A program made the translations under genes and the position numbers. From a virus: a stretch of DNA of 64,000 nt. Below, piece after piece: positions 1 to 64,000 of this stretch (the first letter of the stretch is position 1; each line of letters begins with the position of its first letter). Where the stretch lies: IMG/VR virus record IMGVR_UViG_3300033485_000003, positions 38,958 to 102,957 of that record; one strand, given 5' to 3'. A model generated the notes under the pieces. The model saw nothing but the letters and a program-made list of their open reading frames with translations, did not search any database and was not told the origin of the DNA.

Positions 1-827
1 TTGTGCTTGCTCAAATCCGCCTGAGCCAGACTTTCCGCCTTGAGTTCTCCTGCGTCGGTCTTGAGTTTCTTCCACACTGGAAGTTTCTCTTCCGTGCCAT
101 CTTCATACTTCACCCACACGCCAGAATCCCAATTTTGGTCACAAGTGTGGGGGAACATCTCCACCATGAAATTGCCCGGCTTAACCAGACTGCGAACGCG
201 CTGGTAATATTTGATGGCGGATTGCCAGTCGTTGTGGGCCAGCAGATGCCGACCGACCACGCCAATCAAGCAGCTCGACGTCATCGTGACGTTCTTTGAG
301 CCAAGCTCCTCCAGGTCCGCCCACGTAAACAGAGGCTTGCGTTCAGATCCGTGCTGCTCAGCCCTGAGGTCCGCCTTTGACAGCAATTTTACGGCTGTGA
401 AAAAGGCTTCTTGGTCGAGGAAGTGGGCAGTGCAATGAAGGTACTTGAGATGCTCCCAATAGCCGTATTCTGGCACGCAAAGCTGTTGGTCTGCCTTGGG
501 GAGTTTATCGTAAGCTTTTTGAGTTACACGCTGATTCGTGAGTTCATTGCGGTAGCGTAGGCTCTTCTGTACGCCCGCCTTCTCCAGAATATCACAATTA
601 TCGTCACGGACGTAAAGCTCGATTCCGAGAATGGGGTTGAGTTTTCCAGAAAACCGTTTGTCTGACCGACATAGGTCGTAAGCACTCCGACACCCCTCAA
701 GCGTCCCGTGGTCGGTGACCGTCAGATGGCCACTCCCAAGTTCTAGCTCCTTCTTGGCAAAGGCTTCCGGAGTGGAGGCCGAGTCGAAACTATTTGGATG
801 GCTATGTGGCGTTGGGAAGTTGTTCAT
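1..827 (-). CDS. dnaE: DNA polymerase III alpha subunit (DnaE-like), N-terminal PHP domain; runs off the window edge
   Basis: Manual translation from ATG at 827: MNNFPTPHSHPNSFDSAST...LTVTDHGTLEG...PILGIELY...SSCLIG...MVEMFPH, which carries the HxH, TDHG, GxE and SSCL motifs of the DnaE PHP domain. Not in the ORF track because there is no stop in the window. Confidence 0.85.
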   Translation of the reverse strand, partial: MNNFPTPHSHPNSFDSASTPEAFAKKELELGSGHLTVTDHGTLEGCRSAYDLCRSDKRFSGKLNPILGIELYVRDDNCDILEKAGVQKSLRYRNELTNQRVTQKAYDKLPKADQQLCVPEYGYWEHLKYLHCTAHFLDQEAFFTAVKLLSKADLRAEQHGSERKPLFTWADLEELGSKNVTMTSSCLIGVVGRHLLAHNDWQSAIKYYQRVRSLVKPGNFMVEMFPHTCDQNWDSGVWVKYEDGTEEKLPVWKKLKTDAGELKAESLAQADLSKH

Positions 828-835
828 TGCCTACC

Positions 836-1003
836 TTACCGATCTGTGAAGTGCACCCACGCGATAAAACCACACGCAATCGCCGCCAATACGACCATGA
901 ACAGCCCTATCTGATTCCGCGCTGCGGCCTCGGCAACGGCATCCGCCGGAACGTCAGCTTGCGACGACTGCGACACAATCCAAAGGTACAGAAACTTGTC
1001 CAT
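836..1003 (-). CDS. Small membrane protein (55 aa)
   Basis: Manual ORF MDKFLYLWIV...IGLFMVVLAAIACGFIAWVHFTDR with a GGAGG RBS and one hydrophobic segment. Confidence 0.6.
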   Translation of the reverse strand: MDKFLYLWIVSQSSQADVPADAVAEAAARNQIGLFMVVLAAIACGFIAWVHFTDR

Positions 1004-1014
1004 GTGTTACCTCC

Positions 1015-1052
1015 AAAAAGAAGACGCCCCGACCATACAGTATCGGGGCGCC
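1015..1052 (-). terminator. Intrinsic terminator
   Basis: CGCCCCGA/TCGGGGCG stem followed by TCTTCTTTTT on the minus strand. Confidence 0.6.
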
Positions 1053-1074
1053 ACCTGCAAGAGCTTTTAGGGGC

Positions 1075-1335
1075 TTACTTCACTTTGAGTTGGCGTCGCA
1101 ACTTACCAATGATTCGATCTTCCAGCTTCAGAAGTTCCTCTTCCGACATCATTAGCGCCCTAGCGGCGACCTTCGACGGAACCCCCTGAGGGAAACGAGC
1201 GAGAAGCTTATCGAGCGAGTATCCATAGCGGCGATTGCAGATAAAATCTCGCTCGGTTTGCAGTTTGGTTTGCAGTTCTGTATCTTCAGGATCTATCATA
1301 GTGGCTTCTCGGATTCTTTCTGTCTGTGCTATCAT
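1075..1335 (-). CDS. Stand-alone sigma-70 region-4-like HTH protein
   Basis: ERDFICNRRYG...SKVAARALMMSEEELLKLEDRIIGKLR resembles the sigma r4 pattern ER.II..RYG...EIA..L..S.E.V.QIE.RAL.KLR. Confidence 0.5.
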   Translation of the reverse strand: MIAQTERIREATMIDPEDTELQTKLQTERDFICNRRYGYSLDKLLARFPQGVPSKVAARALMMSEEELLKLEDRIIGKLRRQLKVK

Positions 1336-2705
1336 AAGCGCCAGCGACCATCAGCCATCATCAAGATCGCACGTTTGCCGGTGGCGTAGATGGCAACATG
1401 CGCCTGATACCAACTCGAAGGACCGCGATTGTAATCGAGCAGCAAATAGGTTGATGTACCGGCCTGGTAGTTACCTTCTTCGATGCCAGGAGTGTGAGTA
1501 TGTCCGGTGACCACCTTGGTTCCGATGCGCGCTAAATTACGCAAGGTACCTCTAGAGCCGTTAGGACCCTCATTCCCGTGCATGCCGCACTCTATCCCAG
1601 CTATCATCAACGACTCTCTGGGCTCTAGGCAGTGCACTTTTGGAGCTAAACGGCGAACCCAATAAGAAAATGGATCGGGATACTCCACCCCACCAAGGAC
1701 TGTACGTGCCCCAGCCACCATATGAGCCGCCGTATCAAGGAAAAACGGAGCATTAAGCGGATCGTCTCGCCAATCTGCGGTCGCCAGCCAGCGCCGCAAA
1801 AAGTCGTTGTGGTTGCTCGGTACTACGTGCACCTTCGCTCCACACTCCGCTGCTCGAGATAGGTACGCACACGCGCTCTCTACTTCGGAACGTACACATC
1901 CAGAAGCTCCATGGACCTTCGCGATGCGAATGTAAGGATCTCCTTTGTGATGAGGGTTGAGAGATCTACCATCAAACACATCGTGGGCTACAATATGTTT
2001 GGGGCGCAAAACCTCTACCATCCCACCTTCGCCGTAGGTCATGCGGACTACGTCAGGGTCGGTTACGGCGTCGTGCACGTCTCCTAGTCCAAGTCCAGCG
2101 GCTCGTGGAGCCGGACTGAGTCCTTTAGGAGTGTAGACGGTGTCTAAATCCGTGAACTCCCCCGTACCCCGATCGCAATTAAGTTGCCGAATGGTGTGCC
2201 ACTTCCCTTCTGTCTCTACGACGATAGCGCCAAGAAAATGGTGAAAATCTCCCAGTTTTCCGGCTTTTGTCTTGGTTGAATTACGACGAGTCACCGACCC
2301 CGTTGTGGACAGGATTTTGGGGTATTTCCCGGCGGGGGAGGCGATGCATTTGAGCTGCATTTTGGAGTGCCCTATGATGCAGCCGTCAGTACCGGTCAGA
2401 GCTTCGAACCCAGTCAAAGGAGAACAGGCAGTCGGCTGCACCTTGACGTCAGCCGCCAGCACGAGCCCTTTAGACAGACGAGTACGACGAGTCGTCAAAT
2501 ATGGCCTGATCGACTCGTCCCACCAATCGTCTTTTCGATCTCTCTCAGCCCACACGGAGGTGGGGTTCTTGTAGCGTATCGGCACCACCAACAATTCGGC
2601 CTTTTTGTCGGCGCAATACGCGAGCAGAGATTTTAGCGCTTCTGTATGTACTGGTGTTGCATTCTGCGCGCTGGTAACGACGTAGCGTTTACCGGAGGTA
2701 CTCAT
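1332..2705 (-). CDS. T5 A1-like calcineurin-fold metallophosphoesterase/nuclease
   Basis: TSAQNAT, GDVH, HDVFD, SNHN, HGxxGPNGSRG, GHTH and GPSSW motifs. Confidence 0.7.
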   Translation of the reverse strand: MSTSGKRYVVTSAQNATPVHTEALKSLLAYCADKKAELLVVPIRYKNPTSVWAERDRKDDWWDESIRPYLTTRRTRLSKGLVLAADVKVQPTACSPLTGFEALTGTDGCIIGHSKMQLKCIASPAGKYPKILSTTGSVTRRNSTKTKAGKLGDFHHFLGAIVVETEGKWHTIRQLNCDRGTGEFTDLDTVYTPKGLSPAPRAAGLGLGDVHDAVTDPDVVRMTYGEGGMVEVLRPKHIVAHDVFDGRSLNPHHKGDPYIRIAKVHGASGCVRSEVESACAYLSRAAECGAKVHVVPSNHNDFLRRWLATADWRDDPLNAPFFLDTAAHMVAGARTVLGGVEYPDPFSYWVRRLAPKVHCLEPRESLMIAGIECGMHGNEGPNGSRGTLRNLARIGTKVVTGHTHTPGIEEGNYQAGTSTYLLLDYNRGPSSWYQAHVAIYATGKRAILMMADGRWRL

Positions 2706-2736
2706 GAAACCTCCTTTTGCCTCGCAGATGACGCCA

Positions 2737-3255
2737 TTAGCTCTTCACCGCTGCAGGAGCGTTGCAGTAAATCGCCTCGACGCGAAGCTTGTCCTTGTTC
2801 TGGAGCTCCATCTCAAAGCCGGCCGACTGTCCGAGCAGCTGTGCGAGCAGGCTCGGCTCCATCTGCTTGGCCGGCAACGTCACAGGCTGCGGCGTCTTGA
2901 GTTGGCCGTCAGCGCCGAACTGGTTAACAATCAAAAGGCTCTCGACGGTAACCGCGGGGTCGACCACCAGTGAGCCCTCTGCCAGAGCAGCCTCAATGGC
3001 CGCCTTCTGGGCTTGTGCGCGCTCCTCTTGCTGACGAGCCTGCTGGGCACCGATGGCCTGCTGGATGGCTTCCATGCCGACTGTCTCGACGATGGCGGCG
3101 AGAAGTTGGTCCATTTGGTCGATACGTTGATTAAGACCCTGCTCCTTCTGGGTGCCGAATAGAACCGACTCGATACGACTCAGACGGGTCATTGCATCTG
3201 CTGCGCGCTTCGCATTTACTCGATTGTCGTTGCTGGGAATTGCCATTTTGTTCAT
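2737..3255 (-). CDS. Hypothetical protein (coiled-coil N-terminus)
   Basis: 172-aa ORF with an AGGAG RBS, in operon. Confidence 0.7.
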   Translation of the reverse strand: MNKMAIPSNDNRVNAKRAADAMTRLSRIESVLFGTQKEQGLNQRIDQMDQLLAAIVETVGMEAIQQAIGAQQARQQEERAQAQKAAIEAALAEGSLVVDPAVTVESLLIVNQFGADGQLKTPQPVTLPAKQMEPSLLAQLLGQSAGFEMELQNKDKLRVEAIYCNAPAAVKS

Positions 3256-3272
3256 CTCCTTAGGGTTACTTC

Positions 3273-4121
3273 TTACCGCGCTGCTGCATCTACTCGACCG
3301 TCATGAGCCCGCACGTTTGCGTCGGCCAATGCGGAAGCCTTCATCTGTGACATCGCCTCAATCTGACGAATCGACGTCGGAAATGGAATGGGCTGAATCG
3401 AACCAGTCGGCCGAGCTTGTTGGGTTAGGTCCATCACGACTTCTCTTTCGACCGTCTTGCCCGTGGCTTGGTCCACCATAGGTGTCATTACAGTCTTAGT
3501 AACGCGCTTGATGCCGCCCACGGACTCTACGGCCGGCGCGGTTGCGGCGGCTGGGGTCGGTGCTGGTGGCTGTGGCGCCTGGACAGACGGCACCACGGAC
3601 TTGGCCGACACCTTACGTAGGGATGGCTTGGCCGGCACATTCGCCTTCTTGAGTGTCGGAGCGACGGGCTCAGGTGTAGGTTCGGCCAGCGACGGCTTCT
3701 TGGTGACCTTAGCTGCAATCGCCTTCAGGGCTGCGAACACAGTCGGCGCTGCCAATGCCTTGAGGGCCGTGACTTCGGCCGGCGTAAACATTCCGTCTGT
3801 ATCGGAACTTTCGACCCCTACAAGCTTAGACATGCGGGTTCGCACGAAATCTCGGATCTCCTTGTCAACTACAGCAGCCGCAGGGCCGGTCGAGTCGCTG
3901 AAGAAGGAGTCCATCGACAGCACCAGCCGGTAATACTGGGCTAGCTCGAGGCGGAATTCAACCTCAGCCATCGCTTGTTCGTCGGCGGTTTCCGAAGTCT
4001 CTGGTGCGGCTTGTCCGCTGGATGAAACAACGCGAACATTTGGGCGCGAACAAGCAGGTGTAGGTTCAGCTACATCTGAAGTCGCGTCGTCGAGGGCATC
4101 TACATCGAAATCGATTGGCAA
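3273..4121 (-). CDS. Hypothetical protein, Pro/Ala-rich linker
   Basis: 282-aa ORF with an AGGAG RBS and an upstream promoter. Confidence 0.7.
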   Translation of the reverse strand: MPIDFDVDALDDATSDVAEPTPACSRPNVRVVSSSGQAAPETSETADEQAMAEVEFRLELAQYYRLVLSMDSFFSDSTGPAAAVVDKEIRDFVRTRMSKLVGVESSDTDGMFTPAEVTALKALAAPTVFAALKAIAAKVTKKPSLAEPTPEPVAPTLKKANVPAKPSLRKVSAKSVVPSVQAPQPPAPTPAAATAPAVESVGGIKRVTKTVMTPMVDQATGKTVEREVVMDLTQQARPTGSIQPIPFPTSIRQIEAMSQMKASALADANVRAHDGRVDAAAR

Positions 4122-4147
4122 GTTAATTCTCCTAGATTTGAAAGTAC

Positions 4148-4175
4148 AGTATACACGCAGCCGCTAGGATGTCAA
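4148..4175 (-). promoter_or_regulatory. Sigma-70-type promoter
   Basis: TTGACA-16nt-TATACT upstream of the 3273..4121 gene. Confidence 0.65.
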
Positions 4176-4246
4176 GCGGCTTTTTACAAAAACGCCCCGA
4201 ATTGTCTGGTTCGTGGCAACACCGTGCTGCGCTCGCTAGAGCGGAC

Positions 4247-4348
4247 AAAAGACACCACATCGCGGCCGGCGGTAGGTCCGGGCCTCGTATCCCAGTATAG
4301 GTGCACGCCAAACAACAGTACACTCTAATCCTGCTGCGATGTGGTGTG
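4247..4348 (-). ncRNA. Candidate structured RNA (long closing stem with two internal hairpins, followed by a U tract)
   Basis: ACACCACATCGC/GCGATGTGGTGT 12-bp inverted repeat with internal GTGTAC/GTGCAC and CTGGG/CCCGG stems. G-U pairs favour the minus strand. Confidence 0.4.
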
Positions 4349-4356
4349 AAATTTAA

Positions 4357-4545
4357 TTAATCGCCCCTCGAGGTAATCGTCCAGGTCGTGGAATCGCCGA
4401 ATACTTCGGTTACACTTTGTGCTTCTAGCCGAGCAACCAGTACCTTGAGTCTGTCCAAATACGACGTCGGAGTACATGACTCGGTAAATCGAGCTATATC
4501 CCGCAACGACTTGGCTACATCTTCTCGCGTCAAGAATTTGTCCAT
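4357..4545 (-). CDS. Small protein, paralog of 6046..6219
   Basis: MDKFLTREDVAKSL...YLDRLKVLVARLEAQ. Confidence 0.7.
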   Translation of the reverse strand: MDKFLTREDVAKSLRDIARFTESCTPTSYLDRLKVLVARLEAQSVTEVFGDSTTWTITSRGD

Positions 4546-4584
4546 TGATGCTCCCGGGGCGTCGCCCCTGGATTCCAGTTGTAG

Positions 4585-5652
4585 TTAAACGATGCATTGT
4601 GTAACTCCTTTACTGGTTTGCGGATCGTCAATAAGCCGCGCCGACAACTCTCTTTCGTTATCGGTTTGCCCTCGTAACGCGATGTTAAATGCAGCATTTG
4701 CGTCACGATGATCAATGTGTCCACATTGTTTACACTTGAACTTCTTCCCCGAGACAGTGTTGACGTGACCGCACCGTGAGCAACCCTTGGAAGTATTCCT
4801 GGGGTCGATGTAGATGACAGTAATGCCGCGCAAGGAAGCCTTGTACTTGACGTATTGTTCAAGTTGGAAGTACGACCAATTCGACTTCTGGACGTATTTT
4901 CCGCATTTCTTGGAGTCTCGAATCTTTCCGAGGTCTTCCAAAACAATGGACTTACAATGGGTTGCGGCATAATCAACGACTTGCTTGGACACCTTGTGAT
5001 TGATGTCTCGAGTTCGATTCGACTGCTTGCGCTTGAGCTTCTTGCATGCCCCAAACGCTTTCTTTGATTGCAACTTCGCCTTTCTGTTTCGGAGGTTGTC
5101 CTTCCACTGCTTGATGTCTGGACCTAGACGTTCGACGTGCCCATTCTCTGGGTCCGCTAGGGTTGCTACGTTGCCAACGGCGTTGCGGTCTACACCGATG
5201 AACCCGTGACACTCGACGGTGTTTACTGGAGTGTTGTAGGTGTAACTCAGAAACCACCTACCGTCACGCTTGAAGAACTCAACCGAGCGAACGTGCCCGA
5301 TAATCGGCTTGAGCGGGTGGATTTGAATCGATTGCTTCTTGGTGATCGCAGGAATTCGGAGTTGGTTATTCGACTCCAACTTGACCTGAGTCCCTTTGTC
5401 GCCGCATATCGGAATGACCGGGTTCCGCACCTTCTTGCACTTCCGGTTCTTCTGATACTTCGTAATCAGGCTCTTGGCGACAACGCACGGAACATCATGG
5501 TAGAACTTGGAGGAAGTCTGCGTACGGTTCGCCAACATGCGCTTGACAACGATTCTACTCTTGACTAGTAACACATCTAACGAGGAGTCGAACTCATGCC
5601 CGACAAGCGCTTTATTGGTCACAACCACTGTGTCTATAGTCTGACGTTCCAT
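4585..5652 (-). CDS. tnpB: TnpB RNA-guided endonuclease (apparently intact)
   Basis: RuvC D/E/D residues in IGVDRN, IVLEDL and HRDANAAFNI; CSRC..CKQC zinc finger. Start assigned to MERQT. Confidence 0.9.
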   Translation of the reverse strand: MERQTIDTVVVTNKALVGHEFDSSLDVLLVKSRIVVKRMLANRTQTSSKFYHDVPCVVAKSLITKYQKNRKCKKVRNPVIPICGDKGTQVKLESNNQLRIPAITKKQSIQIHPLKPIIGHVRSVEFFKRDGRWFLSYTYNTPVNTVECHGFIGVDRNAVGNVATLADPENGHVERLGPDIKQWKDNLRNRKAKLQSKKAFGACKKLKRKQSNRTRDINHKVSKQVVDYAATHCKSIVLEDLGKIRDSKKCGKYVQKSNWSYFQLEQYVKYKASLRGITVIYIDPRNTSKGCSRCGHVNTVSGKKFKCKQCGHIDHRDANAAFNIALRGQTDNERELSARLIDDPQTSKGVTQCIV

Positions 5653-6005
5653 GTGATTTTCGTGACCAAGTTCCGAAGAAAGTGTTTGAACCAAACCGCC
5701 CTGAACCATCTCTACACCAGTATACCATGGATTGCAAGCGGCTTGGGGGTGTCGGTCGGAGAAATCAAAGGCGAAGCCGACCACATCCACTTTATTTTAG
5801 AGACCTCGCCCACCGACACCCTGGCGTCTTTGATTGGTGCCATCAAGTGCAAGTCCACGTCGAACTTGTTGGCTTCTGGGTGTAAGCCGCCTTTCTGGGG
5901 ACAGCATTCTCGCACATTGTGGTCAAGTAGTTACTTTGTATGTTCTACGGTGGCGTGAGTATCGACAAACTCGAGTAATACATCAAGAATCAGGGTGCGG
6001 TCTAA
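5596..6005 (+). pseudogene. tnpA: Y1 HUH transposase TnpA, frameshifted with a premature stop
   Basis: YSLTFHVIFVTKFRR, DHIHF and LWSSSYFVCST motifs. The C-terminal GVSIDKLE*YIKNQG segment with the catalytic Tyr is in another frame and behind a TAA. Confidence 0.8.
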
Positions 6006-6045
6006 CCCACCCCATCGGGGTGGGATTGCGACCGAAGCCATTCAG

Positions 6046-6219
6046 TTACCACTTTCCTTCCCAAGCCCCTGGAAAATACCCAGCCGCCTTTTGCTCCTCG
6101 AGCTTCGCAACCAACTTTTTCATCCAATCCAAACAATAGATGGGGTTGGTGGCTTTGGTGGAATCAGACATATTCTTGAGTTGAGCGGCCACCAGCTCTC
6201 GTGTCAAAATCTTGTCCAT
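6046..6219 (-). CDS. Small protein, paralog of 4357..4545
   Basis: Manual ORF MDKILTRELVAAQLKNMSDSTKATNPIYCLDWMKKLVAKLEEQKAAGYFPGAWEGKW. Confidence 0.7.
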   Translation of the reverse strand: MDKILTRELVAAQLKNMSDSTKATNPIYCLDWMKKLVAKLEEQKAAGYFPGAWEGKW

Positions 6220-6873
6220 TTAGACTCCAGTTGAGCCGAAGCCGTTTGCGCCGCGGTCCGTTTCTGACACTTCGGTAACTTCTACGCACTCCATCAGCGA
6301 CACGGGTGCAACCACGAGCTGAGCAATCCGGTCGCCAGCCTTGATGTCCACTGTCCCGGGACCGTGATTGATGAGAATCACCTTGACGTTGCCTGTGTAG
6401 GCGGTGTCGATGGTGCCCGGAGCATTTAACACTGTCACGCCCTTCTTGGCTGCCAGGCCGCTACGGGGGCGAACTTGCCCTTCGTATCCAGTCGGAAGTT
6501 CCAGTTGGATGCCCGTATCGTACGCGTGAAACGCGCCGGGTGCAAGCGACAAAGTCTCGACCGAGACCAGGTCGAGACCGGAATCGGTGGTGTGTGCCCG
6601 GGTGGGTTGCACGGCGGCCGGGTGAACCTTCTTGAACTTCAAGACGGGGAAGTACGGGTTCGGAAGCGAAGAATCCACGCCGATGCCCCATACGCCAGTC
6701 GTGCGCGGGATTTCGCCGCCGCACGGCGGTGTGATAAAAGGTACAACAAGTGAATTCACGGTAGTCGCTACCTGCTCCTGCGTACATCCGCAGGCGGTGT
6801 TCTCTGAACTCATGCCAGTGTGGTCGGTGAGCATGCCGCAATCACAATTCTCGGTATTGGTGGAATCAGACAT
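6220..6873 (-). CDS. dut: Trimeric dUTPase with an N-terminal Cys-containing extension
   Basis: SGLDL, RPRSGLA, GTIDTAYTG, GDRIAQL and RGANGFGSTG motifs; AAGGAG RBS before MSDST. Confidence 0.95.
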   Translation of the reverse strand: MSDSTNTENCDCGMLTDHTGMSSENTACGCTQEQVATTVNSLVVPFITPPCGGEIPRTTGVWGIGVDSSLPNPYFPVLKFKKVHPAAVQPTRAHTTDSGLDLVSVETLSLAPGAFHAYDTGIQLELPTGYEGQVRPRSGLAAKKGVTVLNAPGTIDTAYTGNVKVILINHGPGTVDIKAGDRIAQLVVAPVSLMECVEVTEVSETDRGANGFGSTGV

Positions 6874-6900
6874 TCGGATATCTCCTTGTTTGGTTCCACC

Positions 6901-6929
6901 ATTGTACCACGGATTACTTGATGGGGCAA
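6901..6929 (-). promoter_or_regulatory. Sigma-70 promoter for dut
   Basis: TTGCCC-17-TACAAT with an extended -10 TG. Confidence 0.55.
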
Positions 6930-9733
6930 GCTCCACCAGCGCACTCGCTGTCGCCTAGTTCTTCTCCGGCTCCAACTCCGTCGACTTTAATAGGCTTCAC
7001 CTTCGGCGCCAGTTTCTCGAACACCTCTTTGGTGATCGCCTCTTTGGGCGCCTGTTTAAACCCGTGATCGGAGTGACAAAGGAAGCTGATAGTCTTGATG
7101 TACTTCAGATTTTCTCCCAACCAAACCTTGAGTTGGTCGAGTTCTTCCTTCTTATAGTACACAGTAACCGAAATGCTTTGGTCAGACCAATGCTTTTGAG
7201 CCATCTTGAGCACATCCAGTTGCTTCCAGGTGTCCCAGCCTTCATCTGCCACCGGGGCGCCATCCGGCGCTTGCTCGTAAAAATCGACCACGACGGTGTT
7301 GTGATCGAAGGTCCCGTCAAAGCGTACGACAGGCTCGATGTGATGGCCGGCAGCCGCTAGAAGCGGGATCATCGGGTCGGTCGCTGAAAAACGGATGCGC
7401 TGAATGTAATACCGGCTCCAAGCGGCGTGAATCCCTTCGTAGCCCTTCATGTCGTACATCTTGGACACTGTGCCGCTCGGCTTGATGGTGGTTGTCCGGA
7501 TGCTTTTAGGAATACCGAGTTCTTTGCTGTATGAGATGTTCTCGTCTTGAATCGCACTATAGGCGACATCGAGGATCTCTGGGGTAAACAGAGGGCTTTG
7601 GAGGCACCCGGTGATTCCAGTTCCAACCCGTCGGTTCCTCTTGACGACTTCATCACTCTTTTCGAGATGGTACGGAGCCATCGTGACGCGCTTACCCCAT
7701 CGGTGCATCAACCTCGACGCCTCAATGAATTCGTCGACTCCTGTGAGTCGAGGTAGGGCGATGTCAGAAAGATTGCACGGTTCTCCGTCTTCTAGACAGG
7801 CTTCCGCGCACTGTCCGGTAACAATACCATCAAAACACCCCAAGTGTCTCTTGGGCTCGTTAAAACAGTATACGACATCAGCCCTAGGCATCGGCGTGAC
7901 CGAAACGACTTTGACGAACTGCGACGCATCTCGCTGTGGTGTTTTATCAAATGTCAGTCGACTTCCGTGGTATCCGATCCGCTTCATGTCTTGCATTTGA
8001 ACTGCACCAATCAGTAGGCGCCAGCAGTCTTGGCAGTCGAATAGTTTTGAGCCCCTCTTGCCGTCTGGCAGCGTTCTGGTTCCTGCTGCGTGCATAAGGA
8101 CGACCTTGCTGGGCACACCACACGTAGTCAACATCCGCTGAACGTCCAGTAGGAAAGTGCGGTCGATAGAGCCGATCTGTGCTCCCCCCTCCTTAAGTTC
8201 GCTCCCGTCCGAGTCCATGAGCCCGGCCAACCAATCAAGTCTCCCTTGAAGGTTCCATCCAGCAGGCACAAATGTCTTGGACAGTACATCCTCTGCGCCG
8301 AAGTGGGTTCGGTCTTGATCTTCCGAATAGCTCCCAAGTTTTCCAACCATCCTACTGGAGCAGGCCAATTTAGATGAACCGTACAGGTTAATAGTTTTTG
8401 ACCCGTCGCTTCCATCTCCCGAATAAAACCCTTGGGTGTAAGCATCTACCTCGGGAATAACGCCCTCAAAGAGAACTGGATATGTTGCCTTCGCCAGTTT
8501 ATCTCCACCAACCAGGTCCTTCGCCTGAACCGACTTCGTAACTCCGTTATATCCGACTGCCAGTACAAATCGGTGGGCCTCCGTGCAAGTTAGAGACTGC
8601 CCAGATGACAATTCCACTCTGACCATAGGTTGGTCTCGACCTGTGATTTTTGGAGACACAGTCGACCATTCAAATCCGTTCCACACGTCGACCGGACCAG
8701 AAGTTAAGGAGTCGATTCTCTGGTAGCCAGAACGAGTCAAGATAGGTGTGTTGCCGAGTACGCAGGGGTTGGTTCCGACCGCAGTGTCAGGTTGCAAATC
8801 ACCCATGCGTGCGAACTTTTGGATGTTGGCTCGATTGACAATTCCGAAGGGCTCCCCGTTTTCATACGTCTTCCAAAAGAGCGGGTGCACATCCTCAATG
8901 TCGTCCACGACGACCGACAAATTCGCCATAGCGCGTTGAGTCGGGATGGGGCCTAGATCCCATCGCTTGGACTTGAGATACTCCTTATCCCAACAATCCC
9001 CAAGAACCAAGATGGCGCTGCGTCGAACGTTGCCGGCGACAACCATCTCACCGATACAACAGATGATGTCCATGGCGTCTACCGGACGTACAGTTTTACC
9101 TTCGCGTCGGCCTAACAAAGCGCACAACTTCTCGACCAAGGCGATCAGAGGTAGTGGGCCACTCGCCGTACCACCAAATCCGTTGATCTTTTCCCCGTAC
9201 CCACGGATACATACCGTACTGTAATCGAAACTGCGCCCTGTAACGAAGAAGGACTCGAGTACGCGGCGCGTAAGTTCGCACCACCCCTCTCGACTATCCG
9301 GTACAATAAACGAGGCGTCCTTGGTCGCCTTGTGACGGATTACCACGCCCTTCTTGACGCGCGGTAGTTTGGACACGTATTTGTGCTCGACCGACAGCCC
9401 GACACCGCCACCAAGCATTAAGAGATCTTGGGCGTCTACAAAGTTCATCCAATTGTCGGCGCACTGAAACCAACAATTTGTCAAGGCGGCTCCACCGACC
9501 ACATCTTGCGCCTTGGCCCCGCTGAACCACCATCCACGGCCGGCTGGGCCAGCCTTTCGCTCGCTCAAGAAATAACGCAAACGCTGAATCTCTTGGTCGG
9601 ATACATTAAGTCCTCGGACGTTCCCGGAGATAACCCGCTCTACCGTTTGCGACCAATTCTCCACCATCCCGTTGTCGCTACGAGCGTATGTACGCTTGTA
9701 GACTACACTAGCTAGGTTGCTCATCGAGTTCAT
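6914..9733 (-). CDS. nrdJ: Class II (AdoCbl) ribonucleoside-triphosphate reductase with an intein
   Basis: KRTYAR, PAGRG, LMLGGGVG, AGNVRRSA, NPC-AE (split by the intein), TTIKPSGTVS and C-terminal CAGGACPIK. Confidence 0.92.
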   Translation of the reverse strand: MNSMSNLASVVYKRTYARSDNGMVENWSQTVERVISGNVRGLNVSDQEIQRLRYFLSERKAGPAGRGWWFSGAKAQDVVGGAALTNCWFQCADNWMNFVDAQDLLMLGGGVGLSVEHKYVSKLPRVKKGVVIRHKATKDASFIVPDSREGWCELTRRVLESFFVTGRSFDYSTVCIRGYGEKINGFGGTASGPLPLIALVEKLCALLGRREGKTVRPVDAMDIICCIGEMVVAGNVRRSAILVLGDCWDKEYLKSKRWDLGPIPTQRAMANLSVVVDDIEDVHPLFWKTYENGEPFGIVNRANIQKFARMGDLQPDTAVGTNPCVLGNTPILTRSGYQRIDSLTSGPVDVWNGFEWSTVSPKITGRDQPMVRVELSSGQSLTCTEAHRFVLAVGYNGVTKSVQAKDLVGGDKLAKATYPVLFEGVIPEVDAYTQGFYSGDGSDGSKTINLYGSSKLACSSRMVGKLGSYSEDQDRTHFGAEDVLSKTFVPAGWNLQGRLDWLAGLMDSDGSELKEGGAQIGSIDRTFLLDVQRMLTTCGVPSKVVLMHAAGTRTLPDGKRGSKLFDCQDCWRLLIGAVQMQDMKRIGYHGSRLTFDKTPQRDASQFVKVVSVTPMPRADVVYCFNEPKRHLGCFDGIVTGQCAEACLEDGEPCNLSDIALPRLTGVDEFIEASRLMHRWGKRVTMAPYHLEKSDEVVKRNRRVGTGITGCLQSPLFTPEILDVAYSAIQDENISYSKELGIPKSIRTTTIKPSGTVSKMYDMKGYEGIHAAWSRYYIQRIRFSATDPMIPLLAAAGHHIEPVVRFDGTFDHNTVVVDFYEQAPDGAPVADEGWDTWKQLDVLKMAQKHWSDQSISVTVYYKKEELDQLKVWLGENLKYIKTISFLCHSDHGFKQAPKEAITKEVFEKLAPKVKPIKVDGVGAGEELGDSECAGGACPIK
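7811..8764 (-). mobile_element. Intein (318 aa) with LAGLIDADG endonuclease, ending in Gly-Gln
   Basis: NP|CVLGNTPILT...TEAHRF...LAGLMDSDG...VYCFNEP..H...DGIVTGQ|CAE. Confidence 0.9.
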
Positions 9734-9778
9734 GTTTTCTCCGTGCGAATGATTACCGATTATACCATCAGCCGGGTG

Positions 9779-10474
9779 TTAGTTTTTGGTCTTTTTGGGC
9801 TTGTCGAACACATCTTTGTTCGTCAAAACATGACAGCCCTTCAAATATGCCTGCACTTGGCAATGTGCATCCGCGATGTCGTCATCACCCTTCTTGAAAT
9901 CGGCGTCCCAAGTGAGGTTGCAATACGCTACGGCGATGGATTTTTTGTCGATTTTGCCGTGGATGCATTTTTTGCGGAGCACGACCATATGGGCGTCTAG
10001 GCGGGCTTTGGCTTCTTTTTTGGAAGCGGCATCTCGCGCGGACTTCAGTTCAGCCTTGAGGCGTTTTTGCTCCAAAAGCAATAATTTTGATTGCTTCCTG
10101 GTCGTAGCCACTGACAGGTCCAAGGTCTTTCGCCAATCCGACGTGTTAATGTAGTGGATTTTGACGGGGAACTCCGAGAGATTCTTGACGACGGTATAGT
10201 GAATCATGTCGAGAATCTTCTGTGAGTGCCGGGAACCAAACCTACTAGAGGTCTTGTTGATTTCTTCGATCACCACGTCGGTTACATCGGGGTTCTTCGA
10301 TAGCAGCTCAGCTACTTGCTCGCCCATGTCGTCGGCCACCATGATGAAGTTTTGAGGATATTCCGCAACATCCCACCCAATTCGCTTTGTAATGAGACCC
10401 GAAGATGTCGGTTTTCCATCGGTGAAGATGGCCCATCCAGTCGAGGTGCTGAGGTCGAGTCCGAGTATCGCCAT
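9779..10474 (-). CDS. RuvC-like Holliday junction resolvase
   Basis: ILGLDLSTSTGWA, VVIEE and DDIADA motifs. Confidence 0.8.
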   Translation of the reverse strand: MAILGLDLSTSTGWAIFTDGKPTSSGLITKRIGWDVAEYPQNFIMVADDMGEQVAELLSKNPDVTDVVIEEINKTSSRFGSRHSQKILDMIHYTVVKNLSEFPVKIHYINTSDWRKTLDLSVATTRKQSKLLLLEQKRLKAELKSARDAASKKEAKARLDAHMVVLRKKCIHGKIDKKSIAVAYCNLTWDADFKKGDDDIADAHCQVQAYLKGCHVLTNKDVFDKPKKTKN

Positions 10475-10479
10475 GAACT

Positions 10480-11058
10480 TTAGATTCCGGTGGACAGACC
10501 GCTCAAGACCTCACGAAGATGAGTAAGGAAGACCTGGTTGAGATCTTTGATGACGAGTTCCGAAGTGGAGTATTGTTCGAAAAACATGTTGAATATCTGG
10601 ATGTTATGAACCGCCGCAATACGCAGAGCCTGTCCGGTGCCACCTGTAGGGCGGCCGCCAGCAGTCCAACACACTACAACCTGAACTGGAGATTTGAGGT
10701 CGATACCGAGAACCTGTGCGCTATTGCGCGCCATAAGTTTCCTGGCGCCATCGCCTAGACGATCCCATGCTGGATGGAACTCCCTAGCGTGCAACATCAG
10801 TTCCGTCCAGTTGTTGGGAGCGATAAACCCAGCTCCAGTTTTTGGAATGTGTTCTTCAAAGGAGGGCCAAGGGAGGTACGCCGTACAAAATTGCGCAGCA
10901 CCGAGCTCAAAAGCCTGGTCGGCCCCTGGCGCATGTCCAGAGCGGACTTGTATTTTGTTAACCGCGCACCACTGGCCGATTTTTACCATCTCGGCCAAGA
11001 TAGAGCCGGGTGTTTCTCTACTGCCGATGCCGGCGATTGCGAGTTGAGAGTCAAGCAT
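10480..11058 (-). CDS. DprA/Smf-like SLOG-fold protein
   Basis: AGIGSRETP, SGHAPGADQAFE, ARN and GGTGQA motifs. Confidence 0.75.
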   Translation of the reverse strand: MLDSQLAIAGIGSRETPGSILAEMVKIGQWCAVNKIQVRSGHAPGADQAFELGAAQFCTAYLPWPSFEEHIPKTGAGFIAPNNWTELMLHAREFHPAWDRLGDGARKLMARNSAQVLGIDLKSPVQVVVCWTAGGRPTGGTGQALRIAAVHNIQIFNMFFEQYSTSELVIKDLNQVFLTHLREVLSGLSTGI

Positions 11059-11114
11059 GGTGACGCCATTATACCACGCCCGACTCCCCTCCGAGATTAT
11101 TTCTCGGAGATATT

Positions 11115-11381
11115 TTAAGCCTTGCCGCGAGACTCGAGCACCGAGTACGCGTAACTAATGCGCAATCGGTTACTCTTCGTCGCCTCGGCGTATTGTTCCC
11201 CCGCCTGCTTGGCGATTTCCTTCTTCTCTGCGAGATCCATGTCGGCCTTCATGGCGGCGCGGTTCTCGTGCTCATTGATGGCGACCTCGGAGATCTTCTT
11301 CTTTACGTCCTCATTGCTCATGTTCTCGACGAGTTCCTTGAACTCAGGGTCCAAATCTTCAAACGGGTTTTTCTTGCTCAT
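11115..11381 (-). CDS. Hypothetical helical protein
   Basis: MSKKNPF start with an AAGG RBS. Confidence 0.65.
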   Translation of the reverse strand: MSKKNPFEDLDPEFKELVENMSNEDVKKKISEVAINEHENRAAMKADMDLAEKKEIAKQAGEQYAEATKSNRLRISYAYSVLESRGKA

Positions 11382-11559
11382 CCTTGTTCTCCTTGGTGGT
11401 TTCTGCACTTACATACAACTTCACGATTTTTGCGTGTACCTCTTCTATCGTATCTGCAGTCAACGTCAGCGTCAGCTCTTTCGTCGGAGGTGTAACACCT
11501 TTACGAACGAGGCTGTACGTCTGAATAGTGACAGAGACTTTCTTAGAGTTCTCGGACAT
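11359..11559 (-). CDS. Small hypothetical protein
   Basis: MSENSKK ORF overlapping its neighbours. Confidence 0.5.
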   Translation of the reverse strand: MSENSKKVSVTIQTYSLVRKGVTPPTKELTLTLTADTIEEVHAKIVKLYVSAETTKENKDEQEKPV

Positions 11560-11758
11560 GAACCTTGACGGCATCTGGGAAACGATGATACGCGAACTTC
11601 CGCGCGTCGGCAATCGACGGAGTCGACAGTGTCAAGTAAACGAGTTTGGGGGATTTGTCATCTCCATGACAAGTCACGCTCGTCATGAGCATCTCTGCAT
11701 TACAGTCACAAACATCCGGCAAGTACACCTGCACCTCAAAACGCTTCTTATCAGTCAT
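11543..11758 (-). CDS. Small hypothetical protein
   Basis: ATGA-coupled to sbcC. Confidence 0.55.
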   Translation of the reverse strand: MTDKKRFEVQVYLPDVCDCNAEMLMTSVTCHGDDKSPKLVYLTLSTPSIADARKFAYHRFPDAVKVHVREL

Positions 11759-13677
11759 TTGATCCTCGATTTTCCATCTACGTATTCGACTTCGATGATT
11801 TGGTTAAACGCCTCTACGACTTCTGAGGTGTGGTCTACCACAAGTACTAGGCGATTGCAAGCGTATTCCTTCAGAACATCCAGCGCGGCCTCTTTCGTAG
11901 CTACACCTTGTCCATTCCAACACTCGTCCAAGCACAACCATCCTGGCACAACCCCACTCCTCCGTTGGATTACAGCACCGACCGCCAAGTCTACCACACC
12001 ATCCAGCGAAGTGAATTGTCCGCCCGACAGCGTCTTGAGTTTGGCTTCTTTGCCGTCAACAAAGACTGTGGTCAGAATAGCCTTGTTGATTACGCCTTTT
12101 TGAGTTACAGTCTCAGTAGAAAAATGCACTGTTAGGTGCGACACATTCGCTAGCCGCCCAAGCCGCTCGTTTGCTTCGGCCTCGATCTCGGCGAGAACCT
12201 CTTCGAAAATAGCCCCCAGAAACCCCCGCGGCCCCATGGCTGCAACGAAGTCGAGCTCGGCGGCCATCGCCACCCGGATGCGATTAAGTTCCGTCTGGCG
12301 GGCTTGTAGACGATTCTGTGTTTGAGTTAAGGTGTCCACGAATTGCTTGCGCGACACTTCAATTCGGGCGTTGGATTGCAGAATGGATTTGATTTGGAAT
12401 TCGACGGTATTGATTTGCGACAATACCTCGGCCTTTTGCTGCTTCAGTGCCAAGACCTTCTCTTGTGCTTCAGTAACAGCCCCAGCGGCGGATTCCAAAG
12501 CCTTTTCGTGAATGCGCCGATCCATTATCGAGATGTTGTCGGAGAACTGGCGGATGAGTGGGTTTTCCGCAAAAACTTTGCGCAGTTCCTCTTCGAGCGC
12601 TCTCTTCGATTTGCAAGTTTCTTCCGCGGCCGTAACACGCTTCTCGAGATCCACAATCGCTTGTTCGAGTTGAGCCGCGTACGCCTGCGATTGATCCCAC
12701 GGACGCTGGCAGGTAACACACGCGCCACTTCGAGCCTTCTCCAGTTGCGCACGATTCTGGGCGATTTGAGAGAGGTCGTGGTTCTTCTGGGCTTCGGCGC
12801 GGACCACCACTTGTAGTTCTTGACGGAGTTTCTCCTGCCTCTTCGAAAAATCGCGCCGAAGTTGAGTGTCCTCTTGGCTCAGGCGCTCGCGATGGGACTG
12901 GGCGGCGCGCAGCAGATCGCGCATTTGGACGAGCTCGGGGTTCTGTCCGGCCAACTCCTTGAGCCGCTCTGCTGCAGCCCAAGCCTCTTGGACCTTCGAA
13001 TCTAAGTCGTCTACTACCAGTCGAAGGGCCTCTGGCGATGCTGGAATTTCTTGAGGTTGTGGGAGGTTTTTGAGTTGCTCCATCAACATCGCCACGGAGT
13101 TGGATGCTTCCTTACACGCGGCCTCCTCGGAAGCCACGGTCTGCGCCATCTGCTTGGCGGTAGTTTCTGAGGAGTCTACGGCACGCTCGATGTCCGTCAG
13201 TCCGAGGATACTCGATAAGAATTCCTTCTTGCCGGCGTCCGCGAGAGATAGGAACACGCCGCGAGAGTCTTGCGGGCGGTATGTCAGAGTCCTCAGCGTG
13301 TCGACATCCAGCCCGACGATGCGACGGAGATTCTCCGAGATGACTTTGGCTCCGGTGTAGTTTTTGCCGGCGATGACGATGGCGTTCTTCTTGCCTCGGT
13401 GAATAACGACTTCGCCTTCGTCTGTGTCTAGGGCTAGTGTAACCTGAAGTGGGTCTTCCGTATTCCACGACTGCAAATCCGTGGCCGACAGCGGGCACAT
13501 ATCTAGCGCGTAGCTGATGGCCAACAGCAAGGTGGACTTGCCAGCGCCACTGGAATCATGGGTAACCGGATTAACTCCGCGGAGCAGGACGAGTCCGTAC
13601 TCAGGAAAATCCACCCGCGTCTCGTCAACGAACGAACGGAAGCTTTTGAGTTGGAGCCACTTCAGTTTGAGGGTCAT
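11755..13677 (-). CDS. sbcC: SbcC/Rad50 (gp46-like) SMC ATPase
   Basis: Walker A SGAGKST, coiled coil with a CVTC zinc hook, LSGGQ signature, LCLDE and a VDH H-loop. Confidence 0.9.
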   Translation of the reverse strand: MTLKLKWLQLKSFRSFVDETRVDFPEYGLVLLRGVNPVTHDSSGAGKSTLLLAISYALDMCPLSATDLQSWNTEDPLQVTLALDTDEGEVVIHRGKKNAIVIAGKNYTGAKVISENLRRIVGLDVDTLRTLTYRPQDSRGVFLSLADAGKKEFLSSILGLTDIERAVDSSETTAKQMAQTVASEEAACKEASNSVAMLMEQLKNLPQPQEIPASPEALRLVVDDLDSKVQEAWAAAERLKELAGQNPELVQMRDLLRAAQSHRERLSQEDTQLRRDFSKRQEKLRQELQVVVRAEAQKNHDLSQIAQNRAQLEKARSGACVTCQRPWDQSQAYAAQLEQAIVDLEKRVTAAEETCKSKRALEEELRKVFAENPLIRQFSDNISIMDRRIHEKALESAAGAVTEAQEKVLALKQQKAEVLSQINTVEFQIKSILQSNARIEVSRKQFVDTLTQTQNRLQARQTELNRIRVAMAAELDFVAAMGPRGFLGAIFEEVLAEIEAEANERLGRLANVSHLTVHFSTETVTQKGVINKAILTTVFVDGKEAKLKTLSGGQFTSLDGVVDLAVGAVIQRRSGVVPGWLCLDECWNGQGVATKEAALDVLKEYACNRLVLVVDHTSEVVEAFNQIIEVEYVDGKSRIK

Positions 13678-13876
13678 GACTCGTCTGGCCCCACAACCCT
13701 ATAGCCGTAGTCGTAATCGGTCGCCGAAATGTTCTTCCAATGGCGGCTCTTCACCTTCGCTTGTGCCCGAGCGAATACTAGAGCCTGTCCTTCATTATCG
13801 GCGGCGATCTCCTGATTCAACACCTGAGAGATAGTCCTAGTCGTGATTACAGTGTACTTCGTCTTCTTCATTTGCA
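13674..13876 (-). CDS. Small hypothetical protein
   Basis: MQMKKTKYTV with a GAGGAG RBS. Confidence 0.55.
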
Positions 13877-13887
13877 TTCTCCTCTGC

Positions 13888-14094
13888 TTAGATCTTTCCG
13901 GCGTAGTGAGCAAAAGCACATCGGCGAACCCACCACTTGTCCCACGAAATCAAACCTTCTACCACTTTGAAGGGGTTGTCAAGTTCCCATAGATAGTGGC
14001 CGGAGTCAAGCTGAATCACCCGATACCCATCGGGTAGCGGCTTACACCGAGCTGGAAATTCGACGATCGGATTGCCGTGTAGATTTGTGGCCAT
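13888..14094 (-). CDS. Small hypothetical protein
   Basis: 68-aa ORF in operon. Confidence 0.55.
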   Translation of the reverse strand: MATNLHGNPIVEFPARCKPLPDGYRVIQLDSGHYLWELDNPFKVVEGLISWDKWWVRRCAFAHYAGKI

Positions 14095-14103
14095 TTTGTC
14101 TAC

Positions 14104-14334
14104 CTATTCGTCGCGAGCCGCTTTACGTTCCGCCAGCATTTCTTGAATACCGCTGAGTTGTTCCACCTTCCGGATCAACAGTCCGTTGTCCTGGACTTCT
14201 ATCACACGTGCGGTCGTTTGGGTAGTGAATTTTTGACTTCCACCACACTCGCACTTCGGAAGCTTCGGGCGTTGTGAGAATAGGGCGCGTTGAATTTTGT
14301 GACACTTCTTACATTTCCAGTTATAGACCGGCAT
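14104..14334 (-). CDS. FmdB-like zinc-ribbon protein
   Basis: MPVYNWKCKKC...PKCECG. Confidence 0.65.
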   Translation of the reverse strand: MPVYNWKCKKCHKIQRALFSQRPKLPKCECGGSQKFTTQTTARVIEVQDNGLLIRKVEQLSGIQEMLAERKAARDE

Positions 14335-14353
14335 AGTTAGCTCCACAAGCGTT

Positions 14354-14452
14354 AAGCTGGAGGCGGTGACAGGAGAAACGCCGCCTCCAGCTTCGTTCTA
14401 TCACAAAAGAAAAAGTTGGAGGTGGACTACCGAGAACCACCCCCAACTTTCG
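14354..14452. terminator. Two tandem hairpins downstream of groEL
   Basis: AAGCTGGAGGCGG/CCGCCTCCAGCTT (13 bp) and AAAGTTGG.GGTGG/CCACCCCCAACTTT with flanking A/T tracts. Confidence 0.6.
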
Positions 14453-14458
14453 TTCTAC

Positions 14459-16204
14459 TTAAGCTCGATCGTTTGCTGGGTTGTCGTCGACGGTGCGCAT
14501 GTAATTCGCGCTGTCGCGAGCTTCAGCGTGATCTACTTCAGCGTCACGGACGAAGGCACAAACACCGCCGCAAGTTCCAAGGAGCGAGGCGATGGAAATG
14601 GAGTTGCGAACGGCCTCTAATACTGCAGGAACCGAGTCCAAAAGCCCCTCCTTAAAAGCGTCTACTAGTTTACCTTCGAGAATGTCGTAAACGATCGACC
14701 CAGAATTCTTCATCACCGAAGTAGGCTCTACAATCTCGTCGACGTGGTAGCCGGCATTGATGTAGAGGCGGTCAATCGGCTCTTGCAGTGCCGGCACCAG
14801 AACCTCGCGCAACATCTCGTCGTGGGTCAAAAGTGACTGCAACCGCAGCAACATCCATCCTCCGGCCGGCAGTGCGCCGTGCTCGATAGCCCCGCGAACT
14901 GCGCAAACGGCGTCGTCGACTCGGTCTCGCTTCTCTCGGAGTTCGCCACCACTCGCTCCAACCACTGTAAGGCGAGCAACACCGCCGCTCACTTTCCCCA
15001 GGCGCTCAGCGACGATGTGCTGGTCCAACTTGCTCAAACCGCCGATTTCAAGCTGCTTCGAGAGCTGATCGACGCGCTCAAGGACCAAGAGTTCGTCGGC
15101 AAAACCGATGACGGTGGTGCGGAACCGACCAGCTTCAAACGACGGGGTGTGTCCGAGGTCCTCTACTCGGGCGTTCGCCAATGGCTGATTGATTGGGTCA
15201 AAAATGACACCACCAGTCATAGCCGCAAGGTCGGCCAAGAAATCGTACTGGCCGGACTGCATTTGGTTGAGTGGAGCAACAAGCGGGTAGATGTTGAGGG
15301 AGCCAGCTTCACGGAAATTGAGGGCGAAGTTGCTGAGGGTGCTCTCCGAAAACCCACAGGCGACGAAGACCACGTTCTGAGAAATTTTCCCAGCTTGCGC
15401 GGCGGAGATGATCTCATCAAACAACTTGAGCGCGTCGTAGATGTCGTTGAGCTTGCCATGGTACAGCACGTACGAAGGCTTATCGAACGCGCACAGCTGA
15501 CGAGGAACGTCGTTGATGAACTGCTGATAGAACTTCCCGCACGAATCCTCATAGCCGGTGGAAATCTGGTACCCGTCGATCTTGTCGACTTTGTAGCCGG
15601 CTGGACCGGACTCCTCGACAACCGTGATGTTACCTTTGTCGCCAGTGAGCTCGAAGCACTGAATCACCGCATCAGCCAGGGCCTTATCTCCATTGGCGGA
15701 AACCTTAGCGACAGCGTGGAGGAGTTTGCGTCCTTGCTTTGTGGCCAGCGACACCTTCCTTGCAAACTTTCGAATGGCCGGCTCGATGATGTTTTTGAAC
15801 GCCGCCTCAAGCGCTCGAACGATGCGCTGTGGAGACACCTTAGGGTTACGCTCACAGTATTCCTGAGTGTATCGGACAATCGCTTCTGCCAGCACAATCG
15901 AGGTGGTAGTACCGTCTCCGGCAGACGCCGCGGTTCGAACGCTGCAATCTCGAGCCGATTCCATGATAACTTGCTTGATGGAATCCTGGAACCCCATATT
16001 GTTAAAAACGGTCACGCCGTCCTTGGTCAAAAACGGCGGCAACAACTCTTCTTGCCGCTCAATCACAACACTAAGTCCACCTGGACCGAGAGTGCTACCA
16101 ACGAGATCAGAGCACGTCTTCATTGTCTCGCGGAGAACGCGCTGGAGTTCAGGGCCGCGGGTCAACATCTTCTTGGGGGCGCTCTTGGCTTTTTGGTGTT
16201 GCAT
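14459..16204 (-). CDS. groEL: GroEL-like chaperonin
   Basis: TLGPGG, TKDGVTV, AGDGTTT, EKRDRVDDA and LPAGG motifs; no GGM tail. Confidence 0.92.
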   Translation of the reverse strand: MQHQKAKSAPKKMLTRGPELQRVLRETMKTCSDLVGSTLGPGGLSVVIERQEELLPPFLTKDGVTVFNNMGFQDSIKQVIMESARDCSVRTAASAGDGTTTSIVLAEAIVRYTQEYCERNPKVSPQRIVRALEAAFKNIIEPAIRKFARKVSLATKQGRKLLHAVAKVSANGDKALADAVIQCFELTGDKGNITVVEESGPAGYKVDKIDGYQISTGYEDSCGKFYQQFINDVPRQLCAFDKPSYVLYHGKLNDIYDALKLFDEIISAAQAGKISQNVVFVACGFSESTLSNFALNFREAGSLNIYPLVAPLNQMQSGQYDFLADLAAMTGGVIFDPINQPLANARVEDLGHTPSFEAGRFRTTVIGFADELLVLERVDQLSKQLEIGGLSKLDQHIVAERLGKVSGGVARLTVVGASGGELREKRDRVDDAVCAVRGAIEHGALPAGGWMLLRLQSLLTHDEMLREVLVPALQEPIDRLYINAGYHVDEIVEPTSVMKNSGSIVYDILEGKLVDAFKEGLLDSVPAVLEAVRNSISIASLLGTCGGVCAFVRDAEVDHAEARDSANYMRTVDDNPANDRA

Positions 16205-16314
16205 TAGGACTCCTGCGAAGGTTTCCTCCAGTATACCACAACGCCACTACAATAACTCCAACGCCTCGAAAGTCACCCACATCGGGGTGGACTTGCGGCG
16301 CCCTTATGGCGAGG

Positions 16315-16992
16315 TCATTTCTTACCAGCCGTGGTTTTCTCGAGGATTTTAAGTAATGCCGCATCGACATCGTCCGGTGACATCGACTTGATTTCCTTGG
16401 ATTGCCCATCAACCACCTCGCCTTTGTCTTCTGTACGATGCGTATGGAGAATCTCACCCGATACGTTCTTGTCTTTATCCTGTCCCGTGAGACGAAGCAA
16501 TAGCTCAAGGGTCTGCTGGTACGCCTTCAAGGTCATTTGTCCCTTCAAGTCGCCCAAGTCCTCTTCCTTGCCGGTCTGCAAAAACCGACGCAACTTATCG
16601 CCATTCAGCTTGTTGAACGCGGCAGCCCACAGACTCACGAACTGAACCGACTCGAGCTGGCTAGCCTGCACGGTCTCGTGGATCCGCTCCACCAAGCCTT
16701 CGGTGTAGTCCTTGCGCTTGAGGTCCCAATCGCCATCCATCTTAGCTCGAACAATCTCCCCCAACTTAAAGGAGGAGTTCATAGCCTGAATATCCTTGGC
16801 GCTACATCCACGCAAGTACAAGTTGTAGAATTGCTGAGATGTCGCAGGGGAGATAGGCGGCTTGCCGGATGACATGTAGTCGAGGTAGGCCTCCTTCTCT
16901 TCAGGCTCCAAAGCCTCGAAGCGCCCTTCTGCGGTGTCGAGGTTGGCCATCTGCTTACGGGCTCTACGCTCCAAACGAGATTCACGCGCCAT
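16315..16992 (-). CDS. Possible terminase small subunit / HTH protein
   Basis: Start MARESR with an AGGAGG RBS. HTH-like segment, helical core and C-terminal VSGEILHTH...SMSPDDVDAAL reminiscent of TerS. Confidence 0.4.
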   Translation of the reverse strand: MARESRLERRARKQMANLDTAEGRFEALEPEEKEAYLDYMSSGKPPISPATSQQFYNLYLRGCSAKDIQAMNSSFKLGEIVRAKMDGDWDLKRKDYTEGLVERIHETVQASQLESVQFVSLWAAAFNKLNGDKLRRFLQTGKEEDLGDLKGQMTLKAYQQTLELLLRLTGQDKDKNVSGEILHTHRTEDKGEVVDGQSKEIKSMSPDDVDAALLKILEKTTAGKK

Positions 16993-17209
16993 TTTTGGCC
17001 TCCTGTACTTCGACGTCGTTGTATGGGGCATGACAACAATTGCCTTCTGCGATGCACTCAAGAGCTTCCCACTCACAAAGCTCGGCGCCATACTCTCCAG
17101 AATCATCGTGTTTAGCCCACGCCGCCGCCCTGGCGGCGACCTTATCATCGGCCTCGACCTTAAAAATCAAGCGACCTGCGATGGGGATGGTTACGTAGTA
17201 AGTTTTCAT
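16982..17209 (-). CDS. Small protein (MKTYYV family copy 1)
   Basis: Paralog of the next gene. Confidence 0.7.
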   Translation of the reverse strand: MKTYYVTIPIAGRLIFKVEADDKVAARAAAWAKHDDSGEYGAELCEWEALECIAEGNCCHAPYNDVEVQEAKNGA

Positions 17210-17430
17210 AAGGTCCTCTTGATTGTAGCCTCTACGCCCTTGTACTTAAGACGCGACACGGTGATCTCATTGAGTGTTTCGTACGCATCCCACTCCACAT
17301 CAACAGCGTCCAAACTTGCGGATGCCGCATATGTCGCCGCCGCCACACGCTTGGCACCACTCTCGCTAGACGATTTCACCTCAAAGAGAATCCTGCCTGC
17401 AATTGGAATCGATACATAGTAGGTCTTCAT
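17206..17430 (-). CDS. Small protein (MKTYYV family copy 2)
   Basis: MKTYYVSIPIAGRILFEV. Confidence 0.7.
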   Translation of the reverse strand: MKTYYVSIPIAGRILFEVKSSSESGAKRVAAATYAASASLDAVDVEWDAYETLNEITVSRLKYKGVEATIKRTL

Positions 17431-17813
17431 GGCATCCTTTTGACGGTTACTTTCGTGTTCGGGTTGTATCCGCACAATGGGTCGATATCATCTTTTGGGA
17501 GCTCTTGCAAGCGTGTCCCACGATAGATCACCGTACGTGCTCGCTTAACCACCACCAACCACGACCCGCCAAACAGACTCTGTACCGCCTGGTCCAACTT
17601 GAATAGGAGTTGGGGTTTTTCGATATTCTTCTTGGGGGGCAAGGTCAAGACGAAAGTGACGGTGAATTCGTCTTGGTCGATCACCACTTTATGTTTGAGT
17701 GACTCTGGGAAAAATAGCTTAGGCCATACATTGACAGTCTTGAGCTGCCAGTCTGCGATGTGTAAGCCGGTGTTGGATAGCAGCCGCTGATGTGACACAA
17801 GTTCGTCACTCAT
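17427..17813 (-). CDS. Hypothetical protein
   Basis: ATGA-coupled ORF. Confidence 0.65.
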   Translation of the reverse strand: MSDELVSHQRLLSNTGLHIADWQLKTVNVWPKLFFPESLKHKVVIDQDEFTVTFVLTLPPKKNIEKPQLLFKLDQAVQSLFGGSWLVVVKRARTVIYRGTRLQELPKDDIDPLCGYNPNTKVTVKRMP

Positions 17814-18805
17814 AGCAACCCCGGAAGTCTCTCTTGTACCATTTTCCCCAAAACCTCATTCGATGTCCCGTACTTGGTTTGGTAACCGCCGACGAACATT
17901 TTGATAGCCGCACCGATCCCCATGGACTCTCGCACCGCCGACTTCGCCGCATTTACCGGAAAAGTCCTAACGCGACACCCGCTCCACCTCGCCCGGCGCT
18001 CTTGAATGAACTTCGCATCGCCATGGATGTCGATGATGTAACGCCAATTCGGATTGATGTCAAGTTGCAACGGACTCTCAATTCGGTCTTCGAATCGGAG
18101 GATCTTGTGGCAAAACTGTTCGGTTTTTACGGATTTGATTACTTTGGCGCCCTTAACTCCGAATTCAATTACATTTACCGACCGGTCGATGTTGGCATCT
18201 GAGGCCGTGCGCCACCTAGGGGCTCCTGGGTAAAATACGTCACAGCCGAATACGGCCAAGCCCTCAGAAACCCGGTCGAATCGGTATGGAGTGTGCATGT
18301 GGCCGATGACGAAGCTTTTGTCTTGCACGTCTTCTAGGGATGCCGCATCGGGAGCGTAAAACCCGTTGTCGTATTTTGAGCCCTGCACTGCTTGGTGGGC
18401 TACAACGCACTTCGCATCGGACTCACGTACGGAGCGCAAGAAATCTTCGTTGCTGTGAGTGTATGGCATAAACAAAACACCGTCCATCTCCGTCGGCTTA
18501 TCTACCACAGTAATGGCGTCAACGTGAGCCAACATAGAGTGGTTGGGGCTTGAACCGGCTGCCGCAAGGTCGTGGTTTCCCACCAAGGCGATTACCGGTG
18601 TTGTACAAAGTGCAGCAAACGCCTGACGCCACCACGCCATCACTTCACAATTCACGAGCTTGTGGTTGTGGTACTGATCGCCCATAAAGATGACGTTGTC
18701 GACCTCTTCGTCGACGACGATCGGCAAAATGCCGTCGATGAGGGCTTGGCAGTCATCAAGCTCGCCTTCAACGGCGTGGACGTCACCTACAACTAGAGAT
18801 CGCAC
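17810..18805 (-). CDS. sbcD: SbcD/Mre11 (gp47-like) nuclease
   Basis: GDVH, GDQY, GNHD, AHQ and GHMH motifs. Confidence 0.85.
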   Translation of the reverse strand: MRSLVVGDVHAVEGELDDCQALIDGILPIVVDEEVDNVIFMGDQYHNHKLVNCEVMAWWRQAFAALCTTPVIALVGNHDLAAAGSSPNHSMLAHVDAITVVDKPTEMDGVLFMPYTHSNEDFLRSVRESDAKCVVAHQAVQGSKYDNGFYAPDAASLEDVQDKSFVIGHMHTPYRFDRVSEGLAVFGCDVFYPGAPRWRTASDANIDRSVNVIEFGVKGAKVIKSVKTEQFCHKILRFEDRIESPLQLDINPNWRYIIDIHGDAKFIQERRARWSGCRVRTFPVNAAKSAVRESMGIGAAIKMFVGGYQTKYGTSNEVLGKMVQERLPGLL

Positions 18806-19002
18806 GGTTCCCCCTTATATAAAGACATTTCAGCGTAACGGATCTTCAACATACCGAGAGCTACAAGAGCCTGCTCTTCATCGTGTTCAGCCTTTAACGC
18901 CCGGAACACCCAACCCTCCATGGCCGTTGTGATTTTTTGCTTGAACTCGTCAAAGCGCTTTTTCTCCGCGAGAAGAGCTTCCAAGTAATTGATTTCGCTC
19001 AT
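18793..19002 (-). CDS. Small hypothetical protein
   Basis: Coupled ORF. Confidence 0.55.
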   Translation of the reverse strand: MSEINYLEALLAEKKRFDEFKQKITTAMEGWVFRALKAEHDEEQALVALGMLKIRYAEMSLYKGEPCDL

Positions 19003-19259
19003 CGCGCCTGCCCAAAGTAATTGGACACCACCTGAGTCGTGACTTTGTCCACCTCCACAACACTCGACTTAATCAAAGCGAGTAATTCCGTGGCCTTCCG
19101 ACACCAATCAGCTGGACTAGGAACGGCCGGCAAGGCCGACTGGACCAAACTATCGAACTTTTGGGCGGAGATATCACGGCGCAACGCGACGGCTTGACGG
19201 CGTGTCGCGCAATACAACTGCCGGGCGTAAGAGAGGGAGTCGTAGTTGGAGGCGTTCAT
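18999..19259 (-). CDS. Small hypothetical protein
   Basis: Coupled ORF. Confidence 0.55.
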   Translation of the reverse strand: MNASNYDSLSYARQLYCATRRQAVALRRDISAQKFDSLVQSALPAVPSPADWCRKATELLALIKSSVVEVDKVTTQVVSNYFGQAR

Positions 19260-19465
19260 CGCTTCACCTTCAAGTCGATGTCGTCGGCAAACATAGCATT
19301 ACTGATAGCCTTGAGCCGCTTCTCGGATGACTCTTTAAAATGCGCTTGCTCCAACCACTTAAGGCGCTCAATCAACTGTGCGGAGTGGGCCTTAACTTCC
19401 GTAAGCTCCTGTTCGAGGTAGTCTACCCTGTCTTCAAGGTGGTTGATTCTCGCGGTTCCCATCAC
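19256..19465 (-). CDS. Small coiled-coil protein
   Basis: Coupled ORF with a heptad pattern. Confidence 0.55.
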   Translation of the reverse strand: MMGTARINHLEDRVDYLEQELTEVKAHSAQLIERLKWLEQAHFKESSEKRLKAISNAMFADDIDLKVKR

Positions 19466-19926
19466 TTCATCTCCGCCGTTGTCGTGTAACTCCCCGATAC
19501 GCTGGTAATACCGTCACTATCGACAAGAATCGCGGTGGGAATCAAAGTCATGCCGCTCCCGGACGTTCGGAGGACCTGATGGGTGCTGCCAGGCGTGCAC
19601 GTCACATACGGCTCCTCCACGAGCTGGATCATCGTCTTTGGCACCAAAATAAAAGTCTTGTCGCCAACCGTGAAGACGTCCTTAGCCCATTGCTGGGTAT
19701 ACAAATCCCCACGCACCCACACCTTAACCCCTGGAATGAATTGCTTACAGCCATCTCCGGATGCTAGGAAAACCACCTCGAGCTGCTGTAGTTCAAGGGT
19801 GTTGGAAATCAGCACCATGCCGCCGACGCGCTTCTTCTCGACGTGTCGAGTTGGGAACGGCGTGCAAGCCACAAGGCCATTGACGGTGGAAACCGATGAC
19901 GTTTCATTGGTAGAGCTGGTGGTCAT
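19462..19926 (-). CDS. Divergent GroES/Cpn10-like co-chaperonin
   Basis: VEKKRVGGMVL mobile-loop-like segment, then EVV, PGVKVWV and FTVGDKTFILVPKTMIQLVE, which follows the Cpn10 pattern. Confidence 0.55.
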   Translation of the reverse strand: MTTSSTNETSSVSTVNGLVACTPFPTRHVEKKRVGGMVLISNTLELQQLEVVFLASGDGCKQFIPGVKVWVRGDLYTQQWAKDVFTVGDKTFILVPKTMIQLVEEPYVTCTPGSTHQVLRTSGSGMTLIPTAILVDSDGITSVSGSYTTTAEMK

Positions 19927-19942
19927 TTTATCTCCTTCGAAT

Positions 19943-20296
19943 TTACATCAAGTTTTTATCGACTTTGGACAGAGCGTCTTTGGCATCGTCCAAGGCGTAC
20001 TCAAGTCGCGCTAGATAGCACTCACATCCAGCCGACATCCCTGCTAGTTCACTTGCAACATCCTCGGACGGCTCGATCATCCCGTCGAGCGCCTTCGCCA
20101 ATTCGACGACGAGAGCGAGTGCGGAGTCCCGCTCTTGAATTGTTTTGCGCATCGAGTTCCACAGCGTGTGACTGCGGATCTCGTCCGGCACCATCACATC
20201 TTCCCCCGCAGCAAAATCGACGTACCGAAGTCCCTCTGTCGCTCCGACCACATCCGCTAGCTGCTTGAGAGCCTGCTCGGTTTTACAGTTGTTCAC
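19943..20296 (-). CDS. Hypothetical protein
   Basis: Coupled to the sigma gene. Confidence 0.6.
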   Translation of the reverse strand: MNNCKTEQALKQLADVVGATEGLRYVDFAAGEDVMVPDEIRSHTLWNSMRKTIQERDSALALVVELAKALDGMIEPSEDVASELAGMSAGCECYLARLEYALDDAKDALSKVDKNLM

Positions 20297-21354
20297 AATG
20301 AGATCCCTTTCAGACGAAGTAGCTTCTGCTCTACCACGGAAAGATCCTTAAGTCCAGCTTGGAGACTTACTAGAGCTTGAGTCCTCTCGACGATGACGTC
20401 CGGCCGATGTTCTTCATCATCCTCATAGCACTCGAGAGTGGTATCTCCGGTCTCTTGGTCGACAGCACAGTCTCCGGAAACATGGCTGGCTGCCGCAAGA
20501 AGACCTTGGATTTCCGGGACTGTTACATGGTTCTTTTCGGGGATGTTTTCGTTGACCGCGGCGACGATCAAGTCCATGTCGGTGTTCTTGTCGAGGAACC
20601 GGGAGGCTTTGTGAGCGCGATACACACGTCGTGCGTCAACAGGCCAGAGATGCAACAGTGTGGAATTGTAGGCCTCTATCCTATCTCCACACATACGCCC
20701 GAGGATTACATCTCGGAATACCTTGAAGGTTTTAAGTTCTTCCTCGTCCGTCATGTTTTCTGTGAGGAGCGGGTCAAATTTGTCGATCCCCTCCTGCAAT
20801 CCGATAGCGTGCGTCTGAATCAAATCCAAAAACGACATGTGGGAGCGTGGAGTTTGGTTCCAGAACGTCCGGCAATAACTGATGGCTAACGGCAGGTTCA
20901 TTTCCATGATTTCCGTGCGAATTCGCTCGATTTCACGGATCGACGCACGGATCTCTGGGTTCAAAGTGTCGCCAGCGGTATCTTTGCACCATCTAAAGTA
21001 GCGGTAATTGAACTTGAACTTGTGCAGCGCTGCACCATCGCGCGCCTTGAGTGCCGGTGAGATCTCGGCAGTGAACTTCGTTTGACGTTCACGGAAATAC
21101 GGCCTGCTCGAAAGGAGGTTCCGCTTGGTATCGCAAATGTACTGGATGAACGAGACGTACACCGACGCCCCATACACCTCAAACAGTTGGCCTTGCGCTT
21201 TACGCTCAGCCGCGATAAGAGCCTTGAGCTGTCGACGTTGAGTGTGCAACCGATCAACGTCAGTCATTTTGCCGTATCGACCGATAGCGGCTGTAAGGGA
21301 TTTTGCGAAGTTCTTAAAGAAGACATCGCTGTTGTCATATCCGCCGATACTCAT
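20293..21354 (-). CDS. Sigma-70-family RNA polymerase sigma factor lacking region 4.2
   Basis: r2.1 IMEMNLPLAISY, r2.2 FLDLIQ...IGLQEGIDKFDP and r3 VSGDCAVDQETGDT. It ends at LSVVEQKLLRLKGISL, before the HTH. Confidence 0.8.
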   Translation of the reverse strand: MSIGGYDNSDVFFKNFAKSLTAAIGRYGKMTDVDRLHTQRRQLKALIAAERKAQGQLFEVYGASVYVSFIQYICDTKRNLLSSRPYFRERQTKFTAEISPALKARDGAALHKFKFNYRYFRWCKDTAGDTLNPEIRASIREIERIRTEIMEMNLPLAISYCRTFWNQTPRSHMSFLDLIQTHAIGLQEGIDKFDPLLTENMTDEEELKTFKVFRDVILGRMCGDRIEAYNSTLLHLWPVDARRVYRAHKASRFLDKNTDMDLIVAAVNENIPEKNHVTVPEIQGLLAAASHVSGDCAVDQETGDTTLECYEDDEEHRPDVIVERTQALVSLQAGLKDLSVVEQKLLRLKGISL

Positions 21355-21466
21355 GGGGTTCTCGATTCTCTGTTTGCTACGTTATATCCCCATTATACAC
21401 CAGTCGAGAATCTTCTTGACGGTACCTCTCTTTGTTGGCTTCGTCAAGTCCAAAATACCTTCACTT

Positions 21467-21892
21467 CTACATCCTTGAAGGCGTTTTGTCCATTACCGCC
21501 TTGAATTCCTGCAAAGTCATACCTTGATACTCGCCAACGAGAAGGTACAGTCTTGTAGCCGGCGAGGTGTTTGGATTTGACCGAACGTAATCTCTGACCT
21601 TCTTCACTTTGTCTACAGCCAATACATCTAGTATGAATTCTGGTGCGTGAATGTTGACCGCCACGGAAGCACGAACATGGAAGTTTTTGCAGGAAGCTAA
21701 CGTCGTCATAACCCAGATGTCGGTTGTCATCTCTCCTTGTACAACCTTATCTAAATAGTCTTTAGCTATAGCAACCTCGATGCTATTCGGTGGAGTGTTA
21801 GGACGACCGAACATCACATCGTCACGAAGCACCTTCGGTAATTCATCTGCGGTTACATCGACAGCTAGGGGATTGTCCGGACATTCTCTCAT
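21467..21892 (-). CDS. HEAT/LRV-repeat protein with conserved C-terminal tag
   Basis: VRASVAVN...NPNTSPATRLYLLVGEYQGMTLQEFK. Confidence 0.75.
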   Translation of the reverse strand: MRECPDNPLAVDVTADELPKVLRDDVMFGRPNTPPNSIEVAIAKDYLDKVVQGEMTTDIWVMTTLASCKNFHVRASVAVNIHAPEFILDVLAVDKVKKVRDYVRSNPNTSPATRLYLLVGEYQGMTLQEFKAVMDKTPSRM

Positions 21893-22266
21893 TTGAGAGT
21901 CTCCTTGAACTCATTCAACGTCATGTTTTGGTACCCACCCATACGCATATACAACCTGGTACCCAACGCTGTGTTGGGGTTGCTCAACACGAGCTCTCGG
22001 ATGTACTTGAGTGGGTCGGCGGACAGAATATCCAAGGCTTCTTCAGGCGCGTATACGTTCGCCGCTACGGCTTCACGGATGTAGAAGTAAGGGTGTTGGG
22101 CCCATCGCACCAACTTTTTCGGATCGGTGGATTTTTCCACAGCTTCAATGGCGGAGATTTGGTCTTCTTCAAAATCCATTACCAGTGTGACTGGCACTAG
22201 CTGGTGACGGTGGAAGTAGTCGTCTCGAACAGTTTTAGGTAAATCGTCGAATATGTAGGATCTCAT
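21889..22266 (-). CDS. HEAT/LRV-repeat protein with conserved C-terminal tag
   Basis: IREAVAAN...NPNTALGTRLYMRMGGYQNMTLNEFK. Confidence 0.75.
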   Translation of the reverse strand: MRSYIFDDLPKTVRDDYFHRHQLVPVTLVMDFEEDQISAIEAVEKSTDPKKLVRWAQHPYFYIREAVAANVYAPEEALDILSADPLKYIRELVLSNPNTALGTRLYMRMGGYQNMTLNEFKETLK

Positions 22267-22270
22267 AGTT

Positions 22271-23755
22271 TCACATCCTCACCATTTTCACCGGCCCGTA
22301 AATGTCCTCAAAAATCCTCTTGCGAGCCAATGCGTGTGCGTGTACCGTGCGGATGTTTGTGACGTCAAAATCGATGATGTTGCACGACGTCTTGTTGAGG
22401 GGCTTGAAGGGGCGTGTACAACGACCTACACCTTGACGAACCTCCACTTCGGATTTACCCCCTCTGAGATAAATCATCGTTTTTACACTTTTGAAGTCAG
22501 TGCCCACACTGACGCACGATGTAGCTACGAGTATAGGGAACTCCGACGCATTGAATTGTTTAACGAGCGAGTCGTTGTCGCACTCGTGGTATTTTTCCGG
22601 GACTTTCGACTTGTTATCGGCCAACGGCCCGTGGGCGAAGCGAACTTCATGTTGGAAGTGCGGTAGAAGTTCGGAAAACTGAGAGACCTCGTCAACCAGT
22701 ATAAGTACCTGGTGTTTCGACACCGCCACACTCTGGTTAGCGATAGCCGCCGCCCTCTTAAAAACTTCTGGATTGTAAAAGAAGTGCTTGCGGGTCATCT
22801 CATTCGGATCTGAACTTTCGAACTCGACGTGAGACTGCACAGGAACCATGAAGAACACCGGCTTGGCGAGGTAACCGCCATCAACGCCTTGACGTACGGT
22901 CAGTTCGAGCACGGTATGCCCCGTCAATGAGTCCAAAAGTTTGCCAGATCCGTCCCCACGAATTTGGGTGGCCGAAAAGCTGAATCTATACGGGGCGTTT
23001 GCGACTACACCTAGTGCAACTTTCTCAAAAGTGGTCGCCGCGATTGTGTGCGACTCGTCTGTAATAAAAACCTCACACTTGGAAAGATCTTCCCATTCTT
23101 TCGTACCGACCTCAACCCGAGTCAAGGATTGCCCAGTGCCGATGACGAACAACTTGCCGGCTTCCTTCTTGCCTCCGTAGAACTTGCCAACGTACTTTTT
23201 CCCGAAATGCTTGACGAAGTCTTCATAGAGTTGCCCCGAAATGCTAGCAGAAGGCGCCATAATGACTGTCTTAAGTCCGAGTGCTTTAACCAAAAGCAAT
23301 GCGCAAAAACTTTTCCCGGTGCCGGTCGCAAGCTCCACTCGCGCATGCTTTGCTTCCAACAACCTATCTCGCGCTTCAGTTTGGTATGGGTAGGGCGTGC
23401 GGTCCGGAACGACCGCCCACGGGATTGTTTTAGGTTCTGGGTAAACCACCTTGTTAGTTACCGTGCAGCCGTATTTCGATTTTAAGGCCTCTAGCAGCCC
23501 GCTGTTGACGTAATGACGTCCGGACCCATCTCGGCTTAGGAGGCACACCTTCTGACTCGCCTGAAGCTCAGCCAGGCGGGCTGCGTAGGCTTCCGCACCA
23601 AACTTGTGGGCGAACCAGGTCGCGTGCTGTAACTTCTTGAGTTCGAAAGCCACCGAAGTGTCGGTGTAGGTAAGTTCTTCTTGAAGTGACTTCAGCTCAG
23701 ACGGCGTCGCGTCGTCGACGTACAGCTTCGTAGGGGTCTCGAGAGTGAGTTTCAT
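22271..23755 (-). CDS. SF2 DNA helicase (UvsW/XPB-like)
   Basis: PYPYQ, ATGTGKS, DESH, SAT and QGVGRCTR motifs. Confidence 0.9.
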   Translation of the reverse strand: MKLTLETPTKLYVDDATPSELKSLQEELTYTDTSVAFELKKLQHATWFAHKFGAEAYAARLAELQASQKVCLLSRDGSGRHYVNSGLLEALKSKYGCTVTNKVVYPEPKTIPWAVVPDRTPYPYQTEARDRLLEAKHARVELATGTGKSFCALLLVKALGLKTVIMAPSASISGQLYEDFVKHFGKKYVGKFYGGKKEAGKLFVIGTGQSLTRVEVGTKEWEDLSKCEVFITDESHTIAATTFEKVALGVVANAPYRFSFSATQIRGDGSGKLLDSLTGHTVLELTVRQGVDGGYLAKPVFFMVPVQSHVEFESSDPNEMTRKHFFYNPEVFKRAAAIANQSVAVSKHQVLILVDEVSQFSELLPHFQHEVRFAHGPLADNKSKVPEKYHECDNDSLVKQFNASEFPILVATSCVSVGTDFKSVKTMIYLRGGKSEVEVRQGVGRCTRPFKPLNKTSCNIIDFDVTNIRTVHAHALARKRIFEDIYGPVKMVRM

Positions 23756-24045
23756 TGCACAACCCCCACGAAATCTCCAAAAGACATACCACTGTGCTCT
23801 GAATAGGTAGCGAGCCATAGCTTGAGAGCGCTCTTGACGTCAAAACCTTGCCAATCGGGCGAGTTAAGAAGTTCGACAAACCGTCGCTCATTTTCAAATT
23901 CAAGAGACTCAACTCTGTTCAACGGCGCTTCGAACAACTCCATAAAACAGTTCCCATCACAGCACTTCGGAATGCTCTCGGCGTAAGCCGCCAGCAAATT
24001 CGCCATGTCAACAAATGTTTTGGGAGTCTCGAGAGTGATCTTCAT
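23752..24045 (-). CDS. Hypothetical protein
   Basis: MKITLETPK start with a GGAG RBS. Confidence 0.6.
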   Translation of the reverse strand: MKITLETPKTFVDMANLLAAYAESIPKCCDGNCFMELFEAPLNRVESLEFENERRFVELLNSPDWQGFDVKSALKLWLATYSEHSGMSFGDFVGVVQ

Positions 24046-24188
24046 GACTTTTTCTCCGCGCAATACCAAAAGTTGGCCCACCAATTCGATGTTGGTTTAA
24101 TCCCGTAGCACTGGTTCGTCAAGTCAACCCCTCGAACAAACCAAGGTTGGTGGCGGGTGGTCCACAGGTATTTTGCCAGTGCAATCAT
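24042..24188 (-). CDS. Small Trp-rich protein
   Basis: MIALAKYLW..., coupled at both ends. Confidence 0.45.
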   Translation of the reverse strand: MIALAKYLWTTRHQPWFVRGVDLTNQCYGIKPTSNWWANFWYCAEKKS

Positions 24189-24754
24189 AGCAATCCAAAC
24201 ACGAAGTTCTGAACCGCCAGGAGGCGATCCGTGGGGGTACCGCAAACGTCGATGACCTTGAAGGACGGCAAACTCGCGATAAGCTCTGGAATCTGCCGCT
24301 GGACGGCCTGGGATTGTTCCTGCGAGTGCACTCGGTTCGGGTCCACAGACCAAACGCGAGAGATAGGCGCAGCGAGGAAGGTCGCCGAGGTGATGCTCAG
24401 CGAACGCGCCACGTACTCTTGGACTTCAGCCGCCGTACGACGAGCAGAGCTCATGTACAAGAGCGAATTGATTGGACTTGAGTCCGAGATGACCAACACC
24501 TTTGGGCCACAACTCGTCACGAAAGTTTCATCCACCTCGAGCTGCTGACGCATGATGGCGAACTGGTCGCTATCGTCGAGGGGTGGGAATTGCTCTGGCG
24601 TTAGCGCCAGTTGAAGCTTCTTACGGGCAATATACAACCGCGCCTGCTCCCCAGAGAGCTCGCACAGGACGCCAGCCTCCTTCAGGGAAGCAAACAACAT
24701 CGCGGCGGTGGTGGTCTTACCCGAGGACGGAGAACCGATGAAGTTAATTAACAT
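24185..24754 (-). CDS. P-loop kinase/ATPase (AAA_28/NadR-like)
   Basis: INFIGSPSSGKTT, EQAR, ISDSSP and DPNRVH motifs. Confidence 0.75.
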   Translation of the reverse strand: MLINFIGSPSSGKTTTAAMLFASLKEAGVLCELSGEQARLYIARKKLQLALTPEQFPPLDDSDQFAIMRQQLEVDETFVTSCGPKVLVISDSSPINSLLYMSSARRTAAEVQEYVARSLSITSATFLAAPISRVWSVDPNRVHSQEQSQAVQRQIPELIASLPSFKVIDVCGTPTDRLLAVQNFVFGLL

Positions 24755-24987
24755 TCCACAAGTATACCACGTTTGGAAGCGGAATCCACCTGTCCGTTCG
24801 GAGGAACTTCTTTCTTGCTTTGAGGCTCTGAATGATGTATTGGATTTCTCGTGAATTCTTATTGTATTTGAGGCTCGTCTCGTTTGCTTTAAGGACCATT
24901 CAATGTCTTACATCATCTTACAGTACGTCGGTCGGACGTCGTCGGCTTTTCTGCGACGACGAAGTCGGCTCCGCTGAACCTTAAGGA

Positions 24988-25020
24988 TGATCCTTAAGTG
25001 ATCCTTAAATGATCCTTCGC
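24988..25020. repeat. Three 11-bp TGATCCTTAA-type direct repeats
   Basis: tgatccttaag tgatccttaaa tgatccttcgc. Confidence 0.7.
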
Positions 25021-25063
25021 TCCAATTTTCGAGCCTCTACGCCAGGTTCACAGACACTTTTCT

Positions 25064-25203
25064 TCTGCACGATCACGCAGACATTCTGCACGATCACGCA
25101 GACATTCTGCACGATCACGCAGACATTTCTGCACGATCACGCAGACATTCTCTCATCGGATCTGCACGATCACGCAGACATTTCTGCACGATCACGCAGA
25201 CAT
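25064..25203. repeat. Six 21-bp iteron-like repeats (candidate replication origin)
   Basis: TCTGCACGATCACGCAGACAT at 25064, 25085, 25106, 25128, 25161 and 25183, located at the genome strand switch. Confidence 0.85.
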
Positions 25204-25236
25204 TCTGTTTGTACAGAGCCGATTCTACAAATCGTG

Positions 25237-25265
25237 TTGCACATTAAAAGAGGATCATGTATAAT
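25237..25265 (+). promoter_or_regulatory. Strong sigma-70 promoter
   Basis: TTGCAC-17-TATAAT. Confidence 0.75.
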
Positions 25266-25271
25266 GGATTT

Positions 25272-25375
25272 GTTGTCAGTATGAATCAGAGCAGTGGCTT
25301 GGTCCGAGCACCTGTCACTTCTTTCCGGGTGTATTGGGGGAAAACCTGGTCGCTGCTCTGATTCATACTGACAAC
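25272..25375 (+). ncRNA. 104-nt hairpin RNA / structured leader
   Basis: Perfect 23-bp inverted repeat GTTGTCAGTATGAATCAGAGCAG starting at the predicted +1, extended by G-U pairs. Confidence 0.55.
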
Positions 25376-25424
25376 CTCGCGACTTTCCCTTGCGAGTTTA
25401 CAAGAAACAAGAAAGAAGAATACA

Positions 25425-25769
25425 GTGTATTTGACGACTCAAATCTTATCGAATCAAGGAGCCTTGGGCTTCCATGCTGGCTCGAGTCGAGCGGCAGCTC
25501 TTTTGTGTTACCTCTCCAATAGACAAGGGAGGGGTCCTTCTACATGGGTTAATCGAGACACCATCTGTAAGGCTCTTGGATGGAATCCATATCGCTTGAA
25601 GCAGTTCGATGAAGCGGTACAGGAACTTGTCGACCGTCAATTAATCGTAATTGAAGACAAGTTGATTCCCAACACCAAAACAGTAACAACTCACTATGAC
25701 TGTAGGCCGACATTGGGGGTTCTAAAGAGGCTCGGTGCATTGGAGTCAAAAGAGGAGAGTCAATCATGA
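25425..25769 (+). CDS. Winged-HTH protein, candidate replication initiator
   Basis: LLCYL...WVNRDTICKALGW...FDEAVQELVDRQLI...THY; next to the iterons. Confidence 0.55.
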   Translation: MYLTTQILSNQGALGFHAGSSRAAALLCYLSNRQGRGPSTWVNRDTICKALGWNPYRLKQFDEAVQELVDRQLIVIEDKLIPNTKTVTTHYDCRPTLGVLKRLGALESKEESQS

Positions 25770-27223
25770 CCAGAAAAGAAACCGACAAGGAGCGCCTGGA
25801 AAGGCGCAACAAGGACAAATCCACCAAAAACGTAAAGATCGATCTCTTTGCTCTTGGCAAACAGGTGGAGTCACGAGTTTTTGCTGAGACCGTCGAGGTT
25901 GACGAGACTCTTCATTCTGTGTCCAAAACCGACAACGGTTTTAGACCCGCCATCATTGATTCAAGTCACGACCTTAAGGGCTGGACTTTTGATCAATGGC
26001 GAGAGCAGCTCGCGAAAGAGTCCCTCAAAGAGATTCCTACAAAACGCGACACCCACGCTGATCCAGAGACCATGTCTGCAATTTATGCGGCGATCGGCCG
26101 GCGCACGCAAAAGTACCTCAAAGATGGCTTGCTTGGTATTTGGGAGAACCGCCAAGCAACGTATGATAAGGTTGTCAGTATCTCAAATAAAGCCGTCCAA
26201 TGCGAGCGATTGAGTCGACGGCAACTTTTTACTTGGCTGCCTGACGTTGTCGAGTGCTTTTATGACGATGAGAGTGTCCACGAACTCTTCGTTGAGATGG
26301 AAGAAGCCGGCGACAACGGACTGTCGGATGAAGAGATGGACGATTGGATTAACACATTAACAGTCAAGTCCGCCGTCAAAGTAATGAGCGTTGTTCAGGA
26401 AGATTTCTACAAGACCATCGATAGGTTCTGGTCTTACATTTGTGGCTACACAGTCAACCTGTCCGATCTTGAGCGCGTGATTATGGCGTTCAAATTTGGT
26501 TCGGCCAGGTGCGACGACACCAACTTTCGAGAGTTCGAACTTAAGGGGTTGGCAAAATGTCTCGGTGCCATCAACCCGGCAGATTATTTGTGGGTTGAGT
26601 CGATAGAGGATTTTCGTTCGCGAGCATGGGCACTCATTATGGAGCGACGTCGCGAACAAGAAGTTGAAGTTGTCGAGTCGAAGAAACTAGTAGAAGCCCC
26701 AAAAGTGATTTGGGAACCCCCCAAACCCCCAAAGCCTCGCCCTCACGCAGAAGTCGTGGCTGAAGTTCAAGCGGCTATCGCCGCACGAACAGTACCGCCG
26801 GTTGACATCACACCAGACGAGGTCTCTAAATTGACCGATTCGACCAAACTCGAAGCTTGCTCGTATTCGACTGATCCTGAAATTCTTGTAGCCGTACACA
26901 ACAACAAATACACTCCATGGTCGGCTTGTGAGCGGTGTATGGAAAATGAAGTAGTGTTTAAGCGTTTTTGTCAGCAAGCCGATGAGCGCACGCCTGTGGC
27001 CCCGGTTCAAAGGGCATCTGGAGGGCCTTCGGTATCAGATCTTGAGCTGGCGGTGACCTCAACAGATTCTCGAGAGCTAGAACGCATCGCTACTACAACA
27101 AACGATCCGATCGTGAGGGTGGCTATTATCGCCAACGGTAGTGCTGAAAAAGACTTGAAATTATGGCTGAAGGCTGTCAACAGTGGGCTTCAAATGACAT
27201 ACACTGAATTTGTGGGGGTATAA
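25766..27223 (+). CDS. Large hypothetical protein with C-terminal LRV repeats and tag
   Basis: GGAG RBS; C-terminus VRVAIIANGSAEKDLKLWLKAVNSGLQMTYTEFV. Confidence 0.7.
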   Translation: MTRKETDKERLERRNKDKSTKNVKIDLFALGKQVESRVFAETVEVDETLHSVSKTDNGFRPAIIDSSHDLKGWTFDQWREQLAKESLKEIPTKRDTHADPETMSAIYAAIGRRTQKYLKDGLLGIWENRQATYDKVVSISNKAVQCERLSRRQLFTWLPDVVECFYDDESVHELFVEMEEAGDNGLSDEEMDDWINTLTVKSAVKVMSVVQEDFYKTIDRFWSYICGYTVNLSDLERVIMAFKFGSARCDDTNFREFELKGLAKCLGAINPADYLWVESIEDFRSRAWALIMERRREQEVEVVESKKLVEAPKVIWEPPKPPKPRPHAEVVAEVQAAIAARTVPPVDITPDEVSKLTDSTKLEACSYSTDPEILVAVHNNKYTPWSACERCMENEVVFKRFCQQADERTPVAPVQRASGGPSVSDLELAVTSTDSRELERIATTTNDPIVRVAIIANGSAEKDLKLWLKAVNSGLQMTYTEFVGV

Positions 27224-27224
27224 A

Positions 27225-27437
27225 ATGACTCAAGAAGAATTGGCAAAAGAGTTGGCGGAAGTCCGGGAGAAGTTTAAGGATGGGAAGGGTATGAGCAAAG
27301 CGACCAACCGCGAGCTGTCGTTGATTTTGAGTTACCCGATCGAAGGTGATCTGGTTTCTATGAAGTCTGCGCTTCGTTGGCGCGATCTCACAAAGGGCGG
27401 ACCACTAGATGTCGACAAGATCGATGGCGTCTCTTAA
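27225..27437 (+). CDS. Small hypothetical protein
   Basis: MTQEELAK start just after the upstream stop. Confidence 0.55.
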   Translation: MTQEELAKELAEVREKFKDGKGMSKATNRELSLILSYPIEGDLVSMKSALRWRDLTKGGPLDVDKIDGVS

Positions 27438-27822
27438 GCAGATGCAAGTGCACGTGTCATTGGATGGTAAGTTTCTTTTTACCTTGGACGATCTCGCGCG
27501 AGCAGAAGCCCAAGTTCTGGCTGAATGCGCTCGTCACCCGAATCCAAACGAAAGGATGCGCGCGGCTAGCTCTCAGACAACTCCGTCGGAGTCGCTGTCG
27601 TATTTGACGAGAGATCTCCAACCACAGGTGCGATTGAGGGTTGCTGGCAATATCTGTACACCAGCAGAAGGTTTTGTGGTATTGGCGGAAGATAGCGATC
27701 CACAAGTCCGAGCCGCTGTGCTCAACAATCCGTCTACGCCACCTATGGTAAAAATATGGATGCGTGGCGGGTACGGTGATATGTCTTTGAAGGAATTCTT
27801 GGAGACCGCCAATGCCGACTAA
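27424..27822 (+). CDS. HEAT/LRV-repeat protein with conserved C-terminal tag
   Basis: VRLRVAGN, VRAAVLNNPSTPPMVKIWMRGGYGDMSLKEFL. Confidence 0.75.
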   Translation: MASLKQMQVHVSLDGKFLFTLDDLARAEAQVLAECARHPNPNERMRAASSQTTPSESLSYLTRDLQPQVRLRVAGNICTPAEGFVVLAEDSDPQVRAAVLNNPSTPPMVKIWMRGGYGDMSLKEFLETANAD

Positions 27823-28540
27823 CCTTGAACTGGCAAAAGACCTCAATACTTCAACTGAGGACTTGATCCGTATCATTGGAGACATCCGAGCGGAACTAAG
27901 ACTCAAGGACGACGATGAGTACAAAGCTTTTGAACTAGCCATAAACCACGAGAACCTACCTTCCATAGTTTTGGAAGACATGGCTCGGTATGGAGCAAAA
28001 GGGCATAAACTCTATGTCGCCAGTTGTCCTCGTATGACTAGAGCGGCTTTTGAAGTGCTTGCGCAAGATTCCGACATGTGGACCAATTTGGTTATCAATC
28101 CGGCCACACCGTTGGATTTCTTGGTTAAAGTGGCTAGAACTGAACGCCCAATTACGACAGTCGGTTTTGCTCCTGATACTCCCAAGGCGAATATTGCCGG
28201 CAGCAATCGTACTCCGATTTCTATTTTGGTAGAACTTGAACAAAGCTCATTTATCTTGGTTAGGCAGAGACTAGCTCAGAATCCCAATACGCCAGAGTGG
28301 GTACGATGGCAATTGTCTTTAGACGAGGACTTTACAGTCCGACTGTATGTCTTCGCGTATTCAGGAACTTCGTCGCAGCTTCGAATTCAAATGGTGCGGA
28401 TCGAGGAAGATCCAAGAGTGATTCAATACATGTCGAAGTCTAAATGCACACCGCCTCTGGTCAAAATGTGGTTGATGTCCGAGTATCGACATACTATGTC
28501 TTTGGAAGAGTTTTTGGAGGTCGCAAGTGAGAATGACTAA
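27812..28540 (+). CDS. HEAT/LRV-repeat protein with conserved C-terminal tag
   Basis: Multiple NP.TP repeats; CTPPLVKMWLMSEYRHTMSLEEFL. Confidence 0.8.
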   Translation: MPTNLELAKDLNTSTEDLIRIIGDIRAELRLKDDDEYKAFELAINHENLPSIVLEDMARYGAKGHKLYVASCPRMTRAAFEVLAQDSDMWTNLVINPATPLDFLVKVARTERPITTVGFAPDTPKANIAGSNRTPISILVELEQSSFILVRQRLAQNPNTPEWVRWQLSLDEDFTVRLYVFAYSGTSSQLRIQMVRIEEDPRVIQYMSKSKCTPPLVKMWLMSEYRHTMSLEEFLEVASEND

Positions 28541-28910
28541 ACACGGTCCGGAATACGACGCCCTCGACTACGTTCTCGATCACGACACGCCTTCTGATAT
28601 TCTCGCGGAGTTGGTTAACAGCAATGGCGTGCAAATTCGAATCTATCTTGCCATGAATCGCAACACCCCTCCAGAAGCACATATGGCGTTAGCCAAAGAC
28701 GCTGTTGCTGATGTACGATATGAGGTTGCTGTCGGCTATAGGTCTCCGCCTGAGGCGTTGACGATATTGGCCGAAGATGGGCACGAGGATATCGTGTACG
28801 CAGTCTCAAGAAACCCCAACACTCCACCTTTGGTTAAAATGTGGCTGGAGACGTACAGGGATAGTGGAATGTCTTTGGTGCAGTTTTTAGAGGTTGCAAA
28901 TGTGGGTTAA
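28533..28910 (+). CDS. HEAT/LRV-repeat protein with conserved C-terminal tag
   Basis: NPNTPPLVKMWLETYRDSGMSLVQFL. Confidence 0.75.
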   Translation: MTKHGPEYDALDYVLDHDTPSDILAELVNSNGVQIRIYLAMNRNTPPEAHMALAKDAVADVRYEVAVGYRSPPEALTILAEDGHEDIVYAVSRNPNTPPLVKMWLETYRDSGMSLVQFLEVANVG

Positions 28911-28992
28911 TGTATTGATTATTGCTGGGTTTGTTGTTGGCGTCAGTGCGATTGTTGAGTTTTGGCGTCGGAGGGCGTTGACAGGGAGGTGA
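28900..28992 (+). CDS. 30-aa single-TM peptide
   Basis: Manual ORF MWVNVLIIAGFVVGVSAIVEFWRRRALTGR with a GAGG RBS. Confidence 0.45.
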   Translation: MWVNVLIIAGFVVGVSAIVEFWRRRALTGR

Positions 28993-29025
28993 TTTTGTAA
29001 TAGGGGTTGGGGGAAAGGAGTACTT

Positions 29026-30171
29026 ATGGACCTCAAACCGAATTCATTGGCTATTAAGGCTCCTGGCTTGCGTAGCGAGTGGAGCTCTGAGAACACCGTC
29101 AATTTTGACGATGTTTCGTATGGTTCGCAGGTGAAGCGTAAATGGATATGTCCTCAAACGCATAAATATTCGGCTTCTCCTCACGCTAGGACCGCCAAAA
29201 GGCCGCACGGATGCCCTGAGTGTTCTGGCAGGAAGGTGTCCGATCTTAACTCAATAGCAGCGAAGGCCCCACATTTGGTTATTGAATGGCATCTAGACAA
29301 CGACAAGACTCCACGTGAGGTGGCGTACATGTCCTCCGTACTTCGCAAGTGGCGATGTAAGAGCGACAGCATGCATGAATGGTGGGCGACGCCTGGAAAT
29401 AGGACTAGTAATAATCATGGTTGTCCATTTTGTTCTAGGCGTAGAGTTTCAGCAATAAATTCGTTGGCCACTAAGGCTCCCCACCTAGAGAGGGAGTGGC
29501 ATTCGGATAATAAAGAGAAGTTTTGCGATATATCGTGTGGATCGAAAAAGAAGTATTGTTGGGTTTGCAGTCTTGGGCATGTATGGCGAGCCTCCCCTCA
29601 CAATAGAACCAAGAGAAAGCCTAGTAGGTGTCCGGAGTGTACTGGATACCGAGTTTCTAAGCTTAATTCGCTAGCTTCGCGTGCTCCACACCTACTCGCC
29701 GAATGGCATCCTGACAATAACAAGTCGTTCGATGAGGTGTTTTATTCTTCTGCCAAAAAATATAAGTGGATTTGTAGGTTTGGCCACGTGTGGGAAGCTA
29801 AACCGTGTCACAGGACGGACCCCAAGCATCCTAGTGGATGTCCAGAGTGTATCGTTACCCACTCTAAGGCTGAAACGGCTATTTTTGATGCTATTAGGGT
29901 AAAATACCCGGACGCCGTCAATGGCCAGCGCGGGCTGTTGCGCCACGGACGATCTGAATTAGATATTCATATCCCGTCACTTAAAAAGGCGATTGAGTAC
30001 GATGGGACATACTGGCATTCGCGGCCCGGCAGCCAAGAGAGAGATCTCCGAAAGGACCAGCAATGTGCTGAAGTCGGCATTCAGCTATTGAGGATTCCAG
30101 AGGCGGAGTACGAATCTGACCGTGAAGGTACCATCGTGAAAGTCCTTGCTTGGCTTGGGAGCAATCTATGA
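29026..30171 (+). CDS. Zinc-ribbon repeat (DUF4379-like) protein with a C-terminal PD-(D/E)xK/Vsr-like endonuclease
   Basis: Four repeats of EWH..N...W.C..GH.W.....R......CP.C, then ELDIHIPSLKKAIEYDGTYWH...RD..KD. Confidence 0.8.
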   Translation: MDLKPNSLAIKAPGLRSEWSSENTVNFDDVSYGSQVKRKWICPQTHKYSASPHARTAKRPHGCPECSGRKVSDLNSIAAKAPHLVIEWHLDNDKTPREVAYMSSVLRKWRCKSDSMHEWWATPGNRTSNNHGCPFCSRRRVSAINSLATKAPHLEREWHSDNKEKFCDISCGSKKKYCWVCSLGHVWRASPHNRTKRKPSRCPECTGYRVSKLNSLASRAPHLLAEWHPDNNKSFDEVFYSSAKKYKWICRFGHVWEAKPCHRTDPKHPSGCPECIVTHSKAETAIFDAIRVKYPDAVNGQRGLLRHGRSELDIHIPSLKKAIEYDGTYWHSRPGSQERDLRKDQQCAEVGIQLLRIPEAEYESDREGTIVKVLAWLGSNL

Positions 30172-30177
30172 TGTATG
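30163..30177 (+). promoter_or_regulatory. Candidate late promoter AATCT(T/A)-N6-ATG (also at 32292, 51036, 53972 and 60407; with leader at 41289 and 63480)
   Basis: Same hexamer at the same spacing before morphogenesis genes that lack an SD. Confidence 0.65.
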
Positions 30178-32061
30178 GCCTTCTCTACCACGGAAATGCG
30201 GCGCATGCTCTTCACCCCATGCGCGACCAAAGAACACCTGTCTAGGTGGGTTCAAACTTTCATCGGAATTCATTTCCCCGATGCCGTTGTCTGCGAAGAA
30301 TCGAATTCATCTCCGATGGACGCTTTGTGGACACTGTATTCCAAAGCGATCTCGAATGACGACGAGGATTTCTCTCGTGTTATGTCTTACGCAGCACGTG
30401 GGACATATAAGACACTCAGCGCTTCTGTACTCGAAGTTGCGCTAGTTCTCCACACTCCACGAAATATCGCACATCTTGCTGCAACTCAAGACCAGAGTGG
30501 CAAGGCTCAGTCATATTGTAGAGATTTCTTCGCCAAACCATACCTGTGCGATTTCCGCATGGGCCAAAACATCAAGAAAATCGACGTTTGCCGCTTTAGT
30601 AACGAGCGAACAGGTATACATCTAACCGAAAAAGAATGGCAAGTTCTTTCTGACGACGAAAAAACGCTGTTCGAACGCAAAGACAACTATATTCAAATAG
30701 TGACGCTCACCCTACAAGGTGCGAACAGTGCACACACAGAACTACTTGTGGTCGACGAAGTCGATACCGTTCCGACGCAAAACCGTGGAGCGTACGAAGA
30801 GGCGAAGCACATTCCCGACCCGCGCAACGGACTAAATCCTATAACCCTACTTACTTCTACCCGTAAGTTCAGCTATGGACTAGTGCAGAAAGAAATCGAT
30901 GAAGCTGCCAAGTCTGGCCTCAAGGTATTCCACTGGAACGCCGTAGATGTCGCCCAAGCCTGCACACCAGATCGACATAAGCCGGAACTCCCTAAAGTCC
31001 AACTTTACGTCAATGACTCGGAGCTCACCACGGTCTCTGAAGAGGCCTACTCCAAGTTCGATGTAGCAATGCAGTCCAAGTTCACGCAGCACGAAGGTTT
31101 TGGTGGGTGTGCGACATGTTCTCTGTTTTCGGTGTGCAAATCCAGGCTAGCTACACACCAGACCTCGAAGTCTCCTCTGTTGAAGCCGATTACATGGTTG
31201 CGCAACCGCCTCAAGGAAGTTTCGACTGGAATGGCTTTGACGCAAATCATGTGTCGCCAGCCAGATTCCACTGGTTTGATTTACCCGAAGTTGGATCGCG
31301 CCATCCATGTCAAGACCGCCTCGGAAATTGCCCAGATGGTTACCGGGCGTACAGCGCCGCAGCATTTGGATAAGGGTACGCTTTTGAGGATTTTGGTGGA
31401 CCGGGGGTGCAAGTTTGTATCGGGGATGGACTTTGGCTTCACCCATCCCTTTTCTTGTATTACAATGGCAGTGTGGGGACAAAACGCATTTGTGGTGGAC
31501 TGCGTTTCACGTTCTGGTTTGGAACTCGACGACAAAGTTGCTGTGTGTGAACATCTACGTGTACTGAATCCTACGATTCACGCCGACACTGAGGCCCCGG
31601 CCGATATCGAGACGTTCAAGCGACGCGGATTTCAAATGAAAGGTGCGATCAAAGGGCGCGGCAGCGTGAAGAGCGGCATTGAAATCGTCCGGATGAAAAT
31701 CCAGCCGGCCTTAGGCCCTCCGACGCTATTTTTCTTGGCTGGAGATCCAGACGTCGAATTCGCCTTTCAACAACTCAAAATGTACCACTTCGTCACTGAC
31801 GAAGGCGGAAATATTTCTGACGAGCCAGAAAAAGTCGATGACGACTCTGCGGACGCCGCCAGGTACGGAATTGTAGGGACTTTCGCGCCAAACCACAAAA
31901 TCAGTCTGCCCCAGAACCCCAACAACCCAGCGCCTTCGGATGGGAATTCGGTTTCTGGCAAGCCTCAGTGGATGCAAGAATACATCTCGAAATTGCTGGA
32001 TGGCGGGGATATCGCCGCGAACAAGCCGATCCGAAAAGGCAATTTCCACTTTCAACAGTAG
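30175..32061 (+). CDS. terL: Terminase large subunit
   Basis: AARGTYKT Walker A, LLVVDEVD Walker B, GMDFGFTHP and DDSADAARY RNase H motifs. Confidence 0.9.
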   Translation: MAFSTTEMRRMLFTPCATKEHLSRWVQTFIGIHFPDAVVCEESNSSPMDALWTLYSKAISNDDEDFSRVMSYAARGTYKTLSASVLEVALVLHTPRNIAHLAATQDQSGKAQSYCRDFFAKPYLCDFRMGQNIKKIDVCRFSNERTGIHLTEKEWQVLSDDEKTLFERKDNYIQIVTLTLQGANSAHTELLVVDEVDTVPTQNRGAYEEAKHIPDPRNGLNPITLLTSTRKFSYGLVQKEIDEAAKSGLKVFHWNAVDVAQACTPDRHKPELPKVQLYVNDSELTTVSEEAYSKFDVAMQSKFTQHEGFGGCATCSLFSVCKSRLATHQTSKSPLLKPITWLRNRLKEVSTGMALTQIMCRQPDSTGLIYPKLDRAIHVKTASEIAQMVTGRTAPQHLDKGTLLRILVDRGCKFVSGMDFGFTHPFSCITMAVWGQNAFVVDCVSRSGLELDDKVAVCEHLRVLNPTIHADTEAPADIETFKRRGFQMKGAIKGRGSVKSGIEIVRMKIQPALGPPTLFFLAGDPDVEFAFQQLKMYHFVTDEGGNISDEPEKVDDDSADAARYGIVGTFAPNHKISLPQNPNNPAPSDGNSVSGKPQWMQEYISKLLDGGDIAANKPIRKGNFHFQQ

Positions 32062-32065
32062 TGGG

Positions 32066-32093
32066 TTGACATCCCCTAAAATCCGCGTATACT
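32066..32093 (+). promoter_or_regulatory. Sigma-70 promoter upstream of the tRNA-like RNA
   Basis: TTGACA-16-TATACT. Confidence 0.65.
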
Positions 32094-32195
32094 TCAAAAT
32101 ATCACAACGAGAGCGCTCGCAGCCTGATAGCGCAATCACATAAATAACAGGCCGTCTTCGCTCACCCGTATGGTTGGGGTGTTCGAAGACGTTTT

Positions 32196-32248
32196 GGGGA
32201 CGATGTTCTACCGGACTAAGCAAGTAGGTTCGATTCCTACCGGCCCCA
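32196..32248 (+). ncRNA. tRNA-like RNA with acceptor, D and T arms but no anticodon arm
   Basis: GGGGACG/CGGCCCC-A acceptor stem, TGTT/AGCA D stem, GTAGG-TTCGATT-CCTAC T arm. Confidence 0.55.
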
Positions 32249-32303
32249 CTCAATATTGCAACGCCATATGGTACAATGATTGCTAGAACGGAATCTTGAC
32301 CAT

Positions 32304-33284
32304 ATGGACGCTTTCCTAAACACGACATTCCAAATCCAAGCCTACGCCGACCGTCCGGCCAACTCCAACCCACGTCTACGTGCGGTTGATTGGCGACGAG
32401 ACCTTGCCGGCCAAGCCGTATCGAACCCCAAGTCCGAATCCGTGCAGCTTATCGCCGGAGAAACCCGGACGCTCTTCAACGGCACCCGTACGACGACCTT
32501 GGACGGCACTACAGCATTTACGGTGTCGCTGTCGACTCTGGAATCTGGGCGCTACCGCTTCACCAAAGTGGCTGGAACCGATCCGGGTCTTCGTACCAGC
32601 CGCGGACTCACGCTGAATACGGTCTCCGTCACCGTAGTGGCGTTGGCCAACGGTTCGCTGACAATGACTGTACCCGGGCCTGCGGCATTCACCGGTGTAG
32701 TTGCCGGAGACATCGTTTTCGTTCCCAACACCAACACAGGCGACACCGCCAACGTTTTCTCGATCTCCAACAGCGGGTATTGGGTGGTGTTGGCGGTGTT
32801 GTCGCCCCAGTCCTTGAGTCTCTCCCGCCTCCCCGGCGCTTCGTTCGAAGGCGTGAGTGAAGTCGTTACGTTGACGTCCAATGCGCAGCTGAGAGCCTAC
32901 TCTGCGGCAGGCGTACAAGTCGATGACTCGGTGGCGATTTCGAGTGGGTTCGCGGTAGCCACACAAAAGACATACGAAGTCGTGGCCGTAACAGACACTT
33001 TCTTTGAAGTGAAGAGCTCCCTGCCGCTCCCTCTCGAGTCGTCTGTGACTCCCGGTGCCGCTGGCATGGTGTTCTATTCCAGTGCCAAGAATTTCCTGTA
33101 TATCGAAGGCGATCAAGAGTTCGCCATCCGTCTCAATGGCTCGACCGACTCGACTCAAAGGGTTTCTCCGGTGCTTGCTGGAGAGCTAACGGGTGCCTAC
33201 TTCAAGAACGGCCCGACCTGGTCCTTGGCTGTAGTCAATATGTCTTCCACGTCGCTCAATTTGATGGTAATCGGGGCGGAATAA
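32304..33284 (+). CDS. Putative virion structural protein (beta-rich)
   Basis: Lies between TerL and the portal; T/G/S-rich; ATG is 6 nt after AATCTT. Confidence 0.7.
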   Translation: MDAFLNTTFQIQAYADRPANSNPRLRAVDWRRDLAGQAVSNPKSESVQLIAGETRTLFNGTRTTTLDGTTAFTVSLSTLESGRYRFTKVAGTDPGLRTSRGLTLNTVSVTVVALANGSLTMTVPGPAAFTGVVAGDIVFVPNTNTGDTANVFSISNSGYWVVLAVLSPQSLSLSRLPGASFEGVSEVVTLTSNAQLRAYSAAGVQVDDSVAISSGFAVATQKTYEVVAVTDTFFEVKSSLPLPLESSVTPGAAGMVFYSSAKNFLYIEGDQEFAIRLNGSTDSTQRVSPVLAGELTGAYFKNGPTWSLAVVNMSSTSLNLMVIGAE

Positions 33285-36200
33285 ATGAAAATGACCACAT
33301 CAGACCTGTTTGCTCCCTCCGCCATTGTGCCTGTCAAGCGCAAGAAGTCGGCTATGGTGGAGATGGTTAACGTCCCGAATGACAATGCCTACGAGGCATT
33401 GAACAAGTCTTTGATGTCGATGGACGGGCAAGAAGACAAGCCCGTCAAGCGCCTGGCGTTTGAGGTCGATCCGACCACCGGCGTGAGTATTTACGCGTCG
33501 CTGTACCGTCCCAAACAAAAGGGCTTGTCGGACATCATGTTGAAGAGGTTGTCGGTCCAGGCGTCCATCGTCGCTAGCATTGTAGGGGCTCGAGGGAATC
33601 AAGTATCAGCTTTCGGCCGCCCTCAGCCAGACCGTTTTTCCACCGGCTATAAAATCAAGGCGAGACCAGACGTGTTGGAGGGGCTAGGTCAGGACGACAA
33701 AGAGGCCCTCCAAAAGCGTATTGCCAAAGCCGAACAGTTGTTTTTGACGTGCGGCAAGACGTCTGGGACAGAAGACACCAAAGAGCTTTCTTTTTCGCAG
33801 TTCCTTTTCATGACTACCCGCAACGCTCTGGTCTTCGGGCGTGTTGCCGTAGAAGCCATTCCAAATGCTGAAGGCGAGTTCCATTCGTTTAGACCCATCG
33901 ACGCAGGAACCATCTATTTTGCAACAGCACAAAAGGATGCGGCGGACAATGTGCGGCGTCAAGCGCAAAATCTACTGGCACGTCTCAAGAATGAAAAGCC
34001 GGAAGTTTACATCGACTCCAGGGGTAGAAATGTAGACGAGTTGTTCGGCAATGACGAATACGCTTGGGTCCAGGTCATAGACGACAAGCCAAGACAATTC
34101 TTCACGGCCAAAGAGTGTTTGGTTCACAATTTCTATCCCGTCACAGATATCGAGAGCGAGGGGTACCCGTTAACGCCGCTAGACACCGTTGTCAGCGACG
34201 TCACGACATTCATCAATATCACAACTCACAACCGGCTGTTTTTCCAGTCCGGTCGCGCGGCTCGTGGCGCCATCGTATGCCAGTCTGATGACATTGATGA
34301 CATCGACCTGCAGCAGATGCGTCAGCAGTTCCAGGCCAATATCAATGGCGTTGGTAATTCTTGGCGTACGCCGTTGTTCAAGGTAGGCAAGGACGACAAG
34401 GTAGACTGGTTCAGTATTGACTCCAATGCGCGTGATCAAGAGTATCAATATCTTTCTGATTCAAATGCCCGCACCATTTTGAGCGGGTTTCAGATGTCGC
34501 CTGAGGAGCTGTCTGGCTATGCTCACCTCAGCAGAGGTACGAATAGTCAGGCACTTTGTCTACATCCAGACACTCAGATCTGGACACAAGTTGGAGCAAC
34601 AACGATCGGCGACTTACTTGGGACCGAGCGGGAAGTCTGTGGCTTCAATGTGTGGACCGGAACCGGCTGGTCTCCGGCACGAGCTTTTGTTACTGGAAGT
34701 AGGCGGATTTGCAAAACCACCACGAGCAATGGCATTACAATTACCAGCTCGCCAGAACATAGGTTTAGGGTGGTTGAGTCGGACGGCAGTTTAGGGTGGA
34801 GGGAGCAGCGAGACCTTGTTGTAGGGGATGTGGTCCTGGTAAATCGACAGCCAGTACCTGGAGACGAGTCCAATATACCGTCCTACAGAGGCAGAAAGCT
34901 AACCAAAGATATGATGGAGGTGTTGGGTTGGTTGACGGGCGATGGAACTCTGACCGTCAGGAAGGCCGGAAAAGTTCATCATTCCAAGCAGTTAGAATTT
35001 TACTACCACCACATTAAAGAAGTAGAGATTCGTGAGCGACATTTTCAGATACTCAAGAGTTTTGGACTTAACCCGAGGATAGTCGACCGTCAGGTCAGTC
35101 GGATAGCTGTCGAGCGCCAGAAGCGAGTTTGTGGCTTTCAATCTGTAGCTGATGTGCGACGAAATATCACTCTTAGCGACACTGTTTTTGTGGAGTGGTT
35201 GTTAAGTCTTGGTTTTGTTCCATCGTCTCAACATAAAGCAATCCCAGCTTTTATCCACGGACTGCCAGTCGAACTACGAGGCGCTTTTTTGAAGGGCTTT
35301 TTTAGCGCCGACGGTTCGTGTGACACGCTGAACACGCCGTCGATCACCATAGCTTCGCTAGACACACGCGAGGCGACCAAGAAACTTCTTTTGAATATGG
35401 GGATTCGGACTCGGTATTGTGAGGGGACCACTCGTACTAGTTTTGTCAAAGTCGACGGCCAGGAGTCCTACAAAAAGGAATACATCAAAGCTCCTAGCAA
35501 GCTTATCATCAAAGATAAGCTGGAGTTTTACGAGCGCATTGGCTTTCTGCAGCCACATAAACAGCCAGATCTAGACGCCCTCAAAAAGTCTGACTGTCGA
35601 TGGATTAAAACGGCCGCTTCTGTCGCCCTCAATTTGTGTGACAAGATCCTTTCTCGTCCCGGGATGGGGCACGAAGAGCGAGACGTCGTCCGCCACGCAC
35701 TGGCCGACAATAAGAGTCCGTTCCGCACTTTGTCGAATGTTCAGCGTATCGCCGAAAAATACCGAGAAGTATTGCCTAAATGGACTAGTGACTTTTACCA
35801 AGAATCTGTGGTTCAACTAGAAACATCGAACGACAGCGTAGAGATGGTCGACGTAGAAGTGTTCGACCAGACCCACGCCTTTGTAGCAAACGGACTAATA
35901 GTCCACAATAGTGAATCTAATGTGGAGTACCAACTCGAGGCCCACCGAGACACTGGCATCCGCCCATTGTTATGGCAGATGCAGAATTTCATCAACCACC
36001 GGATTTTCCCGCTGATCGATGCAGAACTCGCAAAAATCTGCACGTTTGCATTTGTCGGACTCGACGCCGAGACGGCCGAAAAAGAAACCACGAGACTACA
36101 GTCGGACGCCACCGTCCACATGACGTACGACCAAATCCTCCAAAAGGTCGAAAAGAAGCCCCTTGGCGCAAAATGGGGCGGGTCGTTCCCCCTCAACCCA

Positions 36201-36728
36201 GGATTCCAGCAGATCCTCGATAGATACATGACCGTCGGTCAGATCCTCGAGGGATTTTTCGGGGTTGCAAATGCATCAAAGGATCCTCGATTGGATTACC
36301 GCCGAGATGAATACTGGTTCCGCCAAGTAGACGTCCTGAATCAGAAGCAGCAACTCGAGCAACAGGCCCAAGCGCAGCAACAGCAAGCAATGCAAGGCGC
36401 TCAGCAACCAGGACAGGGCGATCCGTCCGCACAGCAAGGTGCGCAGCAACCCCAAGACGCGCAACAGGCAGCTCCACAACAAGGCACTGACCAACAAGCT
36501 GCTTCACAGCCCCAGCAAGACCCGAACCAGCCGGACCTTTCGACCGGAATCGACCAGCTCGCCGGGCTACTGAACAAGTCAGAAAGCCAACTCCCTATGT
36601 CGAAGCGACATCTTTTGGCACAACAGCGGATGTTCATTTCGCGCGCCATGTCGACCCTAGAGGAAGAGTCGAAAATCGCCATTAAGGAAATTGCCGGAAT
36701 CGCCAAGAAGCATATTGCGCCCAAATAG
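33285..36728 (+). CDS. Portal protein with an intein and a Gln-rich tail
   Basis: IDAGTI, GYPLTPL, NRLFFQSGRAARG, FQMSPEEL and GIRPLL motifs; position upstream of the protease and capsid genes. Confidence 0.85.
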   Translation: MKMTTSDLFAPSAIVPVKRKKSAMVEMVNVPNDNAYEALNKSLMSMDGQEDKPVKRLAFEVDPTTGVSIYASLYRPKQKGLSDIMLKRLSVQASIVASIVGARGNQVSAFGRPQPDRFSTGYKIKARPDVLEGLGQDDKEALQKRIAKAEQLFLTCGKTSGTEDTKELSFSQFLFMTTRNALVFGRVAVEAIPNAEGEFHSFRPIDAGTIYFATAQKDAADNVRRQAQNLLARLKNEKPEVYIDSRGRNVDELFGNDEYAWVQVIDDKPRQFFTAKECLVHNFYPVTDIESEGYPLTPLDTVVSDVTTFINITTHNRLFFQSGRAARGAIVCQSDDIDDIDLQQMRQQFQANINGVGNSWRTPLFKVGKDDKVDWFSIDSNARDQEYQYLSDSNARTILSGFQMSPEELSGYAHLSRGTNSQALCLHPDTQIWTQVGATTIGDLLGTEREVCGFNVWTGTGWSPARAFVTGSRRICKTTTSNGITITSSPEHRFRVVESDGSLGWREQRDLVVGDVVLVNRQPVPGDESNIPSYRGRKLTKDMMEVLGWLTGDGTLTVRKAGKVHHSKQLEFYYHHIKEVEIRERHFQILKSFGLNPRIVDRQVSRIAVERQKRVCGFQSVADVRRNITLSDTVFVEWLLSLGFVPSSQHKAIPAFIHGLPVELRGAFLKGFFSADGSCDTLNTPSITIASLDTREATKKLLLNMGIRTRYCEGTTRTSFVKVDGQESYKKEYIKAPSKLIIKDKLEFYERIGFLQPHKQPDLDALKKSDCRWIKTAASVALNLCDKILSRPGMGHEERDVVRHALADNKSPFRTLSNVQRIAEKYREVLPKWTSDFYQESVVQLETSNDSVEMVDVEVFDQTHAFVANGLIVHNSESNVEYQLEAHRDTGIRPLLWQMQNFINHRIFPLIDAELAKICTFAFVGLDAETAEKETTRLQSDATVHMTYDQILQKVEKKPLGAKWGGSFPLNPGFQQILDRYMTVGQILEGFFGVANASKDPRLDYRRDEYWFRQVDVLNQKQQLEQQAQAQQQQAMQGAQQPGQGDPSAQQGAQQPQDAQQAAPQQGTDQQAASQPQQDPNQPDLSTGIDQLAGLLNKSESQLPMSKRHLLAQQRMFISRAMSTLEEESKIAIKEIAGIAKKHIAPK
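34557..35909 (+). mobile_element. Intein (451 aa) with LAGLIDADG endonuclease in the portal
   Basis: AL|CLHPDT...SPEHRF...LGWLTGDG...FLKGFFSADG...MVDVEV..HAFVANGLIVHN|S. Confidence 0.92.
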
Positions 36729-36749
36729 TGGGTGTGGTATCTAAGAGGG

Positions 36750-37364
36750 ATGAAAATCATCTCTCCATCAGCAGAACTGGTTTGGATCACCCCCAATGCC
36801 GCGCAAGTCGTTGAGATGGCTGCGCGCAAATGCTACGCCTCTGAAGATCAGTACGATCCCGCCCGCACGGCAGACTTCATCGACCGTGTAGTCAATCAAA
36901 AACACCATGAGAGCGTCATGGAGCACGCTAGCGCTTGCTTCGACTTCACCACAGACCGCGGAGTAATGGCCGAACTCACACGCCACCGCCTCGCCAGCTT
37001 TTCGGTTCAGAGTACCCGATACTGTTCATATAACAAGAGCAAATTCGGTAGTCAAATCGAGGTGTTGGAGCCGCCAGGACTCACTCCGGGTCAAGAGTTC
37101 TTGTGGGTTCAATCGGTGGAGATGGCAGAAAGGTGTTACATGCAGATGTTGGCCCTGGGAGCACAGCCGCAGATTGCTCGCTCGGTTTTGCCGAACAGTC
37201 TGGCTACTCACTTGCGGGTGACCGCCAACCTTCGCGAATGGCGCCACATATTCCGTCTCCGGACAGATAAGGCGGCGCACCCGCAAATCCGCGAAATCAT
37301 GGAGATGGCTCAATATATTATGGCCCGTCAGGTTCCAGAGTTATTCGGCGTCGAAGCTTCTTGA
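36750..37364 (+). CDS. thyX: Flavin-dependent thymidylate synthase
   Basis: HESVMEH, RHRLASFSVQSTRY, ARSVLP, NLREWRH and AHPQIR motifs. Confidence 0.95.
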   Translation: MKIISPSAELVWITPNAAQVVEMAARKCYASEDQYDPARTADFIDRVVNQKHHESVMEHASACFDFTTDRGVMAELTRHRLASFSVQSTRYCSYNKSKFGSQIEVLEPPGLTPGQEFLWVQSVEMAERCYMQMLALGAQPQIARSVLPNSLATHLRVTANLREWRHIFRLRTDKAAHPQIREIMEMAQYIMARQVPELFGVEAS

Positions 37365-37424
37365 CATCGTCGACCGACCCGCGGTAATACTCGCCCATCA
37401 GCAGCAAACTCACACGGAGGGCAA

Positions 37425-38540
37425 ATGGCGACCATAGAAGTGAACAAGAATGACGCACCGGCTGGTTATGACGTGTTGTGCCTCAACGATGCTCGTAAGG
37501 CGCTGATGTATTCTGTCGCGTCGGACCAGCCAATCAACCTTATCGGTCCTCCAGGTGTCGGCAAGTCGGCGATCGTGTCGGAAGTTGCCAAGATGGTAAA
37601 TCTCCCACTTCACACTCTCATTTTGGCGCTGTGCGAACCTACGGATGTCGGTGGGGCACTGATTCAGAATGGGAAGCAAATTGACCGGATTCCTCTTAGC
37701 GTCGTCAAGTTTGCTTGTGACAATCCAGTCGTCCTGTTTTTGGACGAGTTGACATGCGCTCCGGCGACAGTACAGGCTGCAGCTCTGCGGTTGGTGTTTG
37801 AACGTTGGGCTGGGGACCAAAAGCTTCATCCTGGCACGCGCATTATTGCGGCATCCAACCCTCCGGAGCAAGCTTCTGGTGGCTCTGAACTCTCTCTACC
37901 TCTTCTTGGTCGTATGACTCAGATCAAGATGCGTCCCACCGTCAAGGAGGTCCAGGACTACTTCTACCAGCTTGGACCGGAAAACTCCACGCTGCGCTCA
38001 TTGGCGGTAGACTTCGCAGCTACACTGGAGATGGCGCCGGACTTGTTGGCGATTGAGCCGCCGCCAGGAACGGTTATGAGTGGCAAGCCTTGGGGGGCTC
38101 CTCGTTCGTATGAGCGCGGGCTTCGAGTGTGCGCTACGGCACTCGACCAAGGCGAGTCCGATGGAAGCAATATCTTCGCAGCCTGCCTCGCAGGTAACGT
38201 CGGCGACGACGCGGCACTTGGGTTCATGACGATCCGAAAGATCCGAGAGACGCTGCCGTCCATCAAGGAAGTTCAGAGTAATCCCAAAGGCGCCAAGCTC
38301 CCTGAAGATGTCAATTCATCCGTCGCCGTGCTGGGTGTTTTGGCTCAGGTGTGCCAGACGGACCCGTGCGCTGCAGCGATTTACATGGACCGCCTGGAGC
38401 ACGAAGTTCGTGCAGCGGCTACCCGAGCTCTCGGTCGCTTCAAGATGCAGCAGTACACGTCGTCGCCGTTCTATGAAGAAGGTATCGCGGCGCGTAACCG
38501 GTTGCTCGGAACTCTCGGTAAGACGATGGCCAAGCTCTAA
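37425..38540 (+). CDS. MoxR-like AAA+ ATPase
   Basis: GPPGVGKS, LFLDEL, AASN and PRSYE motifs. Confidence 0.85.
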   Translation: MATIEVNKNDAPAGYDVLCLNDARKALMYSVASDQPINLIGPPGVGKSAIVSEVAKMVNLPLHTLILALCEPTDVGGALIQNGKQIDRIPLSVVKFACDNPVVLFLDELTCAPATVQAAALRLVFERWAGDQKLHPGTRIIAASNPPEQASGGSELSLPLLGRMTQIKMRPTVKEVQDYFYQLGPENSTLRSLAVDFAATLEMAPDLLAIEPPPGTVMSGKPWGAPRSYERGLRVCATALDQGESDGSNIFAACLAGNVGDDAALGFMTIRKIRETLPSIKEVQSNPKGAKLPEDVNSSVAVLGVLAQVCQTDPCAAAIYMDRLEHEVRAAATRALGRFKMQQYTSSPFYEEGIAARNRLLGTLGKTMAKL

Positions 38541-39298
38541 TGGACACACAAATTCAGGTGCGGATTGGGAATGTCGACAGCCCGCTGCGGTCGATGTCTG
38601 TAGGAGATCTTGTTGACCGACTAGAGCAAACCAATAAATTATTGGAGTCGTTGGGTTTTAAAAGTGGACGAGTGAGTTGGATTCAGTCACCATCTGAAGC
38701 TTGGACTAAAGGTAGTCCGTCAACGCGGTCGATAGACTATCAGTTTACAGTACAAGGGACAACCTCTGTACGTCGAATCAAAACTGCAAGTCCGTCCGTA
38801 TATGCTTATGGGGAAGGTAGTATCAGAGATTTGATTGGACGGTTGATGGCTGGGAATAAGAGTAATATCATTTCTCTTCTAGACAAGAAGAGGATGTCTT
38901 CGCGACGTGCTGTATTGGCGGAGTTTTTGCCGGGGGATGAATTGAGGATGTCGGTGGTAGTAGTGCCTAGTCGACAATGTTCACGCTGCGGGAAAACCGT
39001 CACAAAGGTTACACAAATTCATCAGAACTCAGAAGAGTGCCTCCGGCTATATAATCAGAGGACCTATCCGAAAATCGGTATGGTTTTGATTGAACAAGCA
39101 GATTTGAGGTCCGCGCTTTACAACACCCCTGGTGTGGACATTAAACACGCTCCAGTCCAATACGAGCTTTGGGCTCCAAAGTGGGTAGATGCCGCCTACA
39201 AAATGTGGCAATCTGGAGACTCCACGTTCAACGAGCTCACTCTCGCTGAGTTGCTCAAGCAGATGAATCCAGTTGACGCTCCATCGGAATCCAAGTAA
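38540..39298 (+). CDS. Hypothetical protein (CxxC...H...C zinc motif)
   Basis: TAATG-coupled between the ATPase and vWA genes. Confidence 0.65.
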   Translation: MDTQIQVRIGNVDSPLRSMSVGDLVDRLEQTNKLLESLGFKSGRVSWIQSPSEAWTKGSPSTRSIDYQFTVQGTTSVRRIKTASPSVYAYGEGSIRDLIGRLMAGNKSNIISLLDKKRMSSRRAVLAEFLPGDELRMSVVVVPSRQCSRCGKTVTKVTQIHQNSEECLRLYNQRTYPKIGMVLIEQADLRSALYNTPGVDIKHAPVQYELWAPKWVDAAYKMWQSGDSTFNELTLAELLKQMNPVDAPSESK

Positions 39299-39307
39299 GA
39301 GGGGCCC

Positions 39308-40465
39308 ATGTCCAACGCCACAATCGAACGGTGTCAAGCTAATGTCGCCATGCTCGGGTACTTGCACCCGGCTTTCCTTATGATTCATGCCAGGATTCGT
39401 AATCGGTACCGAGTGACGTCGGAGCCTGGTATGACGATGGAGGTGACTGCAAACGGATATTTGCTCATCGGAGAGCAGTTCGCGTCCAGACTCACTTCAG
39501 ATGAATTGCAGGGGTGTTTGGCGCACGAGATGTTGCATTTGGTGTTGGGGTATTTCGACCGTCTAGGTTCGAGAGATGAATACATCTTCAATATCGCCAG
39601 CGACATGACGATCAATCACGCCCTTCGCAAAGACGGCATCAAACTGCCGGAAGGTGCAGTTTATCCTCCACTAGAATACACAGGAGATCTGTTTTCTGAG
39701 GCCGTGTACGAGTGGTTGCTGAAGAACCCGCAGCACATCCCGCCCCGACCACAAGGGCGCGCGTCAGTCGGCGCGGGGTGCGGCCCCATCAAAGAAGACG
39801 GTCAAGACGGTAAAGATGGTCTAGATTGGAAGAAGATTTCGGTCGAAGCCAGAGCGGCGGCCAGTCAGAACGGTTCGACCGCCATCGGAACACTTCTTTC
39901 GCCAAGGGCGGGTAGAATTGACTTCAAGCGGATTATCCGACACGGATTCAATGACGCCACCTCTGGTAGGAGCCGTGATTTTCAGACGTACGCAAGGCGT
40001 CCGCGTCGCCCTACGTCCGGAATTATCCTGCCTGGGTGGGGAAGTTACAATACGTCCATCGCGGTGGTAGTTGACGCTTCCGGCAGCATGAGCCGCGAGT
40101 GGATAAACGTAATCGCGGCGGAAACCATTGGCTTAATGAAGACGTTTCCTGGAGTCAATGTGTATTTGGCGGTCCATACGTCAGTTTTGGAGTGGTCTGG
40201 CTGGTTGAGTTCCACACAAAGTTGGAAACTCAATGAAGCTCTATCGTTCACCGGCGGCACTAACCCGCAGCCAGCTTACGATGCCGTCAGGACTGCCATG
40301 AAAGGTCGATGTGAAAACCTCATCCACTTTACAGATACCGAGTTTGGGTCTGAATGGCCTGCAGTGCCAGCTAAACACCTGATTGTAGGTGCATTTGGGA
40401 GGAATATTTCAACTCAACCGCCGGCTGGCTCTCAAGTCATTGTATGCGAGGTTGATGGCGTGTAG
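39308..40465 (+). CDS. DUF2201-like metallopeptidase + vWA domain protein
   Basis: AHEMLH, NIASDMTIN, MIDAS DASGS, GGT and FTD motifs. Confidence 0.85.
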   Translation: MSNATIERCQANVAMLGYLHPAFLMIHARIRNRYRVTSEPGMTMEVTANGYLLIGEQFASRLTSDELQGCLAHEMLHLVLGYFDRLGSRDEYIFNIASDMTINHALRKDGIKLPEGAVYPPLEYTGDLFSEAVYEWLLKNPQHIPPRPQGRASVGAGCGPIKEDGQDGKDGLDWKKISVEARAAASQNGSTAIGTLLSPRAGRIDFKRIIRHGFNDATSGRSRDFQTYARRPRRPTSGIILPGWGSYNTSIAVVVDASGSMSREWINVIAAETIGLMKTFPGVNVYLAVHTSVLEWSGWLSSTQSWKLNEALSFTGGTNPQPAYDAVRTAMKGRCENLIHFTDTEFGSEWPAVPAKHLIVGAFGRNISTQPPAGSQVIVCEVDGV

Positions 40466-40505
40466 AGTTGTGGTATAATGGTCATATCAATAATGAGGAG
40501 TAGAT

Positions 40506-40754
40506 ATGGACGACGAGTTGGTAGTCAACGATGTTATTTTGCTTAAAGATATGCTTCAGGAAACAGGCAAGGCGTTGTATTTGTACAACGTAGACGCTGC
40601 CGGAACACAAGTTAAGGGGGTTTACGGTACACCACCCAAGAATCAATTAGACCTTGACTATGTCATGCGTGACGCACTTGACGAGTACGCATCTTTGAAT
40701 TCCATCCTGATGGCAGAAGAAGATTTTAAGGCGTACCACGACGCGTGTAACTAA
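40506..40754 (+). CDS. Small protein (ALYLYN family copy 1)
   Basis: TGgTATAAT promoter and GAGGAG RBS. Confidence 0.7.
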   Translation: MDDELVVNDVILLKDMLQETGKALYLYNVDAAGTQVKGVYGTPPKNQLDLDYVMRDALDEYASLNSILMAEEDFKAYHDACN

Positions 40755-40763
40755 GGAGTTCAC

Positions 40764-41045
40764 ATGGGCGAACTAATCAAGCAGTATGTCGCAACTGGAA
40801 GTACTATTCTGGCTGAAGTTGGTTTTCTTAAGCCAGGAGAGGCTTTGTATTTGTACAATTACACGTTCCTCACCAAGACCGAGTATGTAGGCGGGGCCGC
40901 ACCGAAGGGTCAGGTCGGTGTAGAAGAAGCTGTCGTGAACGCTCTGGTTGGTGGCATGGAGCTGTATGCCATTCTGATGTCCCATGAAGATTTCAAGGCG
41001 TACAATGATGCTTGTGTAGCGAAAGAGACAATCAAACTTGGATAA
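40764..41045 (+). CDS. Small protein (ALYLYN family copy 2)
   Basis: ALYLYN...ILMSHEDFKAYNDAC. Confidence 0.7.
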   Translation: MGELIKQYVATGSTILAEVGFLKPGEALYLYNYTFLTKTEYVGGAAPKGQVGVEEAVVNALVGGMELYAILMSHEDFKAYNDACVAKETIKLG

Positions 41046-41056
41046 CACATGGCTCG

Positions 41057-41278
41057 ATGACTTTTTCGCCAATTACCGAGACTCCGTCAATGATTTGTGG
41101 AGCCCTAATGACCGCTTTCGAGAAAGGGAAGATGTTGACTCACGTCTTGATGTGTAGTCAAGACTTTGAGACATACCGGGAGATCCAGGCTGCCGCTCCG
41201 AAGGATACGGTCAACGTCGAGCAGATCGAGGCTCGGTCGTTGCGACATTTTGACGGAACCACCACCGCATGTAAGTAG
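41057..41278 (+). CDS. Small protein, distant relative of the previous two
   Basis: VLMCSQDFETY. Confidence 0.5.
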   Translation: MTFSPITETPSMICGALMTAFEKGKMLTHVLMCSQDFETYREIQAAAPKDTVNVEQIEARSLRHFDGTTTACK

Positions 41279-41311
41279 CCTTCAGCCCAATCTTGCATGA
41301 GAGGTGTCTGA

Positions 41312-43549
41312 ATGCTCCTGCAAGATTTGCTCAAAAGCGTAGCTAGGTCTGCCGCCTTCCGACACCCGACGACTGGTCAGGTGTGGGAAGTCGGCAGTTT
41401 TCATGACATCGATTCCGTTCCAACAGAACATCATGGTCAGGTAGAGGCCGGCTACGTCGACCACATTGGTAAGTTTTTGACTAACGATCAAGCCAAGCAA
41501 ATCGTACTCCAGGATGTAAAAAAGTCCGAAGCTCCAGCGTCAAAAGAAGACGACACCATTCTTGACGGCGTCCTCGCCTCGGAAGCAATCGACAAGTCCG
41601 GCGAAGTGATGGACATCGAAGGGTGCGACATCACCGAATTCGACGAAGGTAAAGGCCTTCTCAATTACGAGCACAAAGACACCGGCCCTCAAGACGTCAT
41701 CGGCAAAATCCTCTACGCCAAGAAGATTTTCAGCGCCAAAGACTGCACCAACGACCGCCAGCGTAAGTATTGGGATGATCTCAAACTCCCTATGATCTAC
41801 GGAATCGTGCGATTGGCGGACGGCAGCGGACACCCAGGAGCCATCGCAGCGGCTGCTCGAATCCGCGACGACATCAAGCATGATGAGCCGTCGAGATGGG
41901 GTTTTTCGATTGAAGGAACAACCATCAAGCGCGACACCAAAACCGGGCGACTGCTCGTGACTATCGCCAAACGATGTGCGTTGACGTTCAAGCCATGCAA
42001 CGAATCCGCAGCTACCGGGCTGATTTATGACCCAGGTGTCAAGTCGGACTTGTTCCGCACTGCACCGTCGGACGCTTCTGTGGTCGGCGGTGAAGACTTA
42101 GTCAAGACTTTCGACGCGGCTCCGTCGCAACTCACCGGTACTGCAGCGCTAGCCACAGAAGATCTCGGAATCAAAGGTAAACTCCGTCGCGCTCTCAAGA
42201 AGTGGGATCGCAAGACCCCTCTGAAGGCATTCTTGAAGATGCAGATGCCAGAAGCCGATCCATCATACATCGACAACTTCGCTGATATGACGGAGCGCTA
42301 CACAATCCGCAAGGCGCAAGAACTGGCCCTCAAAAAGCACTTGATCAAGTCGGTCGTCACCAAGATGGCGGTCAAGACACTCAAGAAGAACAGGGCCGAT
42401 GCCAAGGCCGCACTGGTGGCGAAGATGGATTCGCTCGGGGTAGAACTCCTAGAGGAACTTCAAAAAGCCGACCAACCTAAACCTATACCGTCAAAGGTCG
42501 GGCCGATGATCCGCAAGGCGGCGCCACCAGAGCCAGAAACCGTCAAATACAACGGTCGTACAGTCAAACCCGGCTTCGCTATTGCAGGTGAAGGTAATAA
42601 CAAGCAGCACCTCAGAGTTCTAGAGCATACACCAGAACATCTCATCGCCGTGCCGAAAGAGAAAATCGGCGGATGGCAAGCGTCCGACCTTCTCAAGTTG
42701 CCGCGCAACAAGGTCCCCGGCAATATCTGGATGACACGCCCCCCGGAATACGTCGGTACACCAGCCGTCATCGACTCCAAAACCCACGGGCTGGTGAATT
42801 ACACCCACCACCCAGAAGTTCACGCGTTGATCCATGGGTTAGACATGGGTCAATCCAGCAAGGCAGGTACGGTCGGGATGAAAGCTAAGGCCGGACAGGC
42901 CGCTTGGATGAAAAATGCAGCAGGCAAGCATGTTTACGTTAAGCGTGATGACAATGAACGCCCCTTCGGCGAGTCTAAGCGTGAGGCTTTGTACCACAAC
43001 CTCGCCAAGGACTTTTATGGAATGGGCAAGTACGTCACACCAACTGCGGCCGTGATCCACCCGACCACAGGGCAGCACTACACGGTGGTGGAACATACTC
43101 CAGGCGAGCACTTCAAGCACGGCGATGGCCACCCCGAGATGCTTCAAAATCTGGCAAAGAGTGGAGAGCTCCATAAGCTCGCTATCATGAACGGTATTGC
43201 CCACAACAACGACCGCCACCAGTTTAACTACCTCCTCGACAACGGCAACATGAAACTCATCGATCATGGTCTCGCTTTCAGTGGCGGCGGAAGCACAAAA
43301 GCTCCGATGACTCCACACTACATGTACGGTGGGGCAGAAGAACTTCCCGTCCACCCAGAAGCCCAAAGGTGGCTGCAAAAACTTAAGCCGGCTGAATTGG
43401 AACGCCAAATGAACCAGCACGGCGTGCCACCGGAATTCGTCCAAGAGGCATCACGCCGCCTGCAAGCAATGCAATCCCACGTCCAGGCAAACCCGAAGGC
43501 TAAGTTGTATCAGGCCTTGAACTCCCCATTTGAAGGTGGTACGAAGTAG
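41312..43549 (+). CDS. Prohead protease fused to a C-terminal PI3/4-kinase- or HipA-like kinase
   Basis: Protease: DGVLASEAIDKSGE, LNYEH, VIGKI, GFSIEG, CALTFKPCN. Kinase: YVK, REA, NNDRHQFN, IDHGLAF. Confidence 0.85.
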   Translation: MLLQDLLKSVARSAAFRHPTTGQVWEVGSFHDIDSVPTEHHGQVEAGYVDHIGKFLTNDQAKQIVLQDVKKSEAPASKEDDTILDGVLASEAIDKSGEVMDIEGCDITEFDEGKGLLNYEHKDTGPQDVIGKILYAKKIFSAKDCTNDRQRKYWDDLKLPMIYGIVRLADGSGHPGAIAAAARIRDDIKHDEPSRWGFSIEGTTIKRDTKTGRLLVTIAKRCALTFKPCNESAATGLIYDPGVKSDLFRTAPSDASVVGGEDLVKTFDAAPSQLTGTAALATEDLGIKGKLRRALKKWDRKTPLKAFLKMQMPEADPSYIDNFADMTERYTIRKAQELALKKHLIKSVVTKMAVKTLKKNRADAKAALVAKMDSLGVELLEELQKADQPKPIPSKVGPMIRKAAPPEPETVKYNGRTVKPGFAIAGEGNNKQHLRVLEHTPEHLIAVPKEKIGGWQASDLLKLPRNKVPGNIWMTRPPEYVGTPAVIDSKTHGLVNYTHHPEVHALIHGLDMGQSSKAGTVGMKAKAGQAAWMKNAAGKHVYVKRDDNERPFGESKREALYHNLAKDFYGMGKYVTPTAAVIHPTTGQHYTVVEHTPGEHFKHGDGHPEMLQNLAKSGELHKLAIMNGIAHNNDRHQFNYLLDNGNMKLIDHGLAFSGGGSTKAPMTPHYMYGGAEELPVHPEAQRWLQKLKPAELERQMNQHGVPPEFVQEASRRLQAMQSHVQANPKAKLYQALNSPFEGGTK

Positions 43550-43551
43550 TC

Positions 43552-44718
43552 ATGAACGCCTCCAACATCATCATGGTTTACCAGACCCACCCACACGAAT
43601 CGGGTGAAATCCATCACGTTCTCGTGGCCAAGTTTTTGCAAGTTCCTGGTCGCACGACACTTCTCGAGGATCATACGCCGGACCACACATTCGACGCGAT
43701 TGCGAACGACCCCGTCGCCATCGAGTCCAAGCTCAACGCCGCCAAGCGCTCCATGTATTTTCAGGTGTGCACTCTACAAGAGCTCAATGAGGGCGAACAC
43801 CCCGAATTATTGTCAGAGGCGCTCTTGCCGCCAGCCCATGGGCCGGAGTCTCGGTTCGATTACTTCCGCATTGGAATGCCGCAGCCGCAGCTCCTCGAGT
43901 TCTATGAGGGAGAAGGACACCTGGACGGGCACCCATTGTCGGACGAAGAGCTACAGTTGATTCACTCGAACATTGAGCGAGGTTTGGCGTCGCTTTCGTA
44001 TCACAAGGACGAGCCTGAAGTTATTGCTAAGTCGGAGGATCTCGCGAAGGTAGAGCCCCACCTTGAGGCGGCGCTAGGGGGTCTCCGTGCTGCAGTGGCA
44101 GCCGGCCATGTACATCCGGATGTTCTCAAAACACTATCCGGGCATATTTTCAAGGATACCATGGTGCCTACAATGGGCAACCGCGTATCGTTCCAGGATT
44201 TTATGTCGCGCCCGAGAGAGGGCGTTCATATCAGACTAGATGGCGCAAAATTCGGCGGCATCAATAAGCGTGCCGGGTTTGAAACTGGCAACGAAGCAAT
44301 CAAGTCTATGTTCGGTGCGGTTCGTTCGGCATTAGATGAGAGTGTCGGACGCAAAAATGCAAAGTCGTGGCGCATTGGTGGAGACGAAGGTCACGTACAT
44401 GTACCTACACTTGAGCACGCCGCTATGTTCCATCGCTCGCTCAAGCGCCACTTGGACGCTCTCCCCCTCGTGGCAGGTCAGAAGCTCGCCTTCGACATGG
44501 GTGTTGGTAAGACGCCGGAAGCCGCAGAGCAAGGTCTGATTCAAGCCAAGACGAAGGGGAAGTCTATGAACTATCCCCTACACGAGCTGAGGACTCACGC
44601 CTACGTTAACATTCCGGGTCATGAAGGGCATCTTCCTACAGAGACGGAACAGCCACCTAAGGTTCAGACTCCGACGCAGCCGACAGAGAAGCCGGCTGAG
44701 CCCAAGGTCACTACGTAA
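43552..44718 (+). CDS. Head-module protein with a variant GGDEF domain
   Basis: DTMVPTMGNRVSF, RLDGAKFGGINKRAGFETGNEAI, WRIGGDEG and DMGVG motifs. Confidence 0.75.
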   Translation: MNASNIIMVYQTHPHESGEIHHVLVAKFLQVPGRTTLLEDHTPDHTFDAIANDPVAIESKLNAAKRSMYFQVCTLQELNEGEHPELLSEALLPPAHGPESRFDYFRIGMPQPQLLEFYEGEGHLDGHPLSDEELQLIHSNIERGLASLSYHKDEPEVIAKSEDLAKVEPHLEAALGGLRAAVAAGHVHPDVLKTLSGHIFKDTMVPTMGNRVSFQDFMSRPREGVHIRLDGAKFGGINKRAGFETGNEAIKSMFGAVRSALDESVGRKNAKSWRIGGDEGHVHVPTLEHAAMFHRSLKRHLDALPLVAGQKLAFDMGVGKTPEAAEQGLIQAKTKGKSMNYPLHELRTHAYVNIPGHEGHLPTETEQPPKVQTPTQPTEKPAEPKVTT

Positions 44719-44730
44719 TATAAGTGACAA

Positions 44731-44853
44731 TGTCGTAGATAAACGCCACCCATTGGATGGCTTTGTTATTTTCAAGGTTTATTCGGAATCGCGCCTCACT
44801 CTTACGGCAATGAGTTGATGGCGCAAGATAACGACCAAATTACGGCACCACCA
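44731..44853 (+). ncRNA. Candidate multibranch structured RNA
   Basis: Nested stems TGTCGTAG/TTACGGCA, TTGTTATTTT/AAGATAACGA and GCGCC-TCA-CTC/GAG-TGA-GGCGC. Confidence 0.35.
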
Positions 44854-44873
44854 GCAGCCTCTGACGGGGAAGA

Positions 44874-45206
44874 CTATGTCACGCGCATGGCCCGGAAGAA
44901 AGGGCTGTCGAACCCTGACGCTCGCTTCTCTGAAGCCCTCCGACTCAGCCCTTCGCACATTTTGCATTTGGACTGATGTTTGTTGAAGGCCAACAGTTCG
45001 ACTTCAACCGAACGACATGCCGAGCATTCCTTGAGTCCCATGGCGCGCATACACTTTCGACACACACCGTTGCGTCCGCAATGCGCCGGCAACTGGCATT
45101 CCTTGCACATCGTGATGCGAAGACCTTTGTCTACAGCCAGGCGATTCCGCTTGCAACGTAAGCAGGTCTTGCCGATGTACGAATCGTGACAGGTGCGGCA
45201 TCTCAT
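44874..45206 (-). CDS. Cys-rich multi-zinc-finger protein
   Basis: Six CxxC pairs; ATGA-coupled. Confidence 0.65.
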   Translation of the reverse strand: MRCRTCHDSYIGKTCLRCKRNRLAVDKGLRITMCKECQLPAHCGRNGVCRKCMRAMGLKECSACRSVEVELLAFNKHQSKCKMCEGLSRRASEKRASGFDSPFFRAMRVT

Positions 45207-45541
45207 TGAGCCGCCTTCAAAAATTGCTCCAGAGACATCTCGCCATAGCCGCCTCGTAGCCATATTTTGACGAGCGGTGGAGTATTGGGGTGATTGAGAA
45301 GTCTGTCAAGCTCCATTCCCTTAACGTCAAGATCCTCATCCCCCGCCAATGCGGCCAGCGCATCTGACGGGGAAGTCCGGTTGTAAACGATCGCCCAGCG
45401 CACATAAGGATCTTTGTGCTGAACTAATGAGCGCAACTCATTTGGCGTTGCGTCGGGGTCGATGGCTCTAGAGCAAAGTCTATTGCGCTCATCTTTTTGT
45501 TGTTGGATTTGATTGCACAGGATCTGTAGACATTCAGTCAT
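45203..45541 (-). CDS. HEAT/LRV-repeat protein with conserved C-terminal tag
   Basis: HPNTPPLVKIWLRGGYGEMSLEQFL. Confidence 0.75.
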   Translation of the reverse strand: MTECLQILCNQIQQQKDERNRLCSRAIDPDATPNELRSLVQHKDPYVRWAIVYNRTSPSDALAALAGDEDLDVKGMELDRLLNHPNTPPLVKIWLRGGYGEMSLEQFLKAAQ

Positions 45542-45665
45542 ACTCACGTGCTAACACACTCCACCGCCACCGTCAACCCCCAAAACGCAAAAAGTGGGAC
45601 TATTTCATCCAACTCAACCATTAATACGTACCAAAGTTCAGACCTTCGGGTCAAGGAGTATTAGA

Positions 45666-46112
45666 ATGGCAACGTGCTATAAGTCGGAAGTTCTCGCCGC
45701 GCAGCTCAAGGCGAACCTAGAGAAGTTTTTCACCACCGTTTCGGACGTGCAGTACGACGCGAACAACACCCCCTACGTCACCATCGGTGCAATGACCACA
45801 GGCACGCAGAGCGCGCTCGTCCGCGTTTTCGCGCTTCAGCCCCTTGGGGTTGATGGTCTTGGTCTCGCGACCCGCAGCTGGGGCCCGAACACCATTCAGG
45901 TCGTTCTCGAGACGTCGGCCACCGCCAACCTCGCGTTCCTCACCGCGGCCAACTCGGCGCTTGTGATGCTTGAGGCCGGCAAGACTGGTTCCAAGGTCGA
46001 GCTCTATATGCGTGCGACTGGCACACCTCCGGCAGTGACAGACATCGTCGCCGCCAACCTGAAGGCCGAGTGGTACATGTCGACCAAGTGGAAGATGGGT
46101 TCCGCGACCTAA
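45666..46112 (+). CDS. Putative head structural/decoration protein
   Basis: AAGGAG RBS after a cUUCGg hairpin; upstream of the scaffold and MCP genes. Confidence 0.65.
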   Translation: MATCYKSEVLAAQLKANLEKFFTTVSDVQYDANNTPYVTIGAMTTGTQSALVRVFALQPLGVDGLGLATRSWGPNTIQVVLETSATANLAFLTAANSALVMLEAGKTGSKVELYMRATGTPPAVTDIVAANLKAEWYMSTKWKMGSAT

Positions 46113-46143
46113 TCCTCGTGAAGGTTCTCGGAGAAAACATACC

Positions 46144-47091
46144 ATGAAAATCAAAGAATCAGAACTCAAGGCAATTTTTGATGAGGTTGCAGAAGACCTC
46201 AGCAAGTGCTTTGAAGAAGAGTCGCAGAAGCTAGCTAAGTCCATCCCCGGCGGTGCCGAGGAATCGTCCAGCTCGGACGAGGGCTCGAAGTCGGCTATCC
46301 CGGACGCCAGTGCGTCTGAAGGTAGCTCGGCCGAGGGTTCGAAGGATGAGGATTCGAAGGGTTCGGATAGTTCGGTTCCCCCACCCCCGGCAGCCACACC
46401 GGCAGCTTCGCCCAGCCCTGCGGCTTCGCCTAGCGCCCCGGTTGCTCCCCCTGTAGCCGACCCGGCAGCCCTTGCAGCCGACATCAATGCCGGCGCAGCA
46501 GTGACCCCGGAACTGTTGCATTCGGAATACCTCAAGATGATGCAAGAGGATCCTGCCCAGTTCGCCATGCACGTGCAGGCGCTGGATGCGGTTAAGGCGG
46601 CCACTGCCGGCGCCTCGCCGAGTCCCGCTCCCGCGACACCTGCAGCCCCAGTTGCTCCTCCTATGGACGCAATGAAGGCCGAGCTCTCGCCTAGTCCCGA
46701 CCGTAAGCCGGGTGGCCAGAAGGTGGAAGTTGTACACAAGTCGGAGGATTTGAGCCGATTTGAGAATCTCATGAAGTCCTATGAGACGAAGGTAGCAGAA
46801 CTCGAAGCCAAGCTCAAGAGCCAGGCCGATGAGCAAGTTGCCGTACAGCAAGTGTTGACGAAGATCGTCGAGCGCCCCATGCGCAAGTCGATTGAGTCGA
46901 TTGCACAGGTCGCCCAAGCCCCCAAGGCCGTCGATTTGAGCAAGTTGTCTCGCGAAGCCGTCACGTCCCACCTGGGCAAGGTAGCCCGCAGCGCAGAACT
47001 CAAGAAGTCCGACCGCAGTCTCATCAATGATTTTTACTCAGGTACAGCCAAGCTCGAGCAGCTCGCACACCTCTTTTCGGAAGTCAAGTAG
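46144..47091 (+). CDS. Putative scaffolding protein
   Basis: Low-complexity and coiled-coil, many xKS/KA motifs, directly before the MCP. Confidence 0.65.
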   Translation: MKIKESELKAIFDEVAEDLSKCFEEESQKLAKSIPGGAEESSSSDEGSKSAIPDASASEGSSAEGSKDEDSKGSDSSVPPPPAATPAASPSPAASPSAPVAPPVADPAALAADINAGAAVTPELLHSEYLKMMQEDPAQFAMHVQALDAVKAATAGASPSPAPATPAAPVAPPMDAMKAELSPSPDRKPGGQKVEVVHKSEDLSRFENLMKSYETKVAELEAKLKSQADEQVAVQQVLTKIVERPMRKSIESIAQVAQAPKAVDLSKLSREAVTSHLGKVARSAELKKSDRSLINDFYSGTAKLEQLAHLFSEVK

Positions 47092-47115
47092 TACCAAGTT
47101 TCAAGGAGAATTACC

Positions 47116-48504
47116 ATGGCATCAGAAGTTACCCAAGCACTACTCAAGGCGATGGAAGCCGGCAATTACGACGCGGCCCCATCCACTCTCACCAACGGCG
47201 CAGCGCTTCAGCGAGAAGACCTGTCCCCCGTCATGACGAACCTCTGCTTCGAGGATCAACACGTCAAATTGCAAAGTAAGTTGTCCGTCAAGAAGGTCAA
47301 GTCCTTGATGAGCCAGTTTAACCGGACCCTCAGCTACGGCCAGATGGGTACGAGCGCGCAGTACGATGGTCAGGTCGGTCAGGACGAGACGGCAGACTAC
47401 GTACGTATCACCGTTCCGATCGGGTTTTACAGCCACGTTCGACGCGTGCCTTACAGCGCCACCCTCATCGAGACCGCCGACGGCGTCGACGCTGAGACGC
47501 GAGCCAAGGAAGCCGCTGGCAAGATCATCCTTGCTGACGTTGAGTTCGACGCTTTCCGCGGTATGGAAGGCTTCAGCAACGCAGGCGTGTTCGACGGCCA
47601 CGATATGGCCACCCCCGAGCTCCCCGGCATGAAGGGCCTCGACCTGCAGATCCGTCAGAGCGACAACGAGCGCAATGCTCACGACCTGATGTTCGCAGAG
47701 TACGGCGCTGATGACTCGGTTGTCATCAACGGCGGCAGCTACCTCAGCCAGACCAACGTGGAAGACGCGACCCTCCGTAGCAGCATGAACTGGGGCACGG
47801 CGACCAAGTTCCTCCTCGATCCCAAGACCCTCTCGGCGTACAACCTGATCACCCTCGGCAAGGAGCGCATCAACCTCGGCTCCACTGCTCAGGACGCGAC
47901 GGGTTCGGAACTCCGTCGGCAGTTCACCTCGAGCGGCACGGCCACCTTCGAGGCTTCGAGATTCTTGTCGGGCAAGACCAAGGTCAAGCCGTCGCGTGCT
48001 GGCGGCCTCGCGGCTCCCACTGCCGTGACTGCAACACCGGCTCCTGGCAGCACCAGCTTCCCCGCTGGCGATTACCAGTACTTCGTGACGGCATGCAATG
48101 AAATGGGCGAGTCTCCTCGCACCGCCATTGCAGCGGCTGTGACGGTTGCGGCTGGCGGCCAGGTCACCTTGTCCATCACCAATCCTGCTGGCACGGTTCG
48201 CTACTTCCACGTGTACCGTAGCAACGCCGGTGGTTCGCTCAACTCCTGCAAGTCGATCGGCCGCGTGGCTGCAAACGGCTCGGGTACGACAGTGTACGTA
48301 GACCTGAACAATCGTATTCCAGGGTACGTAAATGCCTACCTCGTGGACTTCGACTCGATGGACATCGCCGAATTGGCTCCATACTCCAGCCTCAAGCTCG
48401 CAATGAGCGCACTGAACATGCCGCAAGCTCACCTCCGATTCCTTGCCCTGAGAGTGTATCGCCCACGTGTCAACGTGATCGTCGACAACCTCATGGGGCG
48501 GTAA
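47116..48504 (+). CDS. Major capsid protein (SPO1/Twort-like) with an FN3-like insertion
   Basis: LLKAMEAG...GAALQREDL, and YQYFVTACNEMGES..YFHVYRS..YVDLNNRIPG; strong RBS and terminator. Confidence 0.85.
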   Translation: MASEVTQALLKAMEAGNYDAAPSTLTNGAALQREDLSPVMTNLCFEDQHVKLQSKLSVKKVKSLMSQFNRTLSYGQMGTSAQYDGQVGQDETADYVRITVPIGFYSHVRRVPYSATLIETADGVDAETRAKEAAGKIILADVEFDAFRGMEGFSNAGVFDGHDMATPELPGMKGLDLQIRQSDNERNAHDLMFAEYGADDSVVINGGSYLSQTNVEDATLRSSMNWGTATKFLLDPKTLSAYNLITLGKERINLGSTAQDATGSELRRQFTSSGTATFEASRFLSGKTKVKPSRAGGLAAPTAVTATPAPGSTSFPAGDYQYFVTACNEMGESPRTAIAAAVTVAAGGQVTLSITNPAGTVRYFHVYRSNAGGSLNSCKSIGRVAANGSGTTVYVDLNNRIPGYVNAYLVDFDSMDIAELAPYSSLKLAMSALNMPQAHLRFLALRVYRPRVNVIVDNLMGR

Positions 48505-48532
48505 TTCAGCCGAATCCATGCGATGATTGATT

Positions 48533-48568
48533 GGGCCCGGGAATCGCCTCCCGGGCCCTTGTCGTTTC
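48533..48568 (+). terminator. Intrinsic terminator after the MCP gene
   Basis: GGGCCCGGGA/TCCCGGGCCC stem followed by TTGTCGTTT. Confidence 0.75.
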
Positions 48569-48844
48569 TGGAGGACTGTGCTACACCACAGATACAGGTA
48601 GTGAAGACTACTCCAAATAGCGTCGATGAGTTCTGGTGAGATGTCTATGTTTTGTGGGGATAAGCACGACCATATAAGGACGAAGAGTTGTTTCAATACA
48701 AGCATGTTGGTGTATTCCTTTTGAATGTTGACTACAGGGGATAAGACGACTCGTCTTCGGTACCTGGCGACATTTACTCCGAATAGTCGATGAATGGTCG
48801 TTGACGTCAGAAGTGTGGCGTGGTAGAATCTCAATCGAGGATTA

Positions 48845-50518
48845 ATGAGACCAACACCCAAAGAGGTCGTCGACCAAATCTGTCAACTGTTTCATAGTGG
48901 CAAGACCGTTTGGGATATTGGCGCTGCCCTCTCGCTCCCCACCTCAACGGTGCGAAGGGTGCTAAACAGAAACGGGCTCCACTACCCCAAAGTTGCAACC
49001 TCAAAAGAAACCGTCGACGCCGCCTGTGAACTATTCAAAACAGGCAAGACTCTGCTTGAAATTTGCAAGGCGTTGTCTCTTCCGTATGCCACAGCACGTA
49101 AGGTGTTGGCTGTTCGTGGGTTCCGCTACTCCAGGAAGAAATCAAAACAAGCCTTATGTCATCAAGAAATATGCGACATGGCTGCCAATGGTGTTTTTTT
49201 GCATCAAATCGCCGACGCTCTCGGTCTGTCTCGTACGGAGCTATGGACGTACTGTAAGGTACAGCACATTGAATTCAAGAAGGCGCTGCTCGACCCCACG
49301 CCGCAGCAGATGCAGATGATTAAAGATGCGGTCGTGCAAAACCTGGAGCTTCCCGTCAAACAACGCCTAACGCTCCCCAAACTCGCAGCGGAGTTGGGAG
49401 TCACGACATCCGCCGTAAAGGCAGCTAGAAAGCAATTAGGGGTCGTGCACGATCGATCTGCGGATATGATCAAGAATACCCCACAAGACTTCTTGGATAC
49501 GTGTCGCGTCAGAGGATTTACCGCAAAGTCGGTGCCTGACAAGATTTTGATGACAGATAAAATCACACTAATCTGCCCCTGCGGAGCCGAGTTCGCCCCT
49601 ATGGTGCAATCGGTGTTTAGAGGTACTGTCACGTCATGTGGCTGTCTTAAATCAAAAGCCCAGGCGGACTTGCTTCGTTCTATTCAAGAGATGGGGTTCG
49701 GGGTAGAGAAAAACAACAAGCGCCTACTCGACAACAGAGAGCTCGACGTCTACATTCCATCCAAGAAATTTGCGATTGAATACAATGGGCTGTATTGGCA
49801 CCGAGAGGACATTCTCGCACGCAATCGAGACAACCCCACCAACTACCATGCAGACAAGTTCCATCGCCTAGCCATCATGGGGATTCAACTCATCACCATC
49901 TTCGAAGATGAGTGGCTAGAAAACAAAGAATTGGTATTGTCGATGCTCCGAGCCAAATTGGGTGTCGCCTCGAAGTCGATTTTTGCGCGCAAATGCAATG
50001 TAACGTGGGACAAGGGCCGCGTCCACGACTTTGTGCAGCGTAATCACATTCAGGGTGCATGTCATGGCGCCCACCTCGGCCTAGAGCTAGATGGCGAAGT
50101 GGTAGCCGGTATGATTTTTCGTGCCAACGGGAGATTGACGCAGTCTGGACAAGAACTGGCTAGATTCTGCAACCTCGCCAATACACGCGTCGTCGGTGGG
50201 TTTTCGAAGTTGCTCCGAGCGTTCATCGAGAAACACTCTCCGACAGAAGTTGTTTCTTTGTCCGACAATAGATGGAGCGACGGCGGTCTATACAAGAACA
50301 ACGGATTTAGCCTTGCAAGAGAGTCAGAGCCGAGTTACTACTACGTCAAGGGGAGCAAGAGGCTACACAAGTCTCAGTTCCGACTAGAGCGGCTCAAAAA
50401 GATGGGGTGGTACGAAGAGGGCAAAACCGAAGCTCAAATCACAGCTGAACACGGATTACACCGCATCTACGACTGTGGCAAGAAGGCGTGGCTCTTCCGT
50501 CCTCAAATCCAACCATGA
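48845..50518 (+). CDS. HTH repeats + Vsr/PD-(D/E)xK homing-endonuclease-like protein (Hef-like C-terminus)
   Basis: ELDVYIPSKKFAIEYNGLYWH, IFEDEW, IFARKC, ELARFC..VVGGFSKL and IYDCGK; promoter TTGACG-17-TAGAAT at 48801. Confidence 0.75.
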   Translation: MRPTPKEVVDQICQLFHSGKTVWDIGAALSLPTSTVRRVLNRNGLHYPKVATSKETVDAACELFKTGKTLLEICKALSLPYATARKVLAVRGFRYSRKKSKQALCHQEICDMAANGVFLHQIADALGLSRTELWTYCKVQHIEFKKALLDPTPQQMQMIKDAVVQNLELPVKQRLTLPKLAAELGVTTSAVKAARKQLGVVHDRSADMIKNTPQDFLDTCRVRGFTAKSVPDKILMTDKITLICPCGAEFAPMVQSVFRGTVTSCGCLKSKAQADLLRSIQEMGFGVEKNNKRLLDNRELDVYIPSKKFAIEYNGLYWHREDILARNRDNPTNYHADKFHRLAIMGIQLITIFEDEWLENKELVLSMLRAKLGVASKSIFARKCNVTWDKGRVHDFVQRNHIQGACHGAHLGLELDGEVVAGMIFRANGRLTQSGQELARFCNLANTRVVGGFSKLLRAFIEKHSPTEVVSLSDNRWSDGGLYKNNGFSLARESEPSYYYVKGSKRLHKSQFRLERLKKMGWYEEGKTEAQITAEHGLHRIYDCGKKAWLFRPQIQP

Positions 50519-50826
50519 TGATAGAACTCTTCCACGACATGGAATGGGACGAGCTAGAAGCCGAGGCGGCCGACCTTGGTACACCGCCTGAGCGCCTTGA
50601 AGAATTGTCGCATTGTAGGCAACTCGACGTGAGATATTGGGTCGCATTCAACTCCAGCGCATCTCCAGAGACGCTGATCCGACTTGCACAAGATCGGTAC
50701 GAGAGTGTTCGCCGCCGGGTGTTTGAAAATCCATCCACACCACCTTTAGTGAAATTGTGGTTGCAAACCGACTACCGACATACTATATCTCTGGAAGAAT
50801 TCTTGAAAGCCGCCAAGGAGGCGTAA
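50515..50826 (+). CDS. HEAT/LRV-repeat protein with conserved C-terminal tag
   Basis: NPSTPPLVKLWLQTDYRHTISLEEFL. Confidence 0.75.
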   Translation: MMIELFHDMEWDELEAEAADLGTPPERLEELSHCRQLDVRYWVAFNSSASPETLIRLAQDRYESVRRRVFENPSTPPLVKLWLQTDYRHTISLEEFLKAAKEA

Positions 50827-50827
50827 A

Positions 50828-51046
50828 ATGGACATTGACCAAAAGATGCTGGGTGTGTTGAAGGAACTTGTGAAGGACGCTCAGAAACTCGAGCACGATT
50901 ACGAGGACTGCCCATGCTCTTACATGTGCGACCACACAGCCATCGGAGACGGCATCTGTTCGGCGTGCGACTGCGGCGTAAGCGACATCAAGAAACTAGC
51001 GGCTCGAGCCACCCAAATCATCAGTGAAGCGGACCAATCTTCGTAG
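50828..51046 (+). CDS. Small Cys-rich protein
   Basis: GGAGG RBS; CPCSYMC..CSACDC. Confidence 0.6.
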   Translation: MDIDQKMLGVLKELVKDAQKLEHDYEDCPCSYMCDHTAIGDGICSACDCGVSDIKKLAARATQIISEADQSS

Positions 51047-51047
51047 T

Positions 51048-51446
51048 ATGGTCCTTACTGCCCTCCCACTCAACTCCGTAGCCTCCGTCAACGTATGGCA
51101 ATACGATGACGTGATTGAATTCACCGAAGGCGACCCCGCCAGCGTGTACTTTCAGCTGGTGGATTCGACCTTGGACCGCTCCAGAGTGCCCGCTGGGAAA
51201 CGGTACGTCCCCGCCACGGCAGCCACTCTCGTTTGTGCGGTGGAAGCGTTGAATGACGCCAAGAAGATTTCCCGTACAGCAACCAACCCCTTCCCGGACG
51301 ACAGAAGCATCTGGAAGCTAGACTTCTACTCGACTGATTCCATCCGCGGCACCGCTGGTATCCGCTTCACGCTGACTGAAGGCACCGCCATCCGCACTGG
51401 GTACGCCAAGAACATCCTTCGAATCCAATCCAAGACTTGCTTGTAA
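51048..51446 (+). CDS. Putative virion structural protein
   Basis: ATG is 6 nt after AATCTT; beta-rich. Confidence 0.6.
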   Translation: MVLTALPLNSVASVNVWQYDDVIEFTEGDPASVYFQLVDSTLDRSRVPAGKRYVPATAATLVCAVEALNDAKKISRTATNPFPDDRSIWKLDFYSTDSIRGTAGIRFTLTEGTAIRTGYAKNILRIQSKTCL

Positions 51447-51455
51447 GGGGTTGAC

Positions 51456-52301
51456 ATGGCCGACTACACCGACAGCCGTTATGCTATGGGTTCCGCGTGG
51501 CCGGATCATGCCGTTGAGACACCGCGCCAGCAAGTCGAACCGCTGATCACGCCGCAGTTGTTGAGAACTCGGCACCTTTTGGGTTTGACGCTTCTTTCTG
51601 GCCAAAAGGATATGTCCGGCAGGCGCTACGAGTTCACCAATGACAACCTCGCGGATTTTATTGAATCCGCTATTTCGCAGGCCGAGATGGACTTGCGCAT
51701 TGACATCGCGCCAGTGCAACGTCAAGAAAAACTGGCGTTCGACCTGAATCAGTTCAGGCACTTCGGTTATTTTCAACTCGCACACCGCCCTGTCAACAGC
51801 GTAGATCGCCTGAGTGTCAACCCGACTTCCGGGAATGACTTGTATGTCATACCTAAGGAGTGGATAGAAACGGCGTACCTACAACGTGGGCAAATAGCGC
51901 TATTACCCTTCATGATCGCTGTGACCGGCGGCATGCAAGGAACAGGATTTGGCCCCAGCAATGCCGGCGCCGCGTTCTTGGTGGCCACCAGCAACTGGAA
52001 CTACATTCCAGCATGGTGGAAGATCAGCTATACGTCTGGATTCCCAGATATGATGCTGCCTCGTGTGTTGAACGAATACATCGGTACGCTCGCTGCGATG
52101 GAAACCTTGTCGAACTTGGCCGCTACGTTTGCTCGCACTACGTCTAGTAGTATGGGTGTCGACGGTCTCTCGCAGAGTCAAAGTGGACCCGGGGGTCAAA
52201 TTTACCTCAACAGGTTGCAAGACCTCCAGGTGAAGTTAGATAAGCTCGGAGGTAAGCTAAAAGGCACCTTTGGTTACAAGATATCCGTAGGGGTGTTGTA
52301 G
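51456..52301 (+). CDS. Putative head-tail adaptor/neck protein
   Basis: IESAISQAEMDL, LAHRPVNSV, ISYTSGF and SMGVDGLSQS; position after the MCP. Confidence 0.65.
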   Translation: MADYTDSRYAMGSAWPDHAVETPRQQVEPLITPQLLRTRHLLGLTLLSGQKDMSGRRYEFTNDNLADFIESAISQAEMDLRIDIAPVQRQEKLAFDLNQFRHFGYFQLAHRPVNSVDRLSVNPTSGNDLYVIPKEWIETAYLQRGQIALLPFMIAVTGGMQGTGFGPSNAGAAFLVATSNWNYIPAWWKISYTSGFPDMMLPRVLNEYIGTLAAMETLSNLAATFARTTSSSMGVDGLSQSQSGPGGQIYLNRLQDLQVKLDKLGGKLKGTFGYKISVGVL

Positions 52302-52361
52302 CCGGCCAACGTCACACTAAAACCTCTTGACACTCCATCTCCCGCGCGGTAATGTTCCGTC

Positions 52362-53417
52362 ATGCACAACGACGAACAAAATCTAGGGTACATTCGTAAC
52401 TTTCTCGCGACCAACGGGGTGGTATACACCGAGCCCGAGACCGGCATCTTCAACATGACCGGCGGGAGCGGCAAGGCGATCCAGGTCCGTTACGCCAATG
52501 AAGATCTCAAAATCGTCTCGAAGCGTTTTGGGGTCGCTGGCGTGCAAATGGATTACTGCTATAAGATCACCGTAGCACAAGAAAAACTCGGCGTCCGGGT
52601 GATCTGGTGGAAGTCGTTCGAGCTCGAGGATCGGTTTGGGGTGAGTTCGACCCGCAAGCGCAACGTGATTCAATCGTACATCCTCTCGGCTACTGGCAAG
52701 GTCGGCACCCGGTTCTATGCCCGCGAGTGTGAAGTCAAGGAAATCACGAACAAGCAGGCCCAGCCCTTCCTCGACGCCAACAGCTTCTACGGCCACCGTT
52801 CCGCGTCGCTAACGTATGGATTGTTCAATAAGAAGCCGAAGGGCGACATCCCGGCGGGCACGCTACTAATGGTGTTGAGCCTAGGTTCGCCCTACTACGG
52901 TAGGGATTTGTACGACATGGAAGTTCTGAGGTCGTCCACGCTCCTGAACGTACAGGTCGTCGGGGGCTCCTCGAAGCTTATGAAGCACTGCTTCGAACCA
53001 GACGCCATCAAGATCGCCGGCAAGGAAATCAGATGGAACAGTGTTGTTTTTTATGTCGATTTGTGTCATAACGATGGCGCATCTCTCCCTACACTTGGGT
53101 TCAAATTCTGGAAGGACTCTGGCGGAGGGCTGATGAACATCGACCTCGTCAAGGGCGAGACCTTCAACCGTCGCCCGGCCCAACACAAAGAAATCATGAA
53201 GATGATGGCTGAAGGTCGAGTGGTTTCGGCACCATTGTGTGGTGTCAGGAATTACGTGTACTGTAAGAACGGAGATTACTCCAAGTACGGGATTGTGGAC
53301 GCCCTACCCCCAACCTATGTCGGTCTCGTCGTTAACGCCCCAATCATTGAAGAGAAGCCCAAAACAATGGAGCGGTCCTTTGAGAATCCAGATTCTAGCC
53401 TTGTGTCTGCTGTGTAG
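52362..53417 (+). CDS. Diverged homolog of the C-terminal part of the 48845 protein
   Basis: FYARECEVKEI, FLDANSFYG, VVGGSSKL and YVD motifs; leaderless promoter TTGACA-17-TAATGT. Confidence 0.6.
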   Translation: MHNDEQNLGYIRNFLATNGVVYTEPETGIFNMTGGSGKAIQVRYANEDLKIVSKRFGVAGVQMDYCYKITVAQEKLGVRVIWWKSFELEDRFGVSSTRKRNVIQSYILSATGKVGTRFYARECEVKEITNKQAQPFLDANSFYGHRSASLTYGLFNKKPKGDIPAGTLLMVLSLGSPYYGRDLYDMEVLRSSTLLNVQVVGGSSKLMKHCFEPDAIKIAGKEIRWNSVVFYVDLCHNDGASLPTLGFKFWKDSGGGLMNIDLVKGETFNRRPAQHKEIMKMMAEGRVVSAPLCGVRNYVYCKNGDYSKYGIVDALPPTYVGLVVNAPIIEEKPKTMERSFENPDSSLVSAV

Positions 53418-53973
53418 CTGCTCGTACCATGTTCGACCGACGCAGGAGCAAGCCGAGATTCAAGCGACAGTCCACTTGGTGTCGCTGGAAGGAAGTTGTA
53501 GTGGCGTGGCGATTGGACGAAAATCCATCTTGACCGCCGCCCACTGCGTAGGTGCCATCAATGTCGCATTTGATTATACCGGAAAGGTGCTGTGCCGAGC
53601 GACCCCCGTTAAGGTCGACGAAGACGAAGACGTAGCCCTACTCCGAACCCACTGCGACTTGCCCGTAAGAGCCCCTATCGGTACTTCAGAGCCCGTTATG
53701 GGCACTCGAGCGACAGTTACCGGCTATCCGCTCGGCGTCAACTTCCCCGTCAAGACTGACGGATATTTGACTACGGCAGTAAAAACCCAGGGGCTGTCTT
53801 ATAACAAGCAAGTTTTAAGCGCTCCCACCGTAGGTGGAAATAGTGGCGGCCCCGTATGGGTCAATGGTGAGGTTGTGGGGATTGTCAGCGTTGGTGCTGA
53901 AATATACCACCACATCAATTTTGTCGTCCGCCAGTCTGTAATTCAAAAGTTCCTGGCGGGCGTCAAGTTGTAA
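53380..53973 (+). CDS. Trypsin-like serine protease, predicted lipoprotein
   Basis: TTG start with GGAG; ILALCLLCSC lipobox; TAAHC, DVALL and GNSGGP motifs. Confidence 0.8.
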   Translation: MRIQILALCLLCSCSYHVRPTQEQAEIQATVHLVSLEGSCSGVAIGRKSILTAAHCVGAINVAFDYTGKVLCRATPVKVDEDEDVALLRTHCDLPVRAPIGTSEPVMGTRATVTGYPLGVNFPVKTDGYLTTAVKTQGLSYNKQVLSAPTVGGNSGGPVWVNGEVVGIVSVGAEIYHHINFVVRQSVIQKFLAGVKL

Positions 53974-53983
53974 TCTTTTAGAC

Positions 53984-56900
53984 ATGCGCAAGAGCTTGGC
54001 CGAACATGATAACCCAGTTGAGCGGATTTTGGCGCTCAAGTCGGCAACCGTTACAGGAGATCAACTTCGAGCGGCCTTGCAAGATCCAGATCCGACCGTA
54101 CGGGCGTTCGCGGCGCACCATCCCACCCTCCCTCAAGATGTGGTTCAGGGCGACACTTCAGATCTTCCGCCAGATGCTCAAAAAGAAGTGGAATCTCGTC
54201 CAGACTACGCCGCCGTGCAGGAAGCTGGCTGGGCCAACCCTGATTCCAACATGGTCGATGCAGACCCATGGGTGCAAGCCAAGTATCGTCGCGGCGGCCA
54301 TCAAACATTCGAGCGGTATTTGAAGGAGCTCCAGGCTGGATTGCACAAAGCTTTAGACTTTGAAACATTGGCGAACCGTCCGATTGCTACGCCACTGCTG
54401 TATAGGGCCTATAAGCACTCGCCCCACCACCCGGTTTCATTGTTGTTGAAGTATGCAGTCAATCGTATCGAGAACAAAGATATCTACGAGCACGGCAGTC
54501 CGGATCAAGTCGCGCAGCACGAAAAAGCGTGGATGCAGCATCATCAACACGAAAAGAATTCCAACGTCAACATTGAAGACCTACACCAGGCACTCAAATC
54601 CAACCCCAAAATCGTCGAGAACGTACAGGCCCATCAAGCGAAACTTCATAGTTACATTAAGCAGCACAATCCAGATGCCATTAGGGAGATCAACGGACAA
54701 CCGCATATCGCCTTGGCGAGAGGCTACACGGTGCCGAACCCAGGCGCCGACCACGACATAGCTTCGTACGCTGATGACGCTAGTACCGCAGGGAGTTTTG
54801 GGGGTACGGTCAAGCATTGGTGGGTGCCGTTGAAGAACGTGTGGTATTCGTACCACGTGGGACATCAAACGGCCGGAGGGTTGTTGGGGCCAGAGAATGA
54901 ATTCTTGGCATCCAACCATCCACGATTGCCAGCGAGTGTCCCGGATGTCCAACCTGTAGTTCCGAGAGAGCATTATGGCTACACAGAACCCACGGGAGAC
55001 TGGAAACTAGAGCACACGTCAGATGTTGGGCAATTAGGGCGGCTGGCAAGTCATCCGAGTTCAGGTGCTGAAATCCAATCGCATTTGGCTGCACTAAAGA
55101 ATAAGCGTGTACCCTCAGAGTTGCTGCAACACCAAATCCACTCGCCGAATCCGGACATCCGCGCTGCGGTGATGTTGCACCCCAATACTACGTCGGAGCA
55201 AATCCACACAGGACTTAAGGATCCCGACAACTTCGTAGCCCTAAACGCGGTATCTCGGTCCGATTTGACCCCAGAACACTTGACTGCAGCCCTGAAGCAC
55301 CCGAGTCCGCTCGTCCGAAAGCTGGCCTTGAGTGACCCTAAAGCCGGCCACGCCCATATCAAGATGGGGTTGGCCGATCAAGATGAGAGCGTCCGTAAGG
55401 TGGCGGAACAACAAAAAGTGGCGCTGTCCAAACCAAAGGTCCATGTACCCAAACCGCCCGAGCCAGAAACCCACTCAAGCCCTGCGGTGGTGATTGGGGA
55501 TAAGCATACCCCTAAAAGCTACGCCGAGCATCTGATTTCCAAACACGGGTGGCGCCAAACATCCGAGGGACTTCAGAAGAACATCGGGTATGTGGTTTAC
55601 CCCCACTTCGGGGTGCCGTCCCCGTATTCCGAGCCGATGGCACGAGATCGGAAGCAATTCACCTCCTTCGGGCAGGCCAGCGTCGGTCTAAACGATCCGA
55701 GCGCTAGCGGCTACACAGCCTATAACTCTAGGTCGAATAAGCCGACTCCGACCGAAAGACGTCAATTCGGTGCTTCGTATAATACTGCCGCCAAATTTAA
55801 TGCCACCGAACATGAAACGCAACACTCTGTCTATTCTATACTTAAACAGATGCACGGCAGAGAGGTTGGAAGGCGCATTGTAGAGAAGACTATCGCGGGA
55901 CTCACTCCCGATGAACGAGGTCACCTGCGCGCCATCACCGATGTATATGTTAAGAAATACCCCGAAGCCAAGGCTCCTGAAGAGCGTATCGCACACCTAC
56001 ACAACTACACCTCCGATCCTGAGTTTCGTAAAGCCGCTCACGCGCACATGGGTATCGGTGGCAACGTCCGAGCCCAACAGTTGAGCTTGCAGCACGCCAA
56101 GAAAATCGCCCAAAAGTTGCAACATATTGCAGCGAACATGAAGCCAGAGCATGTCGGTCTCTCGGACACACAAAAATCTGAGAGTGTCATTAATGAGCTC
56201 GGGTTCGGTGTCCAACAGGACCTATATCTTAATGCTGTGAATGATTTGTGTCAAATTGAGTGCGACGAAGACTTGTTTCGACTAGAGCTAGTCAAAAATG
56301 ACGACATAGTCGCGTCCGCACTCTTTAGCGCCCACCTTCCCCCGTTGACAGAATACCTCGCGACGGTTGACGAGGTGGCACGGACAGTAAGTTTGGCTTC
56401 AGTTCTGAGCAAATCTGAAGTGGAAGTTCACGGCGTACTTCCAGAAGGGCAGTCTGCGGCGGATGCGATCAAGCGCGCCTTCGAAGCCGACCAGGTAGAA
56501 GAGGTGCAGCTCGGAGGTAAGCACTCTAAAGGTACCATGGTAGCAGAGGATCCGCACGGCGAGCACTTCTTACTTAAGCCTGGTAGCGGCAAGCCGAGTC
56601 CAGCTCAAGGCGTCCGAGAAGAACCCGCCTCGCAAGCCCGTAGAGAGTGTGCATTTTGGCATGTGGCGAGGAATTGGGGGCTTGGGCAGTTCTTCCCTCG
56701 AGCCGATTTGGTCTCTGTCAACGACAAGGAAGTCGCAGCCATGCACCGGCTGCCGTGGGATTGGCAAAACCTAGACAAGCTAGCAAGCAAGGATCCACAA
56801 GCTCCGGTGAGGGCTCTGGAGTCGTACCTCAAGAATGGCGATATACACAAATGGGCTGTGATTGATGCGGTGCTGGGTCAAACAGATCGCCATGGCGCCA

Positions 56901-57277
56901 ACATTATGGTGTCTCCGGATGAAGACGACTACAAGATCGCCTTAATCGACCAAGGAAGCGCCCTGGCAGGTCCATCCTTTTCTCCCGGCACCGACCCGAA
57001 GTCATTTATCCCATACTACCTGCGAGTGTGGCGCGCAAAAGACTGGAAAGACATGCCTTTGGAGCAAAAACTCAAGGCCATGCCAGAAGTGCACGGGGAT
57101 CGTGAAACTCACCTGGCGCAATGGGTACTCGGGCTTCGCGAAGAGGACCTGGAAAGCATTCTGGTCCGATATGGCGTCACACCGCAAGCAAGTCTAGCTC
57201 GTTTGGCTCAATTCAAGAAGATGGCTTTGATGCCTGATTTCTGTGTAGCAATCAACCGATGGTGGTTAGAGACTTAG
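53984..57277 (+). CDS. Polyvalent protein: HEAT repeats, ART-like domain, HExxH peptidase-like domain and PI3/4-kinase-like domain
   Basis: LARG/ASYA/ENEF, HEAT repeats, HETQH, and LLKP..RRE..QTDRHGAN..IDQG. Confidence 0.75.
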   Translation: MRKSLAEHDNPVERILALKSATVTGDQLRAALQDPDPTVRAFAAHHPTLPQDVVQGDTSDLPPDAQKEVESRPDYAAVQEAGWANPDSNMVDADPWVQAKYRRGGHQTFERYLKELQAGLHKALDFETLANRPIATPLLYRAYKHSPHHPVSLLLKYAVNRIENKDIYEHGSPDQVAQHEKAWMQHHQHEKNSNVNIEDLHQALKSNPKIVENVQAHQAKLHSYIKQHNPDAIREINGQPHIALARGYTVPNPGADHDIASYADDASTAGSFGGTVKHWWVPLKNVWYSYHVGHQTAGGLLGPENEFLASNHPRLPASVPDVQPVVPREHYGYTEPTGDWKLEHTSDVGQLGRLASHPSSGAEIQSHLAALKNKRVPSELLQHQIHSPNPDIRAAVMLHPNTTSEQIHTGLKDPDNFVALNAVSRSDLTPEHLTAALKHPSPLVRKLALSDPKAGHAHIKMGLADQDESVRKVAEQQKVALSKPKVHVPKPPEPETHSSPAVVIGDKHTPKSYAEHLISKHGWRQTSEGLQKNIGYVVYPHFGVPSPYSEPMARDRKQFTSFGQASVGLNDPSASGYTAYNSRSNKPTPTERRQFGASYNTAAKFNATEHETQHSVYSILKQMHGREVGRRIVEKTIAGLTPDERGHLRAITDVYVKKYPEAKAPEERIAHLHNYTSDPEFRKAAHAHMGIGGNVRAQQLSLQHAKKIAQKLQHIAANMKPEHVGLSDTQKSESVINELGFGVQQDLYLNAVNDLCQIECDEDLFRLELVKNDDIVASALFSAHLPPLTEYLATVDEVARTVSLASVLSKSEVEVHGVLPEGQSAADAIKRAFEADQVEEVQLGGKHSKGTMVAEDPHGEHFLLKPGSGKPSPAQGVREEPASQARRECAFWHVARNWGLGQFFPRADLVSVNDKEVAAMHRLPWDWQNLDKLASKDPQAPVRALESYLKNGDIHKWAVIDAVLGQTDRHGANIMVSPDEDDYKIALIDQGSALAGPSFSPGTDPKSFIPYYLRVWRAKDWKDMPLEQKLKAMPEVHGDRETHLAQWVLGLREEDLESILVRYGVTPQASLARLAQFKKMALMPDFCVAINRWWLET

Positions 57278-57286
57278 GGGTAATCC

Positions 57287-57985
57287 ATGTCATTTCCATA
57301 CGACACGCCGTTTTCCAACAACAATAAAGCGGATCTCGATCCATATCCTACTGTTCCGGTCATCAATAAAGTGATGGCCGGAGAGTTCAATACTTTGACG
57401 AATGGGGTCAACAGTCTCGCTACAGCCATCACCGCAGGTACTTTTATCGGCTTCGTGGGTAGCTCTACAGCCGCAGTGGCGCCAGCGGGAGGCGTGCGAC
57501 TTCGGGCTGGGACTCAGGGCCTCGAGTTGTCATATAACGGATTGGCTTACCAGCGACTCGTTGGAGTGGAACCACCCACAGCGTACCAGACCGTATTAGT
57601 GCCCAACGTATCTGCAGGGTCGTGGAGTGCCGGCGTGATAGATTATGCGGCCGAGCTGTCAGATCCCACCGACACCATCGGATACGCACTTACCGCTTCT
57701 GGTTACATGGTGCACGGTATCGGTGTGACTCAACTGCCGGATGCGGTCGCAGATCTCGTCTCTACGGCTACACCCTTTTTGAGTGCAGCTCTAACGGGTA
57801 AGGAAGTCACGCTGTCATGGTCCGGGCCGTTTAATTGGGTGCTGTCTGACGATTCTATCCTACCTGGTTCCGCCTTGCGTCTAGCCACAGGCTCTACGAT
57901 CACAATGACACCCGGCAGCCTTCTTAAGGTGATTTATTCCGATGTGGTTGGATGGATTGAGACGTTCCGTTGGTTGGCTCCGTAA
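57287..57985 (+). CDS. Putative virion/tail protein
   Basis: Beta-rich, in the late cluster. Confidence 0.55.
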   Translation: MSFPYDTPFSNNNKADLDPYPTVPVINKVMAGEFNTLTNGVNSLATAITAGTFIGFVGSSTAAVAPAGGVRLRAGTQGLELSYNGLAYQRLVGVEPPTAYQTVLVPNVSAGSWSAGVIDYAAELSDPTDTIGYALTASGYMVHGIGVTQLPDAVADLVSTATPFLSAALTGKEVTLSWSGPFNWVLSDDSILPGSALRLATGSTITMTPGSLLKVIYSDVVGWIETFRWLAP

Positions 57986-58045
57986 CAGCCACAATCGTTT
58001 ATACGTGGTCGCCTGTCGGCGACATGCAACATTTAGGAGTCATAC

Positions 58046-58354
58046 ATGTCACTTTCTACAGACGCCCGCACCCGCCTTGGTATCGCAACGACCGACTTTA
58101 GCGTGGGCAACGAAATTGCCGACGCCATCAACCACTCCGTAGGCGGCCGAGCCACAGTTCTGGCCGGTCAGTCTTCGATTGTCGTGACGAACGCGGCGAT
58201 TGTGTCCGACAGCTCCGTTGTTGCCACCCTTGCAGGTACGGACGGCACCGCCCTTTACGTCACCAAGGCCGTGTGCGCCGCTGGTACCGTCACAATCTCG
58301 GTGAACGTAGCCGCAACGGCCGATGTCGCGGTCGCCTGGCTTAAGGTCAGCTAA
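58046..58354 (+). CDS. Small beta-rich virion protein
   Basis: AGGAG RBS; A/T/V-rich. Confidence 0.6.
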   Translation: MSLSTDARTRLGIATTDFSVGNEIADAINHSVGGRATVLAGQSSIVVTNAAIVSDSSVVATLAGTDGTALYVTKAVCAAGTVTISVNVAATADVAVAWLKVS

Positions 58355-58388
58355 AACGAACATGGCCCCCATCTAACGATGGGGTTTT

Positions 58389-58462
58389 GGGGTTGTAGCT
58401 CAGTTGGGACGAGCGCCGCACTTGCACTGCGGAGGTCCTCGGTTCGATCCCGAGCGACTCCA
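58389..58462 (+). tRNA. tRNA-Ala(TGC)
   Basis: Full cloverleaf, G3-U70, anticodon arm CCGCA-CT-TGC-AC-TGCGG; CCA not encoded. Confidence 0.92.
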
Positions 58463-58524
58463 CTTCATAGTTGTAAATGTAGTCCTGACAGTCCGGTCAT
58501 CTCACGATGGCCGGCTGTTCCATT

Positions 58525-59172
58525 TCAGCCCTCGGCTTCAATCTCTTCGACGTCCTTTTTAGAATACCCATCGCCATAGTCCATGTCGCTGAAGATCCGC
58601 ACCAACTTCGTGATGCCACTCCATGCCTTGTGACCGTATGGGATCATCCGGTACTGTACTTTGTCCTCTAGACGGGCATTGTATGGGTACAAGATCCCGA
58701 TGCAGTGCGCGAACGCGTGAGCCCCCCAATACTCCTCTAGATTTTCAGCGCAGTCGTCAATGATGACATCTGCGTTGAAGCGGTACTTGTCCTTCAAAAA
58801 CACCACTTGGCTGCGGATGTCGATGAAGGGGAAATTGGTGGTCACCCATTGAAGAGTCTCTGGAAGACCGTTGGAGCCAAACCGAGCTGTGACAAAATAC
58901 ACGTCATGGCCGGCATCCATCAGTCTCTTGACGCCCTCAACCGCGCCCGGCATGACCGGAACCGCGAGGTTGAATCCAGTGGCATTCAAGTGTCCGAAGA
59001 TCTTGCCAGGTGGAACTGCGCCGGCTAGAGGAGGACATTTAGCCAAATCCCACTGATTGATGTCTTCGACTTTGGCGTAGACGCCGGTGTCGTCGCCGAT
59101 TTTCTGAAGCCAATACGGCAGTGTATCGGCTAGAATTCCATCGACATCGCACATTATGACGAGCTTGCGCAT
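58525..59172 (-). CDS. 5'(3')-deoxyribonucleotidase (HAD, NT5C-like)
   Basis: DVDGILAD, MPGA, FVTAR and IIDD motifs. Confidence 0.85.
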   Translation of the reverse strand: MRKLVIMCDVDGILADTLPYWLQKIGDDTGVYAKVEDINQWDLAKCPPLAGAVPPGKIFGHLNATGFNLAVPVMPGAVEGVKRLMDAGHDVYFVTARFGSNGLPETLQWVTTNFPFIDIRSQVVFLKDKYRFNADVIIDDCAENLEEYWGAHAFAHCIGILYPYNARLEDKVQYRMIPYGHKAWSGITKLVRIFSDMDYGDGYSKKDVEEIEAEG

Positions 59173-59585
59173 ATGAATATCCCATACATTCGTTTTTGTG
59201 AGTTGATCCAACGCTTTAGAAATTCGGCTCGGCCGTAAACCTGTAGTCCGGCATTGGGTAGCGGATCCCAAACCACCACCCTACGTCCATTGCCGGAGAC
59301 TACTAAAATCCAGTGACTGTCGCCGTCAACGCACAACATAGCAGGACTACCTAAAAATATCAATCGGTTCCAGCTGCGACGCTGATCGGCGGACGAATAT
59401 TCCACCGCGTCCACCTTCAGCCACTTCAGCGCTCGCAGTAGAGATGCTCCGTAGGTGCCATCTTCAGACGCCTTGGTCCATTGAACCACACTATCCCACT
59501 CGACGTTGCGGCCGAGCAGAATGAGCGTATTTTTCAGACAGGTGGGGCCGCAATCCCAACTACCTTTTTGGTGGTGGAGTTTCAC
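59154..59585 (-). CDS. Peptidase C39-like cysteine protease
   Basis: Q...DCGPTCL, HWILV and WDP motifs. Confidence 0.8.
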   Translation of the reverse strand: MKLHHQKGSWDCGPTCLKNTLILLGRNVEWDSVVQWTKASEDGTYGASLLRALKWLKVDAVEYSSADQRRSWNRLIFLGSPAMLCVDGDSHWILVVSGNGRRVVVWDPLPNAGLQVYGRAEFLKRWINSQKRMYGIFICASSS

Positions 59586-60388
59586 TTACGATCCAACACG
59601 AAGGGCTTTACAGAGAATGTCGCCGGCTCCGGCTTCAAATATGCATACATCTCACGCACGGCCACATTGAGTCGCTCGAGACCTTCTTGTTTATTGTTGT
59701 AGAGGATGGCGTCCCACCAGAAATCCGGGATTTGCCCCAAAGACGCCTCGGAGGCGTGTGCTGTAGACACCGTCAGCTCGCTAGACGCGACCTTCAGGCC
59801 TTTGCCGCCAACAGCCTTGATTTTGATGAGCTCGTTTGGAAAGCGAATGTCGGTAACGAAGACCATCGGACACGGCGGAGTCTTGTAGTCCGTCACAAGC
59901 CCCTGGAGTCGATTGTATCTATAGTTGCCTCCTAGGAGCTTGAGAGCCGTCTTGACTGCAAGTTCGGGCCAAACTGCGGGATTGTGCGTTCGAGCGTATT
60001 CCGTACCGAGTTGCTGGAGCATAATGCGAGGGGAAAAAGTGCCGGAGTCTGCGAACTCGCTTTCTATCTTATCAAACCATACTTCGAGCGATTTGACATC
60101 ACCGATCCCGACCTCTTCCAACCACTGCTCGGCCACCTTGGTCCCAAACAGGTTGTTGTAGGCTTCATCCCACCCATTTTGCTTAAGATATCGCTCATCC
60201 ACACCGTTGCGCTTCTCTGAAGGCCCCCAAAGCTGCTCTTCGGTAAAGTCGAAGCCGTATCGCCCCAGCCACTTGATGGGGTCGGCCTGGGCGATGGGAA
60301 CACTCCCGGGCTGCAACTTCATCATCATGCCGGCTACGGTGTCTTTGCCGGCTCCAGCCTGTCCGCCAATTCCAATGATAGGTGTCAT
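59582..60388 (-). CDS. Deoxynucleoside monophosphate kinase
   Basis: GQAGAGKDT, ADPIK, PRIMLQQLGTE, TDIRFPNE and HASE motifs. Confidence 0.88.
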   Translation of the reverse strand: MTPIIGIGGQAGAGKDTVAGMMMKLQPGSVPIAQADPIKWLGRYGFDFTEEQLWGPSEKRNGVDERYLKQNGWDEAYNNLFGTKVAEQWLEEVGIGDVKSLEVWFDKIESEFADSGTFSPRIMLQQLGTEYARTHNPAVWPELAVKTALKLLGGNYRYNRLQGLVTDYKTPPCPMVFVTDIRFPNELIKIKAVGGKGLKVASSELTVSTAHASEASLGQIPDFWWDAILYNNKQEGLERLNVAVREMYAYLKPEPATFSVKPFVLDRK

Positions 60389-60418
60389 GGTGTTCTCCTA
60401 GAGATCAATCTTGTTGAT

Positions 60419-61681
60419 ATGAACGAGTCCAACTACATGCCATCTATACCCGACCAATCGTCCCTCGTCAAGGCCGATACTCCGGCGCAAAAAGGCGGGT
60501 TCGAGGGGCCGAGCAAGACTTACGCCGCCCAACCCAAGGTTATGGAGCACGTGTCGGACTGGCAGCGTAATTTCGGCCGTTTGATGGCCCTGAAACACGG
60601 CCACAAGGCGGACACCCAAGAGGTCAAGGAGGACAAGCCGGATTTTGAGGGGGCGTTCCACAAAATAGCGTCACAAAAAGACCCGGGTAGTGTCAGTGAC
60701 GACCTCAAGAAGCAAATCCTGCAGATTCTGGAGTCCGTCAAGCAGCATGCCCCAGAGATGGAAAGTTTGAAGCAGTCCGCACCGGACATTTACGCATCAG
60801 TAAGTGCTCTAATCCAAGTTATGATCGCGATTGTGCGCGATGTCTCTGGAGAAAAGTCCGAAATCAAGAAGTCCGAAGACTCGATCGGTGGAGAAGGCTC
60901 TCACGAACCAGACATAAAGTTCGACCCAGAGCAACTTGTCGCCGGAACTCAAAACGAAATGCGCGAGCACAATTTGCCGGCCGAGCAAGCCAAGAAAATC
61001 GCCAAAGATCACCTGTTGGAAGAACCGGACTACTATAAGAAGGGCGAAGTCCCGGCGGCGCAGACGACAGCCGCATACAAACACCGTCAAACCGGCCAGG
61101 TCCATGAAACCGGATACTTCCACGATGCTACAGCCCTTCCGCACCCTGAGTCGGAATACACCAAAGGTTTTGTTCACGGCGGTCAGTTCCATACCCCCGA
61201 AGAGGCTCGAGCGAAGAACTTGATGCCCAAGAAGAAGCTCGTTAAGGACGAAATCGCGCCACCGCCGCTACATAGCGATGTCAACAACTTCATGGTCGGA
61301 TTGAAGGGACTTCCTCGTGGAACTCCGCAGCGTGGGTTGTACATCCAGCAACACATGAACCACCCGGCGTTTTTGACTTCGTTGCAGAGCCACCCGCAAG
61401 GTAAGCAAGTTCACGGGATGTTGACGGGGTTCATGAATGGCGTCGCCAACGCCGGACCCCACAACGCCCCTAGAGCGACCGTCAAGGCGGAAGAGCTGCC
61501 TAAGCCTAAGCTACCTGTGGGGACTGTTTTGGATTGCGGACCGACATCGCAGCACGGCCACGCGGGTAAAATCAAGGTGCAGACGCCGGACGGTCAAGAG
61601 CATTGGCGCGGAGTTCGTTCCGGACTGAAGATGGGGCCCGACGGCACGGCCACTGGCGCTCGGCCGGAGTCGAAGGAGTAA
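60419..61681 (+). CDS. Modular head-associated protein (DUF5661-like domain + module shared with the prohead protease)
   Basis: FDPEQL..G...E..EH...AKKIAKDHLLEEPDYY, and AAYKH..TGQV.E.G.FHD; multiple KS/KA motifs. Confidence 0.7.
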   Translation: MNESNYMPSIPDQSSLVKADTPAQKGGFEGPSKTYAAQPKVMEHVSDWQRNFGRLMALKHGHKADTQEVKEDKPDFEGAFHKIASQKDPGSVSDDLKKQILQILESVKQHAPEMESLKQSAPDIYASVSALIQVMIAIVRDVSGEKSEIKKSEDSIGGEGSHEPDIKFDPEQLVAGTQNEMREHNLPAEQAKKIAKDHLLEEPDYYKKGEVPAAQTTAAYKHRQTGQVHETGYFHDATALPHPESEYTKGFVHGGQFHTPEEARAKNLMPKKKLVKDEIAPPPLHSDVNNFMVGLKGLPRGTPQRGLYIQQHMNHPAFLTSLQSHPQGKQVHGMLTGFMNGVANAGPHNAPRATVKAEELPKPKLPVGTVLDCGPTSQHGHAGKIKVQTPDGQEHWRGVRSGLKMGPDGTATGARPESKE

Positions 61682-61682
61682 G

Positions 61683-62507
61683 ATGTTTACTTTGGATGTC
61701 GACTTAGGGCCGGTATTGGGGCTAGCCAGCGGCTTCCGTGCGGCTGTCGATGGAGCTATGTCGAACGCAGCTAGGGATCTGGCGCTACAGACCCATACGC
61801 ACATCCTCGAAGAGGTTCAACAAAAATTGCATTCCAGTCGGCAGCAATACGTCGACGCGCTGTCATTCAAACAAGACGGCGATGTTTGGATTATTTCGCT
61901 GGACAAAAAGGCGTTTTGGATCGACGACGGCATTAAGCCGGGCACTGACATGTTGGATGGGTTGCTGGCGTCACCGCACGCAAAAATTGCGAAGGATGGG
62001 TCAAAATATACCTCCGTACCATTCAAACTCAACAAAGGTCCAACCCAGCAGACGCCGGCTCAAAACGACTTGACCAAGACCCTTAAGTCCGAAATGAAGG
62101 CTCGCAAAATCCCGTACGGCAAAATCGAAGTCGGCCCCGATGGAGCCCCAAAGTTGGGGATGATTCATTCGTTCGACATCTTGTCAAAGCCCATCAAAAA
62201 AGTCGAAGGTGTGGGGCAAGGGCACGGCCCCATCGGCCAAGTGCGCCAAGGTATGACTGGAATTCCTTTCTTGCGGAACGTCCGAGTGTATCAGCAAGAA
62301 GTGACCGACAAAAAGGGCAAGACCTCGACGCAAAAATCCATCATGACCTTCCGAGTCGCTTCCAGCAAGCAACGCGGCAGGGGTATGTGGCGACACCCGG
62401 GTACAATTCCCCACAGGTTCATGGAAGACGCGGTCGAGTGGGCCTTGCAGGAATGGCGCGATAAAATATCCAATCAAGTTCTAGTGGACATCACGAAGAA
62501 CTTTTAG
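61683..62507 (+). CDS. Putative neck/tail-completion protein
   Basis: LHSSRQQY, DG.KY..VPF, MTFRVAS and WRHPG motifs typical of large-myovirus neck proteins. Confidence 0.6.
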   Translation: MFTLDVDLGPVLGLASGFRAAVDGAMSNAARDLALQTHTHILEEVQQKLHSSRQQYVDALSFKQDGDVWIISLDKKAFWIDDGIKPGTDMLDGLLASPHAKIAKDGSKYTSVPFKLNKGPTQQTPAQNDLTKTLKSEMKARKIPYGKIEVGPDGAPKLGMIHSFDILSKPIKKVEGVGQGHGPIGQVRQGMTGIPFLRNVRVYQQEVTDKKGKTSTQKSIMTFRVASSKQRGRGMWRHPGTIPHRFMEDAVEWALQEWRDKISNQVLVDITKNF

Positions 62508-62748
62508 GGACGATATCTCCCAGCTCGAGTAGGCGGTCGACGATCACAGCGTGCTCCGGCTTCTCCTTTGAGAGCACTACCACCAGGTGCGTCTTGGAGC
62601 AATCGGAACATAAGACCCTCCACGCCCCGAGATGTTCTAGCGAGTACGTCGGGTCCTTCGTATCCTCATGGAATTCGTAGTTAAGGCATGCGTCATAGAA
62701 CGTCTTACGTTCACAAACATCACACAATCTATAGTCGGATGATGCCAT
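62491..62748 (-). CDS. Small zinc-binding protein
   Basis: CDVC..CSDC. Confidence 0.6.
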   Translation of the reverse strand: MASSDYRLCDVCERKTFYDACLNYEFHEDTKDPTYSLEHLGAWRVLCSDCSKTHLVVVLSKEKPEHAVIVDRLLELGDIVPKSSS

Positions 62749-63072
62749 TTAGATCCCCAGCTTCTGACGTCCAAGTTCCACCTGCAAGCGCGCCACATAT
62801 CGCACAGTTGCGAGAAGTCGAGAGCCCTCTACGGCCACAAATTCGGCGTCATTCGAGGCGATTTCTTGTGCTTCCGCCAAACTAAACACTTCGTCGTCAT
62901 GCGTCAAAGTCTTGACTGGCGCGACATGACCCCGGACGGCGTCGAATTGCTCTCTGGCGGACTGTAGGGCGTCTCGGTGGAGTTCGGCTACAGTGACGGC
63001 CTCGAGCAGCTTGAGTTCGGCGGTGTGGACGCGAAGGGCTGCTACATGGATGGGGTTGGTTGTGGTAGGCAT
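62749..63072 (-). CDS. Hypothetical protein
   Basis: Leaderless promoter TTGACA-17-TACAAA-6-ATG. Confidence 0.55.
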   Translation of the reverse strand: MPTTTNPIHVAALRVHTAELKLLEAVTVAELHRDALQSAREQFDAVRGHVAPVKTLTHDDEVFSLAEAQEIASNDAEFVAVEGSRLLATVRYVARLQVELGRQKLGI

Positions 63073-63110
63073 GTGTGCTTTGTATATCTCGCCGAGTGCG
63101 ATGTCAAAGA

Positions 63111-63437
63111 CTACCACTTCCAGCCGCAGCGTTCGAGGGCTACACGGGCCGCTTCAATCTCTGGCGGGTCTGATTGTACCGTTGTACCGCGCACACCCGA
63201 CGACATTTTGCGATCGTAGATGCGGACAAACGCAGCCAGCGCTTTGGCAAGCTCTGGGGCGGCGGCCAAGAGGGTGAAATTCGCTTGCTCTTCTGTGTAC
63301 GCGCGGGCTGGCCCGACACCTAGTCGGAACGGCGACTCCGTCTTGGCGATCGGAACGGCGGCGGCGCCACAGATAGATCGAATCAAGCGGCCCCCAAATA
63401 CTTCCCATTTTCCTGACGTCCATTTTTGTTTGGTCAT
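63111..63437 (-). CDS. Phage hypothetical protein (ANxxLxAAAPEL family)
   Basis: WTSGKW...ANFTLLAAAPEL. Confidence 0.7.
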   Translation of the reverse strand: MTKQKWTSGKWEVFGGRLIRSICGAAAVPIAKTESPFRLGVGPARAYTEEQANFTLLAAAPELAKALAAFVRIYDRKMSSGVRGTTVQSDPPEIEAARVALERCGWKW

Positions 63438-63508
63438 GGAGGTACTTCTACACCACCTCGACATCAAGCGTCAAGAGCCAATCTTCTAGTTGAACTCTTG
63501 GAGGCCTC

Positions 63509-63829
63509 ATGCCCGCTACCTTCGCTAAACCAGCCTCAGCCCTCTTGACCGCCGACGGCGGAACTGACGGTTTCGTCTCTGTGGCTGATGCCACCCCATT
63601 TTGGACCGGCGCTAAGGTGTGGCTCAAGTCTGCTACCGAAGATAGCAAACAGTACACCATCACCGAGATTAACGGAAGTTGGATTGGGCTGCAAATCGTT
63701 CGCGGTCCGTACGGCGGGGCCGTGTACACCCGTACAGACGTGTCGGAATATCATCTGGCCGATGGTGCCAAGATTTTTTCGGAAGGGCAAATCGTCCCAG
63801 CGGAATTGACCAATCTAAGGAAGCTGTAA
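63509..63829 (+). CDS. Putative virion protein
   Basis: AATCTT motif and GGAGG RBS. Confidence 0.6.
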   Translation: MPATFAKPASALLTADGGTDGFVSVADATPFWTGAKVWLKSATEDSKQYTITEINGSWIGLQIVRGPYGGAVYTRTDVSEYHLADGAKIFSEGQIVPAELTNLRKL

Positions 63830-63830
63830 T

Positions 63831-64000
63831 ATGTTACGGCGCAGCACGCCGATCGCCTCAGCCGTCCCCTTCACCCCCGCCGACACTATCGCGTCGACTA
63901 ATGTGCAGGATGCCATTATTGAGGCTCTGGTTGATGCACGAACCTACTCAGATGCGGTTGCGGCGGGACTCGATCCCAAAACCGCCGTTGATGCAGCTAC
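63831..64000 (+). CDS. Tail-fibre-like protein, truncated by the window edge
   Basis: Manual translation MLRRSTPIASAVPFTPADTIASTNVQDAIIEAL...AGLDPKTAVDAA; the TNVQDAI.E motif is typical of fibre proteins. Confidence 0.55.
   Translation, partial: MLRRSTPIASAVPFTPADTIASTNVQDAIIEALVDARTYSDAVAAGLDPKTAVDAA

What the first reader, a model, noticed from the sequence alone, without database searches (positions are those of the whole stretch)
21467..50826. Family of eight HEAT/LRV-repeat proteins sharing a conserved C-terminal tag
Seen: genes at 21467, 21889, 25766, 27424, 27812, 28533, 45203 and 50515 have largely unrelated N-termini and varying repeat counts. All end in roughly NPxTPPxVK[MLI]W[LM]xx(G)YxxM[ST]LxEF[LK]. 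They are dispersed on both strands, and the tag is also appended to a 485-aa protein next to the putative origin. Inference: a variable-binder plus constant-docking-tag adaptor family (anti-defence, or targeting to a protease or chaperone), analogous to poxviral ankyrin/F-box arrays. It could instead be a simple capping helix.
Basis: partly seen in the sequence, partly recalled or inferred. Interest (0 to 1): 0.72.

Follow-up and report, generated by a model that had tools for sequence, protein, structure and literature searches.

The report
Shared C-terminal module on phage proteins
A distant relative of Myxococcus phage Mx1 encodes about two dozen small proteins with different bodies that all end in the same 25-30-residue helix-loop-helix, which looks like a common handle for one shared partner that is still unknown.

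Summary
All eight genes exist and end in PPxVK[ILM]W[LM]-x5-7(Y)-M[ST]LxEF[LK]. A ninth window gene (23755-24045, minus strand) has no LRV repeats but carries the tag, and two more tagged genes lie in the same record outside the window. A second fragment that probably belongs to the same ~164-kb phage adds 12, giving about 23 per genome.

In relatives the tag sits on five to seven body types, four clearly not LRV: LRV solenoids, a beta-sheet body, zinc-ribbon bodies and others. It is conserved at the protein level (60% identity against 27% for the adjacent repeats, with mostly different codons). I found it only in this clade, not in Mx1, not in one-pattern scans of cellular genomes, and not in PHROGs. 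Pfam named no family for the tag.

AlphaFold2 places it as an ordered helix-loop-helix in both an LRV protein and a beta-body protein. "Just a solenoid cap" therefore describes its origin but not its spread.

Variable body plus constant C-terminal module is supported. The docking partner, expression timing and any anti-defence role are untested.

Another reader of this scan noted the same tag on five proteins in the overlapping neighbouring window (e1-5987764).

The parts
21467..21892 (-). 141-aa LRV protein with a diverged tag (tag 21470-21565: ...ATRLYLLVGEYQGMTLQEFK...)
   Evidence: E 7e-25 with the 48-aa profile.
21889..22266 (-). 125-aa LRV protein with a diverged tag (tag 21892-21969). 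Its stop overlaps the next gene's start.
   Evidence: (LRV 27 bits, above the cut-off).
23752..24045 (-). 97-aa protein with no LRV match that ends in the tag (tag 23755-23835: ...SALKLWLATYSEHSGMSFGDFVGVVQ).
   Evidence: E 3e-5 with a profile built without it. (no LRV in Pfam at E<=10). (orphan in the word-index search).
25766..27223 (+). 485-aa protein. It has an unannotated 400-aa N-terminal part, then LRV-like repeats and a diverged tag (27146-27220: ...DLKLWLKAVNSGLQMTYTEFVGV).
   Evidence: LRV_2 at 429-471; E 3e-18.
27409..27822 (+). 137-aa LRV protein with the tag (27739-27819). This is the member folded with AlphaFold2.
   Evidence: pLDDT 88.6, tag = H112-120, turn, H127-136; best PDB match is 1LRV.
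27812..28540 (+). 242-aa LRV protein with more repeats and the tag (28451-28537).
   Evidence: E 6e-29; ortholog in L048 at 84% identity.
28527..28910 (+). 127-aa LRV protein with the tag (28824-28907).
   Evidence: (LRV 26 bits); relative P0111.
45203..45547 (-). 112-114-aa LRV protein with the tag (45206-45280), inserted on the opposite strand inside the head-gene block.
   Evidence: relatives L058 and L073 have a TnpB-like gene at this position.
50488..50826 (+). 103-112-aa LRV protein with the tag (50740-50823), overlapping the end of the 557-aa multi-HTH gene.
   Evidence: (LRV_2 28.9 bits); orthologs L057 1161-1463 and P0102.

Best explanation
SHOWN. The last 25-30 residues form a discrete, ordered helix-loop-helix module. 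Its pattern is h-[KR]-h-[WY]-h, a loop that usually holds a Tyr, then M-[ST]-L-x-[ED]-[FY]-L and a short tail.

The module starts like the second half of an LRV repeat (NPxTPP plus helix). It therefore most likely arose as the modified terminal repeat of an LRV solenoid.

In this clade of distant Mx1 relatives the same module now ends five to seven kinds of small protein, four of them clearly not LRV. A genome carries about 23 tagged genes, mostly in overlapping arrays in variable regions.

The module is held by selection on the protein sequence, and at least once it was copied between genes at the DNA level.

INFERRED. The module is a constant handle that brings many different bodies to one shared partner, either a phage or host protein or each other. 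The bodies would be the target-binding or effector parts. This is an adaptor or effector family, probably used in host takeover or counter-defence. The partner is not identified.
For: 1. The tag is present on all listed genes and on three more in the record.

2. 52 distinct tagged ORFs came from relatives found by back-translated DNA pattern scans. More were missed by the regex.

3. Clustering the bodies gives one LRV cluster of 29 plus separate clusters and singletons with no detectable similarity to it. The beta-body set aligns as its own family.

4. AlphaFold2 of an LRV member gives pLDDT 88.6, with the tag as two helices continuing the solenoid. AlphaFold2 of a beta-body member gives pLDDT 85: five strands, then the same helix-loop-helix.

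5. Tag identity is 0.60, against 0.27 for the two preceding repeats.

6. Only 46% of identical residues in the first 12 tag codons share a codon, so the DNA has diverged while the peptide is kept. One pair in L069 has identical DNA across the tag, so 3' exchange does happen.

7. I saw the tag only in contigs that share genes with this phage. Structural proteins were 65-93% identical in the larger ones. It is absent from Mx1. The cellular LRV proteins retrieved lack it. One strict pattern scan of 185,579 species genomes gave only chance hits.

8. A second fragment of what is probably the same phage has 12 more tagged ORFs.

9. Tagged genes evolve faster than their neighbours: 54-73% identity against 75-87%. 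They sit among mobile or accessory genes: a Dam-like methylase, a deaminase, TnpB-like genes and homing-endonuclease-like genes.
Against: 1. No partner was found and no multimer model could be run.

2. In both models the tag is an ordered part of the fold, not a free peptide.

3. The conserved polar residues could be structural. S/T-x-x-E is a helix capping box, and the K/R and E/D could form a salt bridge.

4. Tags from the same sample are no more alike than tags from different samples. There is therefore no sign of lineage-specific co-evolution with a partner.

5. Expression timing is unknown, and the promoter scan was at chance level.

Confidence: 0.45

Rival explanations
1. Purely structural module. 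The helix-loop-helix is a portable folding or stabilising cap. It seals the hydrophobic end of LRV solenoids and packs equally well on other small bodies. It has no partner of its own.
For: The tag begins as an LRV half-repeat and continues the solenoid at high confidence. In the beta-body model it is also an ordered, integral element. Most conserved positions are hydrophobic (V, W, L, M, L, F, L) or fit a helix capping box. There is no within-lineage co-variation.
Against: A cap tuned to an LRV core has no obvious reason to be kept on a beta-sheet protein, zinc-ribbon proteins and orphans. Other small LRV proteins, from cells and from other metagenomes, end differently. The tag is twice as conserved as the repeats it would cap. 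In the beta-body family a conserved tail (SLGV[IL]x) lies beyond the last helix and is modelled as coil.
Confidence: 0.25
2. Virion-loading signal. The tag binds the inside of the procapsid (coat, scaffold or portal), so that many small proteins are packaged and injected with the DNA. This would resemble scaffold C-terminal helix-loop-helix coat binding or encapsulin cargo-loading peptides.
For: The position is C-terminal and the shape is helix-loop-helix. Two tagged genes lie in the head-gene block. The type-B tail SLGV weakly resembles the encapsulin motif SLGIGSL (from memory, not tested). Other notes in this scan propose packaged effectors in this phage (e1-5987774, unchecked).
Against: None of the 11 tagged genes has the AATCT[TA]-N6-start motif that precedes 8 genes, several of them structural or structural-adjacent (the motif is itself an unverified lead). 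Most tagged genes lie in arrays beside replication and accessory genes. The head-block copy at 45203 is replaced by a TnpB-like gene in relatives. The scaffold's own C-terminus is not tag-like.
Confidence: 0.12
3. Self-association module. The tags pair with one another, for example as four-helix bundles, so the family forms homo- or hetero-oligomers that combine different bodies.
For: The module is an amphipathic helix-loop-helix. There are many co-expressed copies in overlapping arrays. No other partner is apparent.
Against: Monomer models place the tag confidently against its own body. There is no direct test.
Confidence: 0.1
4. Turnover or processing tag. The C-terminus is recognised by a host or phage protease or unfoldase (Clp/Lon, or the phage MoxR-like ATPase with its VWA/metallopeptidase-like partner) to time the removal of these proteins.
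For: The position is at the extreme C-terminus. The phage encodes a MoxR-like AAA+ and a DUF2201/VWA protein. Neither has a match in Mx1, which lacks the tag. That is a single weak contrast.
Against: Degrons are usually short and disordered, whereas this tag is modelled as ordered helices. The last residues, which such systems read, vary widely among type-A tags.
Confidence: 0.05
5. Not a protein feature. The shared 3' ends would reflect a DNA or RNA element, or very recent gene conversion.
For: One pair in L069 shares identical DNA across the tag.
Against: Synonymous sites differ widely among the window's copies and among the L063 copies while the peptide is kept. Genes in the arrays overlap, which leaves no room for a separate element.
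Confidence: 0.02

Closest known systems
LRV (leucine-rich repeat variant) proteins: Pfam PF01816/PF25591, structure 1LRV. Small LRV proteins are also annotated in uncultured tailed phages.
   Same: About 24-residue repeats with the VRxxVAxNPxTPxxxLxxLAxD consensus. Pfam matches. An alpha-solenoid model whose best PDB match is 1LRV. The best viral matches are phage proteins named 'Leucine rich repeat variant'.
   Different: None of the cellular or other-metagenome LRV proteins I inspected ends in this tag. Here the tag also occurs without any LRV repeat.
Poxvirus ankyrin-repeat / PRANC (F-box-like) multigene families
   Same: A virus-encoded multigene family with a variable repeat body and a constant C-terminal module. 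The copies are dispersed and turn over between relatives.
   Different: A different repeat (LRV, not ankyrin). No F-box or PRANC match in Pfam. The host is a bacterium without an SCF ligase. The tag is 25-30 aa and also sits on non-repeat bodies.
Dockerin-type or cargo-loading C-terminal tags: cellulosome dockerins, encapsulin cargo-loading peptides, and the P22 scaffold helix-loop-helix that binds coat protein
   Same: One short constant C-terminal module on many unrelated bodies, implying a single receptor. The P22 scaffold module has the same helix-loop-helix shape.
   Different: No sequence match to any of them. No receptor is known. The comparisons with encapsulin and P22 are from memory, not tested.
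Mx1-type myxophages (Myxococcus phage Mx1, OR576727.2)
   Same: The portal protein is 48% identical. The genome is large and has a GroEL-like gene.
   Different: Mx1 has no match to the LRV-plus-tag profile. It also has no match to the MoxR-like and VWA genes.

Membership tests
LRV repeat proteins (PF01816 / PF25591) | Tandem repeats of about 24 residues that match the LRV profile. | tested here: met
   all eight listed proteins match LRV or LRV_2. Four are above the curated cut-off: 21889, 28527 and 50488 on LRV, and 50488 also on LRV_2; 11 places in the record. This is not met for 23755-24045 or for record 1013-1297.
LRV repeat proteins (PF01816 / PF25591) | A right-handed alpha/3-10 solenoid fold, as in 1LRV. 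| tested here: met
   the model (pLDDT 88.6) is all short helices; the top Foldseek match is 1LRV (E 0.012, probability 1.00), followed by alphaRep and HEAT proteins.
Poxvirus ANK/PRANC-type adaptors | A C-terminal F-box-like (PRANC) domain. | tested here: not met
   no F-box or PRANC family at E<=1 in any of the eight proteins.
Poxvirus ANK/PRANC-type adaptors | Ankyrin repeats as the variable body. | tested here: not met
   only LRV and HEAT families match.
T4-type capsid targeting sequence | An N-terminal signal removed by the prohead protease. | tested here: not met
   The shared element is at the C-terminus in every member.
Encapsulin-type cargo-loading peptide or scaffold-type coat-binding module | A C-terminal peptide that binds the lumen of an HK97-fold shell. 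| not testable with these tools
   No multimer modelling was available. Only a four-residue likeness (SLGV) in type-B tails. The scaffold C-terminus is not tag-like.
Sliding-clamp binding tails (QL[SD]LF, PIP box, T4 SLDFLF type) | A short extended C-terminal peptide with the clamp-binding consensus. | tested here: inconclusive
   xxLxxFL is only a partial likeness. The segment is modelled as a packed helix. No phage clamp was found with PF02768 or PF02916. The host clamp was not tested.
Dockerin | A duplicated calcium-binding loop-helix of about 70 aa. | tested here: not met
   No Pfam match. The loop lacks the acidic ligand pattern in the window's copies.

The most novel reading that the evidence does not exclude
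The tag is a phage-specific sorting or docking signal. One receptor would read the same helix-loop-helix on about 23 different small proteins. The receptor could be a phage machine, such as the MoxR-like ATPase with its VWA partner or the procapsid, or a host hub protein. This would be a dockerin-like or cargo-tag system that a phage uses to deploy a changeable kit of host-directed proteins.
Probability: 0.3. Interest if true: 0.8.

Novelty: new variant of a known kind. Interest (0 to 1): 0.62.

Why it matters
Phage accessory genes are mostly orphans with no handle for study. Here roughly a tenth of a large phage's genes can be recognised by one short, well-defined C-terminal module.

If that module docks to a single partner, one pull-down with the tag would name the partner. 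It would also mark the whole set of tagged proteins as working through it.

The module would also be a natural example of domain shuffling: a repeat-protein cap turned into a portable tag. The case is open to direct experiment because both the tag and the bodies are small.

Tried and rejected
1. The full-library profile search with the last 48 aa was swamped by ordinary LRV proteins, because I left one repeat in the profile.

2. Tags are not more alike within a sample than between samples (difference -0.004; 1179 of 2000 permutations were as large). I dropped the claim of concerted evolution or co-evolution.

3. The DNA-element or gene-conversion explanation was rejected by the codon comparison.

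4. The EF-hand reading of the loop was rejected. PDB sequence matches to EF-hand proteins have E of about 1, and the window's loops lack the ligand pattern.

5. GroEL as the specific partner is not favoured, because tag-less Mx1 also has one.

6. No phage sliding clamp was found.

7. The sigma-70 promoter and terminator scan around the arrays was at chance level.

8. PHROGs gave no family for any member.

9. The beta-body fold has no clear PDB match: Foldseek E>0.4 and VIA Z<=6.1.

10. The ESM Atlas search on the 485-aa protein gave nothing usable.

12. Model coordinates are not returned by the tools, so burial of tag residues could not be measured.
Full report
WHAT THE WINDOW IS

The window is bases 38958-102957 of a 102,957-bp IMG/VR virus record that CheckV rates 64% complete. 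Its portal protein is 48% identical to that of Myxococcus phage Mx1, and far less similar to any other phage in the collection. There is no nucleotide match to any deposited phage.

The region holds a helicase, an AAA protein, terminase and portal genes (the portal carries an intein), ThyX, a MoxR-like ATPase, a VWA/metallopeptidase-like protein, kinase fusions, the coat gene, a GroEL-like gene and a ribonucleotide reductase. The host is probably a myxobacterium. That is an inference from the Mx1 likeness only.

THE OBSERVATION

All eight genes are there and end as described. I built a profile from the last 48 residues and ran it on the six-frame translation of the whole record. It found three things:
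- the eight listed genes;
- a ninth LRV gene outside the window (record 640-1038);
- a 97-aa ORF inside the window (23755-24045, minus strand) with no LRV repeat, ending ...SALKLWLATYSEHSGMSFGDFVGVVQ (E 3e-5).

A further non-LRV ORF (record 1013-1297) ends ...ARVWARSDGYNMPLADFL. Its 66%-identical ortholog in a relative ends ...VIWAQSDYSESMPLAEFL.

A relaxed pattern hits 10 ORFs, always at the extreme C-terminus, against 0.01 hits in shuffled sequence. That pattern was fitted after the fact. The independent evidence is the profile E-values and the fixed position.

LRV IDENTITY

All eight listed proteins match Pfam LRV or LRV_2. An AlphaFold2 model of the 137-aa member (17-sequence alignment, pLDDT 88.6) is a solenoid of short helices. 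Its best solved match is 1LRV, followed by HEAT-type alphaRep proteins. Its best viral matches are uncharacterised phage 'leucine rich repeat variant' proteins.

The tag starts as a normal LRV half-repeat (NPxTPP plus helix). It then replaces D-x-D-x-x-VRxxVA with a loop carrying Tyr and a helix M-[ST]-L-x-E-F-L. The tag therefore most likely began as a modified terminal repeat.

THE TAG IS A SEPARABLE MODULE

I scanned public collections with back-translated tag patterns. The scans found two more IMG/VR fragments and about 15 metagenome contigs with real tags. Every one of these contigs shares genes with this phage; in the larger ones the structural proteins are 65-93% identical.

Together they give 52 distinct tagged ORFs, plus several my pattern missed. 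Clustering the bodies with the tag removed gives:
- one LRV cluster of 29;
- a beta-rich family of about 65 residues (G-x-x-F-x-L...WW...R-x-G...IP-x-x-h-x-x-A-x-[KR]-h-W), which aligns as its own family;
- zinc-ribbon bodies;
- a 'KILGWLN' body;
- an HTH fusion that looks like a deletion product;
- the two orphans of this phage;
- the 485-aa protein.

Pfam finds no LRV in the three non-LRV bodies scanned or in the N-terminal 400 aa of the 485-aa protein, even at E<=10.

An AlphaFold2 model of a beta-body member (11 sequences, pLDDT 85) has five strands. These are followed by helices at 65-76 and 85-91, which are the tag, and a five-residue coil tail. It has no convincing match in the PDB.

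In one relative (L063), 10 of about 12 consecutive small genes carry the tag. The run is interrupted by a Dam-like methylase.

There are two tail flavours. LRV bodies mostly end ...EEFLEAxx. Beta and zinc-ribbon bodies end ...EFL[TS]SLGV[IL]x. The window's 23755 and 25766 genes end DFVGVVQ and EFVGV.

COPY NUMBER

A protein identical to one on contig L067 sits on a 164,168-bp contig. Proteins identical to two window genes sit on a contig of the same length. L067's contig is 60,789 bp, and 102,957 + 60,789 = 163,746. That record (G003) is therefore probably the rest of the same phage, although the two pieces share no overlapping sequence.

The 18 kb of G003 that I fetched hold 12 more tagged ORFs. 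That makes about 23 per genome.

SELECTION

Among LRV members the 27-residue tag is 60% identical on average. The two preceding repeats are 27% identical.

In the first 12 tag codons, only 46% of positions with identical residues use the same codon. Paralogs in L063 also differ at synonymous sites. The peptide is therefore what is conserved, not the DNA.

One pair in L069 has identical DNA across the tag on an LRV body and a 'KILGWLN' body. This shows the exchange route by which the tag can move between genes.

Tagged genes diverge faster than their neighbours, at 54-73% identity against 75-87%. Their sites are variable. The copy at 45203 is replaced by a TnpB-like gene in two relatives. Homing-endonuclease-like genes also abut two clusters.

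DISTRIBUTION

- Mx1 has no match to the LRV-plus-tag profile.
- One strict pattern scan of 185,579 species genomes returned six loci, none with a tag.
- The last word-index search, using all body types, returned tagged proteins only from this clade. The LRV proteins it found from cells and other metagenomes end differently.
- PHROGs has no family for any member.
- These searches are limited. One pattern covers one loop length, and word-index sensitivity is modest, so absence elsewhere is provisional.

FUNCTION

This part is inference. What is shown is a constant, ordered C-terminal helix-loop-helix on many different small bodies, under protein-level constraint and in variable accessory arrays. 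The simplest reading is a common handle: every tagged protein meets the same partner, or each other, through it, and the bodies provide different targets or activities. I put this at about 0.45.

The main rival is a portable stabilising cap with no partner (0.25). It fits the models and the hydrophobic conservation. It does not explain why the tag is retained on unrelated folds, why other small LRV proteins lack it, or why the beta family keeps a conserved coil tail.

A virion-loading signal (0.12) is attractive by analogy. It has three points against it:
- None of the 11 tagged genes has the AATCT[TA]-N6-start motif seen before 8 genes, several of them structural or structural-adjacent.
- Most tagged genes lie beside replication and accessory genes.
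- The scaffold C-terminus is not tag-like.

Self-association (0.1) and a turnover tag (0.05) remain possible.

On candidate partners there is only one weak contrast, based on a single genome. GroEL is present in tag-less Mx1. The MoxR-like ATPase and its VWA partner have no match there.

WHAT I COULD NOT DO

- The tools return no model coordinates, so exposure of conserved tag residues is unmeasured.
- No multimer modelling was available.
- My single full-library profile search was largely wasted, because the profile included an LRV repeat.

EARLIER NOTES

After my own profile search had already found the non-LRV members, I read the scan's notes. Another reader had flagged the same tag on five proteins in the overlapping neighbouring window. 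That agrees with my result but is not independent evidence. The notes also supplied the Mx1 lead, which I confirmed, and the late-motif lead, which I only partly checked.

VERDICT

The 'variable body plus constant tag' reading is supported as architecture. The mechanism is open.

The LRV repeat family is known. The portable tag and its roughly 23-fold use in one phage matched no family in the libraries searched (Pfam, PHROGs) and turned up in none of the three paper searches I ran.

Noticed in passing
window 33285-36728 (+) and 6914-9733 (-): The portal gene carries an intein (Intein_splicing plus LAGLIDADG_3). The ribonucleotide reductase gene also has a LAGLIDADG insert.
   Followed up: no
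window 29026-30171 (+) and 48845-50518 (+): Two homing-endonuclease-like genes lie directly next to tagged genes. One has DUF4379 zinc fingers plus an REase-like domain. The other is a 557-aa protein with several HTH repeats and a Vsr/REase-like C-terminal part. Relative G001 has two copies of the first beside its tag clusters.
   Followed up: partly
window 4585-5790 (-); L058 647-1768, L073 5151-6272, L065 1714-2754: A TnpB-like ORF (Cas12f1-like TNB domain). Distant copies lie next to tagged genes in relatives, and in L058 and L073 a copy takes the place of the 45203 gene.
   Followed up: no
window 37425-38540 (+) and 39308-40465 (+): A MoxR-like AAA+ ATPase and a DUF2201_N/VWA protein sit among the head genes. 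Neither has a match in Mx1, which also lacks the tag family. This is a single contrast and a lead only.
   Followed up: partly
window 14459-16204 (-): A phage-encoded GroEL-like chaperonin (Cpn60_TCP1). Mx1 has one too.
   Followed up: partly
window 41312-43549 (+) and 53984-57277 (+): Weak PI3/PI4-kinase-like matches in a 745-aa protein and a 1097-aa protein. The 1097-aa protein starts with two LRV/HEAT-like repeats but has no tag.
   Followed up: no
L058 4775-5038 (+): An 88-aa ORF that joins an HTH like the start of the 557-aa gene to half an LRV repeat plus the tag. It looks like an in-frame deletion fusion that kept the tag.
   Followed up: no
L069 8988 and 9438 (+): Two tags on different bodies share identical DNA over 15 codons except one base. 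This is a recent 3'-end exchange between paralogs.
   Followed up: partly
L063 4422-5018 (-), L065 1256-1606 (+), L065 8121-9410 (+): Untagged genes inside the tag arrays of relatives: a Dam-like N6-adenine methylase, a cytidine/dCMP deaminase-like protein and an ATP-dependent DNA ligase.
   Followed up: no
G003 (IMGVR_UViG_3300033485_000012) 350-3696 and 44002-51955: Probably the other 61 kb of the same phage. It has 12 further tagged ORFs, including two adjacent zinc-ribbon-type ones.
   Followed up: partly

Follow-up and report, generated by a model that had tools for sequence, protein, structure and literature searches.

The window analysed here, a stretch of 64,000 nucleotides, forms the right arm of a contig of 103 kb from an uncultured Mx1-like myophage, a relative of Myxococcus phage Mx1, and its major capsid protein (MCP) is 49.6% identical to that of Mx1. 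Mx1-like phages of ~165 kb make up a large, uncultured clade; Mx1 itself and Myxococcus xanthus can be cultivated as a pair, and, going by its title, the paper on Mx1 is a genome-sequence announcement (PMC10720576). The terminase, portal and MCP genes are on one strand and span less than 25 kb. The gene order is portal, protease polyprotein, cyclase protein, scaffold and MCP, and the core head-gene order in Mx1 is the same. Non-head genes (ThyA, ATPase and HNH) are inserted between the portal and protease genes. The structural genes, and two further genes that bear the short Lys motif discussed below, are as follows (arrows mark predicted cuts):

32280..33284, + strand: 334-aa protein in the terminase-portal interval, with PK↓SE at 32427-32438
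33285..36728, + strand: portal (PHROG portal hits)
34557-35909, + strand: portal intein (Pfam Intein_splicing, LAGLIDADG_3)
36570-36584, + strand: C-terminal LNK↓SE site of the portal, conserved in the Mx1 portal
46144..47091, + strand: putative scaffold, 315 aa, directly upstream of the MCP gene
46672-46683, + strand: scaffold MK↓AE site
46735-46746, + strand: scaffold HK↓SE site
47116..48504, + strand: MCP (PHROG 752, E 1e-43)
47140-47157, + strand: predicted MCP maturation cut LLK↓AME, after K11 (homologue alignment and Twort-like MCP)
61683..62507, + strand: 274-aa protein with TLK↓SE at 62079-62093, conserved in Mx1

The portal lies outside the interval 41312-61681 covered by the preliminary description. 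Its N-terminal site is IAK↓AE, and the intein accounts for six of its K[SA] matches. The scaffold also has an LKK↓SD site. Homology to the Mx1 protein encoded just before the MCP, which has three KSE and one KAE, covers the C-terminal third of the scaffold. The Mx1 homologue of gene 32280 (42% identical) has neither KSE nor KAE.

The capsid protein provides the reference point for the motif. An invariant K-[AS]-[LM]-E-A-G, preceded by a variable prepeptide of 8-17 aa, was present in 120 MCP homologues, and the counterpart of K11 in a Twort-like MCP is, by alignment, K24, the residue before the mature N-terminus. The PDB entry bears out the maturation of Twort-type MCPs after Lys: the full-length chain has 463 aa and the mature chain 439 aa, starting at Ser25, after Lys24. 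The MCP site in the window is K-A-M-E; because its Glu is shifted by one position towards the C-terminus relative to K-S-E, the rule is not fully uniform.

The gene between the portal and the scaffold/MCP genes encodes a polyprotein containing the predicted head protease:

41312..43549, + strand: protease polyprotein, 745 aa (PHROG 1028 head maturation protease, E 1e-8; AlphaFold; family alignment)
41516..41530, + strand: VKK↓SE site (K71), joining a 71-aa lineage-specific N-terminal module to the protease domain, at pLDDT <50
42092..42181, + strand: MCP N-arm copy; its K265 does not vary among 40 homologues

The polyprotein consists of the small N-terminal module, VKK↓SE, an HK97-type prohead protease (aa 80-243), a linker bearing the MCP N-arm copy with K265, scaffold-like helices (aa 285-400) and a PI4KII-like kinase region (aa 402-745). 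Most protease homologues begin directly at the protease domain, and one carries an inserted GGDEF module. The protease domain was modelled at high pLDDT, and Foldseek against BFVD recovered many HK97-family prohead proteases (e.g., E 3e-7, TM 0.65, 166-aa target); a phmmer search of the protease against PDB sequences gave no match. H121, S199, D170, H174 and E201 are invariant among 40 homologues. The modelled structure assigns the domain to the HK97 family (S78 / COG3740), with an assemblin-like fold. In Mx1, the 15 residues after the Lys are nearly identical in the protease copy and the MCP. No common N-terminal capsid-targeting tag was found across the site-bearing proteins; the protease polyprotein has the MCP N-arm copy instead. 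Clustered at 50% identity, the sequences that match the polyprotein have at least 1,096 representatives.

Three further genes encode modular proteins:

43552..44718, + strand: two-module protein, 388 aa, with an N-terminal module, IAK↓SE and a diverged GGDEF-type cyclase (Mx1 comparison, Pfam)
44023-44037, + strand: IAK↓SE site (K160), about 10 aa past the fusion joint
53984..57277, + strand: polyvalent precursor, 1097 aa (AlphaFold linkers 116-124, 484-532, 727-741 and 804-811)
54341-54352, + strand: LHK↓A site, in a linker
55571-55582, + strand: LQK↓N site, in a linker
55811-55825, + strand: HExxH motif
56171-56182, + strand: QK↓SE site, in a linker
56408-56419, + strand: SK↓SE site; ≥90% of family members conserve K810
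56414-57274, + strand: PI4KII-like kinase (structure match)
60419..61681, + strand: modular head protein, 420 aa, with a DUF5661 segment
60851-60877, + strand: tandem EK↓SE and IKK↓SE sites
61067-61237, + strand: copy of the protease N-terminal module (homology to protease residues 13-71)
61481-61492, + strand: VK↓AE site

Mx1 has two separate genes in place of gene 43552, which corresponds to their fusion. The Pfam GGDEF match of gene 43552 (PF00990; E 0.014, 15.6 bits) is below the cut-off of 23.8, and the motif reads GGDEG where the Mx1 orthologue, annotated as a nucleotide cyclase, has GGDEF. The 1097-aa precursor begins with a HEAT-like N-terminus, followed by LHK↓A, an ART-like module with HEAT repeats, LQK↓N, the HExxH module, QK↓SE, a helical piece, SK↓SE and the kinase. 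Gene 60419 repeats, at aa 217-273, the segment homologous to residues 13-71 of the protease, and its N-proximal site is K18 (K51 in gene 32280). The parts that it has in common with its Mx1 counterpart are only the helix before the tandem site and the last ~55 aa; the counterpart bears an mCpol domain instead.

The preliminary description had proposed as cargo two kinases, a GGDEF-like cyclase, and ART-like and HExxH domains. The two kinases, with conserved catalytic motifs, proved real and the diverged GGDEF domain probably is too, whereas the ART-like and zincin-like assignments in gene 53984 are leads only. The kinase of gene 53984 matched PI4KII alpha (Z 19.5, rmsd 3.4 A over 244 residues), CtkA (Z 14.8) and HipT (Z 13.1), and the Foldseek PDB matches of the kinase region of the protease polyprotein were PI4KII/PI3K. 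In the former, D968, H970, N973, D989 and K865 are conserved in at least 90% of homologues, and the D-R-H-x-x-N loop and the metal-binding I-D-x-G are present. Scores of 24.7 and 20.1 bits miss the PF00454 gathering cut-off of 27.1 bits; precomputed Pfam annotation lists PF00454 for many homologues. On these structural models, both are distant members of the PI3/PI4-kinase superfamily with a PI4KII/CtkA/HipA-like fold, not canonical lipid kinases. The ART-like module had no Pfam match; in a language-model comparison its neighbours belonged to several ART families, each scoring <0.9, and it differs from the ART-PolyVal domain that homologues carry. HExxH with a conserved later His occurs in many homologues of gene 53984, the match being recovered in part of the family only.

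Every string listed in the preliminary description as xxK[S/A/N] was found in the gene named when the coordinates were re-translated. That loose motif proved too broad; about half of the strings are probably chance matches and the true motif is narrower. Counted per residue, [LIVM]xK[SA] occurs 3.36 times per 1000 aa in the head module vs. 1.61 in the rest (2.1-fold, p 0.002), and the enrichment recurs in Mx1 (2.1-fold, p 5e-5). This signal is owed almost entirely to sites in which Glu follows the Ser; once Glu-bearing sites are removed, the loose motif is just 1.5-1.6-fold enriched (p about 0.04-0.05). An unbiased scan of ~2000-3350 tripeptides ranked K-S-E as the top head-enriched tripeptide in this genome (11 in the head module vs. 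2 in the rest, 15-fold, p 3e-5) and in Mx1 (17 vs. 2, 38-fold, p 3e-11), the outside-head background comprising 23,593-43,004 aa. Eighty related IMG/VR head loci contained 443 K-S-E against 107 expected (4.1-fold). There, P3 was L, M, I or V in 79% of sites, compared with 23% in the background and 12-16% in permuted controls, and the flanking sequence was also Glu-enriched. The excess over expectation was 4.6-fold and 2.7-fold in the two protein families. K-S-E was 4-10 times commoner than any of its five permutations, and its codons differ from site to site; because of both, we attribute the excess to selection on the protein rather than to composition. The best reading of these sequences is [LMIV]-x-K↓[SA]-[ED], sometimes with T or N at P1'. 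LLKS, LIKS, LAKS, LMKS and MRKS lack an acidic P2', and such sites in relatives have background P3 composition; they are probable chance matches. One Mx1 K-S-E, which is part of the NUDIX box, is certainly no cleavage site. Two further observations count against the cutting model: K-S-E is absent altogether from some homologues, and it also occurs in a few proteins with no demonstrated link to the head interior (61683; Mx1 37603-39282).

The placement of the sites agrees with the earlier suggestion that they fall at domain boundaries. K71 of the protease polyprotein and K122, K532, K731 and K810 of the 1097-aa protein are at pLDDT <50 in the AlphaFold models. All three K-S-E sites in the two models are at such positions (chance about 0.002 by simple arithmetic). 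Only 2 of 73 sites were within conserved modules, though modules make up 28% of residues (p 1.4e-8), and Pfam domains in homologues and Mx1 are flanked by sites. The pre-kinase junction was compared in 48 homologues: P3 was hydrophobic in 44 and P1 was K in 44 of 46, with 25 S and 11 A at P1' and 27 E and 7 D at P2'. The conserved site of the protease family alternates between Ser (13) and Ala (7). Relatives exchange modules between conserved sites, a point that the preliminary description had proposed to check: homologues of gene 53984 shuffle modules, and NUDIX, GNAT, ART-PolyVal and GGDEF occur among homologues, with modules at differing positions. The kinase domain is in nearly every homologue of both polyprotein families, C-terminal in nearly all, and the other modules vary. 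One Lys-type site is indeed common to the MCP N-terminus, portal, scaffold, protease and multi-enzyme proteins.

Taken as a whole, these patterns make it reasonably probable that the head protease cuts precursors after Lys at [LMIV]-x-K↓[S/A, sometimes T/N]-[E/D] and releases enzymes inside the prohead. The motif, with its statistics, placement and conservation, and the folds were observed directly. Cleavage at these Lys sites is, on our analysis, likely; whether the enzymes would then be retained in the virion and ejected into the host with the DNA appears evenly balanced. The head module would encode the precursors of the prohead interior, namely the MCP, portal, scaffold, protease polyprotein and several polyvalent proteins, and the cutter would be the HK97-family serine prohead protease at aa 80-243 of gene 41312. 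The polyprotein probably enters the prohead via its scaffold-like helices and built-in MCP N-arm copy. The protease would release itself from its own polyprotein, remove 11 residues from the MCP, trim the portal ends and break the scaffold into fragments, and the long precursors would be diced at inter-module linkers into separate folded enzymes. Those freed here would be the two PI4KII/CtkA/HipA-like kinases, the GGDEF-type cyclase and the ART-like and HExxH modules; in relatives, they would include NUDIX, GNAT, ART-PolyVal, mCpol and SAM-lyase-like modules. Semi-tryptic mass spectrometry is unfit for these sites because a cut after Lys resembles a trypsin cut.

The sites may instead be cut without the enzymes being injected cargo, the enzymes acting late in the producing cell or in head assembly, as a kinase of scaffold or capsid proteins might, or being bulky core or scaffold parts degraded or expelled before DNA packaging. 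The near-universal, mostly C-terminal kinase looks like a core assembly part and suits an assembly or anchoring role no less than injected cargo, the protease polyprotein has scaffold-like helices, and scaffold fragments are usually expelled (PMC10052503). However, ART, NUDIX, GNAT, GGDEF/mCpol, SAM-lyase-like and HipA-like kinase domains are among the predicted invasion-stage conflict types (PMC5512222), folded modules of ~200-400 residues seem too big for scaffold-like expulsion, and T4 Alt and the SPN3US ejection proteins offer a precedent for cargo. We regard this alternative as unlikely, although it is the most probable of the four. Cutting by another enzyme, either the embedded HExxH zincin-like module (in cis and trans) or a host protease, is quite improbable. 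Zincin-like modules are predicted to process polyvalent proteins (PMC5512222), and the polyvalent protein here has its own HExxH module, in many homologues with the conserved later His; but HExxH was recovered in just part of the 53984 family, the motif is also at the MCP N-terminus, in the scaffold and portal and at the protease flanks, and the MCP cut is homologous to the Twort-like maturation cut. More improbable still is an uncut K-S-E that acts as a docking or modification tag, such as a phospho-acceptor Ser or a capsid-targeting signal. A central Ser and two kinases encoded in the same module would suit a tag, yet Ala replaces Ser at 11 of 46 pre-kinase junctions and at 7 protease-family sites (vs. 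13 Ser), the invariant Lys and hydrophobic P3 have the geometry of a protease site, and the homologous Lys precedes the mature N-terminus of a solved capsid. A functionless by-product of linker composition or duplicated-linker ancestry can be practically dismissed, for although the linkers are K/S/E-rich and the site flanks Glu-enriched, the five permutations are 3-6 times rarer in the same proteins and lack the P3 preference, flanks and codons differ among sites, and only the two K-S-E occur outside the head module.

Release of enzymes by the head protease, if extended to the clade, would amount to a plug-in cargo system in which any enzyme module flanked by [LMIV]-x-K↓S-E is loaded into the prohead within a polyprotein, protease-released and injected, with the protease fused to a virion-delivered HipA/PI4KII-like kinase that would hit host signalling or defence before phage expression; we put this forward tentatively, as somewhat short of an even chance. 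Provided that the cuts take place, the mature virion proteome of a whole environmental phage clade, capsid-borne enzymes included, could be read from a rule of five residues. Virion-delivered kinases, cyclases and ADP-ribosyltransferase-like enzymes would, if the model is true, constitute a pre-made anti-host or anti-defence arsenal, and the site could be a handle for loading selected proteins into phage heads.

A close parallel is T4, in which a prohead protease uses one short motif with hydrophobic P3 to cut the MCP, scaffold core and interior enzymes, as is predicted here. T4 cuts after Glu in L/I-x-E, whereas cutting after Lys is predicted in the Mx1-like phage, and the protease here is of the HK97 type, a family different from that of T4. 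T4 cargo loses one short N-terminal targeting peptide, whereas in the Mx1-like phage several internal joints of the long chains would be cleaved, yielding different enzymes. The T4 cargo is then injected with the DNA, a step that we infer for the phage here. The T4 protease gp21 and the internal proteins IPI-III and Alt have been reviewed (PMC9958956, PMC3012670), Alt being a packaged ADP-ribosyltransferase (PMC5512222). The giant phage SPN3US has the protease gp245 with the motif A-x-E, and phiKZ and 201phi2-1 are similar cases (PMC10052503, PMC7411985). In these phages also, many head proteins, the portal and ejection proteins among them, are processed at a common motif, propeptides are cut repeatedly and the protease removes its own extension; the processing was seen by mass spectrometry, whereas that of the Mx1-like phages is predicted. 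The spacing between the hydrophobic P3 and the Lys agrees with the rule X-x-E↓ that the SPN3US protease follows (PMC10052503). The specificity differs, however (Glu in giant phages, Lys here), SPN3US cuts mostly drop N-terminal propeptides rather than split enzyme modules, and the protease-kinase fusion found here has not been reported in phiKZ, 201phi2-1 or SPN3US.

The polyvalent proteins of Iyer, Burroughs, Anand, de Souza and Aravind 2017 (PMC5512222), for which that work predicts packaging and delivery on invasion, likewise combine unrelated enzyme domains (ART-PolyVal, GNAT, kinase, GGDEF, peptidases) in shuffled modules in the vicinity of portal and terminase genes. Their processing was ascribed mainly to embedded zincin-like peptidases, and their assemblin-like peptidases are always C-terminal (PMC5512222). 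In contrast, the protease here is N-terminal, the joints are marked by a Lys motif also present in the MCP, and the kinase fold is PI4KII/HipA-like, unlike the truncated Ser/Thr/Tyr kinase of that work. If the model is true, a processing mechanism tied to capsid maturation would become available for polyvalent proteins, a class known to date from computation only.

The capsid components themselves have wider relatives. The MCP is homologous to that of Herelleviridae (SPO1, Twort-like phi812; PHROG 752) and its N-arm motif is common with SPO1 gp6.1, while HK97 has the same protease family fold. HK97 gp5 is cut after Lys103. We know of no description, in Herelleviridae or HK97, of the same site dicing multi-enzyme cargo precursors. 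Lambda C/Nu3 and P2 gpO combine an N-terminal prohead protease with helical scaffold-like sequence that carries the protease into the prohead, and the polyprotein of the Mx1-like phage goes beyond them in having a capsid N-arm copy, variable inserted modules and a C-terminal kinase.

The distribution of the motif was characterized from gene calls on the whole contig and on the rebuilt genome of a cultured relative, Myxococcus phage Mx1, by comparing the plus-strand proteins of the head module with all other proteins. An unbiased scan of every tripeptide ranked K-S-E first for head enrichment in both genomes, with 11 occurrences in head proteins versus 2 in the rest for this genome (p 2.9e-5; 1,994 tripeptides tested) and 17 versus 2 for Mx1 (p 3.5e-11; 3,350 tripeptides tested). 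K-S-E outnumbered its five permutations 4- to 10-fold, both in the two head modules and in the two large protein families. In 80 IMG/VR loci surrounding capsid genes of Mx1-like type, 443 copies were observed versus 107 expected. Codons vary between sites, with serine encoded by both TCN and AGY. Position P3, two residues before the lysine (P1), was L, M, I or V at 79% of K-S-E sites, compared with 23% in the background and 12-16% in permuted controls. It is close to certain that a K-S-E-type motif is real and under selection.

The preliminary description proposed capsid-packaged effector polyproteins that are cut at K-[S/A] motifs and free signalling enzymes. All of the strings that it listed were present, and [LIVM]xK[SA] was enriched 2.1-fold in head versus remaining proteins of both genomes (p 0.002 here and 5e-5 in Mx1). 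The looser form of the motif, xxK[S/A/N], was abandoned, since without an acidic residue at P2' it was enriched only 1.5-1.6-fold and its P3 stayed at background (28-29% versus 23%). Judged by P3 preference, KSD, KTE, KNE, KAE and RSE count in part as genuine variants. Because these acidic forms pass the P3 comparison in part and non-acidic K[SA] lies at background, we write the rule as [LMIV]-x-K-[S>A,T,N]-[E>D], which gave 17 head-region matches versus 10 elsewhere in this genome (4.5-fold, p 1e-4). KAE alone had no genome-wide enrichment (p 0.28 and 0.38) and is retained only as a less frequent variant where the position is conserved.

The major capsid protein indicates where a cut would fall. 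In 120 homologues an invariant K-[AS]-[LM]-E-A-G comes after a prepeptide that varies in length and sequence, and SPO1 gp6.1 likewise contains N-K-A-L-E-A-G. The PDB holds a Twort-like capsid protein as a full-length chain of 463 residues and as a 439-residue chain that, by residue numbering, begins at Ser25, right after Lys24; this lysine aligns with K11 of the window capsid protein. The prohead-protease motif of SPN3US is A-x-E| (PMC10052503), and a hydrophobic P3 matches known prohead-protease geometry only if the cut follows the lysine. A cut after the glutamate (K-S-E|) was rejected: it would put the hydrophobic residue at P5, and the capsid alignment sets the mature N-terminus right after the lysine. 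The alternation of serine with alanine at conserved sites argues against a phospho-acceptor role.

A candidate enzyme for cutting after the lysine is encoded by the gene at 41312, a 745-aa protease polyprotein. Residues 80-243 form a folded domain that matches HK97-family prohead proteases and in which His and Ser residues are invariant; a phmmer search of this domain against PDB sequences gave no match. The literature searched yielded no direct statement of a Lys|Ser cleavage rule for Herelleviridae or HK97 and no published Mx1 virion proteomics, the Mx1 paper found carrying a genome-sequence announcement title. The motif is likely to mark cuts made by the prohead protease.

The sites lie between folded modules. 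AlphaFold models built on family alignments averaged a pLDDT of 78.9 (protease polyprotein) and 84.2 (1097-aa polyvalent precursor encoded at 53984). Candidate lysines K71 of the protease polyprotein and K731 and K810 of the 1097-aa protein are all within stretches of pLDDT below 50 (chance about 0.002, by arithmetic from segment lengths), and K122 (LHKA) and K532 (LQKN, which is LQKS in close relatives) occupy the remaining two long linkers of the 1097-aa protein. Among 51 homologues of the 1097-aa protein, only 2 of 73 KSE sites are located within the conserved modules that were mapped, which make up 28% of residues (p 1.4e-8). Pfam domains in homologues are closely flanked by sites, with ART-PolyVal (1259-1517) between sites 1203 and 1527 and NUDIX (220-324) between sites 210 and 356. 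Sites 131, 309, 608 and 1253 of the Mx1 1479-aa protein lie between or beyond its YunG, GNAT, ART-PolyVal and NUDIX domains. At the junction before the kinase, aligned in 48 homologues, the sequence outside the site varies. Within the site, 44 homologues have a hydrophobic P3 and 44 of 46 have Lys at P1; Ser occupies P1' in 25 and Ala in 11, while Glu occupies P2' in 27 and Asp in 7. Two separate Mx1 genes correspond to the single fused gene at 43552, which encodes the two-module, 388-aa cyclase protein; the IAK|SE site of this protein is about ten residues past the joint.

The protease polyprotein is itself modular. Most homologues begin directly with the protease domain and lack the 71-aa N-terminal module of this lineage. 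VKK|SE lies where this module joins the protease domain, and the same module recurs within the 420-aa modular head protein encoded at 60419 (E 2e-5). The protease is followed by a disordered linker with a copy of the capsid N-arm, in which the lysine is invariant, then by long helices and a kinase region matching PI4KII and PI3K structures. The Mx1 linker copy is nearly identical to the N-arm of its capsid protein. Homologues range from 430 to 1,953 residues, all with the protease N-terminal, and one has a GGDEF domain.

Candidate cargo modules are as follows. The second kinase (residues 815-1097 of the 1097-aa protein) matches PI4KII alpha (Z 19.5), CtkA (Z 14.8) and HipT (Z 13.1), and its catalytic residues are conserved. 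The cyclase is a diverged GGDEF domain, below the Pfam cut-off, with the motif GGDEG here and GGDEF in Mx1. The HExxH module of the 1097-aa protein is conserved and had no usable match in the protein atlas, where one cluster had 18% LPD23; the ART-like module is a lead only. Matches in a whole-model structural search of this protein were filled by the kinase and HEAT, and its modules occur at differing positions across homologues. Cargo swapping between conserved segments, raised in the preliminary description, is supported because the protein encoded at 60419 and its Mx1 counterpart share only the helix before the tandem sites and the last ~55 residues, and differ in their enzyme parts. Two further K-S-E-bearing Mx1 proteins had weak matches, one to the S-adenosylmethionine-lyase family (37603-39282, E 8e-5) and one to the minimal CRISPR polymerase (mCpol) cyclase domain (33963-35369, E 5e-4); they might serve as cargo for anti-restriction and nucleotide signalling. 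That the enzymes are kept in the virion and injected is reasonable, with roughly even chances.

The window covers the rightmost 64 kb of a phage contig of 102,957 bases, and the protein database has the same capsid protein on a 164-kb contig. The capsid gene (47116-48504) matches PHROG 752 (E 1e-43), and its product is 49.6% identical to that of Mx1 and about 25% to those of SPO1-like Bacillus phages. The clade is large, with more than 960 capsid homologues at E below 1e-20 and matches of the protease polyprotein to 1,096 representatives of 50%-identity clusters; the capsid protein used alone as an IMG/VR query returned one relative only. Gene order is Mx1-like (terminase, 334-aa protein, portal, large protease polyprotein, cyclase protein, scaffold, capsid protein, giant multi-domain proteins), broken by homing endonucleases, two minus-strand nucleotide-metabolism genes and a portal intein. 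Additional features of the window were as follows.

Additional features of the window
29026-30171, 39308-40465, 48845-50518, 52362-53417 (+): four HNH or homing-endonuclease genes, scattered in the packaging/head module
58525-59271 and 59582-60388 (-): 5'-nucleotidase (NT5C) and dNMP kinase genes, amid head-cargo genes on the opposite strand
50488-50826, 27409-27822, 27812-28540, 28527-28910, 21467-21892, 21889-22266: six small proteins with a common ~85-aa C-terminal domain
40506-40754 and 40764-41045 (+): two adjoining small paralogues (39% identity, E 2e-12), just upstream of the protease polyprotein
47140-48861 and 45717-46772 (-): antisense open reading frames of 573 and 351 aa that overlap the capsid and scaffold genes, probably non-coding

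Much of the extra spacing relative to Mx1 is due to the four HNH or homing-endonuclease genes, of which one immediately precedes the terminase gene and another immediately follows the capsid gene. The Mx1 dNMP kinase gene is on the plus strand, immediately after the capsid gene. The portal intein (34557-35909, inside 33285-36728) has a LAGLIDADG endonuclease and a Pfam Intein_splicing match (E 2e-11), begins with Cys, ends with His-Asn and is followed by Ser; it is absent from the Mx1 portal. It resembles (E 0.001) an apparent intein with a LAGLIDADG domain and a weak Intein_splicing match (E 0.0035) in the ribonucleotide reductase large subunit (6914-9733, minus strand). The C-terminal domains of the six small proteins are 29-43% identical (E down to 4e-17), and their genes are on both arms.

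The predicted system follows the same logic as the T4 system of gp21, Alt and internal proteins and as the proteases and ejection proteins of phiKZ and SPN3US, and the window proteins match the class of polyvalent proteins that Iyer et al. (2017) predicted. New relative to these systems are a lysine-type motif common to cargo and capsid protein, the predicted separation of enzymes by this motif at many internal joints, and a prohead protease that forms the N-terminal part of a fusion with a copy of the capsid N-arm and a kinase.
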